From contig NEEC01000002.1 of the NCBI GenBank assembly GCA_002189035.1, positions 2,480,001-2,544,000 on the forward strand: a DNA stretch of 64,000 bases, written 5' to 3'. This stretch comes from Utricularia gibba. Taxonomy: Eukaryota > Plantae > Magnoliophyta. The translations under genes were made by a program, and so were the position numbers. A model generated the notes under the pieces. That model was not told where the DNA came from and searched no databases. It saw nothing but the letters and a program-made list of their open reading frames with translations. Shown here piece by piece: positions 1 through 64,000 of the stretch; within the stretch, counting starts at the first letter, position 1, and the number at the start of each line of letters is the position of its first letter.

Positions 1-561
1 GCCAAACTTCGAAATTGGGAATTTTTTCCTAATTCCTTTATCAATTAGACATGTTCCTTCACCCGGATACACCGCGTGTGGGTCCCGCAGTGTAACCCAG
101 TCCAGTGCCGACAGGAACCCCCGATGCACCTCTGCTCCTTGAGGCTTACGTGGTCCATTACCCATGTCCTTCCTCAACATGGTACATTCTCTCACCTCGT
201 CATCTCTGATTTTGTTCATATGTAATAGAGCAAATAATTATACATAATAAATTAAAATGATATGATTAGATATATAATATATTGTGAATTAATAATAGTT
301 AAATATAAATGTGATTCACATTTTTTGTATATTTAAATTTTATATATATGCTTGTTTGATATATCGTATTATCAATTTCAACATAATATCAAAATGTTTG
401 TTTTACAACATAGTTTTGATAGTCAAAATAATTTTTATATTGATCTGAATTTCGATTAAAAAAAAGAAAAAAAGGAGGTTTATTAAACTTAAATTATAAA
501 AATTAAATTAATTTATAACTCTAACAATATATGTCATTACAAAAAAATAAATTTTAACTAA

Positions 562-936
562 ATGAAAAGGCTGCGGGAGGTGTTCAAAACCATCACGGGG
601 AGGCTGATGCTGATCCCTCTGGCCATACTTCTGGCGACGTATCAAGTGAAAGGAATCGATCCCCTTCAAATTCCCATGATGAAACTATTCCTAGCTAACT
701 TCATCGCGTACTGGACAATCGACGCCGTGAACGGCGCCTGCTCAGCGTCGGACGAGTTGATGTTTCTTCCGGCTTCGTTCACAGCCATCGTCGCAACCCT
801 CGCCTTCTTTTTTCTCTTCCTGCACCCACGTTGCTCGTTCTACGTGCCGCTCACGCTCTCCACCCCGCTCTCCGGCCGGGATGTTAAACCGGAGACGACG
901 CTGCCACGCCGTCTACCGCCGCGACCTCCACCTTAG
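562..936 (+). CDS. 4-TM family, subfamily A, chimeric copy: starts at the internal Met (MKRL), lacks TM4, and reads through a fold-back junction into antisense sequence
   Basis: Residues 1-~100 are nearly identical to the 57183-57653 protein. After ~870 the DNA matches the opposite strand of that gene's 3' end, giving a new Pro-rich tail. Upstream is AT-rich, with no homology to the 57.7-kb promoter. Confidence 0.6.
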   Translation: MKRLREVFKTITGRLMLIPLAILLATYQVKGIDPLQIPMMKLFLANFIAYWTIDAVNGACSASDELMFLPASFTAIVATLAFFFLFLHPRCSFYVPLTLSTPLSGRDVKPETTLPRRLPPRPPP

Positions 937-1082
937 ACTTAACCTTATAATAAATGCCCTTAACATTTTCCGGGTTCGCAACGACAAAAAGCGGGGTGGA
1001 GAGCGTCAGCGGCCCGTAGAACGAGCAACGTGGGTGCAGGAAGAGAAAAAGGAAGGCCAGGTTGCGACGATGGCTGTGAACG
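776..1082. repeat. Fold-back inverted repeat (hairpin 1): arms 776-869 and 990-1082, ~120-nt loop
   Basis: cgttcacagccatcgtcgc...ctccaccccgct pairs with agcggggtggagag...atggctgtgaacg; about 5 differences in 94 bp. Confidence 0.92.
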
Positions 1083-1088
1083 GCTTCG

Positions 1089-1282
1089 TTTTATACAATT
1101 TACGCGCCCCACTGTAAAAAGAAAAATTATATTTTGTATTATCTCATTATATATATATTGAAATGATAATATTATTCCCAAGATTCCCTATCACCATTAT
1201 ATTCATATATTACCATAATAAATATGATAATTTACTTAATTATTAATTATTTACATATATAATTCATGTTATCTTATTTCGT
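1089..1282. repeat. Left arm of ~193-bp AT-rich inverted repeat flanking the SET gene (partner 5201-5392)
   Basis: ttttatacaattt...ccctatcaccattatattcat...cttatttcgt is the reverse complement of 5201-5392, roughly 85-90% identical by eye; no TSD found. Confidence 0.88.
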
Positions 1283-1591
1283 ATACAAAAAAGATATACT
1301 ATATTATTTACCTTTTTGATATTTTGTATTAGTTTCACATTTTTTACAATGGGGATGCTTCATGAGATCCGAATATAGACACATTTTACTTTTTAAAAGG
1401 AAACCATTTGCCACGTGAATTAATGTCCCCTTACGTTATGGGCTTCGGGCAGTGGGTTCTTTATGGGCCTCCACGTGAGCTCATGGGGAGTTGCCCGAAA
1501 GATTCGTGAACTTCAGAGTTCCTTCCGTCAATGCTCGCTCAGTATCTGATTCTGTAAAGCTCGGCGTTCTCGGTTTCCGAACTGCCCAAGG

Positions 1592-4500
1592 ATGGCAACA
1601 AGGCCGGAACAAGAAGCCAAGCTCCAGGTTTTCCTGCAATGGCTGAAGGTCAATGACTTGCATTTTTTCTTTCAGAAGCTTCTTATTTTTCGTACTTTTT
1701 ATGGTCTTCAAAGTTAACGTTCTCGAAATAGAGCAATTGTTGATACAGGCGAATGGAGCAGAATTACGGGGTTGTGAAATCAAATACTGCGATTCGAGCA
1801 AACGGTTCGGAATATTTTCGTCGAACCACGCGCGTGATGGTAAACACTCAAGAGCTCTATGAATGAAATTCAAAATGCACTGTCTTTAGTGCTCTGAAAT
1901 AATCATCCTTTTATGTAATTGAGAAATTTAGATGCTTTCTTTCCAGTTGTTGCTTTATTCATCAGGTATTGTTGCTCTATGTTGTTTTTTGTTTTTAATA
2001 TAAGTCGTTTCTTTAATTCTCCATGTCTTTTATTTTTGTCCTTAGGAATCCTGATGGTTGTTCCCCTTCATCTGGCCATAACTCCCATGACTGTTCTAGA
2101 AGATCCACTGATGGGACGTGAATGCCGATTAATGTTTGAGAATGGAAATGTTGATGACAGATTGTTGATAATGTTGTTCCTGACTGTGCAACGCCTTCGA
2201 GAAAACTCCTTGTGGAAACCGTATATACTCTATTTTTGTGTTTTTCTTGTTTAAAACGATGGAGTTGCATGGGCAAAATATTTTGTTTTGTAATAACTTC
2301 TATTTTGAATGGGCGAAAATGTTGAGAGGCTCGAGTGATTATCTTATGATCTTATGCGCAGGTATCTTGATATGCTTCCTGATGAATTTGGGAATCCACT
2401 GTGGTTTACTGCTGATGAGCTTGCAGAACTCAAAGGAACAACATTGCATCGAGCTACTGAGCTTCAGGTCATCTATTTTCTCTACAAAAATAATATCATA
2501 TCCCTCATCTTTGAAGCTCTTCTTTCTGATATTTTCCTTCAAAATGAATTTCATTTTCTCCTACTGTAAGAATGCCCTCATATTTTTATGGAAAACAAAA
2601 ATTGCCCCAAGGGATGTTTGTTGTGCTCACAGAAGGAAAATTTGAAGGCTCTATTCGATGATAAAGTGAAGAATTTAGTTCAAAAGCTTTTGGTTCTTGA
2701 TGGGGAACATGAAAGGTATACTTGGGCTCCTTAATGTTTTACGTTATGTATTCCTTTTGGTTTAGTTTAAATAGTTTCTTTGCATTCTGTTGTGTACTAA
2801 AACCGAAAAATTTTATTTTTCTGCATTCACTGTCATCTTGCAGAGATGTCCAATTTGAGGACTTCCTTTGGTATGTAACACAACTCCTTGTGGTTTGTTC
2901 ACGTTTAATATTTCTTGATGTTCTCTCTTGTTAACTGGTACACACAGGGCTAATTCCATATTTTGGACTCGTGCTCTGAATATTCCTTTCCCTCGCTCAC
3001 ATGTGTTCCCACAAGTTCAACAAATGCATGACAGCTCAAGCGTCGAGCTCTCTGCTTTTGCATGTGGTTCATCTAAAAATATGCCAGACGGGGAAACTGT
3101 CGAAAGTAAGGCTGCAGTCATCCTATTTTCTCAAATGCATGTGGTACATCTGTCTTTAATCCATGTGGACTAGTGTGGCTAATCAGCTGTTGAGATAAAC
3201 CAAGGTGTACTGAGCTCCGTAGAAGATGAAGCTGTATATGTCGAGGCTCTTGTGCCAGGAATTGATTTCTGCAATCATGGTAATATGATAATCATTCTAT
3301 CAGTATGCTGTTTAAGCTGTCCTTATGTTGCACACACCAGAACCATAAGTTCTAATTCAACATGTTGTAGATTGTCAAACTTCTCCATTTTGGCATGTGT
3401 TATATTCACAGAATTGGCTTATGTAGATTTGCAGCCTTCGGCAACATGGGAGGTAGATGTAACTGGGTCTACCACTGGGGCTTGTTCTTCTATGTATCTT
3501 CTTTCTGGTAAGTTCTTGTACTACTTCTAGATAGTATCAGGTATTTTTCTTCAGTTTAAATGGCAAGCTACTGATGAGAGATCAGACTGTAGCAGTTGAA
3601 GGCATTACTCCCGATGATAAGAAAGAGATATCCATTAGTTATGGCAACAAGGGAAATGAGGTACAACGGCCTCTTCAAATTATTCTGTGGCGAAGTCTTT
3701 CAATATAAAGGTGGTTAGGTATACCAAATTGGTTATTCAACAAGTGTAATGGAGTTTTTGAGGATGGGAGTCATCATTGGTATTTCGTTTAACTTCACCG
3801 TTTTATGTATCCTCTCGTATAAGCACCGTCCAATTAGGTATCCCAAATTGGTTAGTCTGAAAACTTTTAACTGCTGAAACTAGCTGGCAGATAATCTTTT
3901 CCAAAACTTCCGCTATTGATTGCAACCTGGTGCAGGAGCTTCTCTACCTTTATGGATTCGTTATAGAGGATAACCCTGATGACTATCTCATGGTGAGTAA
4001 TTTTTTTCTCAGCTTCGTGGTTACTAATCTTGTCATTAGATATACATTTTTTTAGGATTTTCTTTCATTGCCTTCTGTTAACCATCAGATGAAACATCAC
4101 AGATTCATTATCCCATGGAAGCTCTAATGGATGCGCCCTTCTCGGAGGCCAAAATGCAGCTTCTTGAGGCACAGGTATTATTTCTATAGTTGCAAGGGTA
4201 TTGCGCGAAGAGACTCTTACATGTCTTTTTAGCATCCATGTCGCCTCTTTCTCTACAGGAAGCTAATGCTAGGTGCCTATTGCCCAGAACTCTGCTGAAA
4301 AACGGTTTTCCCCTTGAATGTGGAGGAACCAACAACGATGGACAAGATCCCACAATCTTGTCTTACCACGATAAACTTGTTTTTCCTGAAGAATTCTTGT
4401 CTGCCTTGAGAACAATAGCCATGAAAGAAAGTGAGCTCTACCATGTTACTTCCATGCTTGACCAGGTAATTCTTCCAGTTCATTATTCCATGATATCTTC

Positions 4501-5033
4501 CTGCTAAAAATTTTCCTACATGTTTCTGAAGCTGGGTGGAACGGAGAGGCGATCAGCTCTGTCTGAAGAGCAGGTGCGATCAGCTATCCAGGACGCTTGT
4601 GGAGATAGCAATGCTCTCCAACTTCTCGTTGATCTCCTTTCCATGAAGTAACTCGAAAGTTCCTTTGTTTTTTTTTTTCCACAGCTGAACCTTGTTCTCC
4701 TGATCCTGTTCCCTCTGCTCTACCTCCACAGGCTGATGGAACTGGAAGAGGGCACGGGAACAGAAGCGAGAGATGCTGAGCTGCTTTCAGTGGAAAAGAA
4801 AAGGCAAGTCAAGTTATTCCGCCGCGCCGTACATACAGTCCAGGAACTGGATTATTGACTTCCATGGATTCTTGCTTTTCTGCTGCAGACTTGATGGAGA
4901 AGACGATGGCGGCCGAAACAGGTGGGCGTGTTTAGTGTACAGGCACGGGCAGAAGCAACTCACTCGTGCCTTCCTAAGGGAAGCAGAGCGCGGTCTAGAG
5001 CTGGCGTTACTTCCGTCCCACATCGGAAAATAA
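1592..5033 (+). CDS. SET-domain protein-lysine methyltransferase (SETD3/Rubisco-LSMT-like; At1g01920-like), multi-exon
   Basis: Spliced translation MATRPEQEAKLQVFLQWLK|ANGAELRGCEIKY..FGIF, LLMVVPLHLAITP, YLDMLP..FGNPLWF, NSIFWTRALNIP, ALVPGIDFCNH, ISISYGNKGNEELLYLYGF, LVFPEEFLSALRTIAM, VYRHGQKQLTR; GT-AG sites seen at the exon edges inspected. Confidence 0.9.
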
Positions 5034-5200
5034 CCAGGGCCGGAAACGATGGGTCATTTTAGAAAAATTCTCATCTCATACGCAAAATAGTCATATAATA
5101 TATTGACGTAAATTATTTGGAATTTACATGAATTACGTCAATATGAAACATTTGTTTCCGTTTCGGTTTCATACCTTGGCCGTGGGTGTAATGAGATAAC

Positions 5201-5392
5201 ACGAAATAAGATTACATAAATTATATATGTAAATAATTAATAATTAAGTGAATTATCATATTTATCATGATATTATATGAATATAATGGTGATAGGGACT
5301 CTTGGGAATAATATTATCATTTCAATATGTACATAATAAGATAATAAAATATAATTTTTCTTTTTACAGCGGGGCGTCTAAATTGTATAAAA
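5201..5392. repeat. Right arm of the inverted repeat flanking the SET gene
   Basis: Reverse complement of 1089-1282. Confidence 0.88.
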
Positions 5393-5472
5393 GGAATACA
5401 TCCCGTATAGTATAGAGTATTATAATTTAAATGTATTATACATTACATGCTCCTGTATTGTAATTTGTAGTT

Positions 5473-6183
5473 GGGACGGGAGAAAGAGCGATAAAGAGGT
5501 ACAAGAAGGTCCTCCAAGGCGTCAAGTACAAATTCTTTTCAAATTTCTCATCAACAACATAATCCCTGTCATCACTTCTTTTCTACTAACCCTTCCACAA
5601 AACACAAACCTGAGTAGTTCTCCTGTGCTCTGGATCTTCCTTACGTCCCTATTTGTATATTCAATTCTGCAAATTCTTGCAATCCCTTACTCGAGAAATC
5701 AACGCCCTTTTTTACGGTGCTGCTTCCGCGTCTGCTGCCTTTGCTCTCTTCGCGGCGGGGGCAGTGCCTCGATGTCAGAATCAGCTTCAGTTTCTCCGGC
5801 GGAGGAGATTCCAGTTATTCCAATTCGTTGCAACAATCAGAGGTATAGAGAGAGCAACAGCTGGAAAGAAAGAGAAACGCGTAGGCATGAAGAACGCGAA
5901 GAGGGCAAAGGCAGCAGACGCGGAAGCAGCACCGTAAAAAAGGATGCTGATTTCTCCAGTAAGGGTAAATGATTGCAAGAATTTGAAGAATTGAATATAC
6001 AAACAGGGACGTGATGAAGATCCAGCACAGGAGAACTACTCAGGTTCGTGCTTTGTGGAAGAAGGGTCAGTAGAAAAGAAGTGGTGACCGGGATTACGTT
6101 GTTGATGAGAAATTTGAAAAGAATTTGTACTTCACGCCTTGGAGGAGCTTCTTGTACCTCTCTATCGCTCTTTCTCCGGTCCC
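5473..6183. repeat. Fold-back inverted repeat (hairpin 2): arms 5473-5754 and 5895-6183, ~140-nt loop, derived from a 4-TM family gene
   Basis: About 90% arm identity by eye with 3 small indels; perfect stretches of 35 nt (aagtacaaattc...aacaac) and 39 nt (cctttttt...gcctttgc). Confidence 0.93.
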
Positions 6184-6220
6184 TGATAGATAGCTGCTCC
6201 TTGTCGCCCTTCCTTCCCAT
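5757..6220 (-). pseudogene. 4-TM family copy (B-related, different N-terminus MGRKGDKEQ...), frameshifted and 3'-truncated
   Basis: QILFKFLINNVIPVTTSFLLTL..NLSSSPVL, then a 2-bp deletion near 6030; downstream YGAASASAAFALFAFFMPTRFS is in another frame. Confidence 0.8.
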
Positions 6221-6481
6221 CCCATGTTGGATGGGGTAAATGATTGCAAGAATTTGCAGAATTGAGTACACAGCATTCTGTATAAAAGGCGCCGCGAAGG
6301 CTACTGATGGTGTGATCGGAGCTGCGTTTCTTTTTATCATGTATAAATTAACAGCCTTCCTTATACACTGAGTGAACGCGTCTTTGATGTATAATATTTT
6401 GTATCATTTTGTAATGTTTAATTAAAAGTAATGAATGGAATTTTTGTGTACTATTTTTTTGGCAAAGAAAAGATAATTTTC

Positions 6482-6941
6482 GAATCATCGCACTCTTCTG
6501 TATCGGATGCTGAGGAGGATCCATCTCTGTCTCTGCCCCAGCCAACTTGTTCATCGCCGCTTCCGACGGCCAGACGAAACTGCTCCCTTACATCAGGAGC
6601 AACGATGCCGATCATCACACTTCACATTCACATCTATGGCCGTGAATACTACCTCCTGAGTGTCTTCTTCTTCGTGATCTACAGCCGTGCCATGGCAATG
6701 CGCCTCAGTTGCAATGGTTTCATCACTAGAGGACTCTGAATCTTCTCTGCTGCTTGCACCACCGCCGCCTAACTGCAACTTATCTGCAACGCCTTCTGTC
6801 TTTTTATGGGCTGTTGATATATTTTCGTTCTCATCCACTGGATTCAAGTCAGCAGCTATTGATGTGCAGTCATAATTCTCTTCATCTTCTTCGAGTGTCC
6901 TTTGCATTGCCTTTAGTTGTTCCTGCTGCCTCACGAATAGC
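6482..6941 (-). pseudogene. Inverted, internally deleted fragment of the FHA gene last exon
   Basis: Minus-strand translation RQQEQLKAMQRTLEEDEENYDCTSIAA... matches 10955-11285, then jumps to ~11730-11855. Confidence 0.9.
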
Positions 6942-6968
6942 TATGTGACTAGAATGTGCTAAATTAAT

Positions 6969-7700
6969 ATACTTCCACAAACTACAATGGATTTGCACCT
7001 TTTTGTGGTACTGAATTGGTCAGTGAAGACACTTGGTTTGCCTTTTATTTTTAAATGAGAAGATTCATTTTTTGAAGTTGAGTTGGATCTTGCACCATAT
7101 GGCAGAACTTTCTGGCACTCTGTGCGAGTGGCTATTATGATGGGACTATATTCCATCCAAAAATTAAGGGCTTCATGATACAAGGTGGTGATCCCACTAA
7201 CACTGGCAAGGGAGGAACAAGTATATGGGGTAAAAAGTTCAGTGATGAGATAAAAGAATCTCTCAAGGCTAGTTTTTCTGTACTTTTTTGGTTTCATGAA
7301 AATCATACTATGCTAGTGATATGTTTCTTTTTGAACAATCACTGATGTTCTTCTACTTCATTGCGTATTACAGCACAATGCTCGAGGTATACTATCCATG
7401 GCTAACAGTGGCCCCAACACCAATGGAAGTCAGTTTTTCATAACACACGGCAAGGACTCTACACCATCTTCGGTAAAGTGATTCATGGATTTAAAGTTCA
7501 GTAAGGAACAGTGAACCGGTTTAATGACTGGCTTGTGAACCGGAGGACAAGCTATTCGATTTTTTTGGGCTTTGAGTGGCTATATGTAATAAAAGCTCGT
7601 TTGTGGTAATTGGGCCTTACTACTGATGGGCTTGACGATCCACGTCAGTGAATAGTGAAAAGACAAGAAAATCCTCCACGCCCAGCTTCCTCGAGACGCT
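6969..7700 (+). pseudogene. Degenerate cyclophilin (PPIL3/CYP18-1) copy: exons 3-4 plus downstream flank
   Basis: Matches 53459-54006 and ~54590-54755. FHRNI is changed to FHPKI (catalytic-Arg position), exon 4 has a 16-bp deletion, and exons 1, 2 and 5 are absent. Confidence 0.9.
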
Positions 7701-7815
7701 GGAACTGAGTGATACCGAAAAGCGCGGCCAACGGCACCTACATGCGGAGCCTATAGGTTTTATGAAATACGCGCCATTCCGGAATTGGAATCTAGTTGCA
7801 ATACCTCCTGGCTCA

Positions 7816-10800
7816 ATGGCGAAGGTTAATGGAAGCCCGGCGTCACAGGGGTCCTCTGGCGGGAGTCCGAACCCGGCGAGAGATCCTACTGCTCTCCCCC
7901 TTGCGAATTCGGCCAACGAACACTGTAAAGGCAACATCACCCCTGGGCCGGAAATTGGAGTCTCTGTGCCTCAGGAAACTGCCGCGGCATCGGAAGAGTT
8001 CATATCCTCTGTCGCTGCAATGGTAGCCGCTCAGCCGGTGCCGCCTTCGGATCTCAATGTTTGGGGCGTGCTCACAGCTATAACTGATAAGGCACGAAAG
8101 CGGAAACAGGTTTGTGAGTTTACCATTGGTTGTTTGTGAGTTTCATTTCATTAGAATCTTGGATTTTGTGATTCACAAATGCTTCTTGCTTGGAGAAGCT
8201 TTCCTTCAGTAAACAGTACTGTTTTTTTTTTCTTTTTATTTCGGTACCGATACATGACTTTTTATACAAGGGCGTTAATATGCTTCTGACATCGGATGAG
8301 CACTGCATTGGCCGGCTTGTGGATGATCCAAATTTCCGGATTATGTCACCTGCGGTTAGTGCTCGTCATTGCAAGATTACTAGAAAGCGAGTTACTACAA
8401 AAGATACAGAGGATCAATCTGGCTGCTGTTTTTCGGTATTCTTGAAGGATACGAGGTCAAAGATCCTTCATGCAGGTTGTGAATTATATTTTTTGTAATA
8501 TACTGATGATTAATTGTTGTCTGCAGTACAAATGGTACGTATTGGAACTGGGAAAAGCTGAGTAAAAGTGCCTCGGATGTAAAGCTGTGTCATGGAGACA
8601 TTATCTCCATAGCATTTGCACCGCATCATGGTAAAGCCCATGCTTTTTAACTAAGAGTCTATATTAGTTCGATTTCAACTAAATAGCTCTGCAGCATAAT
8701 GCACTAGAGTATTCTTAAATGAATCTTGCCTGTCCTGTTTTACAAAACTTCATCAATTGCAGAGCTTGCATTTGCTTTTGTTTTTCGAGAAGTCAAGATG
8801 TCGTCAACCGTATCTCCTTGCAGGCTTTTAAAGCGAAAACCAGGTACCCACATGTGTGTATCTTCTCTTTGGAATTGGTTGATGCGAGTTCTCGTAATCA
8901 TGCATAAGGCAAGAACTAACTTTATAAGCGCATATTTCTCATTTTGTTTCAAGATGATTTTCCTGCTGAGAGCAAGAGACATAAGGGTCTCGGCATAGGC
9001 GCTTCTGATGGTCCGGTGTCTCTTGATGATTTTCGGAGCCTTCAAAGATCTAACACAGTAACTACTGCTTATACATGACTGTGACACTAGCATACCCCTT
9101 CGAAAATTTCATTCCTGTATATTCAAAATATTTGGTTGAAATCTTGCTGGATTCTCAACAAGTCATTCTATGTAGGATCTCCGGAAACTTCTGGAGGATA
9201 ATGTTGCGACCATTGAATCCCTACGAAAGGATAACCAAATAGCCAGTGAAAAGCATGAGATTGTATGTCTGCTTTTTCTTATGCACTTTTTTCTTTTACA
9301 GTTTCTAGACTATGAACTTGCCGTGAGTTTCATTTAAAAAACGAGAGTCGTTTTTCAACTATCTGGTTCTTGGACATTCACTTTTGTCTCATTCTATTTC
9401 CTTGTTTGTTTTCCTTTTGTAGGAAATGAAAAACTTGAAAGAATCAACCTCAAAACTTTATGTGGATAAGCTATCTGAATTGACTCGAACATTGGAGGCA
9501 CAAGATAAGGAGTTGATGGAGCTGAACAAAATCTCAGCTGACCAGAAGCATGAAATAGACACCCTTAGTCAGCGGCTCGCTGCTTCTGTACAGTCATTTG
9601 TTGAAGCCAATGAAATAATGGAGTGGTACGTTGCTTGTTTAGAATTTCAGGTTGATATTGTCTTGCTTGGTCCTGTTTGTGTCTGATTTCATTAGTAGTA
9701 CTTGTTCCAAGTCATTGTCAAGGTTCATGCGGAAGCCTGGATGAATTTTTCATATCCAGAATCACTTTCTTCAAAAGCATTATCATGAACTAATTTTTCG
9801 TCTTCAGAGGCTGGAATTATTTAGGATTCCTGATCTATGAATGTACACTTTTAAACATCTATCTCTTTTTCAGCCAAAAGAAGTCTATATCGCAACTCAA
9901 AGCACAATTAGATGAAGAACGTGATCTGAGAAGGGAGGAGCGAGAAAAGGCATCTGTGGATATGAAAATGGCACTACAGAAAGTCCAAGCGGAGGCTGAA
10001 GAGGAGCTAAAACGTAAGTCTGAGTGTGCACTGAAGCGAGAGAAGGAACAACAAGATATCATACAGAAGCTTCAGGTTTTCTGGATTTCTCCATAAAATC
10101 ATATGCGCTCGTTTTTCTCACAGATTCCTTGTTCTCATTTTTTTTAAATTCAGGAATCCGAGAAAGAAAGGTGTCTATTGGTGGAAACTTTACGCTCAAA
10201 ATTGGTATGAGATGATTTCCAATTTTAATTTCATCTGAACACGTTTCTTTGAATAATGCTCTCGGTACTAACCTTTTGTAGGAAGACACAAGAGAAAAAC
10301 TGGTTAGCTCTGATAACAAAGTGCGGCATCTGGAGTCTCAGATTTCTCAGGAACGGGAAGCTAATGCTGTCAATAGAAAAGTATCTTGATTCTTTCTTCT
10401 TGCACCATATGTTTTTTACATTAAGATTTCTCGATATCCATTAGAACTTGTCTCTATGAACCCAGAAGCTTGAAGAACTTGAGCATGAGAGAACAAGACT
10501 GACTAAAAAACTTGAGAATGAAAAGGTACACTTTGCTGCTCGACATTTTATAAAAGAGAGCTTAACATTGTTTTGATGTTGTGGTGCTTTAGATGTGCTT
10601 CAAACTATCTTCTTTCTAGAAATAATGGGTTGCAGATTTCGATCTGATTTTTTCTTGGTGCTGTAGCAGGCTGCTCGGGAAGAAGCTTGGGCTAAGGTGT
10701 CTGCTCTTGAACTCGAAATAACTGCTGCCATGCGTGATCTTGACTGTGAAAGACGCAGACTAAAAGCTGCCAAGGAAAGAATAATGCTGCGGTACGCATT

Positions 10801-11868
10801 GTGGGAAATACAAACCTCTTAAAGCTGATAGATAATTTCATACCATCTGCTTCCTTTGTTTTTAGTTGTAAATGCTTGAAATTCACTTCATGTCGACCCT
10901 GCTGCAGCGAAACTCAGCTTCGTGCTTTCTACTCAAGCACAGAGGAAATACAATTGCTATTCGTGAGGCAGCAGGAACAACTAAAGGCAATGCAAAGGAC
11001 ACTCGAAGAAGATGAAGAGAATTATGACTGCACATCAATAGCTGCTGAATTGAATCCAGTGGATGAGAACGAAAATATATCAACAGCCCATAAAAAGACA
11101 GAAGGCGTTGCAGATAAGTTGCAGTTAGGCGGCGGTGGAGCAAGCAGCAGAGAAGATTCAGAGTCCTCAAGTGATGAAACCATTGCAACTGAGGCGCATA
11201 GCCATGATGCCACGGCTGTAGATCACGAAGAAGAAGACACTCAGGAGGTAGTATTCACGACCATAGATGTGAATATGAAGTGTGCTTTTGACGTTAACGC
11301 CGTTGGAACAGAGCTGATACCCGAGACGGAGGGTGTAGGCACAGCCAGGATCCATGAAACTGAGCATGTCTCGGAGACGCAGAGCCAGGGACGTGGCATC
11401 GACACCACACAGTTGGAATGCAAGATGGATGTAGACAAACACCCCGCCACAGATGAGTGCCGTGTGAGTCATGGAGAAGCTAACCCTGAGGCGTCTGGAG
11501 CTCAGGATCTGAGAGAATGTGCTCATGGAACAGCAGACCTCTTGGCATCAGAAGTAGCCGGCAGCTGGGCCTGCAGCACTGCACCTTCAGCCCTTGGGGA
11601 AAACGAGTCTGGGAGAAGCAAAGATCACGACGCGGGTGATCCCACTGCTTCCGAGAGTCGGAATGTTGCACCCTCCCATGTTAGAGCTTGTGCGCGAAGA
11701 AATCATGAGCGCCGGGCATTGAGCGAGATGATCGGCATCGTTGCTCCTGATGTAAGGGAACAGTTTCGTCTGGCCGTCGAAAGCGGCTATGAACAAGTTG
11801 GCTCGGGCGGGGATGGATCCTTGTCTGCTTCCGATACAGAAGACTGCGATGATTCCAATGAAGGATGA
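7816..11868 (+). CDS. FHA (SMAD/FHA) domain coiled-coil protein (At2g45460-like), multi-exon, apparently intact
   Basis: VWGVLTAITDKARKRKQ|GVNMLLTSDEHCIGRL..VSARHCKI..KDT|STNGTYWNWEKL..HGDIISIAF, GPVSLDDFRSLQRSN, AAREEAWAKVSALELE, ETQLRAFYSSTEEI, ADLLASEVAGSWACSTAPS; splice phases consistent where checked. Confidence 0.9.
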
Positions 11869-12017
11869 TGGATGATCACGATATGAATCCCTTCTCTGGT
11901 TTCCCCACGACCACAATCACCACCCGTTTTAAACATTTCCCTTTTTTAACAACCTTTTTTTCCCAAAATTATCTTTTCGTTTCCAACATTATTCCTCAAA
12001 AATAATACACAAAATTC

Positions 12018-12556
12018 CTCATTTCACCAGGCACCACCACATCCTCATCAACTTCTCCGTCCCAGCTCAAACCTTCCCCGGGACAGTCCCCGCCACCATA
12101 TTCTCCGATTCCACGACCTCCAAGATGGAGAAGCAGATTGAGATTTTCAAATTTCTCACCAAATCCATATTCCCCGTCTCGACTTCTCTTCTCCCCACCC
12201 TTGTACACGACAAGACGAACCTGAACAGTGCTCCTGTGCTGTAGATCTTCCTCACGTCTCTCTTTGTGTATTCAAATCTACACATTCTTGCCATCATTTA
12301 CCCCCACTGGAAAAAAGAGCGCTTTTTTTACGGTGCTGCTTCAGCCTCTGCTGCCTTTGCTACCTTCGCTCTCTTCGCGTTCTTCATGCCTACGCGTTTC
12401 TCTTTCATCCCAGCTGTTGCTCTCTCTATTGCTGTGATCGTTGCAGCGAATTGGGATAACTGGAATCTCCTCAGCCGCGACTCCGCTGAAGAAACTGAAG
12501 CTAATTCCGACATCCAGGCACCGCCACCGCCGCGCAGGCTAATAATGATGGTGTGA
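12018..12556 (+). pseudogene. 4-TM family B copy lacking exon 1, with premature TAG
   Basis: Begins inside the intron (tcatttcaccag). In-frame ATG at 12125, TGG>TAG at 12242-12244; the remainder matches 41563-41994. Confidence 0.85.
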
Positions 12557-12876
12557 TCGGAGCTGTGGTTTTCTTTTTATCATAAATAAATTAACGACTG
12601 TTAACAGTTACACCCTGATGTATAATACGTACCATTTTGTAATGTTTAATTAAAAATATGAATGGAGTTGTTGTGTATTATTTTTGAGGAATAATGTTGG
12701 AAAAGAAAATATAATTTTGGAAAAAGGTGTTAAAAAAGAGCAATGTTTAAAAGGGGAGATTCTGGTGGTTGGAAAACCAGATCTCTTCTTCCTTTTCTGT
12801 TATTTCTCTCGAATTGTGCGCCGGGATCCGCCACCGCTGCCGGAAAAGTCATTTTTTCGTCAATTTTCTGTCAGAA

Positions 12877-14335
12877 ATGAGTAACGGAGAGCTTCTTCAA
12901 ATCGAACCGCTCGAGCTTCAATTTCCTTGTGATTTCTTTCTCTTGTTTTTTTATCCTTTGCCGTGGGCTTCTTTTTTTTTTTTTTTTTTTTGAAGTTTTG
13001 ATTGTCGATTTGGAAGGATTCTTGTTTCGTGTTCAGTTTCGATATCTGTCGATTTTACTCGGTTGTCTGCCTTCTGGGCTTTGAATTTTCTTCCACGCGT
13101 CTAATTTTTTTTTATCCAATTCTTTTTCCTTGGTGCGTTGAAAGTCGAATTGAAGAAGCAGATCTCGTGTTCCCTGCAATTGATCAACAAATCGGATAAT
13201 TATGTTGCATTCAAGGTATCATGCTGCTGCTTCCTTCCTCAATGTTATGATTTTCAGCGTATTATCCCTACGGTCAGACGTGAGATAATGTAAAGGAGGA
13301 ATTTTGCGATGACATTGTGTAGTATCTCCGTTTCATGATGATTGATGAACACGTTCCAGGTGAAAACAACTAACCCAAAAAGTATTGCGTGACACCGAAT
13401 ACGGGAGTCGTCATTCCTCACTCTACATGTGATGTTGCAGGTAATGGATTTTTATTTCATCCTTCCGCTTTTGCCTAAGAGGAACGCAGGACTCGGGGTG
13501 TATTCCACTCCGCAGTGCTAGTCATTTATGGTTTGCTGATTCATATTTCTATGCCCTTCAGTTACAATGCAAGCACAAAAGGAGGCTCCTCCAGACATGC
13601 AGTGCAAGGATAAATTTCTCCTCCAGAGTGTCGTAGCTAGCCCTGGATCAACAGTAAAGGATATTACTGCAGAAATGGCGTGTGGCTTGTCAGTGACCCT
13701 GATAAGTTGATTAGAGATGCGGTTGATGTCCAAAAAAAAAATGTTTTTTTGACAAGTGTTTACGTCTTTTATCAGTTCAACAAAGAGTCTGGAAACCATG
13801 TTGATGAGAACAAGTTGAGAGTTGTGAATGTTCCACCTCCAAGGCCACCTTCTCCAGTTTATGAGGGAGTGGAGGAAGGCTCAGACAATGAGGCAGCCTA
13901 TCAGTATTCTGATTCTAATGCTGTGAGTCCTGGGATCTTTTCCTATCAGTATTGTACAATTTTTAAATGTCATCAGTTTTGCAATGCATCACAATCTTCC
14001 CATCTCTTTTATAATTGCAGATGTTTAAAGCATTGGGTGAACAGAAGGGGACTACAACTGAGGTTACATCTGATACTATGATAGTGTTATTTCGAAGTTG
14101 CCTTAAAATTGAAAAATCCTTTTCTACTGGGGTTATAAGGAAGATGTTTTTATGTTCTCATTATCTTAGCGAAAGCAGGAAAATAAATCTTGAGTTAATT
14201 CTACACAAGATGTTAGTAGGGATTCTCTTGTCCTGGTGGACTTCATTATCAAATATAATCGATGTTTTATGAAGAGTGGTATTGCTTTCTTGAGATGCTT
14301 TGTGCTGCTAATATTTCAAGGGCTACGTTACTTGA
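12877..14335 (+). pseudogene. 3'-truncated VAP27 copy lacking coiled-coil and TM exons
   Basis: MSNGELLQIEPLELQFP..., apparent -1 in C run 13374-13376, GT>GC donor at 13678, 21-bp in-frame deletion (SPRDSVS); breaks in the intron at acttga 14330-14335. Confidence 0.85.
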
Positions 14336-14468
14336 CATCTCCCAAGTTTGTGTGGAGCGTCACCGCCTTGGGTGACCCAAATTGTTCGTGCAGCCAAAAA
14401 CAGGATACATAATCAAGACTGAAAAATCGAAACATGCACCGACCTGTTCGACTGAACTCCCCACTCGC
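14330..14468 (-). pseudogene. Cyclophilin intron-1/exon-2 fragment (mirror of 47685-47820)
   Basis: [12 protein letters not shown]; matches 53051-53187. Confidence 0.85.
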
Positions 14469-14779
14469 CGGAAAATAAAACTGGCATCCGTACCCACCGG
14501 ACCTCGTCGAATTAACCTTGAAATAACAAGCTCCTGATTTGAAACGTTGAAAAGTAGTCAAACCCTAAATTAAAATATCCAATGCACATTATTTATTTTT
14601 AAATAAATAACAAAAATTGCAACACCCAAAGTAATGGGCATTGAGCGAGATGAACGAATATCGTTGCTCCTGATGTAAGGGAACAGTTTCGTCTGGGCGT
14701 CGAAAGCGGCGATGAACAAGTTGCCTTTTCGTTCACAACATCATTCCTCAAAAATAATACACAAAAACTCCATTCATAA

Positions 14780-15130
14780 TTATCGGATTTGTTGATCAGT
14801 TGCAGGAAACACCAAGGAAAAAGAAGTTGATTAAAAAATTAGAAGGTAAACAACCAAATAAAGTTGGAAGAATTCTTCCAAATCGACAATCAAAACTTAG
14901 GAAAAAAAAACCCACGGCAAGGGATACAAAAATAAGAGGAGAAGGAAATTTCTAGGAAAGTGAAGCTGGAGCGGTTCGATCTGGAGGAGCCCTCCGTTAC
15001 TCATTTTGTGACTGTGAGAGATTCGTGGACAGAGAATTGACGAAAACAACGACTTTTCCGGCTGCGGTAGCGGATACCGTCTCGCAATTCGAGAGAAATA
15101 ACGGAGAGGGAAGAAAAGAAAAGATCTGGT
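14780..15130 (-). pseudogene. Diverged VAP27 promoter/exon-1/partial exon-2 fragment (mirror of 47020-47375)
   Basis: MSNGGLLQIEPLQLHFP at 15004. Confidence 0.8.
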
Positions 15131-15323
15131 TTCCCCTACGGCCACAATCGCCCGTTTTAAATATTGCCTTTTTTAAACAACCTTTTTTTTCCAAAATTAT
15201 TCCTCAAAAAATAGTACACAAAAATTCCATTCATAATTTTTAATTAAACATTACAAAATGATACAAAATATTATACATCAAACACGCGTTCACACAGTGT
15301 ACAATGCTCTTAACAGTGTTGTT

Positions 15324-15997
15324 TTATATACGATAAAAAGAAAAGCAGCTTCGATCACACACCATCAGTAGCCTGCGCGGCGGTGGTGGTGCCACGATGT
15401 CGGGATTAGTTTCAGTTTCTCCGGCGGAGTCACGGCGGAGGAGATTCCAGTTATCCCAATTCGCTACAACAATCAGAGCAATAGAGAGAGAAACTGCTGG
15501 AATGAAAGAGAAACGCGTAGGCATGAAAAACGCGAGGAACGCAAAGAGAGCAAAGGCAGCGGAGGCGGAAGCAGCAGCGTAAAAAAGGCGCCCGTTTCTC
15601 CTCTGAGGGTAAATGATGGCGAGAATGTGTAGAGTTGAATACACAAAGAGAGACGTCAGGAAGATCTGTTGCACACCGTTCAGGTTCGTCTTGTCGCGTA
15701 CAAGTGTTAGGAGAAATATCGCGACGGGGATGATGGTTTTGGTGAGAAATTTAAAAATCTCCATCAGCTTCTCCGTCTTGGAGCTCGTAGTATCGGAGAA
15801 GATGGTGGCGTGGACTATCGCGGGGGAAGGTTCGGCCTGCACGGAGAAGTTGATGAAGATGTGGTGCCTGGTGAAATGGGGGATGTCATTTTCGTTTCAC
15901 ACAGAAACTGAGCTAACTGTAAGTGATCAGAAACATACCTTGCCGCGAACGAGGGTTCCGCCGAGCCATAACCGCGTGCGTTCTGGAAAGCGGCCAT
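15324..15997 (-). CDS. 4-TM family B, two-exon gene, 200 aa, intact (mirror of 46153-46826)
   Basis: ATG 15997, TATA-like tataaat upstream, GT-AG intron; translation identical to the 46-kb copy. Confidence 0.7.
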
Positions 15998-17794
15998 TGT
16001 CGGATGAGGATTGCTTCCTGGAGGGCGGGGGGATTTATAAGGACCATTGAGGAAATTAGCCGATTTATTCAACCAGTGACGCATACGATCAACCTGTGAC
16101 GCCTAATACCTTTCGATTTCACATCCACATTTTATTTCAACAAATAATGAAAAGTCTTTTTGGAGAAATCTTTTGTCTTATTAAACACCTTTTGATTTGA
16201 CATCCTCATCTTTTTTCAATAAATAATGCATCCTCATCTTAGAACCTGTGAGAAAAAGCATCATCTTAATCGTAGTAAACACTCTTTTTTTTTTTTGGAG
16301 AAAAGTTAATACACCACTTAAACTATAATCTTCACTTATTTAAAGAGAGCGGCATTCATATGAGTTAAATAATTATTTATACTCAAATTTACCAATTAAA
16401 ATTTTTTGTCTTTTTTTTTAAAAAAAATTGAAATCATCATTGCTTTCGTCATTAATTTATTCAACATAAAAGAATAAATTTTAGGACTACTTTATACATA
16501 AAGTGAAGAATAAGTTAATGGTAAAAATACGGTCAAAATGTTAAAATAATAAATTCAAATAGAAAGTTTACATTTTTGGAATGTACAAGAATTACGTCAA
16601 TACACATAAAACCAATCATATGATTAATAATTGTATTTTTTGGAATTATTTAATTTTTATAATAACTTAGGACCATATTTGTAGTTTTAATAAAAATAAT
16701 AATAAAATAAAGATACTCACCGTGTTTGTACCTGTGGCTATGTTTTGCAACCATTTTCATTCTCAAAATGAGAAATTACCAGTTTTGCAAAACAGACATG
16801 TTTTCATTTTTTAAAATGAAAATTTTTATAAAAAAATAAATGAAAAATGATACTCATTCTAACATGATCGTTTTTCTAATAATATCATTATTTCATTTTT
16901 TTATTTTTATAATTTGGTGAATTAAAATTTATTTTTTTTATGTAAATTCTTATTTTAATATTGATTTCTCATTTTGTAATACAACATATTTTCATTATGT
17001 AATCTTTTTTTAAAGTTACATAACAACAATTTATTTCATTTATCATTCTTATTTAGTTTATACCTTATTGGTTTCCGTGCGGTCGTCCCGACGGTGTACG
17101 AGACGTGGGACCCCTATCGCCCCAAGAAAAATTTCTGCACCTAACATCCATTAATGTTGTGACGGTGGATTGGAATCATGACATTTCACCAAAACTAAAA
17201 AAAGTGAATATTAATAAAAAATATATTATATTAAGTCTAGGATGTATTTGTTAAGATTTAGTTCAGGAACTTTTATTATTAGCTATTACAAACTATGTAT
17301 TATCAAAATATCACTCAATCATAACATATGAATAAAATTATTTATTTTCAAATTGAAGAACATGGAGTGTTTTTTATATAAATAGAAATCACTCTAATAC
17401 ATCATTAAAATTTATTTCTTAAATTGAATGCAAACTTGAAAGAAGTTTATTCAAGGATAGGATAGGATAGGATAAAATCAGCGTTCCAATGCGGGGCCCT
17501 TTCTTTTAGTGGACCCCAACCAACTCCTCCAACCGTTGGAGTCCAACGTGGAAACAAAATGGCGAGGGCAAGTCACTGTTGATCATCGGGGCCCATAACT
17601 TCTCGAACTAATCAACGCCACTTAAGTGGATCCTTTCTTTTAGTGGACCCCACGCAACCCCTCCAAGTTATTAATGTAAAATAATAAAATAAATAAAAAT
17701 TATAAATATTTTAATATAAGTAAATGTCAGTTACGTTATTGAATACCGTAATTTTTTATACAATGTGACACTGACACCACCATGGATTACGGCA

Positions 17795-20070
17795 CAATCG
17801 CCATACCCGAATTGAAATCCAGTTGCAATGCCCCTGGATCAATAGCGAAGGTTAATGGAAGCCCGGCGAGACATTGGTCTCTGTGCCTCACGCAACTGCC
17901 GCGACATCGGAAGAGTTCAATCCTCTTTTGCTCCTAGAGGTGGGTTCGGTTCCGAACCGTACGGTTTCGGTTTGGAACCGAATGGTTTCAACGAACCGTA
18001 CGGTTTCGATTTGGAACCAAATGGTTTTCAATGAACCATCGATTCCAAAACCGCGATTCACTGTAGGCAACAGTTCTCGTTTCGGTTCGGAACCGTACAT
18101 ACAAAACCTTGAACCAAACCAAAACCGAAACCGTACGGACGATTTCGATTCGAAACCAAAACCGAGATTCGCAAACCGAACCGTAATCGGAACCGATCAG
18201 TTCTGTTTGTAGGTGTTTTCCAAACACCCATATGAATCATTGTATATCACTGACAATTAAATTTTAATAATTATTAATTTTTTAATATTTGAATATTATC
18301 AAATAATATATTTAATAATATTAATTTTTATATTTAATTACATATATTATGTAATATATTATATTAATTTATAAAAAAACTATAACTTAAATTACTTGAT
18401 ATCAATAAAGTATAATTAAAATCAATACAATTTATTAATTAAATAAATGAAATAAATAATTATGATCTCGGATTTTCGCTTCTGCACTGTATGAAAGCAC
18501 TCAGTGGCCGAAAAAGCGTCCTGGAAAACGGATTTTAGAATCAACGTTGCGGAGTAACACTCCATGTTATCGGTGTGAAGAGATGGCTGAAGGTTGTGTA
18601 ATGGCGTTATATGCTTCCGACATCGATGAACACTGCATTGGTCGGCTTGTGGATGATCCAAATTTCCGGATGATTATGTCACCTGCGGTTAGTGCTCGGC
18701 ATTGCAAGATTACTAGAAAGCGAGTTGCTGCAAAAGATACAGAAGATCAATCTGGCTGCTGTTTTTTGGTATTCTTGAAGGATACGAGGTCAAGGATCCT
18801 TCATCCAGGTTGTGTATTATAGTTTTTGTAATAACCTAATGATTAATTGTTGTCTGCAGTACAAATGTTACGTATTGGAACTGGGAAAAGCTGAGTAAAA
18901 GTGCTTCTGAAGTGGAGCTGAGTTCTCATGTAGGCTAGAACAAAAACAGCTAGAATGAATAAACCAAAGTATTGGTAATCAAATGTTTTAAAAGTATTTT
19001 TGACCATTTAACAAATTAGCTACTTTCAAGATTCAAGTGATTTATTATGAAAGGATAGATTCACTTTTATAGAAAAGGAATAATTGAATAGAATGTAATC
19101 GATTTCGTAAATTTAGAAAACTTATCTAATCAGTCGTTAACTAGTCTTACACAATATTAGTAATTTCATTGTAACAATCTAAGATTAAATCAAGTATTAG
19201 ATAAATTAGTTTCCACTCAATTTCCTTTTCCAATAATTAGATTATCGTAATTGAATATTACAACATCCTAATCATGCCTAAGGCAAGAACTAACTTTATA
19301 ACCACACATTGCTTATCAAGATGATTTTCCTTTTGAGAGCAAGAGACATAAGGGCCTTGACATAGGCGCTTCTGATGGTCCGGTGTCTCTTGATGATTTT
19401 AGGAGCCTTCAAAGATCAAACACAGAAATTATTGCTTATGCATGACTGACAATGGCACACCCCTTCCATATTTCATTCCTGTGTATTGAAAGTATTTGGT
19501 TGAAACCTTGCTGGGTTATCAACAAATCATTCTATGTAGGATCTCGGGAAACTTCAGGAGGATAACGTTGCCACCATTGAATCCTAAGAAAGGATAACCA
19601 ATAGCCAGTGAGAAACATGAACTTGTATGTCTGGTTTTTCTTCTGTACTTTTTGGCTTTTACAATTCCTAGACTATGAACTTGGCGTGAGTTTCATTTAA
19701 AAACAAGATCGTTTTTTCAATTATCTGATTCTTGGACATTCACTTTTGTCTCATGCTTTTTCCTTGATTGTTTTCCTTTTGCAAGAAATGAAAGAATTGA
19801 AAGAATCAACCTCAAGACTTTATGCGGATAACCTGTCTGAATTGATCAAACATTGTAGGCACAACATCAGGAGTTGTTGGAGCTGAACAAAATCTCAGCT
19901 GACCAGAAGCATGAGATAGACAACCGAAATCAGCGACTCACTGCTTCTGTACAGTCAATTGTTGAAGCCAATGAAATAATGGAGTGGCAAGTTACCTGCT
20001 TAGAATTTCAGGTTGATTCCTCCTCTGCTTCCGATACAGAAGAGTGCGATGATTCCAATGAACGATGATG
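17795..20070 (+). pseudogene. Degenerate duplicate of the FHA gene
   Basis: ATG>ATA near 17842, exon remnants (DEHCIGRLVDDPNF, GPVSLDDF, ELNKISADQKHE), frameshifts, insertions, and a large deletion joining intron sequence to the terminal SASDTEECDDSNER*. Confidence 0.9.
17934..18230. mobile_element. AACCG/CGGTT-rich non-autonomous element (hAT-MITE-like) interrupting the FHA pseudogene
   Basis: Starts tagaggtgggttcggttccgaaccg with many aaccg/cggtt motifs in both orientations; 3' TIR and 8-bp TSD not resolved. Confidence 0.55.
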
Positions 20071-20726
20071 GATGATCACGATATCAATCGTGTCTTATTT
20101 AACGAAAAGGGCACTCTTAACACCACTCATGGCTCTGCTCCCAGCTTTCCAGGCCATGATCCATATCATTCTTTTGAATATATCTATATTGCATATTCAC
20201 TCACCCGCATGTTTTGTTAGGGTGAGTTATTGGGTCTTCCACCTGAGCCTTCTTGGCTGGAAAAAAGATGCAATCTTGTGCCCTGAGCGCACCGCAGCAA
20301 CAACAGTTATTGCATCCGGCATAAAATGGCATGTGATTTAGGAGAAGAAAACAGGGTAGTGCGAACGTAAATGAAAAGGATAGCGCTGTGGGTGGGGGTA
20401 CACAGAGCTGGTAGCCTGATGCTGTACATCAGAAACACCATATGAATTATTACTGGAGTTGCAGAGCCAATTGAAGGCAAACTACAAAACAAGCCCGCCT
20501 AGCAGCAGCAGTAGCAGCAGCTACAGCCCCCCACCTCGACGCACACATTCTAAATCTGAAATTCAATCCGTCCTTCCGTACTTGGCAGATGGGAAGAAAA
20601 GGGATGGGGATGAGAGGTGTAGTCCTCGTAAAGGAGCAAACTTTAGGAAATACAGCAAGCTTTACTTGCACGTGTGATTCGGGAAAAGGAAAGCATCCTC
20701 CTTTCTTCAACCTGCCTCTGTTGGGC

Positions 20727-20754
20727 GATAGATAGATAGATAGATAGATAGATA
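20727..20754. repeat. (GATA)7 microsatellite
   Basis: Read directly. Confidence 0.95.
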
Positions 20755-20961
20755 TTAAAGACGAGTTTTAGTTTCTTAGGGACACTCAGGAACCAGCTCT
20801 GAACAGAACCCTGACTTTGTGTTCTCATGGCTGCTGCCAAAGGCTAGAGCTTTCCACTGTGAACAAGAAAGGGGATGGCGACCATGAAATGGGGATGTGT
20901 ACAATGTCTCGCTTACACCTAAAAACAAGGAACCCCTAGCTTGCTGCTACTCATCATGATA

Positions 20962-21788
20962 TCAGAAGGGAGGCCGGTTTGCGGCTCCCCAGTAGGGATC
21001 CTGAGCGGAGGAGGTCGGCGGCGCTCCTCCTCCCATCAGGAAACTAGGGTCGATCATCAGTGGTTGCGGCCCCATCTGAGTCATCGCCGTTACGGCGGCG
21101 TTTTGAGCGTCCTCCAACGGCAACCTCTCGTACGCCACGTTCCCAAACGAAGCGGCGATGATCAGCACCGGCCCCGCGGCCACCAGCGGCCCAACGACGA
21201 TTCCACCCATCACTTGCCCTTGTCCGCCGGACAGATAGACTGATAAACTCGATGCCGAGGCTGGAGCCGGCGGCGGTAGAATGGAACCGGAAAGGGACAG
21301 AATTTCGAATCTTCCGCTGAGAGTCACCACGGAGCCGGGGGCAGTCGGCTGCCGGACTGTGACGTTGGAGACGGTCCCGGTTCCGGTGAGGACGCAGACG
21401 CCGCGTTGACGTCTGGTAGCGAAGTGGGAGATGCTCTCTTGGACGTCGTAGCCGTCGGCGACTTCCATGACGTGGGATCTGAGCGCGTTGCCGCTGTCGC
21501 GGGTGATTATTATCGGGGTTTGGGTTTGTTCTTGGAGCCAGCAGGGCGGCCGCGCGGGCGACGGCCGATGTCAGAAGTCGCCGGAGGAGGGCTTCGCTCC
21601 TTGAGGCCATACTCCCCGGTAACTGCGCCGTATTCCTCGTTGCCCCGATCGCGCTTCGAGGAGCGGTTGGGGTTCTTGTTCTGGTCCTCTTCCCGACGGA
21701 TCTGAAACATATGCTGGTGAAGCTGAAAGTCACGTGACAAGAACGGGGGCGGCAGGGAACGGCCATTCACAGCTTCAAGATCATCCAT
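20962..21788 (-). CDS. AHL: Clade-A AT-hook motif nuclear-localised protein (AHL22-like), intronless; apparent -1 frameshift at 21515-21518
   Basis: [16 protein letters not shown][P][21 protein letters not shown]296 [25 protein letters not shown]; adding one G restores a single ORF. Confidence 0.92.
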
Positions 21789-24074
21789 AACCCTCTATTT
21801 TCAAAACCAGAACAGAATCTACCTCTGAAGGGCTTCTTCAGATTGACCAAAAGCGCATCACTTCCTCGAAGTTCCTACTCCTGAACGACTACAGTGAGCC
21901 CTAAAACCCTACTTCTATCTGAACCAAGACAAGGAACACAGAGACGGTGGGGAAGAAATTGCAAAGCGTGTCTGAGTTTCTCCCGAAGACAAATGCCTTC
22001 TAAAGGCAAGTGTGAGCATGGAAATGGAATTCCAGGAGGTGTTATTTCTTGAGAAGAAAGGGGTTATTATTATTGGACATGATTCATTAAAAAAAGGAAA
22101 ATGTCAATGTCTGGTGTCATCGTGTTGGTGGTGTTGATAATAAGTGGGAAATGATTTTGTTGAATGTGTGTTCCCCGATGGGAAAACTGTTTCTGCTGTT
22201 GGCATTCAATGTTCACATCATTCGCCGTGTGCGTTCCTTGTTATCTCCTGCCAACGGCTCGGCCCTACCTCTTAAGAGCTGCTCGCTCGGAATTCAATTC
22301 AATCTTTTTTTTTTTTCTTCTTATTTTTCCCTGTATTTACAACATTGGTAATGTGACATTCACGGTATGAAGAAAATGAATACCCTAAACCATCCAATCC
22401 AACTCTCAATGTATTTTTTGTACATAATACTCACGATTTTATGTTTTTTTTTCATCTTTTATTTGACTTTGGAGGAGATCACCAATCCTCACATTTCTTG
22501 CTAAAAAGGTCAACTCATCCCTCACATCACTCTAGTCAAACCACGTTTAACTTTAAAGTTACTATCAAATATCATTTCACTATGCTTAGAAAAATGCCTC
22601 GTATAATATTCGCGTAATAATTTTATTCAATTTCATCCTCTTCTCGGTCGTCGATATAGAATTCGCCTAAAGTCTTTCTGCCCTTCCTCAAGACGGAGCA
22701 TCATATTGATCTAAACATTTTGGAGTATGTGTGAGGGTGGTTTCTCAGATCATTTAGAAAATTGGATACTAACATATTCTCTCCCACTTAGTTAAAAAAA
22801 TATATATAGAAAGAGTGTATATTTTTTCATATAATATTTGACATATGGTCAAATTTCTAATTCATTCATAGTATCTCACGTGGTTGACTTTCGAATATAC
22901 ATGATTTACATGGTATATTTGAGATGTGAGAACAAATAAAGTTATTGGAGAAAAACATTATCATAGAAATTTTATGAAAGCAATCAAGAGTATTCAACTA
23001 TAATTATTGTTGTATTGATAATTCGATTGTTGTTGACTTTGATAACTTTATATTACAATATCTTAATAAATATTATTCATCAATTAATAGAAAATTAAAA
23101 AAAATCTTTACCCTCGCCTCTCCACCCACATTCTTCATGATGAGGAGATGATTCCCAGTCCACATCACGCTCTTAGTGGTGCACTGCACCGCAACCCACT
23201 CTGAGTCTGGACCACCCCCACGCTCGCTTGTGTTTTATCTGCATTCCTCTTCGTGATCCATGGGACGAAGCTGGGGACTCGGGCTGGGCGTACGGCACGG
23301 CACACGCCTCTCACCAACAGTGAAGCTGAAGGGTTGATCCATGGGATTAGGGTTCATCAGTTGAATTCTTTCCGGTGGTAAGAACAATTAGGGGAGGGAA
23401 TCATCCCAATTCGACAGTACAACAGAAACGATCCCATGCATGCGACTATTGCAGATGGTGATCGTGATTCCACGGCGGAGGAAGTAAATAGGGCTTTGCC
23501 AAGGAAAGGATGCCGCTTTTAATGTGATTTACTGGTCGCCTCCGACACGCACACTGCCGGACACCGACCACTCCCTTCTCTTGCTGGGGGGCTTTCGATC
23601 CCTTTCTCTTTTTTTTAATTTTTACCTGCTTTCACGGCGGGTTGATCACGTTTACCACAGTAAAACCATCACCTGAAGTAGGGGGGCCTATGCCATTCCC
23701 ACCGTTGGATTGTTCAAATCCGCCCCTCGTTGTCACCGGCAACTACAGTATCTGGGCAGGGTGGGGGCTCATCAACGAAGACTTGCCGGAGCCCAGTTCG
23801 TGGACGTGGCAATTGGAGGCGTTGAAACAGTCTATTGGGTTCTTGTTGCCCAGGGCTAATAATCAATGAATCCATCTGCTGGACACAGGCGTATTATATG
23901 ATCTTGAATAATATAGGAACAGAGTGCATTGGTCTGATAACACAAATGAATTTCATGATGCTCATGTTGTAGCAGGAGTGAATGGAAGGAGCAGTATGAA
24001 GATTGTCTAAAATAAATGGTCAAAAATCTCCTCTAGGTGGTGGCACATACTAACTTTTTGGTAATTGGGATCTC

Positions 24075-25138
24075 TTAGGCGACCAGGGTGCTGGCAGTGG
24101 TGGATTCACTGAAAGAATAGCATGTAAAGCGTATTAGTTGATGGAGGATGGAAGCAACATCATAGCCTTGCATGGGATATACTTACTACTTCCAGACAGG
24201 AGGAAGCTTCTTTGTTTTCTTGTAGTAGCGAGCAAGCCTGTGGATTCTGCTTTCCACGAGAATCAGTCTAAACTTGGAATCCTTGTCCTTCCTGTTCCTC
24301 TCGAGATGCTTTCTGATAGCAACGGCCTTTTTGATGAGGTGGTAGAGGTCCTCTGGAATCTCAGGAGCAAGCCCTGGAGGCCACAGAAAGTCAGTAGCAT
24401 GTAACGTGACACCTAGAGATAAAATGCAGCTGTGAACTGACAAAGCATGCATACCATGGGCCTTCAGAATCCTGAGGATCTTGCTGCCGGTGACGCTTCT
24501 CACTTGAGCAATGCCATGGGAGTCACGAAGAACAACACCTATTTGTGAGGGAGTCAGCCCTTTCTTAGCGAACTTACAGATGGTTTCATCCACCTGAAAC
24601 AGATTGAACCAAGAACATGATGATCACAACTAAATCCATCCAAATGACGAGTGTCCAAGAAAATTGAAATAATTGAACAAAATAAGAAACTTGCAGCAAA
24701 CAGTGTCCAACAAACTACGGCACACACGATTCCATTCTCTCAAAATTGCATAGTCTCTGAACAACAATCTCATTTTTTACACGAGTATATTGACATCGGA
24801 ATATGCATTATGAGATGAGCAGAAAACAAGAATAGAGCTATGATCACACAAGGAAGAATGAGTTTTCTGCTAATAAAAGGAGACCCCGACAAAGCAATCC
24901 AAGACCCATGAATGTAGCAGCATGCAACAATGAATCACAATGACTAACATCCTGAGCAGAGATCTTCAGCCAGCTTGGAGGAGTCCTCTTGTACGGAAGC
25001 GCTGACGCTGAAATACCCTTTCTGCAACGCCACACAAACACACACGTTCTCAATGTAAATACACTCACATACACCCACCCATAGAAACAGACAAGCAGAA
25101 AACAAAGCCGGCTACCCTCTGCTGTGCATACGACCCAT
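24075..25138 (-). CDS. RPS13: 40S ribosomal protein S13 (uS15), 5 exons
   Basis: MGRMHSRG|[25 protein letters not shown]|..[21 protein letters not shown]..|[51 protein letters not shown]..|[10 protein letters not shown]. Confidence 0.97.
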
Positions 25139-25209
25139 GGCTGCGGCGGCAGGCGACGGATATCCCCAGTGGCGCCGCCGTACACGTTACTCGCTACTCA
25201 ATGGAACCC

Positions 25210-25321
25210 AAACCCTAGGAATTTAACCATGGGAAATGACGAATATATCCGAATCCTTAATGGGCCTACTTACCATCCATTACCCATCACCGTCGACACA
25301 ATTAGCTGCCGACGAGGCCCA
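25210..25321 (-). promoter_or_regulatory. RPS13 promoter: telo-box-like AAACCCTAG plus site II elements
   Basis: aaaccctag 25210-25218, tgggcc 25261-25266, ggccca 25316-25321; this combination is typical of plant ribosomal-protein promoters. Confidence 0.6.
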
Positions 25322-25744
25322 ATAAACTTTTCGCACAGAATTGATTGCATTGTGGCAATGCCCTCATACAGTACAATTTTATTTGTATTCCACATTGATT
25401 ATAAATAGTTAATACTAAAGTTGTGTTCTAGAAAATTTGTATCATCTATTTTTATTTTATAAAAGTTAAAAATACTTTTAATTCAGAACACTACCTATTT
25501 TTACTTCTATTTTTTCCAAAAATATTTTTGGTATTACACTTCAAAAATTGTTTTTGTAAAAGTATGAAAAAGCTACTTTTACATTCTATTTTTACTTTTC
25601 AATATAAATCCACAAGTTTTTTCATTATTTTCTAGAACACCTATTTTTTATTTCTACTTTTATAAATTATTTATACTTCTACTTTTTACTTTTTCAAAAA
25701 TAAAAGTAGATTTTACAAATTTTCTAAAACACACATTAAGATTT

Positions 25745-26085
25745 TAAGAGATCGTATAATAGTAATATATTAGTATATTTAAGTATAATATATTTAGAAT
25801 ATATATATATAATTATAAAATACATAATAAATTATATATTAATATTGGAACAGTGTTTGAGAGAATAAATAATTTTTGAAAAATATATATAAGAACGCAT
25901 GTTCTCATAGAGATATAATTAGATTTTCCTTTTCATTTATGTATACTATTCATATATTTAAAAAATAAGTATGTGAGTGATATAATTATACAAAATTGAT
26001 ATATATGTACTACTTAATGAAACAATGATGTATGTATAAATTTTCGGTATAAATCTTTTATATTATATTATCAAACATCTTGTAA
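25745..26085. mobile_element. AT-rich MITE-like dispersed repeat (related copy ~60432-60800)
   Basis: Shared blocks ataatagta..tattagtat..tttaagtataat and tttaaaaaataagtat..tgatataat; Tourist-like gtttgata/tatcaaac ends are only partial. Confidence 0.4.
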
Positions 26086-27745
26086 ATAGAATGATTATGT
26101 AAATTTATACAAATTGGTTTCTTGAGAATAGTATTTTTTTTATAATAACTCTAAAATTAAATGTGTGTTTATTTGGAAGGTAATGAAATAAAAATAAACA
26201 TAAAATCGTGAAAATTTTATATTAAATCTTACAACAAGGAAGTTTAAATTGTGACACATGGCCCTTGTATATAAGGGAAAACAGGGAGGATGATGCATGA
26301 TGAAACAAGTGGAATTCAGAATCTACTATCAAAGCAAATGCCAACTTCATATTTAACTCTAAATTTCATTTTTTTTTCATTCAAAGATTACTTTATGTGA
26401 AATAACATTTGGAATTTATTGTGCCAAATATATTACACTGCGCATATTTATTGTATACTTTTAACAAAATCATGAGGACCAATTATATAAATGAGGATCA
26501 ATTATGACATTTATGATAAAAAGTAGATACTAAATTTGATAAAATGATAAAATTCTAAATTTTTTTATGCAATTTTCTCTTTAAAATATGTACTTCATTC
26601 AATCTCATCCTGTGACTCTCATTCACTGGCTTCCTGCAACTGCGATGGTTTATGACTTTTCTACCCTCCTGATACTTATCTCTTTTGTCCTCCCCCGGTT
26701 GCAAAAAGTTTTTAGTACCCGGTCGGGTCGGGGAAGTAAAAAATAAATGATAATTTACAAAATTGGTTATTTTCATATTAAGAAAATACATATAAGATGA
26801 CAATTTTTTCCCCATAGTGTATGACACCTGATCAAATTTATAATCATCCATAAATAAACCACTAGAATTTATTTTTTTCATACTAATCAAATGTTTTTAT
26901 TTTTTTTTTGTTGTTGAAATGCGTTGGATTGTGGAATTAAATTCATGATTGGAATTGTTTTTATTTATGTTTATAAAAAGAATACTAAACTGAGTAGCGT
27001 CATGAATTAGTATTTATGACGTCATTGTTTTGTGCGGTTTGGGAATATAATTATTTATGTTTCCCATACCGCATACGCCAGAATTATATATAATAAACAA
27101 ATATGAAAAAAAAAACCGGGTTGGTGGAGGTTGAGAAGTAGCAGCAGGCTGCTGCCCCTGCAGATCGGCGGTACAAATTTGTTTTGTTTTTTTTTTTTTT
27201 TTTTGCGGCAGCGGGGAAAGAAGAAGAAGGCACCGGATTCAACACGGTCGCCGCCTCCGCAAACGCCAAATCGAAACCCTTTTTGCAATTCAAATTACAT
27301 TAAATGCGGCTCCGCCAACTCCTCCACTTGTGTTCCTTCATTGGGAGCAGTAGCACCCAGTTTCAGTCCTGCAGCGAAGCCCAGCGCAGCGCAGGCGCCG
27401 TTTCTCCTCTTTTCTCGAACCCTACTCCCCATCCCCCTCCTCCTCCGACCTCCTCTACACCTTCTTTAATACACCACACATACCATTTCTATTTCTATAT
27501 ATATCTTCTCTCTGGATTGTACCTGGCTGGCTTTGTGCTTCTCAAGTTTCATCTTTTCGTCACAACTCCACAAGGGTCGCTGTCTTACTTTTATGCACGA
27601 CAGATTTCAGCCGATTCTCCTCTGTTGGAAGGAGAGATAGAAAGATCATGGTGGGGTGTCTCCCTTCTTGCTTGCTTCCTTCCTTGTATGAATTGGGGTT
27701 TTGTTGTTGTTGTTGTTGTTGTTTATGGTTTCTGTGGTGCAGTTG

Positions 27746-28696
27746 ATGATTACCTCGGAAGCTCCTTCATGGCTCTCGGCGCTCATGACTGAGAAGTTTT
27801 TCAACGCCTGTATAATTCACGAGGATTTTAAGAAGAATGAGAAGAATGTGTTTTGTCTGGACTGCTGCGAGGGTATTTGCCCTCATTGTTTACCTTCTCA
27901 CACTTCTCATCGTCTTCTCCAGGTAATCTCCTCAATTTCTTCCCCTGTAAATCTCACTGCTGTTGAAAAAGCTTTTCTGTTTGTGCCCCCCAGATAAGGA
28001 GATATGTGTACCATGATGTTATAAGGCTCCTTGACGCTAATAAGCTGATGGATTGTTCCCAAGTTCAAGTAAGTTTAGCTTCTGTGATTTCAGCAAATTC
28101 CACAACTGAACTTCGCGCTGCTTCTGTGTATCTTCAGACGTACACGACAAACAGTGCGAAGGTGGTGTTTCTGAATCAACGCCCTCAGGCACGTCCGCCG
28201 CGCGCCTCCGGTAGCCTATGCGTCACCTGCGAAAGAAACTTACAGGAATCGTATCTATTTTGCTCCCTTTTCTGCAAGGTAAACCGCGGAATGCCAATCC
28301 GTTCCCTGGTTTTTTTTTTTTTTTTTCTTCTGGTTTGAGAGGTTCATCTCACAAAAGAAATCCGTACTTCAGATTCAACATGTTCTCCAGAGTGAGAGCA
28401 AGCTCTCGGACCATCTCCGCGATTGTGAATTTCTAGCCTTGCCGGAATCCGGCATCGACGACGGGCAAATGACGCCGGAATCCGTTCTCGATCCCGACCC
28501 GGCGACCACTGAGTCAGGTTCCAGTAGCGAGTGCCTTAATCTGAGCTGTACGGCGACGACGGAGGCGGTGATTAGGAAGAAGAGAAGTAACCTCGCATCC
28601 GGTTGCCGGAATTCGTTCCGGTCCGTTTTCAGACCGATTTCCGTTGTCGGCGAATCCCGCCGGAAATCCACACCTCGCCGCTCCCCGTTCCACTGA
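27746..28696 (+). CDS. PLATZ: PLATZ zinc-binding transcription factor, 4 coding exons (a possible ATG-only upstream exon at 27648)
   Basis: WLSALMTEKFFNACIIHEDFKKNEKNVFCLDCCEGICPHC..HRLLQ|IRRYVYHDVIRL..DCSQVQ|TYTTNSAKVVFLNQRPQ..CVTCERNLQESYLFCSLFCK|..LSCTATTE..RRKSTPRRSP. Confidence 0.93.
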
Positions 28697-31600
28697 CCCC
28701 CCCTCGTACAAAACGATCAAATCAAGGCCGGTAAGTTCAAACGGAAAAGTGTGGGGCGTTTAGGTCATGGGGGTAAATTCGGTAATTCAAGTACGCTCTA
28801 TTTTGTTTTTCACCCCCTGCTGCGCAGTTAGTTTTTGCTTGTTTACTTTTGTACCGCGATACGGAAATAGCCGGTCCGATCTTTCTCGCTTTGGAATGGC
28901 GCCGCGCCGGACGCCGGTCTAGTGGATCCGGACCGGAAGGGTTTGTAATCTTCGGGCGCCTTTGCCGATGCTGTAAAAACGTAGTCCTTTTTTAGTAATG
29001 GAACGTTTAAGGCGTCTTCTTTCTGTCTTCGCGTCCCTAAACTCCAAAATTATGTCATTCAATATGAATTTTCGAATGGTAAGTAAATTGTAAAATCATA
29101 AATGAATTTGATGTAAAAATAAAAAAAATTATTTATAATAATATATACATAATAGTTTACAATTTTGCACAATAAATTTCAATACCTTGAAAACCTGTAA
29201 ATGAAAAATTAAGAAAATAATTGGAAGAAATCAATTGAAATAAAGAATAAAAAATATGTGCGGAAGATAAACTTAAATTTCCCATATTCCTCAACTAAGT
29301 TGCACTATTCCCTACGATTCATGAGAAATCATCCACCTGGTGGCAAGGTGCATGTATATTAATTGATGAAGATTTTGATTTAGAATTAGATATTGATTTT
29401 GAAGTTTAGGCCAGCACAATTTATACATATCTTGTAAAATTGAAACTTTTTAGTGTATTGTTTTATGTTTGTTAACATTAACTTTTAGATATTAATGAAT
29501 GTTTTTAAGTTAGTTATTATATATTTAATAAATTAGTTTTATTTTATTTGTGATTGTATTAATTTTTATAATATATATTTAAAATAACATATCTTTAACA
29601 CACCCTAAAAATCGAATTTATGTAATCCACGAATCGCACCTCGACGCATTTTGATGCAACCTAGTTCCTCAACCCGGATATCATACCGGCGTACAACAAA
29701 CGAAAGGGTAATGGGCCTTCTGTGTTATTGTAGCCCAAAATGGCCTATGTTAAAGCACAATAAAGAGCCCAAGATGGCCCAATCAAGTATAGCACGTTTT
29801 TTTTTGTCCGCATGATGATGTAATCGCAACAGTAACAAACAATATCGAGAGAGAGGTAGGTGACGAAACCCAGCTTGGGACGCCGGACAATGGTCTCCGG
29901 TGTCCTTTCCGGCATTGCCGCTTCCGGATGAAAGATGCGCAGTGGTAACGCTCTCCGGCTCCTCCTTCTGGTGCAAGAATACAACTGGTGCAAGCCGAGC
30001 AGCACCAAATTCTCTACTCGCGCACCCAGAAGACGAAACCCGGAACGACAGTGCCTTGAAAACCCATTGATGTGTGTGTATGGGATTGGCGAGTCAGAAA
30101 GAGACACCCAGAAGATGTTGGAGGTCACTCGACTCGACTCCGGGTGGTGTGGGTATTGAATTATGGCGCCTGGTCCACACAGGAAATAATCGATCGATCG
30201 GCTTTGGTATTTGAATGGAGGAAAAGGAAAACACCCGGTCACTTCCTGATTGGAGTACTTGCTGTCCCCCCTACTCCTAGCGTGGGCTACAACAAAATAA
30301 AAAGAAAAGGGAACGCAAGGGAATTCGAATTCATTCATTATTATTGCCTAATAAATGATTTACTCACCCCTTTTTTTTTCTTTGACAAAATCACACTCTC
30401 CTTTAAACTACCAAAGAAAACCGAAATGGCTTACTAGATGGAAGGAGGAAGGGGCTCCGGCCCCCGGGGTAGGGGGGAGGGAGAGGTGTGGGTGGGTCAT
30501 TAATGAAGGAATGGGATTATTGGGTTAATTCTAATCAATAATTCTTAAATGATAAGCACTTGGGTAGGTATTGAGAAAATGTTGCACCACGTGGTCCCAC
30601 AACAAGACCCTCCTCCTCCTAGTACCAGCTCCAGCAGTACCAACACACGCACCACTCTTCTCATCAATCCATTCACTCGCCCTGGTCCCCCCATGCATTC
30701 AACTAACAACTTTTACATGACATTTTAATGCTTTTTTTAAAAAAAGTATATTAAAAAATGAGTAATTATCATGTGTTTAAATATAACATTATGTAATTTG
30801 TATTCTTTATAAAATTAGATAAATAAAAAATTATAAGATCATGAGGCTTGTGACCGTATTTCAGATTGTACATGGTTTTTTTCTTCAAAAAAAGAATAGC
30901 ATAAAATCATGAAACTTAGATAATGTAAGCAAACTATATTTTGTAAGTTGAACATGGATCTTGATATTTAATATTAGAAACAAACAAAGATTCGTGCTAA
31001 TGGTTGGATGACGGGGCATTCTTTAAATGTATAAGAAGGGGAGAATGTAATTTTATAAGACATGCGAGATTATTTCACATTGATTACAAATGAAGAAGAA
31101 TATGTGTTTAAATAGAAGTACTCTTCTAATATTGTACGAACTATTATTCTTAAAAAGAAGAAAACGTAAAACTATAAGAATTAGATGTTTTAAATAAATA
31201 ATATTATGTAAGTTGATTATGGATCGTAATAAAAATAAGTAATAAAAATAAATAATAGGAAACACATCTTTTCTAAATTATAAAGGTTAAGAATATCTAA
31301 AAACTAATTTGATGTATTTTTTTTAATATAGTGGAAATTTTCTAAACAATTTTTTTAATTGTAATAATAATTTTTTCAAAATAAAAAAGACATGCCCGTC
31401 CTCAAAAAAATCCTTATAATAGCAAGCATAGAATCATACATTCCATATTGATGTTATGTAACAGAATCGTACTAAAAGAAGTTACGATTATTAATAATGA
31501 AGGGCTATTTTTGCAACTATAATAAAAAAATATGAATAAATGATGATGATGCTCCATAGTGACGTGTAATAATAGTGGGAGCGAGGCAAGTAATTAAAGA

Positions 31601-33584
31601 AGCATTAATTAGGGCAAGGCGGGGGAGGGGAGGGGGGGGGGTGTTTGGTAATTAACCACTCTGGGCCGATGCAATAATAATTCATAGTTATTAATTTACC
31701 ATGTCCCCCGTCGCGCACAATAATCATTTGGGCATGTCGATGCAAGTGACACCATCATTCTGGAAAAATCAATTCAAAATTAATTTTAGCAGAATTTAAA
31801 ATTCTTATAGAATAATAATTTATATAGATATATATAATTATTTTTTAGGATGATTATTATAAAATTAATTCATGTTTAGAATATACAAATAAGAATTAAT
31901 TTTAATAACTAAATGATATATTTAATCACATCTATCAGTAATTATATTTATAAATTTAAAAAATATGTTTTTATATCATTTATAATATAAAAACATTATA
32001 TGATTTTTGAATTATAATTTATATTAAAAATATAGTTTAAAAATTAAAATAAGTAAATGGCTTATGTTAATATTGATTATGATTATTTATAATATATATT
32101 TAGAATTTCAATAATAAAATCACCATTCAAAAAAATATTTTTATACAGAAATTATCATGTCATAATTCTTATGAAAATAAAATAATTCATAAAAATTAAT
32201 TCTCATATATATTTTAAAGACAAAAACAATTATTACATAATATAATTGATTCTAAGAACTTCCAAAGGATTAACAAGTAATAATAAGCCCATTTTAATGG
32301 AATTAACGATGAAATTAGGAATCCCACTCATGAAGAATGACTTCCCTAAATAATATGGAATCAATTATCATATTTACAAGTTTATTTTTTTTATAATTAT
32401 GCTATGTAATTTCAGGAACAATGTTTTTTCAAAACTTATTTTTAATTATAGTCAATTTAAATAATTAATATAAATAGATGAGTATTTACCATAAAGAGGT
32501 GAAGTCAAGAAAATTGTGTATGGATGCTTTCGAATCCCTCTTGCTTTTACTCCCTGCGTCCGCCATAAGGTGGGGCGCGGTAATAAAACAAGTACCGCGG
32601 GGGAGCTGAGCGCCGTCGGATGAGAAGGAGCGATCCTCGGCCGTTGGATTTATGGGGTTTCAAAGATGAACAAAAATGTTGGTGCTTTTCGGGGTCCGGC
32701 CGGCGGGACCAGTTTCGGAAGCCAGGGGCATCGGACACTGATGCAGTGCATGTACTGAAATGCCCCTGATCCTGGGACGGAGAGCGGGGGTAGTTTAGGG
32801 TTTTCAGCCTGCCAGTTCATCACAGGACCCCTGCATCGCCGGTCCCTGTGGAAAGCCACAAGAGAAAAAATCACTTTGGATCTCCCCTTTTCTTGGTCCG
32901 CCGGCGCGTGTTCCCCACCCCCCAAAGTTGTATGTAGCCATTTTTTTAATGTTTTTTTTAAGAAAAATATTACAGAATTTGTTCCAAAGAAGGGTCCATG
33001 GTTCGGTTTGGCAACGGAATTAACTACCTGAGCGTGGAGACACGCGTCTGTATTGCGCGTGGGGATGGAGATTTGGAGAGGGGCGAGAAGCCCTAGCAAG
33101 CATAAAAAGGAAAAAAGGTAGAAAAACAGGGTAGACTGCGGCGGTGATAAGAGTAAGAGAGAGAAAGGGCGAGAATGGGAAGGAAGGGAGGGGCGGTGGA
33201 GAGATAGTGAACCTCCGCGCACCTTTTAATCCTTTTTGAAGGTAGTGCAGCACAGCACGCATCCATGGCAGCAAGATTTGAAGGAGGCAGATGGGGCACA
33301 CTTTGCTTTGCTTCTTCGTAGCTAAACATTGAAAAGAATGCTCCAAATCTGCCTTTCCATTAGCCCCGCTTGTTGTCTAAAAGCAGCAGCAGCAATGTGC
33401 TGAACTCGCCTACCCATGTTTCATTTTCTCCCCTCCCAGACATGGACGTCTGTACTGTCCTAGACTTGAGTTGAGGAGCTTCCTGCATTTTGGGACGGAG
33501 CTGTGCGATTTCGTGGCTTCTGTTTCAACTTTCTTGTTCCTGGATTCGTTTCTGTGAGAGAAATTGAGGGGGTTTTGGTTTTAG

Positions 33585-35944
33585 ATGAAGGGGATGCCCT
33601 TGCCCTCTGAGTTTCAGGAGAAGGGAGTGCTGAACTTGGAGCTAATTGTGAAAAACCAAGGCTTTTTCTCGAGTAGTTGTGCTGAGTTGTACCAGGGGAA
33701 CTGCTTCTTCAACAACGGTTTTGGTGAGCCAACTTCTGTCCTGGATTCTGTTACAACTCCCAGCCAGCTCACATCTTCCTCGACACTGTCTTCATCTCTC
33801 GGCGGCGGCGGGGGCGGGGGTGGGGAGGAGCTGCTTCCACGGATTCTGCGGGTGTGGCTTTGGTATCCGAGGCGGACCCATCTAGCAAATGGCAGCAGCA
33901 AGATTCAACCACTGCCACGAGCACAAATGCTGGGGGACCTGGCTCGGGGCACCTCCCCATTGCTGCTTCTCTTGTGATTGAAGACGCCGTAGCCGGAAGC
34001 GGAGAACACCCGCAGAGATTTGCCATGGAGGACTGGGATACTGTATTTTCCGAGTCTGCCGCTGTGTCTCCGAGTCAAGAGCAGTCTATTCTCCGGTGGT
34101 TTATGGGTGACGTGGAAGACCCTGCTGTAGCGAACCTGAACAAGGTCCTTCAAATTGGCGGCGGCGGCGGTGGTGGTAGTATAATGCCACCAGCGGAGTT
34201 CGATTTTAGCGGTGTCTACGGCTCTGTGGATCAGGGTTTTGCTGCAAACCATGTGAGTGCCAGTTTCATGCCCACTCTCCCCGTCTTCCCCAACAACAAC
34301 AGATCCAGCGCTGAAAAGCTTGGTTTTTTACCCAATTCCACGCCGCCGAACCTGAAGCTTTCTCCAAATTCACACAGCCTGCTCTGTTCCTCTCCAGATT
34401 TCAACAACTTGGGTTCCATGGCTTTCAAACATCAAACACCATTTGATTCTTCTGTTGAAATAAAGCCTCACATTTTCAATTCTGGCGTACTGATGAACCA
34501 GCAGTCCCAAAACACTTCCTTTTTCTTTCCCCTGTCATACGCACCGCAGCAAGGACAAAGTAGTATTTTTCACCCCCCTCAGGCCAAAAGACAGATTGCC
34601 GGTGGACTGTGCGACGGCGGTCCTCATACCGTCGGCCAGATCTCAAAAGGCCCTTTCGTAGATACCGGCCAGCATGAGCTTTGCATGGGAAGGATGCCTT
34701 TAGGTCTCCAGCAGCAAGTTCCTCATCAGCTCCAATTTCCTCCAAATTATCTCCCCCAGCGGCCAATGACAGAAGAACAGAAGCCAAATTTTGTTCCTTT
34801 GAACGATTTAGAGAACTGTCATCAGCAACAGCAGTCTACAATTGCTCAGTTGCACAAGGCGGCGGAGCTACTCCATACAGGGAATCTAGCACTCGCGCAC
34901 GGGATATTGGCGCGGCTCAATCACCAGCTCTCACCCATCGGCAAGCCCTTTTGTCGGGCTGCCTTCCATTGCAAGGAGGCGTTACAGTTGCTCCTCCATT
35001 GCACCAGCAATAAGTTGAATATTCCCTATTCGACTGCTCTGCCCCATTTGACACTATTTTCGAAGATCGGAGCTTACAAGTCGTTCTCAGAGATTTCCCC
35101 ACTCGTACAGTTCGCAAACTTCACTTCCAACCAAGCTATAATTGAAGCATTGGAGGGATCTGACCGGATTCGCATCATTGATTTCGATATCGGGTACGGT
35201 GGCCAATGGGCTTCTCTAATGCAGGAGCTGGCGCTGCGGATCGGTGGCGCTCCTTCGATAAAGATCACTGCTTTGGTATCTCCCATGACTCATGATCAGC
35301 TAGAACTCAGTCTTACCCGAGAAAACCTGATACAATTTGCAAGGGAGATCAATATCTCACTCGAGTTTGATCTCGTGAGTATTGATTCATTGAGCTCTGG
35401 ATCCTTGCTGATGCCCCCACACGCACCAGAGAATGAAGCAATCGCTGTGAATCTTCCTGCCGCATCCCTTGTAAATTATCAGTTCTCACTGCCTCTGGTT
35501 CTTAGGTTCGTGAAGCAGCTGTCGCCCAGAATTGTGGTCTCCATGGACAGGGGGTGCGATAGGACTGATCTCTCCTTCGCTAACGTTGTGACTCATGCTC
35601 TGCAATCATACACAAGCCTAATGGAGTCTCTTGATGCTGCTGCTGCTGCTGCAAATGTGCCTGTGGATTCTATCCAAAGGATTGAGCGATTCTTGCTACA
35701 GCCCGGGATCGAAATGTTGATCCTGGGCCGTTTTCGTGCTCCGGAGAAGATGCAGCACTGGAGGTCCATGTTTTTGTCAGCTGGTTTCTCCCCTGTAACC
35801 TTCAGCCACTTCGCAGATGCGCAGGCAGAATGTATTATCAAAAGGGCCTCTGTTGGAGGATTTCAAGTGGAGAAGAGACAGTCTTCTCTTGTTCTCTGCT
35901 GGCAACGCAAGGAGCTGATTTCAGCTTCAGCTTGGAGAGGCTGA
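33585..35944 (+). CDS. HAM: HAM-subfamily GRAS transcription factor (SCL6/22/27-like), intronless; apparent -1 frameshift at 33822-33825
   Basis: MKGMPLP..EPTSVLD, AQLHKAAEL, ILARLNHQLSPIGKPF, FSEISPLVQFANFTSNQA, IIDFDIGYGGQWASLMQEL, LCWQRKELISASAWR. Confidence 0.95.
34903..34923 (+). promoter_or_regulatory. miR171 target site
   Basis: gatattggcgcggctcaatca is perfectly complementary to canonical miR171 UGAUUGAGCCGCGCCAAUAUC. Confidence 0.97.
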
Positions 35945-36552
35945 ACTCCATTTATCACTTACTGACTGTTGCACTCACTATCCCTAGTTATTCGCTTAGA
36001 TTTGCGTATCAGTTCCATCGTATGACTACTAATTTTGATGCTTTTGAATTCTTCTGCAAGGCTGTTGGACAAAAACAAAACAAAACAGAACAAACAAGAC
36101 ATGATGCTTCTGCTGCTGTTCTATCTTTGAAACAAGGAACTCAGAAAGCTTATGAATTTCACTAGTTGCTTCTTTCATCTGATTTTCCTGCTACATCTCA
36201 TAGCTGTTCTGCATGTCTCATGCATGCATTCCTACACATATGTACGTGTCTCAAGAACAGAGATGAATCTACGAATGCGCAGTTCTATATGTTTATTCAA
36301 TCAAAGAAGTAGCAACTGCAGCACATAATCCATCCTCTTGCTATTTATGGTCGAGGAGTATGCAAGGAACTTGGAGGATTAAGTTTCCCTGGCCCAAAAT
36401 TCTAAGGAGAACTACGCCTTTTTCAGGCACCAATAATGTGAGTTGTGTCAACGGCAAAATCACCATCACAGAGCACATAGTTACCTCGTTGTAAGTTGTC
36501 ATGGTCGTAGGGATGTCGCCTGGCCACACCGGAATCCGGCAGCATTTGTTTA

Positions 36553-38649
36553 TCAAACTCCAAAGAGGGGTAAGAATGTTTTAACGAATGCATAAGCCAG
36601 TGCTCCTGTAAAGATGTAGCTATCTGTCCTGTCAAGAACACCACCTGAATGAACCAATAACAATTATAGGATTAGAGATGAAGGGAATTCATAGCTCCAT
36701 GTAGTCAAACTTGGAAGATGTATGCAGGCTGTAGTAGCTGATGCCATGAGAAGAACAGATGCATCAAAACAAGATCGAGTGGCCTAACCATGTCCAGGTA
36801 TAAGTGAACCTGAATCTTTGACACCAGCATCACGCTTGATCATGGACTCGGTAAGATCGCCAAATAGGGAGCCGAGGAAGATCAGAAACCCAAGCGCAAC
36901 AGAACTGAGATAAATTGGATAGAGAACAGCTTACACACAATGCCACTGGGTATGAAAACAAAACGGAAGAGAATGACTGTAAGAAAACAAAGGGTGAAGA
37001 AAGAACCTAAGAGAAGATGCAGGCCAGCCAAAGATCCTGCTTAGGAACACTGAAGTTGCTATGCAACCACCTAATCCAAAGAGAACCCCTTCCCATGTCT
37101 TTTTTGGACTGACTGTAGTGAGTGGAGTTCGACCAAAGACCTGTAACACATTGTGCATACATCAAGGGTCGGGCCTGTAGCAGAAATGTTTAGGATTGGC
37201 GAGAAATGGATACCTTTCCACCAAAGAAAGCAAATGTATCAGCTGCTATAACACTGGAAATTGAGACCAAGGTGGCCACAAGACCAACAGTCCACAGAGT
37301 TGGCCCTCCAAGAAGAATGGGCCAAGAAGCTGCTGATCCTATAACAAGTACATGCGTGGATTTAAAACAATGTGCCATACTTGCTGGTCAAGACGTTTTC
37401 TCATCACTATTGATCCTAATGTCGGCCAAATAACTAGGAAAAAGAAATGGGAAAACGAAAGTTTTCATTGTAAAAAATGAATTCACATTACACACATACT
37501 GATGAAGTAGAGTACAACGAGTTCCACAAAGAACACGAAACTGAACTAATCTTACTTGTGTTCAGACCTGGGGCTGCCAAACCACACCTTAGCTTAACCC
37601 AGAAACAAGGAAGAAATCCACAATAAAATAATCCAAACATCGTACTGCTAAGCTGAGCAAAACGTGGACTTCCTCGTTGCAAGATCAGAGCCACAGCAAC
37701 GAAAAAGGCCGCAAATGTGACTGAGATGTCAATATTCCCATAGTATCTGACAGGGTAGGCAGAATCAAATTCAGCAAATAACGAAAATTAATATATTATG
37801 ATAGCAGAAAGGTTCTTGCTTCATGAGGGGCCTAAATAATAGACAAAGAAAAAGCTCTTACAGAGTAAGAATAGGCATCACACAACAGATAACAGAACAA
37901 GCTCTTGATACGAATCGAGGGGGAGGAGCCATTCCAGCTGAAATTCCACGACTCCTGACTAACTCAAAATACTCCCTGGCTCCAACAAAAACTGCCGCAG
38001 CAAGTGTAATAGTGTATACCCATCCACCCGCGAGCACTACTCCTGCTGCAGATAAACCGATTCCCAGACCAAAAACAACCCTTTTCTGTAATCCGCTCGT
38101 TTTCAGTCTGTGACTTGATTCCAAGGCACCTTCACTGGACATCTGTACACATTTCCTAATATCCATGTTAAAGTAAAGCTTGCAGCTGGAAGATGCACAT
38201 AGAATGTTCCCTTTATTTAACCATGGCGATTTCAAAAGGCAATTACATATCCCACATTTTCATTCGAATTCAATTTTGTTTTCTTTTTCCATCTGCATAC
38301 TTACGCAGCTACAGCCTTAAAAATCATGAAGAGCAACAGATGTTCACGTATACAAACACGAGTATACAAAAATTATTACCTTTTCACCATTGCCGATCCA
38401 TTCGGGTTGCCTGGCCTCCACGGCTGACACTCGCAGCCGGCGTTGCGTCACCAAATCCTTCCTGAAAATTCCAAAATACCCTTGGTCGCCACCAACATCT
38501 ACCGCCAATCGGACCCTGTATCTTTGAAAATTCCGCGTAGCAACCGTAAATTTCAGTAAGCCCCGGGGCCTGTGGCGAGAATCAGAGTGCAGGTAGCGGC
38601 AGCAACAGCAGGACTTGAACGAAAAGGGAACTGACGCGTATTCCACCAT
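36553..38649 (-). CDS. CDS: Plastid phosphatidate cytidylyltransferase (CDS4/5-like), multi-exon
   Basis: Transit-peptide-like N-terminus; [119 protein letters not shown]. Confidence 0.93.
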
Positions 38650-39295
38650 CGGAACGACGACTCAAATCTGGAAAACGGAATTCCAGACGCCGGTCCAAAG
38701 CATCCCAACCGGCCAGATTCGCTCCTCGGAAGCCACAACCGATGAGGTGTCACCAGATCGAAATGATAGTCATTCAAAATAATAATAATAATAAATACTT
38801 TTTGCTTTCAGTCGGATACTTGAACCCGAATGGATCCACGGTGTGGTTTGTGCATCTTTGTGTCATTATTATTATTATCATTACAATAAATAAAGAAATT
38901 CTTACAAAATGATTTGTAGAATTGTAGTAAATTACAAATTTCCTATTATTATTATTATTATCATTATTCTTAGAGTATGTTTGATATTTTAGTATAAAAT
39001 ATTACTCCGAATGTATACTATTATCAAACAATCTCTTATTATTATTAGGAGTACCCGAGAAAAACTTGCATGATTAGTGGATAATTAAACTCCAAAATAA
39101 GTTAATTTCAAAGGCAGGTGGGAGAGTAACAAGCAGCAGACGGTACTAATAATGAATGAAGCAGCAATGGATAGCATCATCACCACGCCGCAGAATCAAA
39201 GCACGACGCTCAATGCTTTCTACCACAAAACAGACGGCTAAAAACTTGATCAGTCTTCTGCGGGAAAAATAGCTCTAACTTCTGTCTCAAACCAC

Positions 39296-41219
39296 TCACA
39301 CTCTCTTGAGGATGTACCCCAACAAAACACCCGCCAGGGCGGCCACCACAAGATAGATGACTGGAATGCCGTTGCTTTTCCGGGTTTGACGCCTCAGCAC
39401 CTCCTGCGGGGTATGATGCCCCGTGTGGTAAGTTATTGAACAAGAGGATGGGGAAAACTGAGATTTCAGAAGCTGTTGGGATGATCCTGAAATGCTTACC
39501 AATTCCCGCTCGAGCTTCTGATTAAGCTGGAGAGCAGATCTCTTCTCCTCTGTCAGGTTGGAAACCAAGGACTGACCCTGCAATTTGGGGGAGAAACGAC
39601 ACAATGATGAGGAAAAGACCCTTCAGCGTTCACCAGAAAAATAGGAGAAATTATCATCCAACTTGACTCTTTCTATGTCTCCCTCTACATAGTGCTTAGC
39701 GCATTACCCAGTCTTTGAATCAAGTAATGTGGCCCTTGAAATATTAGCAGCACAAAGCATCTCAAGAAAGCAATACAACTCTTCATAAAACATCGATTAT
39801 ATTTGATAATGAAGTCCACCAGGTTGCATGAGATGCAAGAGAATCTCTAGCTAACATCTTGTGTTTTTCTATAGAATTAATTCAAGGTTTATTTTCCTGC
39901 TTTCGCTTAGATAATGAGAACATAAAAACATCTTCTTTATAGTACCAGAAGAAAAGGATTTTTCAATTTTAAGGCAACTTCGAAATAACACTATCATAGT
40001 ATCAGACTTAACCTCAGTTGTGGTTTCCTTCTGTTCACCCAATGCTTTAAACATCTGCAATAATAAAAGAGATGGGAAGATTGTGATGCATTACAAAACT
40101 GATGACATTTAAGAATTGTACAATCCATTCAAACAAATAAAAGATCCCACGACTCACAGCATTAGAATCAGAATATTGATAGGCTGCCCCATTGTCCGAC
40201 ACAGAGTCACGCGGTGAGGAGCCTTCCTCCACTCCCTCATAAACTGGAGAAGGTGGCCTTGGAGGTGGAACATACACAACTCTCAACTTGTTCTCATCAA
40301 CATGGTTTCCAGACTCTTTGTTGAACTGATAAAAGATGTAAACACTGGTCAAAGAACATTTTTTTTTTTAACATCAACCCGCAACTCTAATCAACTTATC
40401 AAGGTCACTGACAAGCCACACACCATTTCTGCAGTAATATCCTTTACTGTTGATCCAGGGCTAGCTACGACACTCTGGAGGAGAAATTTATCCTTGCACT
40501 GCATGTCTGGAGGAGCCTCCTTTTGTGCTTGCATTGTAACTGAAGGGCATAAATTATGAATCAGAAAACCATAAATTACTAGCACTGCGGATCGGAATAC
40601 ACCGCGAGTCCTCCGTTCCTCTTAGGCGAAAGCGGAAGGATGAAATAAAAATCCATTACCTACAACATCACATGTAGAGTGAGGAATGACGACTCCCGTA
40701 TTCGGTCTCACGCAATACTTTTTGGGGTTAGTTGTTTTCACCTGGAACGGGTTCATCAAATCATCATGAAACGGAGATACTACACAATGTCATCGCAAAA
40801 TTCCTCCTTTACATTATCTCACGTCTGACCGTAGGGATAATACGCTGAAAATCATAACATTGAGGAAGGAAGCAGCAGCATGATACCTTGAATGCAACAT
40901 AATTATCCGATTTGTTGATCAATTGCAGGGAACACGAGATCTGCTTCTTCAATTCGACTTTCAACACACCAAGGAAAAAGAATTGGATAAAAAAAAATTA
41001 GACGCGTGGAAGAAAATTCAAAGCCCAGAAGGCAGACAACCGAATAAAATCGGCAGATATCGAAAATGAACACGAAACAAGAATCCTTCCAAATCGGCAA
41101 TCAAAACTTCAAAAAAAAAAAAAAAAAACCCACGGCGAGGTATAAAAAAACAAGGGAAAGAAATTACAAGGAAATTGAAGCTCGAGCGGTTCGATCTGGA
41201 GAAGCTCTCCGTTACTCAT
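39296..41219 (-). CDS. VAP27: VAMP-associated protein VAP27 (MSP, coiled-coil, TM), intact
   Basis: MSNGELLQIEPLELQFPFELKKQISCSL..VAFKVKTTNPKKYCVRPN..TMQAQKEAPPDMQCKDKFLLQS..PPRPPSPV..C-terminal IPVIYLVVAALAGVLLGYILKRV*. Confidence 0.95.
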
Positions 41220-41562
41220 TTCTGACAGAAAATTGACGAAAAAATGACTTTTTCCGGCAGCGGTGGCGGATCCCGGCGCACAATTCGAGAGAAATAACAG
41301 AACAGGAAGAAGAGATCTGGTTTTCCAACCACCAGAATCTCCCCTTTTAAACATTGCTTTTTTTTAACAACCTTTTTCCAAAATTATATTTTCTTTTGCA
41401 ACATTATTCCTGAAAAATAATACACAAAAACTCCATTCATAATTTGTAGTTAAACATTGCGAAATGGTAGATATTATACATCAAACACGCGTTCACTCTC
41501 AGTGTATAAGGCTGTTAACAGTCGTTAATTTATTTATGATAAAAAGAAAACCACAGCTCCGA

Positions 41563-42227
41563 TCACACCATCAGTAGCCTGCGCGGCGGCGGCGGTGCCT
41601 GGATGTCGGAATTAGCTTCAGTTTCTCCGGCGGAGTCGCGGCGAAGGAGATTCCAGTTATCCCAATTCACTGCAACAATCAGAGCAATAGAGAGAACAAC
41701 AGCTGGAATGAAAGAGAAACGCGTAGGCATGAAGAACGCGAGGAACGCGAAGAGAGCAAAGGCAGCAGAGGCGGAAGCAGCTCCGTAAAAAAGGCGCTCT
41801 TTTTTCCAGTGGGGGTAAATGATGGTGAGAATGTGTAGAGTTGAATACACAAAGAGAGACGTGAGGAAGATCCACAGCACAGGAACACTGTTCAGGTTCG
41901 TCTTGTCGTGTAGAAAGGTGAGGAGAAGAGAAGTCGCGACGGGGAATATGGATTTGGTGAGAAATTTGAAAATCTCAATCAGCTTCTCCGTCATGGAGGT
42001 CGTAGAATCGGAGAAGATGGTGGCGTGGACTGTCCCGGCGAAGGTTTGGCCTGGCACGGAGAAATTGATGAGGATGTGGTGCCTGGTGACATGAAGAATT
42101 TCATTGTCGTTTCACAAAGATACTGAGCTAACTGTAAGTGAACAGGAACAATTGTTTCGGTTTCATACCTTGGCGCGAACGAGGGTTCCGCCGTGCCTTA
42201 GCCGCGTGCGTCCTGGTAAGCAGCCAT
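41563..42227 (-). CDS. 4-TM family B: exon 1 has TAA at codon 10, but an in-frame ATG at 41994 gives a 143-aa short form
   Basis: ATG 42227, TAA 42198-42200, conserved GT-AG intron, TATA at 42256-42264; AAG>ATG at 41994 relative to paralogs; ORF open to RRLLMV*. Confidence 0.55.
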
Positions 42228-44183
42228 TCCGGTTTATGTAAGAGGGGAGGAGGATATTTATATAAGAGGGGGGGATTCAGGAATCACGATCAGGAGGCTG
42301 ATCATTTCTTGGCTATTTCGGTAATTGTACACAGAGGGCCCACTTTTTCCACACAGGCAGCCAAACCGTGGTTCGGTTTTGAAATTATATTTCTAACCAT
42401 GGTTCGGTTTTGTGTTATAAACCGTGGTTCCAGGCACTCAATTTTGAAATTATATTTCTAACCATGGTTCGGTTTTGTGTTATAAATTTTTTGAAGGAAC
42501 TATATTTAATTTCTTAAGATTCTAAAATTAGAAATTTAAATCTTATAATTAATTTTAGAAATTATTAAATTTATTGAATTTTTATTTTAAAGATTAAATA
42601 AGAGATTAATTCTAAAAATTATATTATTCAATTTTTATCTATTCTAAAAATACATTTATATTATAATATTAAATTATACAATAATTTAATATATTAAATT
42701 TTATAATATATCTTTTATTTTATTAAAATCAATATAATTTTATGTTATCTTATAAAATAATTTTACAATCTTAAATCAATTCTATTCATATAATTTTAAA
42801 ACTGACTATATTCTACATAATTTGAATTAAAAATTTAAAAAACAGAGGAGGCCCAATCAATTTTATGGGAGAGATATAATTGTAGATTGGGCGTGGCTAA
42901 ACCCAAAAATAGCATTATATTTAATGGATATTTTATAATATAATATAATAGTATAATTTTTCTTATGGTATTCACAAACAATATACAATCACGAATATGC
43001 AATTCTTTTTTAAATATGATAGGAAATTGGCCCAAATTTGTTTACAATATCGTGATATCATTCATTAAAATAAGGAGAATGTCATGAAACTTTATAATAT
43101 GCATTACGAATTTTAATGTTTGTTGTCCACTCTGCACCAACCCTCAACCTTTATTAAAATCGCGTCCAATTTTTTCGACTCTCACTTTGCGTTGACTTAT
43201 ACGTTAAAGGGAACTCCATTTTGGGTGATATCCAGGATGCTTCCTTAATCAACGTGTGTATATTCACAAGAAAACCTTTTACTATTAAAGAAATCTGCAA
43301 CAATTTGCTTGACTAATGAATATGCGTAATCTGGTAGACGTTACACTTTGTGTGTTGATCTCCTTACATCCAATTCCTCTTCAGTAACATACTTCAACTC
43401 TGTAATTTTTTTTATTTGGTAATTTAATCAATTGTTTATTGTACATGTTTACCTGAAATGGAACATTAACAAGTTTGCTTTTTATCCTAGTGAATGTGGT
43501 GTAACATTCTTTACGATTCATGCATTATCATTACTTATGTTTGATGCATTTATAAACTATTTATACAACATATCATCGATTCTTGTGCATCTAATTCACA
43601 AAAGTGATAACTATTATTTTTAACAAATTCATTGTCCATTTTTTGGAATTTCAAGTGGTTTTTGAAGGGTGTTACAGTTTCTAAGAGATTGCAACAATTT
43701 GTTCTTATTTTTAAATGGATTGTAAGGTTTGATCGGGTGTTATGAGATGTTCCACTTTTGAAGTATATTACTGAATGTTATATTACTGAGTTTTATCAGT
43801 GCCATGTCCTTATTGTTATTGGGTGTGATTGTTCCATTGAATGTGAACGAGTGCAATTAAGTGAAAACGAGAATCAATTTCAAACATGAAAATTGTGTAA
43901 ATAATCCCAAGTAAAATGATAGGTTTGTGTTATTTGTAAAATTGTGTAAATAATCCTATTTGATAAATGCCCGCGCTGACAGATGCAGATGCAGGTAAGG
44001 GGAGAAGAGATATAGGAACACGAGGATAATTGAATAGAAGAGTTCAATCTGTCCCAATATCAGAATTCGAATACTGTTTAGAACACCATAAAACCTTACA
44101 ATTCCATACCGAGAAATTGGACAAAAAGATAGATCCGTAGATGATTGGGCCGCCTTGCCCACTATGTTACCCCTTCCCGCCGA

Positions 44184-44244
44184 ATGGCCGCCTTCCAGAA
44201 CGCACGGGGCTACGGCATGGCGGAACCCTGGTTCGGCTCCCAAG
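44184..44244 (+). pseudogene. Orphan exon 1 of 4-TM family B
   Basis: MAAFQNARGYGMAEPWFGSQ followed by ag|gtgcta; no exon 2 follows. Confidence 0.7.
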
Positions 44245-45792
44245 GTGCTACTGTGGGGCCAGATGACCAGGAGTGACGTCGGACTGCGTAGCCTCACGCG
44301 GCTCTATATTTTGAAAACCAAAATAGATGACGTGGATAAAAAATTGGTTAAATAGATGTACTCCTCTATTTTGCTTTGGTAAATAGATAATGTTATTAAA
44401 ATATTAAATTATGTTTATTTAATTATTTATTTTTCATGAATTTAGATGTCAATAAACAATCTTATGTATTATTTTACATTAATAACTTGGAGGGGTTGCG
44501 TGGGGTCCACTAAAAGAAAGGATCCACTTAAGTGGCGTTGATTAGTTCGAGAAGTTATGGGCCCCGATGATCAACAGTGACTTGCCCTCGCCATTTTGTT
44601 TCCACGTTGGACTCCAACGGTTGGAGGAGTTGGTTGGGGTCCACTAAAAGAAAGGGCCCCGCATTGGAACGCTGATTTTATCCTATCCTATCCTATCCTT
44701 GAATAAACTTCTTTCAAGTTTGCATTCAATTTAAGAAATAAATTTTAATGATGTATTAGAGTGATTTCTATTTATATAAAAAACACTCCATGTTCTTCAA
44801 TTTGAAAATAAATAATTTTATTCATATGTTATGATTGAGTGATATTTTGATAATACATAGTTTGTAATAGCTAATAATAAAAGTTCCTGAACTAAATCTT
44901 AACAAATACATCCTAGACTTAATATATATTTTTTATTAATATTCACTTTTTTTAGTTTTGGTGAAATGTCATGATTCCAATCCACCGTCACAACATTAAT
45001 GGATGTTAGGTGCAGAAATTTTTCTTGGGGCGATAGGGGTCCCACGTCTCGTACACCGTCGGGGACGACCGCACGGAAACCAATAAGGTATAAACTAAAT
45101 AAGAATGATAAATGAAATAAATTGTTGTTATGTAACTTTAAAAAAAGATTACATAATGAAAATATGTTGTATTACAAAATGAGAAATCAATATTAAAATA
45201 AGAATTTACATAAAAAAAATAAATTTTAATTCACCAAATTATAAAAATAAAAAAATGAAATAATGATATTATTAGAAAAACGATCATGTTAGAATGAGTA
45301 TCATTTTTCATTTATTTTTTTATAAAAATTTTCATTTTAAAAAATGAAAACATGTCTGTTTTGCAAAACTGGTAATTTCTCATTTTGAGAATGAAAATGG
45401 TTGCAAAACATAGCCACAGGTACAAACACGGTGAGTATCTTTATTTTATTATTATTTTTATTAAAACTACAAATATGGTCCTAAGTTATTATAAAAATTA
45501 AATAATTCCAAAAAATACAATTATTAATCATATGATTGGTTTTATGTGTATTGACGTAATTCTTGTACATTCCAAAAATGTAAACTTTCTATTTGAATTT
45601 ATTATTTTAACATTTTGACCGTATTTTTACCATTAACTTATTCTTCACTTTATGTATAAAGTAGTCCTAAAATTTATTCTTTTATGTTGAATAAATTAAT
45701 GACGAAAGCAATGATGATTTCAATTTTTTTTAAAAAAAAAGACAAAAAATTTTAATTGGTAAATTTGAGTATAAATAATTATTTAACTCATA

Positions 45793-45912
45793 TGAATGCC
45801 GCTCTCTTTAAATAAGTGAAGATTATAGTTTAAGTGGTGTATTAACTTTTCTCCAAAAAAAAAAAGAGTGTTTACTACGATTAAGATGATGCTTTTTCTC
45901 ACAGGTTCTAAG
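45793..45912 (+). repeat. Copy of the cyclophilin 3' UTR/flank (mirror ~16240-16358)
   Basis: gaatgccgctctc..aagtgaagattatagttt..ctacgatt..gatgctttttctca matches ~54222-54352. Confidence 0.8.
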
Positions 45913-46152
45913 ATGAGGATGCATTATTTATTGAAAAAAGATGAGGATGTCAAATCAAAAGGTGTTTAATAAGACAAAAGATTTCTCCAAAAAGACTTTT
46001 CATTATTTGTTGAAATAAAATGTGGATGTGAAATCGAAAGGTATTAGGCGTCACAGGTTGATCGTATGCGTCACTGGTTGAATAAATCGGCTAATTTCCT
46101 CAATGGTCCTTATAAATCCCCCCGCCCTCCAGGAAGCAATCCTCATCCGACA

Positions 46153-46826
46153 ATGGCCGCTTTCCAGAACGCACGCGGTTATGGCTCGGCGGAACCCTCG
46201 TTCGCGGCAAGGTATGTTTCTGATCACTTACAGTTAGCTCAGTTTCTGTGTGAAACGAAAATGACATCCCCCATTTCACCAGGCACCACATCTTCATCAA
46301 CTTCTCCGTGCAGGCCGAACCTTCCCCCGCGATAGTCCACGCCACCATCTTCTCCGATACTACGAGCTCCAAGACGGAGAAGCTGATGGAGATTTTTAAA
46401 TTTCTCACCAAAACCATCATCCCCGTCGCGATATTTCTCCTAACACTTGTACGCGACAAGACGAACCTGAACGGTGTGCAACAGATCTTCCTGACGTCTC
46501 TCTTTGTGTATTCAACTCTACACATTCTCGCCATCATTTACCCTCAGAGGAGAAACGGGCGCCTTTTTTACGCTGCTGCTTCCGCCTCCGCTGCCTTTGC
46601 TCTCTTTGCGTTCCTCGCGTTTTTCATGCCTACGCGTTTCTCTTTCATTCCAGCAGTTTCTCTCTCTATTGCTCTGATTGTTGTAGCGAATTGGGATAAC
46701 TGGAATCTCCTCCGCCGTGACTCCGCCGGAGAAACTGAAACTAATCCCGACATCGTGGCACCACCACCGCCGCGCAGGCTACTGATGGTGTGTGATCGAA
46801 GCTGCTTTTCTTTTTATCGTATATAA
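46153..46826 (+). CDS. 4-TM family B, two-exon gene (46153-46211, 46283-46826), 200 aa, intact
   Basis: TATAAAT 46111-46117; ATG in acaATGg context; 71-nt GT-AG intron; splicing joins MAAFQNARGYGSAEPSFAA-R-HHIFINFS in frame to the 172-aa ORF; four hydrophobic segments. Confidence 0.72.
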
Positions 46827-47019
46827 AACAACACTGTTAAGAGCATTGTACACTGTGTGAACGCGTGTTTGATGTATAATATTTTGTATCATTTTGTAAT
46901 GTTTAATTAAAAATTATGAATGGAATTTTTGTGTACTATTTTTTGAGGAATAATTTTGGAAAAAAAAGGTTGTTTAAAAAAGGCAATATTTAAAACGGGC
47001 GATTGTGGCCGTAGGGGAA

Positions 47020-47375
47020 ACCAGATCTTTTCTTTTCTTCCCTCTCCGTTATTTCTCTCGAATTGCGAGACGGTATCCGCTACCGCAGCCGGAAAAGTCG
47101 TTGTTTTCGTCAATTCTCTGTCCACGAATCTCTCACAGTCACAAAATGAGTAACGGAGGGCTCCTCCAGATCGAACCGCTCCAGCTTCACTTTCCTAGAA
47201 ATTTCCTTCTCCTCTTATTTTTGTATCCCTTGCCGTGGGTTTTTTTTTCCTAAGTTTTGATTGTCGATTTGGAAGAATTCTTCCAACTTTATTTGGTTGT
47301 TTACCTTCTAATTTTTTAATCAACTTCTTTTTCCTTGGTGTTTCCTGCAACTGATCAACAAATCCGATAATTATG
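47020..47375 (+). pseudogene. Diverged VAP27 5' fragment
   Basis: ATG 47146 MSNGGLLQIEPLQLHFP; partial exon 2 ends at aattatg 47369-47375. Confidence 0.8.
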
Positions 47376-47426
47376 AATGGAGTTTTTGTGTATTATTTTT
47401 GAGGAATGATGTTGTGAACGAAAAGG

Positions 47427-47490
47427 CAACTTGTTCATCGCCGCTTTCGACGCCCAGACGAAACTGTTCCCTTACATCAGGAGCAACGAT
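47427..47490 (-). pseudogene. 64-bp antisense fragment of the FHA last exon
   Basis: Reverse complement of ~11738-11800. Confidence 0.8.
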
Positions 47491-47684
47491 ATTCGTTCAT
47501 CTCGCTCAATGCCCATTACTTTGGGTGTTGCAATTTTTGTTATTTATTTAAAAATAAATAATGTGCATTGGATATTTTAATTTAGGGTTTGACTACTTTT
47601 CAACGTTTCAAATCAGGAGCTTGTTATTTCAAGGTTAATTCGACGAGGTCCGGTGGGTACGGATGCCAGTTTTATTTTCCGGCG

Positions 47685-47820
47685 AGTGGGGAGTTCAGTC
47701 GAACAGGTCGGTGCATGTTTCGATTTTTCAGTCTTGATTATGTATCCTGTTTTTGGCTGCACGAACAATTTGGGTCACCCAAGGCGGTGACGCTCCACAC
47801 AAACTTGGGAGATGTCAAGT
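47685..47820 (+). pseudogene. Cyclophilin intron-1/exon-2 fragment
   Basis: Matches 53051-53187. Confidence 0.85.
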
Positions 47821-49278
47821 AACGTAGCCCTTGAAATATTAGCAGCACAAAGCATCTCAAGAAAGCAATACCACTCTTCATAAAACATCGATTATATTTG
47901 ATAATGAAGTCCACCAGGACAAGAGAATCCCTACTAACATCTTGTGTAGAATTAACTCAAGATTTATTTTCCTGCTTTCGCTAAGATAATGAGAACATAA
48001 AAACATCTTCCTTATAACCCCAGTAGAAAAGGATTTTTCAATTTTAAGGCAACTTCGAAATAACACTATCATAGTATCAGATGTAACCTCAGTTGTAGTC
48101 CCCTTCTGTTCACCCAATGCTTTAAACATCTGCAATTATAAAAGAGATGGGAAGATTGTGATGCATTGCAAAACTGATGACATTTAAAAATTGTACAATA
48201 CTGATAGGAAAAGATCCCAGGACTCACAGCATTAGAATCAGAATACTGATAGGCTGCCCCATTGTCTGAGCCTTCCTCCACTCCCTCATAAACTGGAGAA
48301 GGTGGCCTTGGAGGTGGAGGAACATACACAACTCTCAACTTGTTCTCATCAACATGATTTCCAGACTCTTTGTTGAACTGATAAAAGACATAAACATTTG
48401 TCAAAGAACATTTTTTTTTGGACATCAACCCGCATCTCTAATCAACTTATCAGGGTCACTGACAAGCCACACGCCATTTCTGCAGTAATATCCTTTACTG
48501 TTGATCCAGGGCTAGCTACGACACTCTGGAGGAGGAATTTATCCTTGCACTGCATGTCTGGAGGAGCCTCCTTTTGTGCTTGCATTGTAACTGAAGGGCA
48601 TAAATTATGAATCAGAAAACCATAAATTACTAGCACTGCGGAGTGGAATACACCCCGAGTCCTGCGTTCCTCTTAGGCAAAAGCGGAAGGATGAAATAAA
48701 AATCCATTACCTGCAACATCACATGTAGAGTGAGGAATGACGACTCCCGTATTCGGTGTCACGCAATACTTTTTGGGGTTAGTTGTTTTCACCTGGAACG
48801 TGTTCATCAAATCATCATGAAACGGAGATACTACACAATGTCATTGCAAAATTCCTCCTTTACATTTCTCACGTCTGACCGTAGGGATAATACGCTGAAA
48901 ATCATAACTTTGAGGAAGGAAGCAGCAGCATAATACCTTGAATGCAACATAATTATCCGATTTGTTGATCAATTGCAGGGAACACGAGATCTGCTTCTTC
49001 AATTCGACTTTCAACGCACCAAGGAAAAAGAATTGGATAAAAAAAAAATTAGACGCGTGGAAGAAAATTCAAAGCCCAGAAGGCAGACAACCGAGTAAAA
49101 TCGACAGATATCGAAACTGAACACGAAACAAGAATCCTTCCAAATCGACAATCAAAACTTCAAAAAAAAAAAAAAAAAAAAAAGAAGCCCACGGCAAAGG
49201 ATAAAAAAACAAGAGAAAGAAATCACAAGGAAATTGAAGCTCGAGCGGTTCGATTTGAAGAAGCTCTCCGTTACTCAT
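47815..49278 (-). pseudogene. 3'-truncated VAP27 copy (MSP exons in frame; no coiled-coil or TM exons)
   Basis: ATG 49278; exons 1-4 open; GT>GC donor at 48474-48473; 21-bp deletion; breaks at tcaagt 47815-47820. Confidence 0.82.
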
Positions 49279-49590
49279 TTCTGACAGAAAATTGACGAAA
49301 AAATGACTTTTCCGGCAGCGGTGGCGGATCCCGGCGCACAATTCGAGAGAAATAACAGAACAGGAAGAGGAGATCTGGTTTTCCAACCACCAGAATCTCC
49401 CCTTTTAAACATTGCCCTTCTTTAACAATCTTTTTCCAAAATTATATTTTCTTTTCCACCATTATTCCTCAAAAATAATACACAAAAACTCCATTCATAA
49501 TTTGTAGTTAATCGTTACAATAGGTACAATTGATCATATAACACTGAACGTATAAACAGACCTTGATGATAAAAAGACAAGCACCTCCGA

Positions 49591-50259
49591 TCACACCGTC
49601 TGTAGACTTGGCGGCGGAGGTGGCGCCTCGATGTCGGAATCAGCTTCAGTTTCTCCGGTGGAGTCGCGGCGGAGGAGATTCCAGTTATCCCAATTCGCTG
49701 CAACAATCACAGCAATAGAGAGAGCAGCAGCTGGAATGAAAGAGAAACGCGTAGGCATGAAGAACGCGAGGAACGCGAAGAGAGCAATGGCAGCAGAGGC
49801 GGAAGCAGCACCGTAAAAAAGGCACCCGTTTCTCCTGTGAGGGTAAATGATGGCGAGAATGTGTAGAGTTGAATACACGAAGAGAGACGTGAGGAAGATC
49901 CACAGCACAGGAACACTACTCAGGTTCGTCTTGTCGTGTAGAAGGCTTAGGAGTAAAGACGTCGTGACGGGGATTATGTTTTTGATGAGAAATTTGAAAA
50001 TCTCCACCAGCTTCTCCGTCTTGGAGCTCGTAGAATCGGAGAAGATGGTGGCGTAGACTGTCGCGGGACGGTCTGGCCTGGCACGGAGAAGTTGATGAGG
50101 ATGTGGTGCCTGGTGAAATGAGGGATTTCATTTTCGTTTCGTTTCACAAAGAAACTGAACTAACTGTAAGTGAACAGAGAGATTTGTTTCGTTTGTATAC
50201 CTTGCCGCGAAAGAGGGTTCCGCCGTGCCGTGGCCGCGTGCGTTCCGGAAAGCGTCCAT
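49591..50259 (-). CDS. 4-TM family B, two-exon; intact if the G run at 50065-50067 is one base short in the assembly
   Basis: ATG 50259 MDAFRNARGHGTAEPSFAAR, conserved intron, ctataaatac TATA upstream; one extra G restores the frame into EIFKFLIKN... Confidence 0.55.
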
Positions 50260-50789
50260 TGCCTGTCTGAATACAGAGGGGTGTATTTATAGCGGAGGAG
50301 TGGATAAAGCACGGCATGTGGAGGGAGGGTTTTTTTAAAAAAATACCCACTCTCTTTTAATTGGACTGTCGAGCGGAGTTCTACTTTTCGCCGACTCCTG
50401 AGGAAAAAGGAGATCGACAGATTGACGAATAGACGTCGAGAAATGTAGCGAAAGGAGATAATTATGTTTTTTTTTTAATTCGCTGATTAATATTTTGATT
50501 TAATGCATTGTAAATAATGATTCAATATTTAAATATAATTTTTAATAATTTAATTAATTAGAAAAACAAGGATGTATTTTAAAAAATTAAATGTATATAT
50601 AAATAATTATGTAATTCTTTCAGTATTTTGAGTAATTTATGATTAAATTTTAAAAAAACGATTACAAAATGAAATGATGTTGTATTACAAAATATCAAAT
50701 CAATATAAAAGAATTTTTTATAAAAATAATAATTGACATAAAAAATTTAAATTTTAATTGAACAAATTCTTAAAATAACAAATTTGAAA

Positions 50790-52242
50790 ATAAAGCATGT
50801 GCATACAAGAAAATGCATACCAAAAAAGATGCAAAGGAACTCTGGAGTAAAATTGAAGAAAACTTCAGACCCTTTACAATACAGAACAAAATGTTGCAGG
50901 ATCAAAAAATTTCAAGACTCAAATATAAGGATGGAGAACCTATGGAAGACCACATAAGCAAGTTCGAAGACCTGGTAGACGAAATGACATCCATACGTAT
51001 GGATCTGGACAATGAAACTCAAGCCATCAAGTTGCTTCAAACACTGACATCTAGCTAGGAGGTGTTGACAGGTATTCTCATGCATACATCAAGTGGATTG
51101 TCCTATGGCTCTATAGTGAATGCCCTATTGCATGAAGAATTGAGAAAGAAATATGTCTGTCAAGACTCAAAGGGGTCACTGGCCGTCACAAAATAGGGAG
51201 AAAAGTGGAAACACAAGAAGGTCCAAAACAAGAAGAAGGATTTGAAGGATAAAGGAAAAAGTGTGATAGAGTCAAATAGAAACAAAGGTTGTGAAGAAAC
51301 GAGAACATGCTATTAATGCAAAAAGACTGATCACATAAGAAAACAATGCAAATTCTAATTGAGGACACAACCCCAAAGGCAAACTACCAATGATTCTCAA
51401 GGACTCAAGAAAGTAGAGAATTCAAGAACAACGCTTCCTCATGTAGAAGAAGAGTTACTGATATTACTTCCTCAATCAACAGATAGCGATATAATGGTAT
51501 TCCAGACAACAGGGGAAGTAAACAAGGTGACATGTTTTGAATGGATTGCGGACTCCGCACCCAACTATCATGCCACACCCTGCAAAGAAATCATGATCAA
51601 TCTTAATTTGAGGGATTATGGAAATGTGAAGATGGGAAATTTTGATGTCTTAAATATTTTGGGGATTGGAGATATTCATGTTATCACAAACCGAGGTCAC
51701 AAACTCACACTGGCGGATGTGAGATATGTCCCTAATATCTGCTTGAATTTAATCTACGTGAATCACTTGGACCACTCAGGATATGTAAGTTCCTTTGGGA
51801 GTCAAAGATGAAAACTCATACAAGGATCAAGGGTGTGTAACATGGGAGAAGTGGATGGCAATCTCTATAAAACCCAGGTGACCCCTGTGAAATCTGAATC
51901 ACACATGGTCACTCAAACAAACGATTCTCACAAACTATGGCACAAAAGGTTAGGACACCTGTCAAACAAAGGCTTACATTTTCTGATGAAACAGAATCTA
52001 ATTGATAAATGCCCTCTGAATAGACAACTTGCGAGGAATGTAGAATTGGAAAGCATCACAGAACTGAATTCAACAGATTATTTCATAAAAGTGATGAACT
52101 TCTAAACACCATGTTATCTGATGTTGGAAGGCCAGTTTAATGCAAATCTATTGGAGGAATGAAATTTTTTATCAACTTTATTGACGACGCATCCACAAAG
52201 TCATGGGTTATTATGATACACAAAAAGAGTCAAACAGATGAT
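50790..52242 (+). mobile_element. Degenerate Ty1/copia internal fragment (gag, protease, pre-integrase, integrase start); no LTRs seen
   Basis: AKELWSKIE..MEDHISKFEDLV (gag), CY*CKKTDHIRKQC (zinc knuckle), WIADSAPNYHATP (protease), LWHKRLGHLS (GAG-pre-integrase), FFINFIDDASTKSWV; stops and frameshifts. Confidence 0.9.
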
Positions 52243-53022
52243 GTTCCACAACGCCCCTCGGAGTCTGAACCAGATTCCCCTGATTCGTTGACACCCAACG
52301 TAGACATCATTCTTTCCAGAAGAAAACGCCATTGGAATGAAGCATGCTATGGAGATCATTTCTTCCTCTTGCCAATGGATTCACTTTTAACTTCCAAACC
52401 AGTTTCTGCGATTGCCTAAATACGTGTAATTTTGCGGAGGATCTGTATAACATATTTGCTAATGAAGAAGATCTCATGGATGGATATGGACAACTTCAGT
52501 GGTTCGAGATGCCGCTTTTGGTTGCTTGTTTTGATGAAGGTTGGAGTGAGAAATGGGAATTTAAAAGACTAAAATGCCCCCATACCAAATATACCAGTAT
52601 ATAAAGAGGCGAGGAGAAAACCTAGAATGAAATTTGTCTCGATTCCGGAGGGCAAAAAGGTTAGATCTGATTCTGTCTCTCGCCTGCTCTTTACGCTGCG
52701 TGTGGATCACGATCGATCGATTCTGCGTTTTTTATTTCTTCCATATATCACATGAATCGTGTAATTCAGAGCATCTGATTTTGCGGGTTCATAAACGTTA
52801 GGTTTGTGGTTTTTTCGTCTGCGAATCAGCGCCGTGTGTGTGTAGGCATTTCTTTCTGATTTATGCTTTTGTGAGAACACTTGCCACCAAGTGCCCTAAT
52901 TTTTATTCAAAAATCTGCTATAATTCTATTGTCCAATACTGACTAGATCACTGGGGAGGGTAAAATCTCACGGAGATCAACGAGCCGTTGGTATTACCGC
53001 AACACAGATAACATTACGATAA

Positions 53023-54176
53023 ATGGTGAGTCTGATCTTCTTTTTCTTTTAGTGGGGAGTTTGGTCGAACGGGTTCGATGCATGTTTCAGTTTTTCAGCC
53101 TTGATTATGTATAATGTTTTTGAATACACGAATAATTTGGGTTACCCAAGGCAGTGACGCTCCACACAAACTTGGGAGATGTCAAGTGCGAAGTTTTCTG
53201 CGACGAGGTTCCTAAGACTGCAGAAGTATGTTTTACTTTTGTTAACGATACATGCTTGTTTTTAACAGTTCTTTAAATTGAAACCTTAAATTTGTCATTG
53301 AATGTGTCCTTTCACATTTTTCGGTGAGTGGGCTGTTTTTGAAGTATTGCCAAAAAACAAATGTGATTTTTTTGCTTATTACAAAACTAGTGTTACATTT
53401 GTGGGAAAATTATACAAAATACGTAAATTTTTTTTTTTGTGGAATCAATATTGATCATTACTTCCACAAACTACGATAAATTTGCACCTTTTTGTTATAT
53501 TGAATTGGTAGATCCTTGGTTTGCCTTGTATTTTTAAATGAGAAGATTTATTTTTTGAAGTTGAGTTGATCTTGCACCATATGGCAGAACTTTCTAGCAC
53601 TATGTGCGAGTGGCTATTATGACGGAACGATATTCCATCGAAACATTAAGGGCTTCATGATACAAGGTGGTGATCCAACTAACACTGGCAAGGGAGGAAC
53701 AAGTATATGGGGTAAAAAGTTCAGTGACGAAATAAGAGAATCTCTCAAGGCTAGTTTTTCTGTATTTTGTAAATTTGGGTTTCATGAAAACTCATACTAT
53801 GCTAGTGATATGTTTCTTTTTGAACAATCACTGATGTTCTTCTACTTCATTGCGTGATACAGCACAATGCTCGAGGTATACTATCCATGGCTAACAGTGG
53901 CCCCAACACCAATGGAAGTCAGTTTTTCATCACATACGGCAAGCAACCTCATCTCAATGGACTCTACACCATCTTCGGTAAAGTGATTCATGGATTTGAA
54001 GTTCTTGACATCATGGAAAAGGTATTCCAAGCAAATTCTTCCTTTTTATTTGTGTTGTCTTTCCTATAAATATTTTGACTCAACTCTTCCAGGCTCAAAC
54101 CGGCCCTGGCGATCAACCACTTATGGAGATCAGAATCAACCGTGTCACAATACATGCTAATCCACTCGCTGGGTAG
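53023..54176 (+). CDS. CYP18-1: Cyclophilin PPIL3/CYP18-1-like peptidyl-prolyl isomerase, 160 aa, 5 exons
   Basis: Exons 53023-53025, 53151-53225, 53588-53749, 53863-54021, 54093-54176 give [55 protein letters not shown]; intron 3 is GC-AG. Confidence 0.95.
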
Positions 54177-57100
54177 GTTGAGTAGATTTTATCCTTGACT
54201 GTGCTCTAGCTTAGAAGGGCTGGAATGCCGCTCTCTCTTTAAACAAGTGAAGATTATAGTTTTAAGTGGTGTATTAACTTTTCTCCCCCCCCCCCCAAAA
54301 AAAAAAGAAGTGTTTTACTACGATTATGATGATGCTTTTTCTCAGAGCTTCTAACTTGTGCCTTCGTTTGAGATGTTGTAGTTTTGAACATTGAGGACAA
54401 GTGTAGTTTATGCGTATTTTTTGTAGTGATAGAATGCATTATGGAACTGTGAACCTGCTTTAATACTTGTCTTCGATATCTTTGGTGATTTGACCAATTT
54501 TTCATGATCATCATCTGAATAATTCATTTTTGTAACACCTTATTTTATCATTCCTGATCATGTAAAATCTCAATCTTGTTACTAAAAATAAACTTGTGAT
54601 CCGGAGGACCAGCTACTCGATTATGATAATTGGGCATCATGGAGTTTTGGTTGTCTACCAGATGCATGAACTGTTGTTAATGGGCTTTAGGATCCACATC
54701 AGTAAATAGTGAAAAGACAAGAAAATCCTCCATGCTCAGCTTCCTCGATATGCTGGTGGGTCGGAATTAAATCGAAAAGCATGACCAGATGCGGTGCCTA
54801 ACCCATACTTGATAAAAAATAAGGATATTGATAAAAAATAAGGATATCCAGGAGCTTAAAGTTCAACTTCATCTTATGTTGATTTAGGACCTGGGATTCA
54901 TGAAATGTAAGTCAATGCATTCTATGAGAATTACGGAGGGATGTATAATAACGAAAATTATCAAATGTTACAAAGAGACCATTCTGATTTTTGCAGGAGA
55001 CAATCAGTGCTCCTAGTCATCTAATGTCATCGAGCATCAACAAGCGTCACTCTCTTCTACATGTCATCAAGCGTTGTCGGGAGTTGAAGGAGATTGGAGA
55101 AATTTTTGAAGATAAATGTTCGAAAAATGACTCTAGAAAGAGGTATAAGAGAATATTTGTATGTACTCGACTCAAAAAATGACATATCTCGCTCATTATG
55201 TTTTATAGATTATTAATAAAAAATGTAATCATCAAGAAAATAAATCACTAAGATAGATTATTAATAATAAAATTAACCAAAGTAAATCACAAACATATTA
55301 AATAAGGAGGGTAAAATTGCAACAAAAGAAATATGCCCTTGAGATAAGTGATGCAATGCATGATCTTGATGATGTGGGCTAAAAGTTTCTAAAGAAATAA
55401 GAATGTTGTGGTACACATTGTGGGAAATAAAATGTAATCCTGATGAATAGATGGAGATGAACATCTTAGAATCGAATTTTCTAATTCTACATTAGAATCT
55501 GAGGGATTTCACGATTTATCTAGAAAAATTATCATTCGTACATTCTTTATCATATATTAAGTTAAAGAATTTATATTATAAATAATTATTTTTCTCATCA
55601 ATAAAAGGATGACCAAATTTCTAATACATCTTACATTGCCATGTTTCTACATTGAGCAAATGAAAAGTTATAATGATTACAACTTAGTGATAATAATGGA
55701 CACATTGATCTCTCATTTTTTTTCTTCACAAAAGCTTGTTTTTTCTTTTTCTCTACTTCTAAGATAGCTATCTTTCATGTTTTGTTTACAAAATGCTTCC
55801 TAAAGAAACAGGTAGATAGAAAAATTGAGAAATTGTGGTTCAATTGAGAATAACTGCATCTTTAATTCCCAAACAATATGCTTATATACACATACTTAAT
55901 AATTAATTCATTTAAAAAATATCTATTCTATACTTTCCATTATTCTTTTTCTTTCAACTCCACACTTGTCGCATTGTGCTGCCTGTGAGTTGCTTCCTGC
56001 CCAACAGATCGGCACACCTTCAAACGAGACAATATGACACTTTTGCACCTTCCCAACTTCGACGTGCCCCTCCAACTATTGCGGCGGCCTTTCTGTTGCA
56101 GACCCAACCTGTAAGAGAAAGAGAAGAGAAGTTTGTCTGTTGTTCGTTCGCCGTATGTTTCTGTTCGGAGTGCGGCGCCGCCTTTGGGGTCGACAACGGA
56201 GATGTGCAGCTGAATCAAATGCTAACGTTAGCAATCTAGCAGGGCAGGGGCCGACGCCCCCGAATACTATTTTTTAAAAATAAATATTCATTTTTGGGGG
56301 GTATGTCTAATCCTAGAGCAAATGGACTCGGTTGATGATATACCCTTTTGATAAAAAGTATTTTGTAAAATACTTAATTTTTTATTCAATTTGTAAAATA
56401 CCTTTGTTACTTTGTCAAAAGTATGATATTCAATTATTACATGCTATTTGAATCGAGTAATTATATTCTCATGGGCGAATGGTCCATGCTTCTACACGAT
56501 GAATTTCTTGATGGCCACTGCAGTAAAACCATAAAACAAAGCACTTGGTTTTACATGCAAACCAAATGATTGAATTACAATATTTCAATCAATAGTTATC
56601 AATCATTGGAGTTATATATTCTATTTTAATCGAATAATTATTATTTTTCAATTCTAAATTTTTATTACATTTTCATTCGATTCAAATAATACGTGATGTT
56701 TAAATGTTTTTCGTATGACAATATGACATGTGATATTTCATAAACCGAATTAAAAATATGATATTTTACAAAGTAATTTTTTGGACAAAGTATATTACCA
56801 ATTTACTCACACCAAATGCGTTCTCTATTGGTTGAAGTCACGGTCGTGTGTTTGAAATTAAATTAAATTAATTTCATAATTTTAATATGCGAACATAAAA
56901 ATTATTTATTTTGACCATCATTATGTGAAAAAACGATCATAAATGCCACGCACGCTTTACAAGTCCAGTACAAGACCACGCAGGGAGCTTTTAAGGCAAA
57001 GCACCTGCCTGAACCCTGAAGGTTTCAATACCGAGACGATCCCGACAACGTTTTTATTAGGGCAGAAGAGTGTCCGGGAGGCGTCGTGGCTTGGCTTCAC

Positions 57101-57182
57101 CGCAGAGCATGCAGCAGACCCGCATGCATGCAGGCACTCGAAGTCCTCCCTCACCTTCTACGAATTACGTCAGCCGGGGATG

Positions 57183-57653
57183 CTACACCGGAGATGACGC
57201 TGCCTCGCCGTCCACCGCCGCGACCTCCTCCCTACACCTAACCTTATAATAAATGCCCTTAACATTTTCCCAGTTCGCAAAGACGAAAAGCGGCGGGGAG
57301 AGCGTGAGCGGCACGTAGAACGAGCAACGTGGGTGCAGGAAGAGAGAAAAGAAGGCGAGGGTTGCGACGATGGCTGTGAACGAAGCCGGAAGAACCATCA
57401 GCTCGTCCCACGCCGAGCAGGCGCCGTTCAGGGCGTCGATTGTCCAGTACGCGAAGAAGTTGGCTAGGAATAGTCTCATCATCGGAACTTGAACGGGGTC
57501 GACGCCTTTCACTTGATACGTCACCAGAAGGATGCCCAGTGGGATCGGAATCAGCCTCCCGGTGATGGTTTTGAACACTGCCCGCAGCCTCTTCATCGTC
57601 ATCGTCCTCGTGGAAGGGTTCGGTTTCCCAGTCTCCGGCGTCGGCGCGCCCAT
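57183..57653 (-). CDS. 4-TM family subfamily A, intronless, 156 aa, intact
   Basis: TATA (tatatataa) ~57733-57742, gccATGg start; EVFK-like, ASFTAIVATLAFF, HPRCSFYVP and ANWEN motifs align with family B (EIFK, ASASAAFALFAF, MPTRFSFIP, ANWDN). Confidence 0.68.
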   Translation of the reverse strand: MGAPTPETGKPNPSTRTMTMKRLRAVFKTITGRLIPIPLGILLVTYQVKGVDPVQVPMMRLFLANFFAYWTIDALNGACSAWDELMVLPASFTAIVATLAFFSLFLHPRCSFYVPLTLSPPLFVFANWENVKGIYYKVRCREEVAAVDGEAASSPV

Positions 57654-60600
57654 GGCTGGCGAATTGATATGCGGCGCAGGGTGAGAAATGCACAAGAGAA
57701 GTGAAATATTCAGCGTTCGAAGACGGGAGAGATTATATATACAGAAGGGAGACCCTCGATAGAGGAATTATATATTTAAATTATTTGTAATTATATAAAT
57801 ACACAATTACACATCATTAAAAATAAAATTTTAATTAATATATCGTTTTACAAATATGCACCTAAAATAATATTTTATTTTATAGATATATTTAAAATAT
57901 ACAGTTTGCAGCAATTAAAAATAACATATTCTTAATTTTCATTTGTATTTAATCTCCGGATCATGATTTGAAATCGATTATTGCGATTTTTTGTATTTTT
58001 TCCGTGTTTTTATAATGTTTTTCCCTATTAACATACATTATGTCATGCTTTCATAATAGAATATTATATCTCTTCATTTATAGTGAAATATCATGGTTTG
58101 ATTATTATTGTTGGTATGCTTATATTTTAATAGGATTTTTTTTCATCCATGACTTGTTTGTAGTTTTATTAGATTTATAAAAAAAATTAAAAAATAGGAT
58201 AAATATGAAAAAAAAATGAAACTTGACATGATCAGTAAAAGTCACATAGTAAAAAGATATGACAGACAATGTCTAATAATAGCATTTATACTACACTGCA
58301 AAAAGATGTGAGTACGGGGTAATGTAGTAAATAAGTAGCTGGAATTGATAAATTAAAAGTATAAAATTCAGATTAATTTCATTTTTTCAATGGAGTCTAA
58401 ATTTTGATTTTTAATTAATTAGATTCTGCAGGTAAAAATTTTTTTTTCTTATGATAAAAAGATTGTTTTGAGAATGTATGTCGAACATATACTAACCCAA
58501 CAATGGCTATATTTTTATTAATTCTTTAAAATAAATTATCTTTCATTTTACGAAATGAACTAAATTGGTTGTATTAATCAATAATGATTAGGGGATGTTT
58601 CATAATTTAAAGTTGTGCTTTATATTACATATAATAGAATCAATTTTGAGATTACATGAATAGAATTAGTTTTGAGACTGTAAAAATGTTTTGTGTAATA
58701 ATTAAATTATACTATAAAATTTAATATATTAAATTAGTATATAATTTAATGTTATAATATAAATATATTTTAAAATAGATAAAAATATTATAATTTTTAT
58801 AATCAATCTATTATTCAATAACAAAAAATAGATTAAGAAATTTAATAATTTTTTAAGTTATTCGCAATATTTTATTACAAAATAATTAAATATTATAAAT
58901 CAAAATGAAATCAATTAAATAAATTATTAAAAAATAACTAGTGCCATAAAGTCAAATGGCAATAACTCATCTGTTCCGTACTCTCATCGTGGTGGGTAAT
59001 TGCACGTAAACGTGTAGTCTTCATAAGCAAGCATTGGAGTTCCAGCTTCCAAAGACGCGCATCAGCCTTCTTTTTAACTGCAGTTTTTGCAGTAAATTGT
59101 TGTTCATAAGCTCCAGTTATGAGAGTTAATTTGAAAAATACCCATTGCAATTTAACTGATAAAAGTATTCATCTTTTATTGAAAAAAATAGCCTGAATTT
59201 GAAAAAATTAGTGTGTGAGAGAGATTGGTACAGTGTGTAATTTAATAAAATACGTCACTTATGTGTAACAACAATTATCGCTTCGGTGTAGTGTTCTGCA
59301 GAGCTTAGGCATTTTAGAGATAGATAAATCGACTCCAGGTATTTACTGCCCTTCAATGCGACGCTCACGATAATCGTGGCTGGGGATCCCTCGAGGGCAC
59401 CCACTCCCAGAACAGACACCGGGAACTCAGAGCTGATTCACTGCACACAATTTAAGAGGTAGATGGTGAATTTTTCAATGAGAAACATATTCATATCCTC
59501 CCTTCAAGGCGGTAAAAAATTCAAGCTTACCCAGTAAAAAAAATCACTAGAGTTTGGAATTCAAATGGGGTAACTCGATTTGTGATGAAAAAAAAAGGGA
59601 TGAAAACAGGAGGGATTTGCGAGAGATTTCACCCCAGATGATGATTGCTTTTGTTGGTTTCCCGAGTTGCGGCGGCACTTTTACTTCCACTTCTGGGTCC
59701 ACATTTGCGGCGGCCTCTTTTTGTATGTTTCTTGTTCCTCGGTAATGGCTTAACCCTAGACTAGAGCCGACAACTTACATCCCAGAATGCTTTTATCAAT
59801 GAAACCATACACTAATTCCATGCTAAACAAAATTAACTCTTTGATGAACATATCAAGACACAGAAAGAAGCTTATGACAAGATCTTTTGGTCACTGTAAT
59901 AAATCACTGGGGCATTGAAGACACTGATTCACTGCAGGAAGACGCAACCCGGATTGATGAAGAGTGGACAAAAAAGTAGATGGGAGCATTTTTCATTTTT
60001 CAAAAAGTATATCATCTTTGTATCCAAAGAGTAATCACCGATAATACCTGAGGTAATCCACCAAAAAGAAGAAGAAAACGGGAGAAATGGTGTGGACATA
60101 AATGTTAATCTTTTTATAGCTTCGATCTTGAGAAGGCTGCATGGTCTGTTTACGGAATTGCGGCGCCTTTTTTCTGTTCTACATTCTGGGACTTGAAAGA
60201 GACAATTGCGGCTGGTCTTTTTGTATTAAATATGTTTTTTTCTTATCAGCATTTCCTTATTTGTTTATTCTTATTTGCTTGATTTTTTTTTCCCATCAAA
60301 TTGAAAAACCGGTGACAGAGCGATAGACCAGACCCAAGCACCAACTTGGTTTGATTGTTTAGTTAGTGTTTCTGATTAATGGTATCAATTTATTTTTCAC
60401 CTTTTTTAGAATCATACGAATACATGTAATTTAGAGGTTATTTGATAATAGTATATTAGTATGTTTAAGTATAATGTAATTGAATATAATAAATTATGTG
60501 TTTGATATCCGAGAATAAGGGTATACGGTATAACAATTAAAGACTCACAAGAAAAAAAATAGCGGCTAAAGTTTTATAGGAGAAATAATTTTTGAAGATG

Positions 60601-61818
60601 AATAAATGACAAAACATGCAATGATATAAATATAATTAGCTCCCATTCATCTCTATTTGTGCATGCCACTTACGTGTTTAAAAAATAAGTATATAAATGA
60701 TATAATCATATAAAACTGATATACATATGCTAGTTAATCAAATATCGATTTATATGTACATTTAGATATAAATCTTATATGCTATACTATCAATACAGTA
60801 AATAATTAAAATAGTAAGATATATTATTTATATTATAAGGAAATGGGAAAAGGGAAAAGGTTGAGTGCTCTCTTACAGCATTCATTTGGCGTAATGAGAA
60901 GGCATGATATGAGAGCTGGAGGAGAGAGTCAAAGATTGTATATTAATAATAAAAAAAGTAAGGTTTGAAAGGGAAATTGTAGCAAAAATCCATTTATTAT
61001 TTTGAAAAACTTAGTCCTTATTATTTAACATAAATGATATAATTGGTTTCTATTAATACAATTGGTCTCTAAACTTTTATTTATCAGGTATAATCAATCT
61101 TTACAATTTGGTGTACAGTAAAATATTTATTATAATTGTAGTAAAATATTATTTAAATATTTGATTTCAAATCAATTTGATATTACAAGTCCCCAATATT
61201 TTGATTTTTAGTAAAATTAATCTTTAGTATAAATATTCATTTTTTTTACAACGCCGTTCCAGTGAAGCATCGCCGTCCATCTCATTTCGATCCCGACGCA
61301 TCATTGTGTGCGCCCATTGGGCCAGCTCATTGTGCACCACCGAGCTAGCCCGTCATGCACCCACTGGGGCACTGCTGTTGGCCTAGATACGGCCCAAGAG
61401 CATACGGATTGGGCCCTATCCCAACAACTTTGCGAAGAGAAAGTCCCTGAGCGAAATACGTGAGCCCCGTTTCTGGACTGGAATTTCTGCTCTGCGAGGA
61501 GGTTAGATCTGATTTATCGCTTTTCGCCTGTTACTTGGATTCGCTTTGTTCTTGCTGATCGTTTTAACCTGGAAATTAATGAGCTATCAAGCGATCGAAA
61601 ATAATCCATCGTTTTAGAGGACGTTGCTTGATCTGCGAATCAGGGCTGTGTAATTTGTATGTTTTTTGAACAATGGAGTAGACTGGAGTTGTTTAAATGA
61701 AATTGTTGAAATGAGCATGATCTACATTATAAACCAGTTCTTTCTTTTTCTTAAAAAAAAAGTTCAATTCTTTATTCCTAATGTACATTTGATGGATTAT
61801 TTAGGTGTTGTCAGTGTC

Positions 61819-62667
61819 ATGGCTGGAGCAGGGAGTTCCATGTCGTATTCCTTTCTTCTATTCGCGGCTACACTATCTTTGCAAGAAATATATAGAGCAA
61901 AGTTAGCATCTTCAGAGCTGTTCACCATTCTTGGAGGCTTTACCAGCTCTCTGATATTTCTTCTTCTACTGACGGTAATGTTTTTTTTTTGGCCATTATG
62001 CATATTTTTGTTCAATTCTTTTTTTTTTTCCTTGATGTTGGCCAATATCTTTCCTCACAAGGGTGTAAGGGTGTGTCATGTTTGACTCAAGGATGGATGT
62101 TGCATTCATTATGGTGTTTCGTTTCAGATTTTGTGCCTTATACTGAATGAAAGCTGGCTCATATCTGTGGTTTAGTATATTTATCCATTGTTTGATTACC
62201 ATGTTGAATCTGTTCTTCAGTTTATTGGGAATTATCAAGAAACACTTGGTGCTAAGACTGGGTGGGGTTCAGGTAAGATTCCGTCTTTGGCTATGGATGA
62301 TTATTTTCATTGAATTTATACTTTTTAGAGCTGAGGCCACATGTAGATCATCTAAGGCTAGTTTTCTCTTTCCTCCTTCATATGCAAATTCTTCAGTTCT
62401 TGTAGCAGAAGCTGTGGCACTGGTAGCAGCTAGCACCGTTCATCGTGTTTGTATCACAACTTGGTAATCCACCATCTCACAGATGTTATCAAAGCTGTGT
62501 CCCTTCTGAAAATATTTTTAAGAATGTGGATGTGCTGTGGGTATCTAGTAATTCTCGATTTGTTTGGTGCGTGCAGTTTATTGTTCTCTGCTGTTCTGCT
62601 GTATGAGGTCAACAAACTCTCAGAAGTATTGCTGTCCAAGAGTGAGCCGAAGGCTAAAAGGTTTTGA
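61819..62667 (+). CDS. KCP2: Keratinocyte-associated protein 2 homolog (OST subunit KCP2/KRTCAP2), 4 exons
   Basis: MAGAGSSM..LSLQEIYRAKLASSELFTILGGFTSSLIF..|FIGNYQE..KTGWG|..AEAVALVAASTVHRVCITT|CLLFS..LLYEVNKLS..KSEPKAKRF*. Confidence 0.92.
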
Positions 62668-63464
62668 GTGAAATTTTACGTGCATTTGTAGAGAGTGTCT
62701 CAATGGGCATTGCATCCAGTTCTTCCATTCTGCTTGACTGATAGGTTGACAGCCATTGACGACTCTGTGTGCTCATATGCTACCTTTTAACCAATGAAAT
62801 TCTAGATTGGCAGCTTGTCTTGTGCCATATGAAATATGTTATTTTGGTAATACGATGAAGCAGTAAAAATAATACTTTTAAGTAATAAAAATTTCATAAA
62901 TATTCAGTTTAATAATAAATTGCTTTTGAAATATTAAAACTATCCAGACAATAAAGAAAAAATGAATTTCTTTTGGAAGATAATTCACTTAAAAAGCAAA
63001 TTCGCTAAAATGTAGGGTCATTTACAAATCGGATCACCTTAACACTGTCACAGTAGTTAGAAGATGGTCAGATTTCTAAATGACCCTAAAATGCATTTTA
63101 AAATATATTTTGTTTTTGAAGCAATATTTATTATATAGCGGGGGCAAAATATGAGGGTTAAAAGGGTAAAATGAGACCCAATAGAATGGGGCAATTCCAA
63201 TTCCGATTCCAATTCCAATCCCTATCGCAGTTCGGGGAATTGTCCCTTGTGTGAATGCGGCCCCAATATCTGTGATCTTCTTCTCTGCATCACAAAATGC
63301 ACAGATAGATGTCGACAAATATCTAGTTTTGATGGCAAACACCAGTCACTACAAAGGGAAGAGTCCTGGTCGGCGAATTTCACCCCGAGTTGGAGGAGTT
63401 TCCTTGACGATGCGTTTCGCTGTTTGGGGTGCGGAAGAAACCCTATCACTCTGGAACCAGCGAC

Positions 63465-64000
63465 ATGTCATCGTCTTCACCTGATAAGAGTCCGATTTTG
63501 GAGCCCATCAAGGCCAGAAAGAACCGGCCTTTGAGCTGGTCCGATCAGTTTTCCGGGGACCCAAATGAGGCCTTGAAGCATGTAATCCTTAAAATGCGTC
63601 TTCAGTCTATTTCTAATTCTGGTTCCACAACGCCCCCCTCGGAGTCTGAACCAGATTCCGCCGATTCGTTGACACCCAACGTACTTTCCGGTTCCACGGA
63701 TTGCTTCGCGCTGTTGAATGATGAGTTGTTGCTTGATGTTTTGAGAAGGGTTTCGGATAGGAAACAGCATATTTCCAACTCGTTGGTTTGCAAGAGATGG
63801 TGTGTGTTATGTGGGAAGCTGATTCAATCGATTACATTGTTGGACTGGGAGTTTTTAGAGTTAGCGAGACTGGGTTTTCGTTTCCCCAATTTGGTTGACA
63901 TCAATATCGTGCCTGCTTGTATTAAATTTGAGATGAATTCTGGGATTTTGTTGCATGCAAGAAATTTGGGGGTTTATTTGAATTCTGGGGATTTCGAAAC
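63465..64000 (+). CDS. F-box/LRR protein (At5g07670/At5g51380-like), 5' part; runs off the window and is absent from the ORF track
   Basis: Open from ATG 63465: MSSSSPDKSP..PLSWSD..LKHVILKMRLQS..LLNDELLLDVL..SNSLVCKRW..LDWEFL..FRFPNL. Confidence 0.85.
   Translation, partial: MSSSSPDKSPILEPIKARKNRPLSWSDQFSGDPNEALKHVILKMRLQSISNSGSTTPPSESEPDSADSLTPNVLSGSTDCFALLNDELLLDVLRRVSDRKQHISNSLVCKRWCVLCGKLIQSITLLDWEFLELARLGFRFPNLVDINIVPACIKFEMNSGILLHARNLGVYLNSGDFE

Follow-up and report, generated by a model that had tools for sequence, protein, structure and literature searches.

The window analysed here, a stretch of 64,000 nucleotides from Utricularia gibba, contains about eleven sites at which copies or fragments of an unrecognised protein family with four transmembrane segments had been predicted. 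The question that this locus raises is whether these pieces belong to real genes and, if so, what kind of protein they encode and how the copies came into being. Our answer is that they probably represent a genuine, lineage-restricted family of protein-coding genes subject to birth-and-death, in which copy number would shift by non-allelic recombination and gene conversion between repeats and in which most new copies would decay. The neighbouring genes (GRAS/HAM, AHL/PCC, MSP/VAP, a CDP-diacylglycerol synthase-like gene and a Copia fragment) show that the locus lies in a gene-dense flowering-plant genome.

Family members and the relationship of subfamilies A and B

Family pieces were located by tblastn, by blastn and with a family HMM applied to the six-frame translation pieces of the whole window (Table 1). 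The HMM recovered family sequence at each of the predicted sites, and beyond the loci listed it found no further pieces in the six-frame window (next best E 0.18). Subfamily A has members at 562 and 57183, and subfamily B at 12012, 15324, 41563, 46153 and 49591, with additional fragments at 5473-6400 and 44182.

Table 1. Family members, fragments and duplicated segments in the window
Feature	Position	Strand	Remarks
A562, rearranged subfamily-A copy	562..933	+	begins at MKRLR methionine
Inverted 3' piece of subfamily A (aa 98-157)	875..1082	-	
Fold-back of subfamily-B fragment	5473..6183	.	arms about 285 nt, 90-93% complementary
Further B fragments	6236..6400	+	short inverted piece; 3' end and 3' UTR
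B12, pseudogene	12012..12583	+	without exon 1; TGG>TAG stop in core
B15, intact two-exon copy	15324..15997	-	100%-identical mirror of B46; exon 1 15997-15939, intron 15938-15868, exon 2 15867-15324
B41, two-exon copy	41563..42227	-	86-nt intron; in-frame TAA at exon 1 codon 10
Lone B exon-1 fragment	44182..44246	+	about 220 nt outside right palindrome arm
B46, intact two-exon gene, 200 aa	46153..46826	+	TATA 46111; exon 1 46153-46211, GT..AG intron 46212-46282 (71 nt), exon 2 46283-46826
B49, two-exon copy	49591..50259	-	91-nt intron; exon 2 frameshifted (-1) in an early C-run
A57, intact single-exon subfamily-A gene, 156 aa	57183..57653	-	TATA-like box near 57735
Large inverted duplication, left arm	12012..17686	.	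convergent B12 > < B15 and MSP/VAP gene pieces
Large inverted duplication, right arm	44467..50128	.	B46 > < B49, MSP/VAP gene downstream of each
B41 unit	39720..42228	.	third copy of B + MSP/VAP unit

The kinship of A and B, which the original prediction had read from shared motifs, is borne out: the motifs align, four hydrophobic segments are found in A and B alike, and composition-corrected BLASTP aligns the two with an E value of 6e-12 (30% identity over 125 aa). Judged from this alignment, the two subfamilies are truly homologous. Invariant between them are, in the numbering of the 172-aa B46 ORF, Y68, A91, S92, A95, A98, A101, F106, R110, S112, F113, L119 and S120. Synonymous sites between A and B are saturated (pS 0.80) while pN is 0.42 (Fisher p 1.5e-9), in a codon alignment that was built on the protein and that biases dN downwards somewhat; the protein has therefore been maintained by selection over the long time since the A/B split.

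Searches for relatives

The family had been called unrecognised, and indeed no relative was found in any sequence library searched. When six copies were compared with Pfam at E values up to 1, only chance-level matches were obtained and none recurred between copies; the best reached 17.8 bits (UbiA, cut-off 34.2). Membership of a Pfam-A family is defined by a score at or above the gathering threshold of that family, and no copy attained it. Matches were likewise lacking in 5.8 billion clustered proteins (word-seeded search with B, A and the A+B alignment as queries, E up to 10) and in 1.84 billion representatives, which were searched exhaustively with a profile (0 matches). A profile search of PDB sequences (E up to 10) was empty as well, seven candidate ORFs that were looked up by exact sequence are not on record, and of 144 pattern matches in JGI metagenome contigs 0 were confirmed.

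In the ESM Atlas, two Streptophyta clusters without a name are high-ranking neighbours by shared features, which are not alignments and whose scores here all lie below the lead threshold of 0.9. The 155-aa cluster (57 members) heads the lists for B46 (score 0.89 with 195 shared features) and the B41 core (0.81) and takes third place for A57 (0.81). The 200-aa cluster (65 members) takes third place for B46 (score 0.87 with 191 shared features) and second place for the B41 core (0.76), and it is unlisted for A57. DUF6490 (PF20100) gives no Pfam match and is a feature neighbour only, at rank 40-41 with scores of 0.71-0.73.

Gene structure of subfamily B

A TATA box, an ATG exon and a GT-AG intron with splice sites kept in three diverged copies had been predicted for subfamily B, and all of these elements are present in B46/B15, B41 and B49, with introns of 71, 86 and 91 nt, respectively, a conserved intron acceptor and a distance of 32-42 nt from the TATA box to the ATG downstream. 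The predicted spliced frame of 200 aa is open in B46 and in the identical B15 and is interrupted in B41, B49 and B12. B15 and B46 lie inside a 100%-identical inverted repeat and are therefore one sequence counted twice. Intact frames are retained by one B lineage and by one A copy (A57). That the complete spliced frame occurs in a single distinct B sequence speaks against our main reading. The three younger B copies are each defective in a different way. The frame of B41 is open apart from its exon-1 stop, B49 is either a pseudogene or bears an assembly indel, and in B12 homology begins about 15 nt before the intron acceptor. Indels in the core are of 3 and 6 nt and in frame, and the N-terminal extension contains a compensated +1/-1 indel pair, 13 nt apart, which is also found together in an independent contig of an RNA-labelled run (places 46311 and 46324).

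Where translation of B begins is a question of its own. We lean towards a start at the exon-1 ATG, from which translation through the short GT-AG intron would yield a protein of about 190-200 aa. Rather unlikely, in our estimation, is that this ATG and the intron form a 5' leader and that B starts at an internal methionine before the core, giving about 143-146 aa and thus a size like that of A. Such a start would agree with the N-termini upstream of the core, which are dissimilar in A and B, with B41, which is transcribed despite its exon-1 stop and in which an ATG lies eight codons before EIFKF, the beginning of the core, and with B46, in which an ATG immediately precedes EIFKF. It agrees less well with B49, in which no internal ATG precedes the core, and with the exon-1 ATG of B46, which splicing brings into frame and whose context is favourable (A at -3, G at +4). 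The 55-codon extension, moreover, is open in B46, in B12 and, bar its single TAA, in B41, and it is within this extension that the compensated indel pair is located.

Transcription and selection within subfamily B

Assembled contigs of RNA-labelled runs, which are presumed to be RNA, cover the second exon of both B41 and B46; the contig on B41 is 100% identical in X2. By this coverage at least two copies, B41 and B46, are transcribed. Coverage is low and patchy, and the 3.6 kb of intergenic sequence between the two (42100-45700) has no RNA-run contigs. Among the assembled contigs none spans the splice junction 46211/46283 and none lies over exon 1. The X1 contig starts at 46281, the place where spliced and unspliced forms begin to share sequence, since both have AG before 46283; this start fits a graph branch at the splice junction and is only suggestive of splicing. 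A57 is found in none of the listed RNA runs. Of the prediction that these are real expressed genes, the protein-coding nature stands by the constraint between A and B and expression by the contigs on exon 2 of B41 and B46.

Within subfamily B, pairwise dN/dS ranges from 0.47 to 0.73 and is nominally below 1 in one pair only, B46 versus B41 (p 0.016). Such values resemble relaxed constraint or decay more than positive selection and lend no support to rapid adaptive evolution. The prediction of birth-and-death holds, since repeated duplication has left intact copies next to fragments and to three copies that are damaged in different ways. Nothing in these results ties the family to defence, reproduction or conflict, the gene classes that the prediction had named.

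The same numbers could also be those of a decaying relic, a family once functional of which all copies in the window are now neutral, with transcripts that are noise or read-through adjacent to MSP/VAP. Most B pairs are not significantly below 1, B12, B41 and B49 are each defective, fragments and fold-backs are common, and the RNA coverage is as thin as described, with none on A57. We nevertheless regard this as unlikely: B46/B15 and A57 retain full open frames, TATA box and splice signals, the core indels are multiples of three and the +1/-1 pair is compensated, the one comparison that is nominally below 1 involves B46, and the intact B lineage is the oldest. A living family that loses most of its new copies remains, in our view, the better description.

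Duplication architecture

Subfamily B co-duplicates with an MSP/VAP gene about 300 nt downstream, and these units stand as convergent pairs within a large inverted duplication, the 5.7-kb arms of which are 97.4% identical over 5690 nt and are separated by a gene-rich spacer of 26.8 kb. Within the arms there is a tract of perfect identity (13832-17089 / 45062-48318, 100%, 3.26 kb). An apparent joint 41444/47290 in an RNA-run contig proved to be an artefact, as the contig continues to 47369-47407. The original prediction that every major rearrangement begins or ends at a family member was overstated, there being several duplications without a member at their ends (6616-6944/10953-11284, 6970-7499/53459-54004 and 8268-9656/18600-20017).

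It should be asked whether the perfect tract is in part an artefact of assembly, i.e., one locus placed twice, and whether some of the lesions are consensus errors. Perfect identity over 3.26 kb is conspicuous in arms that are otherwise 88-99% alike, the conserved AHL (~21515) and HAM/GRAS (~33800-33850) genes, which are usually intronless, are broken by 1-nt homopolymer indels, and the frameshift of B49 also lies in a C-run. The tract is flanked, however, by diverged collinear arms, which is what a true palindrome that recently underwent gene conversion would show, and the TAA of B41 and the TAG of B12 are substitutions rather than homopolymer indels. An artefact, even a partial one, is therefore quite unlikely. 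An origin of the pieces as parts of a transposon or of some longer, known gene is extremely improbable: apart from the repetition of the family and the presence of a Copia-type fragment at 50813-52600 nothing was found in favour, whereas the copies match nothing in Pfam, PDB or any other database, have their own TATA box, ATG and stop, co-duplicate with a host MSP/VAP gene, are not bounded by terminal repeats and encode no transposition protein (Pfam and repeat comparison of the window).

Palindromes with arm-to-arm gene conversion are known from ampliconic regions, e.g., of sex chromosomes, where inverted arms contain multicopy genes. As there, a tract of perfect identity is embedded here in otherwise diverged arms; unlike there, the arms are small, the genome is that of a plant and the spacer contains ordinary housekeeping genes. 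Compact as it is, the locus shows how gene copies arise, are homogenised and are lost in a palindromic segmental duplication, and how hairpin loci are shed in the process.

Two such loci are present in the window. Homology of A562 to A57 stops at 869 (562-869 versus 57596-57289, 91%), and the inverted piece that follows forms a fold-back with 776-869. The second, at 5473-6183, derives from subfamily B and has an MFE of -495 kcal/mol (z -58). Both fold-backs (776-1082 and 5473-6183) arose from inverted partial copies, as is required by the model in which MIRNA and other hairpin genes originate from inverted duplications (PMC3237417). In contrast to that model, Rfam yields no family match over the whole window, and the likeness, known from sequence alone, concerns by-products of the family, not its genes. 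A very doubtful extension of this likeness would be that the family is in feedback with its own rearrangement: inverted partial copies would give rise to the long hairpin loci and these to silencing small RNAs, and a self-targeting loop inside a gene-converting palindrome would set copy number, dosage and decay.

Predicted protein and comparison with known families

The family consists of small membrane proteins with four predicted transmembrane helices. Helices are also present, at low confidence, in AlphaFold models of B and A. AlphaFold2 with a 6-row alignment gave a pLDDT of 54 with B first and of 52.6 with A first, too poor for use, and for this reason fold and topology are taken from hydropathy only. 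By hydropathy the protein would be N-in/C-in, so that two parts would lie in the cytosol, the basic loop that joins helix 2 to helix 3 and, in B, the acidic and proline-rich tail. The element best conserved between A and B is an Ala/Ser face of helix 3 (A-S-x-x-A-x-x-A-x-x-A), followed by R-x-S-F, for which reason the protein most likely works through helix-helix packing. It may thus be an oligomeric scaffold or an accessory membrane subunit rather than an enzyme, which is a low-confidence guess.

Plants have several tetraspan families of similar size, namely CASP-like/MARVEL (DUF588), DMP (DUF679), DUF1218, AWPM-19 and the HR-like lesion-inducing proteins, all with 150-200 aa, four transmembrane helices, short loops and multiple genes. 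The family described here is likewise small, four-helical and multigenic, but the Pfam models of these families match no copy, even at E values up to 1. The PGG domain (PF13962) of plant ankyrin-transmembrane proteins is, similarly, a plant-specific four-helix membrane module. A shape search of the Atlas with the B model (pLDDT 54) retrieved unspecific helical bundles only (TM at most 0.5), among them PGG with a TM of 0.44 by query, a weak neighbourhood below 0.5 since low-confidence bundles match many unrelated bundles; by features, too, PGG is a low-ranked neighbour. Unlike PGG proteins the family lacks a Pfam match and ankyrin repeats.

What the window holds is an unannotated gene family with protein-level constraint and transcription that is unseen by every library searched, the profile search of 1.84 billion representatives included. 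Standard annotation would probably miss it because the first exon is short and homology-based prediction has nothing to match. Orphan families of small membrane proteins are common in plants, and as long as a function is lacking the finding is of moderate interest and unsurprising. In plant orphan gene families (PMC10299390, PMC11876429) the proteins are, as here, small and without detectable homologue or domain. In contrast to these, A and B have diverged to 30% identity with saturated synonymous sites, so the family is not a very young de novo gene and is simply unseen elsewhere. What it does share with the plant orphan families (PMC10299390, PMC11876429) is local duplication and the mixture of intact and decayed copies.

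Family Members and Homology of the Subfamilies

The window holds a real, lineage-restricted gene family that encodes small membrane proteins with four predicted helices and undergoes birth-and-death in a palindromic, apparently gene-converting region. This observation of the original prediction was confirmed, with a first exon that is putative; its interpretation was only partly supported. Subfamily A comprises A562 and A57, and subfamily B comprises B12, B15, B41, B46, and B49 plus fragments (copies are named by window position in kb, A562 by nt). Related open reading frames are found in the ORF list at 562, 12266, 15324, 41563, 46308, 49591, and 57183. All eleven places predicted to carry family sequence do so, and there is none elsewhere in the window (next best E 0.18) as judged by tblastn with B and A proteins, blastn with the 5′ regions, and an HMM that was built from six ORFs and applied, unfiltered, to all stop-to-stop pieces of the six frames.

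The predicted homology of A and B is real: BLASTP with composition correction yields E 6e-12 and 30% identity over 125 residues. In a six-sequence alignment the invariant residues are concentrated on the third helix and the following loop (A91, S92, A95, A98, A101, F106, R110, S112, and F113). Compared codon by codon, A57 and B46 have a saturated pS of 0.80 and a pN of 0.42 (Fisher p 1.5e-9), dN being somewhat flattered since the codon alignment was made on the protein. With synonymous sites saturated and pN at this value, purifying selection has acted on the protein well beyond the time over which neutral DNA remains alignable; no other evidence speaks as strongly for a real encoded protein.

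For the young copies, dN/dS was calculated pairwise over the core (the conserved part of the protein, which in B begins at the EIFKF motif). It is 0.47–0.73 within B and 0.66 for A57 vs A562; the B46–B41 pair alone falls nominally below 1 (p 0.016), and the pairwise values give no sign of positive selection. Indels in the core are of 3 and 6 nt and keep the frame. Together, these patterns fit decaying copies mixed with a lineage under constraint. In nucleotide identity B12, B41, and B49 form a younger group (88–92%), each with its own distinct lesion, and B46/B15 is the outlier (80–88%); the intact B gene (B46/B15) is therefore the oldest B lineage.

Predicted Gene Structure of Subfamily B

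B46 has a TATA box at 46111 and an ATG at 46153 with A at −3 and G at +4. Exon 1 ends at 46211, the intron of 71 nt (46212–46282) reads GTATGT...CACCAG, and exon 2 extends from 46283 to 46826. The spliced frame has 200 open codons, the last 11 residues being due to a 2-nt insertion just 5′ of the stop codon used by the other copies. B15 is the exact mirror image of B46. B41 retains TATA box, ATG, donor, and acceptor (intron 86 nt, between 42169 and 42082) and has a TAA at codon 10, its other 182 codons being open; an ATG lies eight codons 5′ of its EIFKF motif. B49 retains every signal (intron 91 nt, between 50201 and 50109); 13 codons into exon 2 its frame shifts by −1 in a short C-run, and its core lacks an ATG of its own. 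B12 carries TGG>TAG in the core and starts approximately 15 nt before the acceptor; its duplication breakpoint therefore lies inside the intron. Thus, splice sites are indeed kept in three diverged copies (B46/B15, B41, and B49), as had been proposed, but the proposed spliced protein of 200 aa applies to a single distinct sequence (B46 = B15).

Whether the extension, the residues before the core, is coding has to be judged from evidence of both kinds. In favor, the 55 codons before the core are open in B46, B12, and, apart from its single TAA, B41. Relative to B41 and B12, B46 carries two indels, +1 and −1, separated by 13 nt, which between them restore the frame. Both occur together, at 46311 and 46324, in an independent contig from X1 (X1, X2, and X4 are sequencing runs presumed to be RNA and known from assembled contigs). 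Against it stand the exon-1 stop codon of B41 and the lack of any similarity between A and B before the core. On balance, translation from the exon-1 ATG has a slightly better than even chance; the shorter alternative protein would start at 46386.

Some lesions may belong to the assembly. AHL and HAM/GRAS family genes are usually intronless and conserved. Here, the AHL gene is broken (21505–21520, minus strand) by a C missing from a C-run within a conserved stretch expected to read through, and the HAM/GRAS gene changes frame (33800–33860, plus strand) by a 1-nt indel in a G-rich run, likewise at residues expected to read through. The assembly therefore probably has homopolymer consensus errors, of which the B49 frameshift may be one, and pseudogene calls based on a single-base indel are weakened accordingly. 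The B41 TAA and the B12 TAG are substitutions and hence more credible lesions.

Transcription

Three of seven runs contain 4–9% of the sampled words of the B46 stretch. Contigs of four runs were mapped onto 41300–47290 (see table); 42100–45700, which is intergenic, was bare except for one 51-nt repeat piece, which argues that the libraries are RNA. That the genes are expressed thus stands for exon 2 of B41 and B46, but not for A57, whose stretch is contained in none of the listed RNA runs. No assembled contig of the four runs covers exon 1 of B or crosses the splice junction 46211/46283. It should be noted that the X1 contig starts at 46281, two bases before exon 2. Since exon 1 and intron of B46 both end in AG, this start is suggestive, although not proof, of an assembly-graph branch where spliced and unspliced molecules begin to share sequence. 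The source of this contig is either an allele of another accession or an unsampled paralogue at another genomic location.

Identity and Possible Function

The family had not been recognized, and the searches agree: there was no match in Pfam (E up to 1), among 5.8 billion clusters (searched twice with a single sequence and once with an alignment, the latter with E up to 10), or among 1.84 billion representatives searched in full with an HMMER profile, at which scale a remote relative scoring under approximately 40 bits would go unlisted; PDB sequences, metagenome contigs, and exact look-ups were all blank. This shows that there is no close family in the searched databases and is still compatible with distant kin. 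In language-model searches one unnamed 155-aa Streptophyta cluster recurs as a possible lead, with feature scores of 0.89 for B46 (195/256 features), 0.81 for the B41 core, and 0.81 for A57. AlphaFold yielded poor models (pLDDT 54 and 53), and one shape search with such a model returned unspecific helical bundles only.

Hydropathy and predicted helices suggest four membrane spans. In B a basic loop (RRNGR or WKKER) connects helices 2 and 3, and the protein ends in an acidic tail rich in proline (ETE...D...APPPPRR); this fits a cytosolic location of both termini. No polar catalytic set is shared by A and B; the features common to both are a face of small residues along helix 3, the short loop R-x-S-F, and, where helix 4 ends, an interfacial A-N-W-[DE]-N. 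The shared features read like a signature of helix packing, and our best guess, tentative as it is, is that the protein could be an oligomerizing scaffold or an accessory subunit of a membrane complex. The suggested role in defence, reproduction, or conflict has no support beyond the copy-number turnover itself.

Palindrome, Fold-Backs, and Other Duplications

Genes are dense in this flowering-plant window, which has several copies of an MSP-domain (VAP) gene.

Features of the window and contigs mapped onto it
Feature	Position	Strand	Remarks
A57	57183-57653	minus	subfamily A, 156 aa counted from own ATG
A562	562-933	plus	subfamily A; homology to A57 ends at 869
A562 3′ part	875-1082		inverted
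B fragments	5473-6400		scrambled set
B exon-1 fragment	44182-44246		lone, 65 nt
MSP/VAP	13680-15145
MSP/VAP	40047-41354	minus
MSP/VAP	47143-47407
MSP/VAP	48069-49230	minus
AT-hook/PCC (AHL) gene	20962-21788
GRAS (HAM-like) gene	33585-35944
Cytidylyltransferase-family fragment	37858-38235
Copia-type retrotransposon fragment	50813-52600		degenerate (gag-like ORFs, Pol beta-barrel domain); directly outside right palindrome arm
KRTCAP2-like gene	near 61666
Duplication	6616-6944/10953-11284		no family member at ends
Duplication	6970-7499/53459-54004		no family member at ends
Duplication	8268-9656/18600-20017		no family member at ends
X1 contigs, B41 exon 2 and 3′ UTR	41430-41661, 41686-41741
X2 contigs, B41	41730-41862, 41833-42050		no difference from window
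X4 contig, B41	41660-41820
X1 contig, B46 exon 2	46281-46644		97% alike; 10 substitutions plus compensated indel pair
X2 contig, B46 exon 2	46425-46523		identical
Contigs, MSP/VAP 5′ end	47032-47290

The inverted arms 12012–17686 and 50128–44467 are 97.4% identical over 5690 nt and include a 100% identical inverted repeat of 3258 nt (13832–17089/45062–48318), composed of two tracts overlapping by 10 nt and joined at 16286–16295. Outside it the arms are 88–99% alike; the B12/B49 ends are only approximately 88% alike, and B12 is nearer to B41 (92%). The arms are therefore a mosaic, which is best explained by recent arm-to-arm gene conversion; alternatively, the identical tract is an assembly duplication. 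Arms of this kind could invert the 26.8-kb spacer between them, which holds about eight ordinary genes.

Each arm has a convergent pair (B12 > < B15 and B46 > < B49), and the A copies lie farther out, likewise inverted (562–869 vs 57596–57289). Approximately 300 nt downstream of each B gene an MSP/VAP gene begins on the same strand; the duplicated unit is thus B plus VAP, with a third such unit at 39720–42228. The MSP/VAP copy after B46 breaks off behind exon 1, where the convergent units meet, and an RNA-run contig is unspliced from 47032 to 47407, across the expected first intron.

Two fold-backs are built from inverted partial copies: 5473–6183, from B, folds to a stem of approximately 285 bp (MFE −495 kcal/mol, z −58), and 776–1082 derives from the A 3′ end. 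Neither has a match in Rfam. Their make-up, seen here at the DNA level, agrees with an origin of hairpin loci by inverted duplication (PMC3237417).

The statement that every major rearrangement begins or ends at a family member proved too strong: the breakpoints at 12012, 42228, 46151, and 50261 and the fragment at 44182 are in or next to B genes, but three duplications have no member at their ends. In one of these, an exon-like part of the long ORF 10801–11868 recurs inverted at 97%; in another, a segment of an FHA-like gene is present as two direct copies.

Follow-up and report, generated by a model that had tools for sequence, protein, structure and literature searches.

The inverted repeat at positions 5473-6183 is a gene-derived fold-back, partly transcribed, that is most likely the scar of a rearrangement. 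We consider it probable that the scar is of a replication type and that the locus is not a working hairpin gene. Positions are those of the window, by which we mean the whole 64,000-nucleotide stretch of Utricularia gibba DNA that was analyzed. The fold-back is an inverted duplication of a member of a gene family present elsewhere in the window, here called B, as the initial annotation of this DNA had claimed. Gene-derived inverted duplications are textbook raw material for plant miRNAs and hairpin siRNAs, and most of them are probably dead ends. The locus provides a dated example (7% arm divergence) whose origin is still readable at the junction, and it illustrates that a perfect-looking DNA hairpin need not exist as an RNA hairpin, the public RNA covering one arm.

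The two arms of the repeat were found to be approximately 90% complementary and to be separated by a 140-nt spacer, in agreement with the initial annotation. The arm pair aligned over 291 columns with 89.7% identity (blastn, E 3e-109). The arms are 282 and 289 nt in length, the whole fold-back is 711 nt, and a repeat search divided the arms into four gapless blocks, 90-95% complementary across all four. The left arm begins 440 nt 3' of the stop codon (TAA, 5031-5033) of a presumed SET-domain gene, and the 39-nt perfect stem noted previously was recovered, followed in length by a second perfect run. The elements of the fold-back are as follows.

5473-5754, plus strand: left arm; 5473-5509 is a non-B leader and 5510-5754 is B in sense, codons 1 to ~80
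5755-5894, minus strand: spacer ("loop"), made up of the last (3') third of the B coding sequence and running on into the right arm without a break
5895-6183, minus strand: right arm, B in sense for this strand
5473-5595 with 6061-6183: first gapless block of the arms
5592-5629 with 6024-6061: second gapless block
5630-5690 with 5965-6025: third gapless block
5684-5754 with 5895-5965: fourth gapless block
5706-5744 with 5905-5943: 39-nt perfect stem, encoding the conserved FYGAASASAAFA segment
6098-6132 with 5524-5558: second perfect run, 35 nt

RNA folding gave one long stem on each strand, with energies of -490.6 kcal/mol for the plus strand and -504.9 kcal/mol for the minus strand, bearing out the predicted hairpin. 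Relative to shuffled sequences these energies correspond to z-scores of -34 (plus) and -47 (minus), far beyond chance. The locus thus has one feature of hairpin-siRNA loci, namely an inverted repeat, long and near-perfect, whose arms can pair within a single strand. A potential concern is that such a fold-back could be an assembly chimera. This reading was dismissed because the inner junction is spanned by an RNA contig of run X5 (5715-5873), which comes from another genotype, and the outer right boundary (6183/6184) is spanned by three RNA contigs; the inverted repeat is no assembly chimera.

The B family, from which the fold-back derives, has five copies in the window.

~12128-12553, plus strand: B copy (B12)
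15779-15327, minus strand: B copy (B15)
41994-41566, minus strand: B copy (B41)
46371-46823, plus strand: B copy (B46), identical to B15
50010-49594, minus strand: B copy (B49)

The B product is a hydrophobic protein of ~142 residues. Comparison of the family with Pfam gave nothing above noise, and a word search of 5.8 billion proteins gave no match for B, for subfamily A (562-936; equally orphan, with faint similarity to B), or for a 188-codon frame over the transcript described below. A HMMER search of 1.84 billion proteins gave a single match, to the membrane helix of an animal protocadherin, which we rejected as due to chance. A protein atlas returned for the B family only generic small bacterial membrane proteins, with scores of at most 0.80, and exact look-ups found no gene calls on record for the transcript contigs or for the B and A open frames. 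Of the five window copies, B41 alone combines an ATG with an open frame. With respect to the damaged copies, B12 has an in-frame TAG at a conserved W codon, B15 and B46 have lost the first ATG, and B49 is without any ATG. The B sense strand is open in all three frames over 60-105 codons. Differences between B copies were evenly spread across the three codon positions, and dN/dS was 0.5-0.76 among the B paralogs; the deeper branches leading to the hairpin copy gave 0.3-0.5. Constraint on the B family is weak.

The arms and spacer can be understood as two unequal copies of one B gene. The region 5748-6120 aligned in one block to all five B paralogs with 75-81% identity (blastn), and for this reason we rejected the idea that the loop is foreign DNA; the spacer is the remainder of the right-hand gene copy, and right arm and spacer together therefore amount to an almost complete gene copy on the minus strand. 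The left arm represents this B gene in plus-strand sense, without its final 140 nt. Both arms start with an identical 37-nt leader that is not B-like. The arms had been described as coding-dead, and this proved correct, GCG replacing the paralog ATG in both. Also common to both arms are a +1 insertion, located before the YGAASAS codons, and a 3-nt deletion beside the lost ATG. Each arm has damage of its own in addition, a 2-nt deletion at 6025 in the right arm and 3-nt and 6-nt deletions in the left arm. Because the lost ATG, the 3-nt deletion, the +1 insertion, and the non-B leader are common to both arms, the parent B copy appears to have been promoterless and dead before the fold-back was formed.

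The inner junction and the flanks of the fold-back contain additional elements that bear upon its origin.

5201-5396: AT-rich 198-nt repeat, paired in inverted orientation, across the SET gene, with 1085-1282 (198 nt aligned, 92% identical)
5748-5754: fold-back junction, where B in sense and B in antisense overlap, with CGCG (4 nt, 5751-5754) identical on both sides
6184-6287: patchwork filler, made up of 50 nt, a 39-nt B fragment, and TGTATAAAAGG
6234-6272: antisense B fragment in the filler, 39 nt, a clear copy in direct repeat of 5963-6001
6288-6484, plus strand: B 3' segment, comprising the last B codons, the stop, and a B-type 3' flank, inverted relative to the right arm
6479-6944, minus strand: inverted fragments of an exon of a neighboring gene; 6479-6616 corresponds to 11858-11727 and 6616-6944 to 11284-10953, the latter at 97%

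The microhomology at the inversion junction, a feature of template switching, consists of the shared CGCG, and the overlap would extend to CTTCGCG (7 nt) if the parent carried the CGCGAAG variant that is still present at 6290-6296. Within the filler, the 50 nt at 6184-6233 had no source match in the window. The TGTATAAAAGG copy at 6279-6289 is identical over its 11 nt to the sequence at 5384-5394, with an E value of 1.4 by which the match could be due to chance. The B 3' segment showed 66-87% identity to the 3' flanks of the B paralogs (blastn). The inverted fragments at 6479-6944 have as their source a 355-codon exon at 10953-11858, to which they are 97% identical over 330 nt. Because this compares with 75-81% for the adjoining B sequences, the 6479-6944 patch would be younger than its surroundings or have been converted.

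The order of elements on the plus strand (left arm, inverted full copy, patches, B 3' end) fits serial template switching at microhomology, as deduced from the product. We propose that the starting point would have been a promoterless, dead B copy in plus-strand sense, followed by its own 3' flank. The nascent strand would have switched template at the 4-7-nt microhomology (CGCG or CTTCGCG) and copied in reverse back through the gene up to 6183, after which short patches would have been acquired and copying would have resumed at the gene end, yielding the left arm, the inverted full copy, the filler, and the B 3' segment in that order. Both arms have drifted neutrally since then, and the RNA present at steady state is a non-coding transcript of ~0.5 kb that has its own start and contains the right arm and the B-type 3' end only. 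Small RNAs, if made, would be a minor side product of longer transcripts that are rare. Template switching mediated by microhomology, termed FoSTeS/MMBIR, has reportedly been described by Lee (2007) and Hastings (2009). The locus resembles such events in its inverted duplicate and short spacer, the 4-7-nt microhomology at the junction, what may be short templated insertions from nearby, and the loss of a segment between switch points, but differs in that the mechanism is read from a product that has since diverged by 7%. Inverted duplications of 94 nt, 198 nt, 330 nt, and ~5.6 kb in the window were counted as supporting context for a scar of this kind.

We also examined the differences between the arms, which comprise 12 transitions, 7 transversions, and 3 indels. 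Pairing as G:U is retained by 4 of the transitions when the plus strand is considered and by 8 for the minus strand (two-sided P 0.39), giving no wobble bias on either strand, and the 7 transversions and 3 indels disrupt pairing on both. Stem-preserving substitutions on the transcribed strand, a MIRNA feature, were thus not found among the arm differences. The left arm has accumulated 7 derived changes and the right arm 5. Given 22 differences in 282 columns, a perfect run of at least 39 nt is expected with P = 0.62, and we accordingly rejected the 39-nt perfect stem as a mark of selection or gene conversion; a greater identity toward the hairpin tip was likewise dismissed (P 0.084). CpG observed/expected was 0.83-0.86 in the arms compared with 0.9-1.2 in the B paralogs, and since arm CpG is barely below that of the paralogs, the arms carry no deep methylation footprint. 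The description of the locus as young holds in a relative sense only, the substitution divergence of 7% between the arms being about equal to that between B12 and B41. These data indicate that the arms have drifted neutrally since the fold-back, and nothing in their sequence points to selection for an RNA stem. The only Rfam match was to MIR7723, a Brachypodium family, which was rejected at 41 bits against a gathering score of 200 (159 below); membership in a curated miRNA family was not found in Rfam.

For analysis of transcription, RNA runs from three studies were scored by the share of sampled 31-letter words of 5440-6300 that they contained, and contigs of four RNA runs were placed on 2500-8000. 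The word share of the locus was at most 0.46 in every indexed RNA run. The reading frame of the upstream gene was rebuilt from splice joints in the RNA contigs, which had eleven GT/GC..AG introns spliced out and ended at 5108 in runs X1 and X2. Pfam searches with the individual exons gave no match; NH and ELxYxYGF-type motifs in the spliced frame form the basis on which we take it to be a SET-domain gene. This gene also has alternative acceptors 3 nt apart, of the NAGNAG type (3506/3592 versus 3506/3595), with X1 skipping 85 nt and X2 and X5 skipping 88 nt. The transcribed features are listed here.

4889-5108, plus strand: last exon and 3' UTR of the SET gene; stop at 5031-5033, mRNA end near 5108
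5715-5873: junction-spanning RNA contig, X5 only; 159 nt, 3 differences, depth 9, extending 40 nt into the left arm
5868-6397: transcribed segment of ~0.5 kb, extending from the end of the spacer through all of the right arm and the filler into the B 3' segment

The initial annotation had suggested that read-through from the SET gene could transcribe the hairpin and silence B paralogs in trans. In support of this suggestion, the locus is transcribed and 21-mers from the arms match the paralogs, but read-through was not seen: the SET contigs stop at 5108, and RNA depth was zero over 5260-5627 in all four runs, as it was over 7100-8000. The AT-rich repeat at 5201-5396 also had no RNA depth in the four runs, and in X6 the locus RNA was present while the SET gene was unassembled. 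The transcribed segment was represented in X1 by a contig at 5868-6378 (511 nt, no differences from the window) with a depth of 9.5, compared with 10.5 for the SET gene, in X2 by a contig at 5905-6397, and in X5, a different genotype, by a contig at 5870-6378 that differs by 7 substitutions and 4 indels. We rejected DNA contamination of these runs, because the SET introns are skipped and the flanks (5260-5627 and 7100-8000) are empty; the locus signal is therefore RNA. Contigs placed at 6543-6606 and 6653-6941 were not taken to come from the 6479-6944 fragment, since their loose ends match the real gene or a copy at 14660-14726.

A variant RNA was found in X6, in which 28 foreign letters are followed by 5870-6004 joined to 6188-6289, with 6005-6187 skipped. 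Splicing at 5870 or over 6005-6187 was rejected, there being no canonical sites on either strand, and the X6 form is probably a structural allele of the locus. Runs X7-X9, sister runs of X6, had a similar word share. RNA contigs break at 5868-5870 in three studies.

The outer part of the left arm (5473-5714) had no RNA contig in any of the four runs. A single transcript with both arms, the other feature of hairpin-siRNA loci, was thus not seen among these contigs, which by their nature cannot prove absence. With no coverage of the outer left arm in any run, the dominant RNA contains a single arm, from which the 282-bp stem cannot form. This RNA, of ~0.5 kb, most likely lies on the plus strand and runs from ~5868 to poly(A) sites near 6378-6397, an orientation to which we give a chance somewhat better than even. 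The lean toward the plus strand is based on the right end, which falls in a B 3' flank in native orientation and at the same base in two studies, and on the TATA-like GGTATAGAG approximately 27 nt before 5868.

The reading most directly opposed to a rearrangement scar is that of a working or nascent hairpin-RNA locus, in which a transcript from its own promoter would run over both arms and diced siRNAs would silence B in trans, ordinary RNA-seq showing merely processing leftovers or a secondary transcript. We regard this as unlikely, and give the same low standing to the narrower proposition that the locus has some hairpin-siRNA output. In its favor, the long stem is very stable on either strand; a TATA-like TGTATAAAAGG lies upstream at 5384-5394, within the AT-rich repeat and directed at the hairpin, 79 nt from the left arm; and the X5 contig continues past the junction and enters the left arm, so that a stem of ~40 bp with a 140-nt loop is possible in some molecules. 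For a given B paralog, 10-23% of arm 21-mers match with at most 2 mismatches, the matching 21-mers (B12, B15/46, B41, B49) cluster at 5705-5734 and 5915-5945, and 4 arm 21-mers are perfect against B41 or B49, from which trans-silencing of B paralogs by the locus would be possible. Against our preferred interpretation stand this TATA-like motif and the X5 contig, and also the following: contigs show presence and not absence; a full hairpin RNA might be diced before assembly or be confined to unsampled tissues; and a scar does not account for the sharp end of the contigs at 5868-5870 in three studies or for the odd form of X6. Against a hairpin gene stand the absence of 5473-5714 from four runs with the low word share in indexed RNA, the full depth of the right arm, which efficient dicing of a stem would not leave, the arm differences with their lack of a structure-preserving bias, and the weak constraint and single intact copy among its supposed targets.

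Known systems provide precedent on both sides. The inverted-duplication model, in which such an arrangement is the starting architecture for new MIRNA and hairpin-siRNA genes, is attributed to Allen 2004, with Bradley 2017 as a further instance of this route to MIRNA/hpRNA genes, in 10.1101/2024.07.25.605110; the same source found the coding-gene route to new miRNAs to be rare. Like MIR161 and MIR163 of Arabidopsis, the arms described here are an inverted copy of part of a protein-coding family, the similarity between arm and gene extends past a single 21-mer, and the best segment could target paralogs. In contrast to those genes, the fold-back of 711 nt with its 282-nt arm is far larger than a MIRNA, the parent was already a pseudogene, no two-armed transcript was seen, and the locus is known from its sequence and from RNA contigs. 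For the SULF locus of Antirrhinum and the YUP locus of Mimulus, small RNAs and a phenotype have reportedly been demonstrated. The present locus is similar to these in being an inverted partial gene duplication located away from its potential targets, on which it might act in trans, but only one arm is found in RNA data and the target family is an orphan under weak constraint.

A role for the transcript that does not involve the left arm was also weighed, namely that the 0.5-kb plus-strand RNA of a pseudogene is antisense to B mRNAs over 5895-6139 and base-pairs with these mRNAs through the conserved patch, functioning either as a trans natural antisense transcript or as a source of nat-siRNAs. 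Consistent with this, the right arm alone is found in RNA, at a depth equal to that of the SET gene; the right end lies where a B-type 3' flank would direct plus-strand polyadenylation (6378 in two studies, 6397 in a third); and the TATA-like motif precedes the 5' end. Rice pseudogenes are known to yield antisense small RNAs against parent genes, transcribed pseudogenes feeding these small RNAs and adjacent inverted pseudogene pairs being listed as dsRNA sources (PMC2708354). The locus has in common with the rice pseudogenes that it is a transcribed dead paralog, possibly antisense to functional relatives, but differs in being known from mRNA-type contigs alone, with its strand deduced from sequence signals. 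Overall identity to the B paralogs is just 75-81%. We hold this reading to be quite improbable, more so than the hairpin gene. The chance is slighter again that the locus acts as a regulator, whether through the antisense 0.5-kb RNA or through rare hairpin siRNAs from the FYGAASASAAFA-coding patch; the second of these routes would call for a full-length hairpin made in tissues missing from public RNA-seq. A selected regulatory role for the locus is given an equally small chance.

The least probable reading, to which we attach very little weight, is that no local duplication took place and that the locus is instead either a mobile fold-back element or MITE or an artefact of the assembly. In its favor, the 198-nt AT-rich repeat adjoins both hairpins of the window. 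Features of fold-back transposons were not found in the window, however: there is no target-site duplication around the arms, the flanks being GTAATTTGTAGTT and TGATAGATAGCTG, and blastn found no second copy of the arm ends. The arms are moreover sister to each other and 75-81% identical to the B paralogs, and an artefact is further opposed by independent RNA contigs of another genotype, in which both the junction and the outer boundary are present. A replication-type scar remains the reading that we favor.

Other inverted duplications were observed in the window. Each copy of the 198-nt repeat ends beside one hairpin, the copy at 1085-1282 having TGTATAAAACG directed at its own hairpin; the pair may represent a short mobile element or belong to an older inverted duplication. 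That second fold-back, at 776-1082, belongs to subfamily A and has arms at 776-869 and 990-1082, 84-94% complementary, with a 120-nt spacer. An intact 124-codon ORF (562-936) encloses its left arm, and 54 nt separate the stop from the inverted copy, so that the hairpin would be part of the mRNA itself. On a larger scale, a giant inverted repeat of ~5.6 kb is formed by 12035-17686 and 44467-50067, with ~28 kb between its arms and a third partial copy at 39867-42150. Its arms are 100% identical over 13832-16295/45855-48318 and 16286-17089/45062-45865 (3.3 kb), explained either by an inverted segmental duplication of very recent date, by conversion still in progress, or by a duplication in the assembly.
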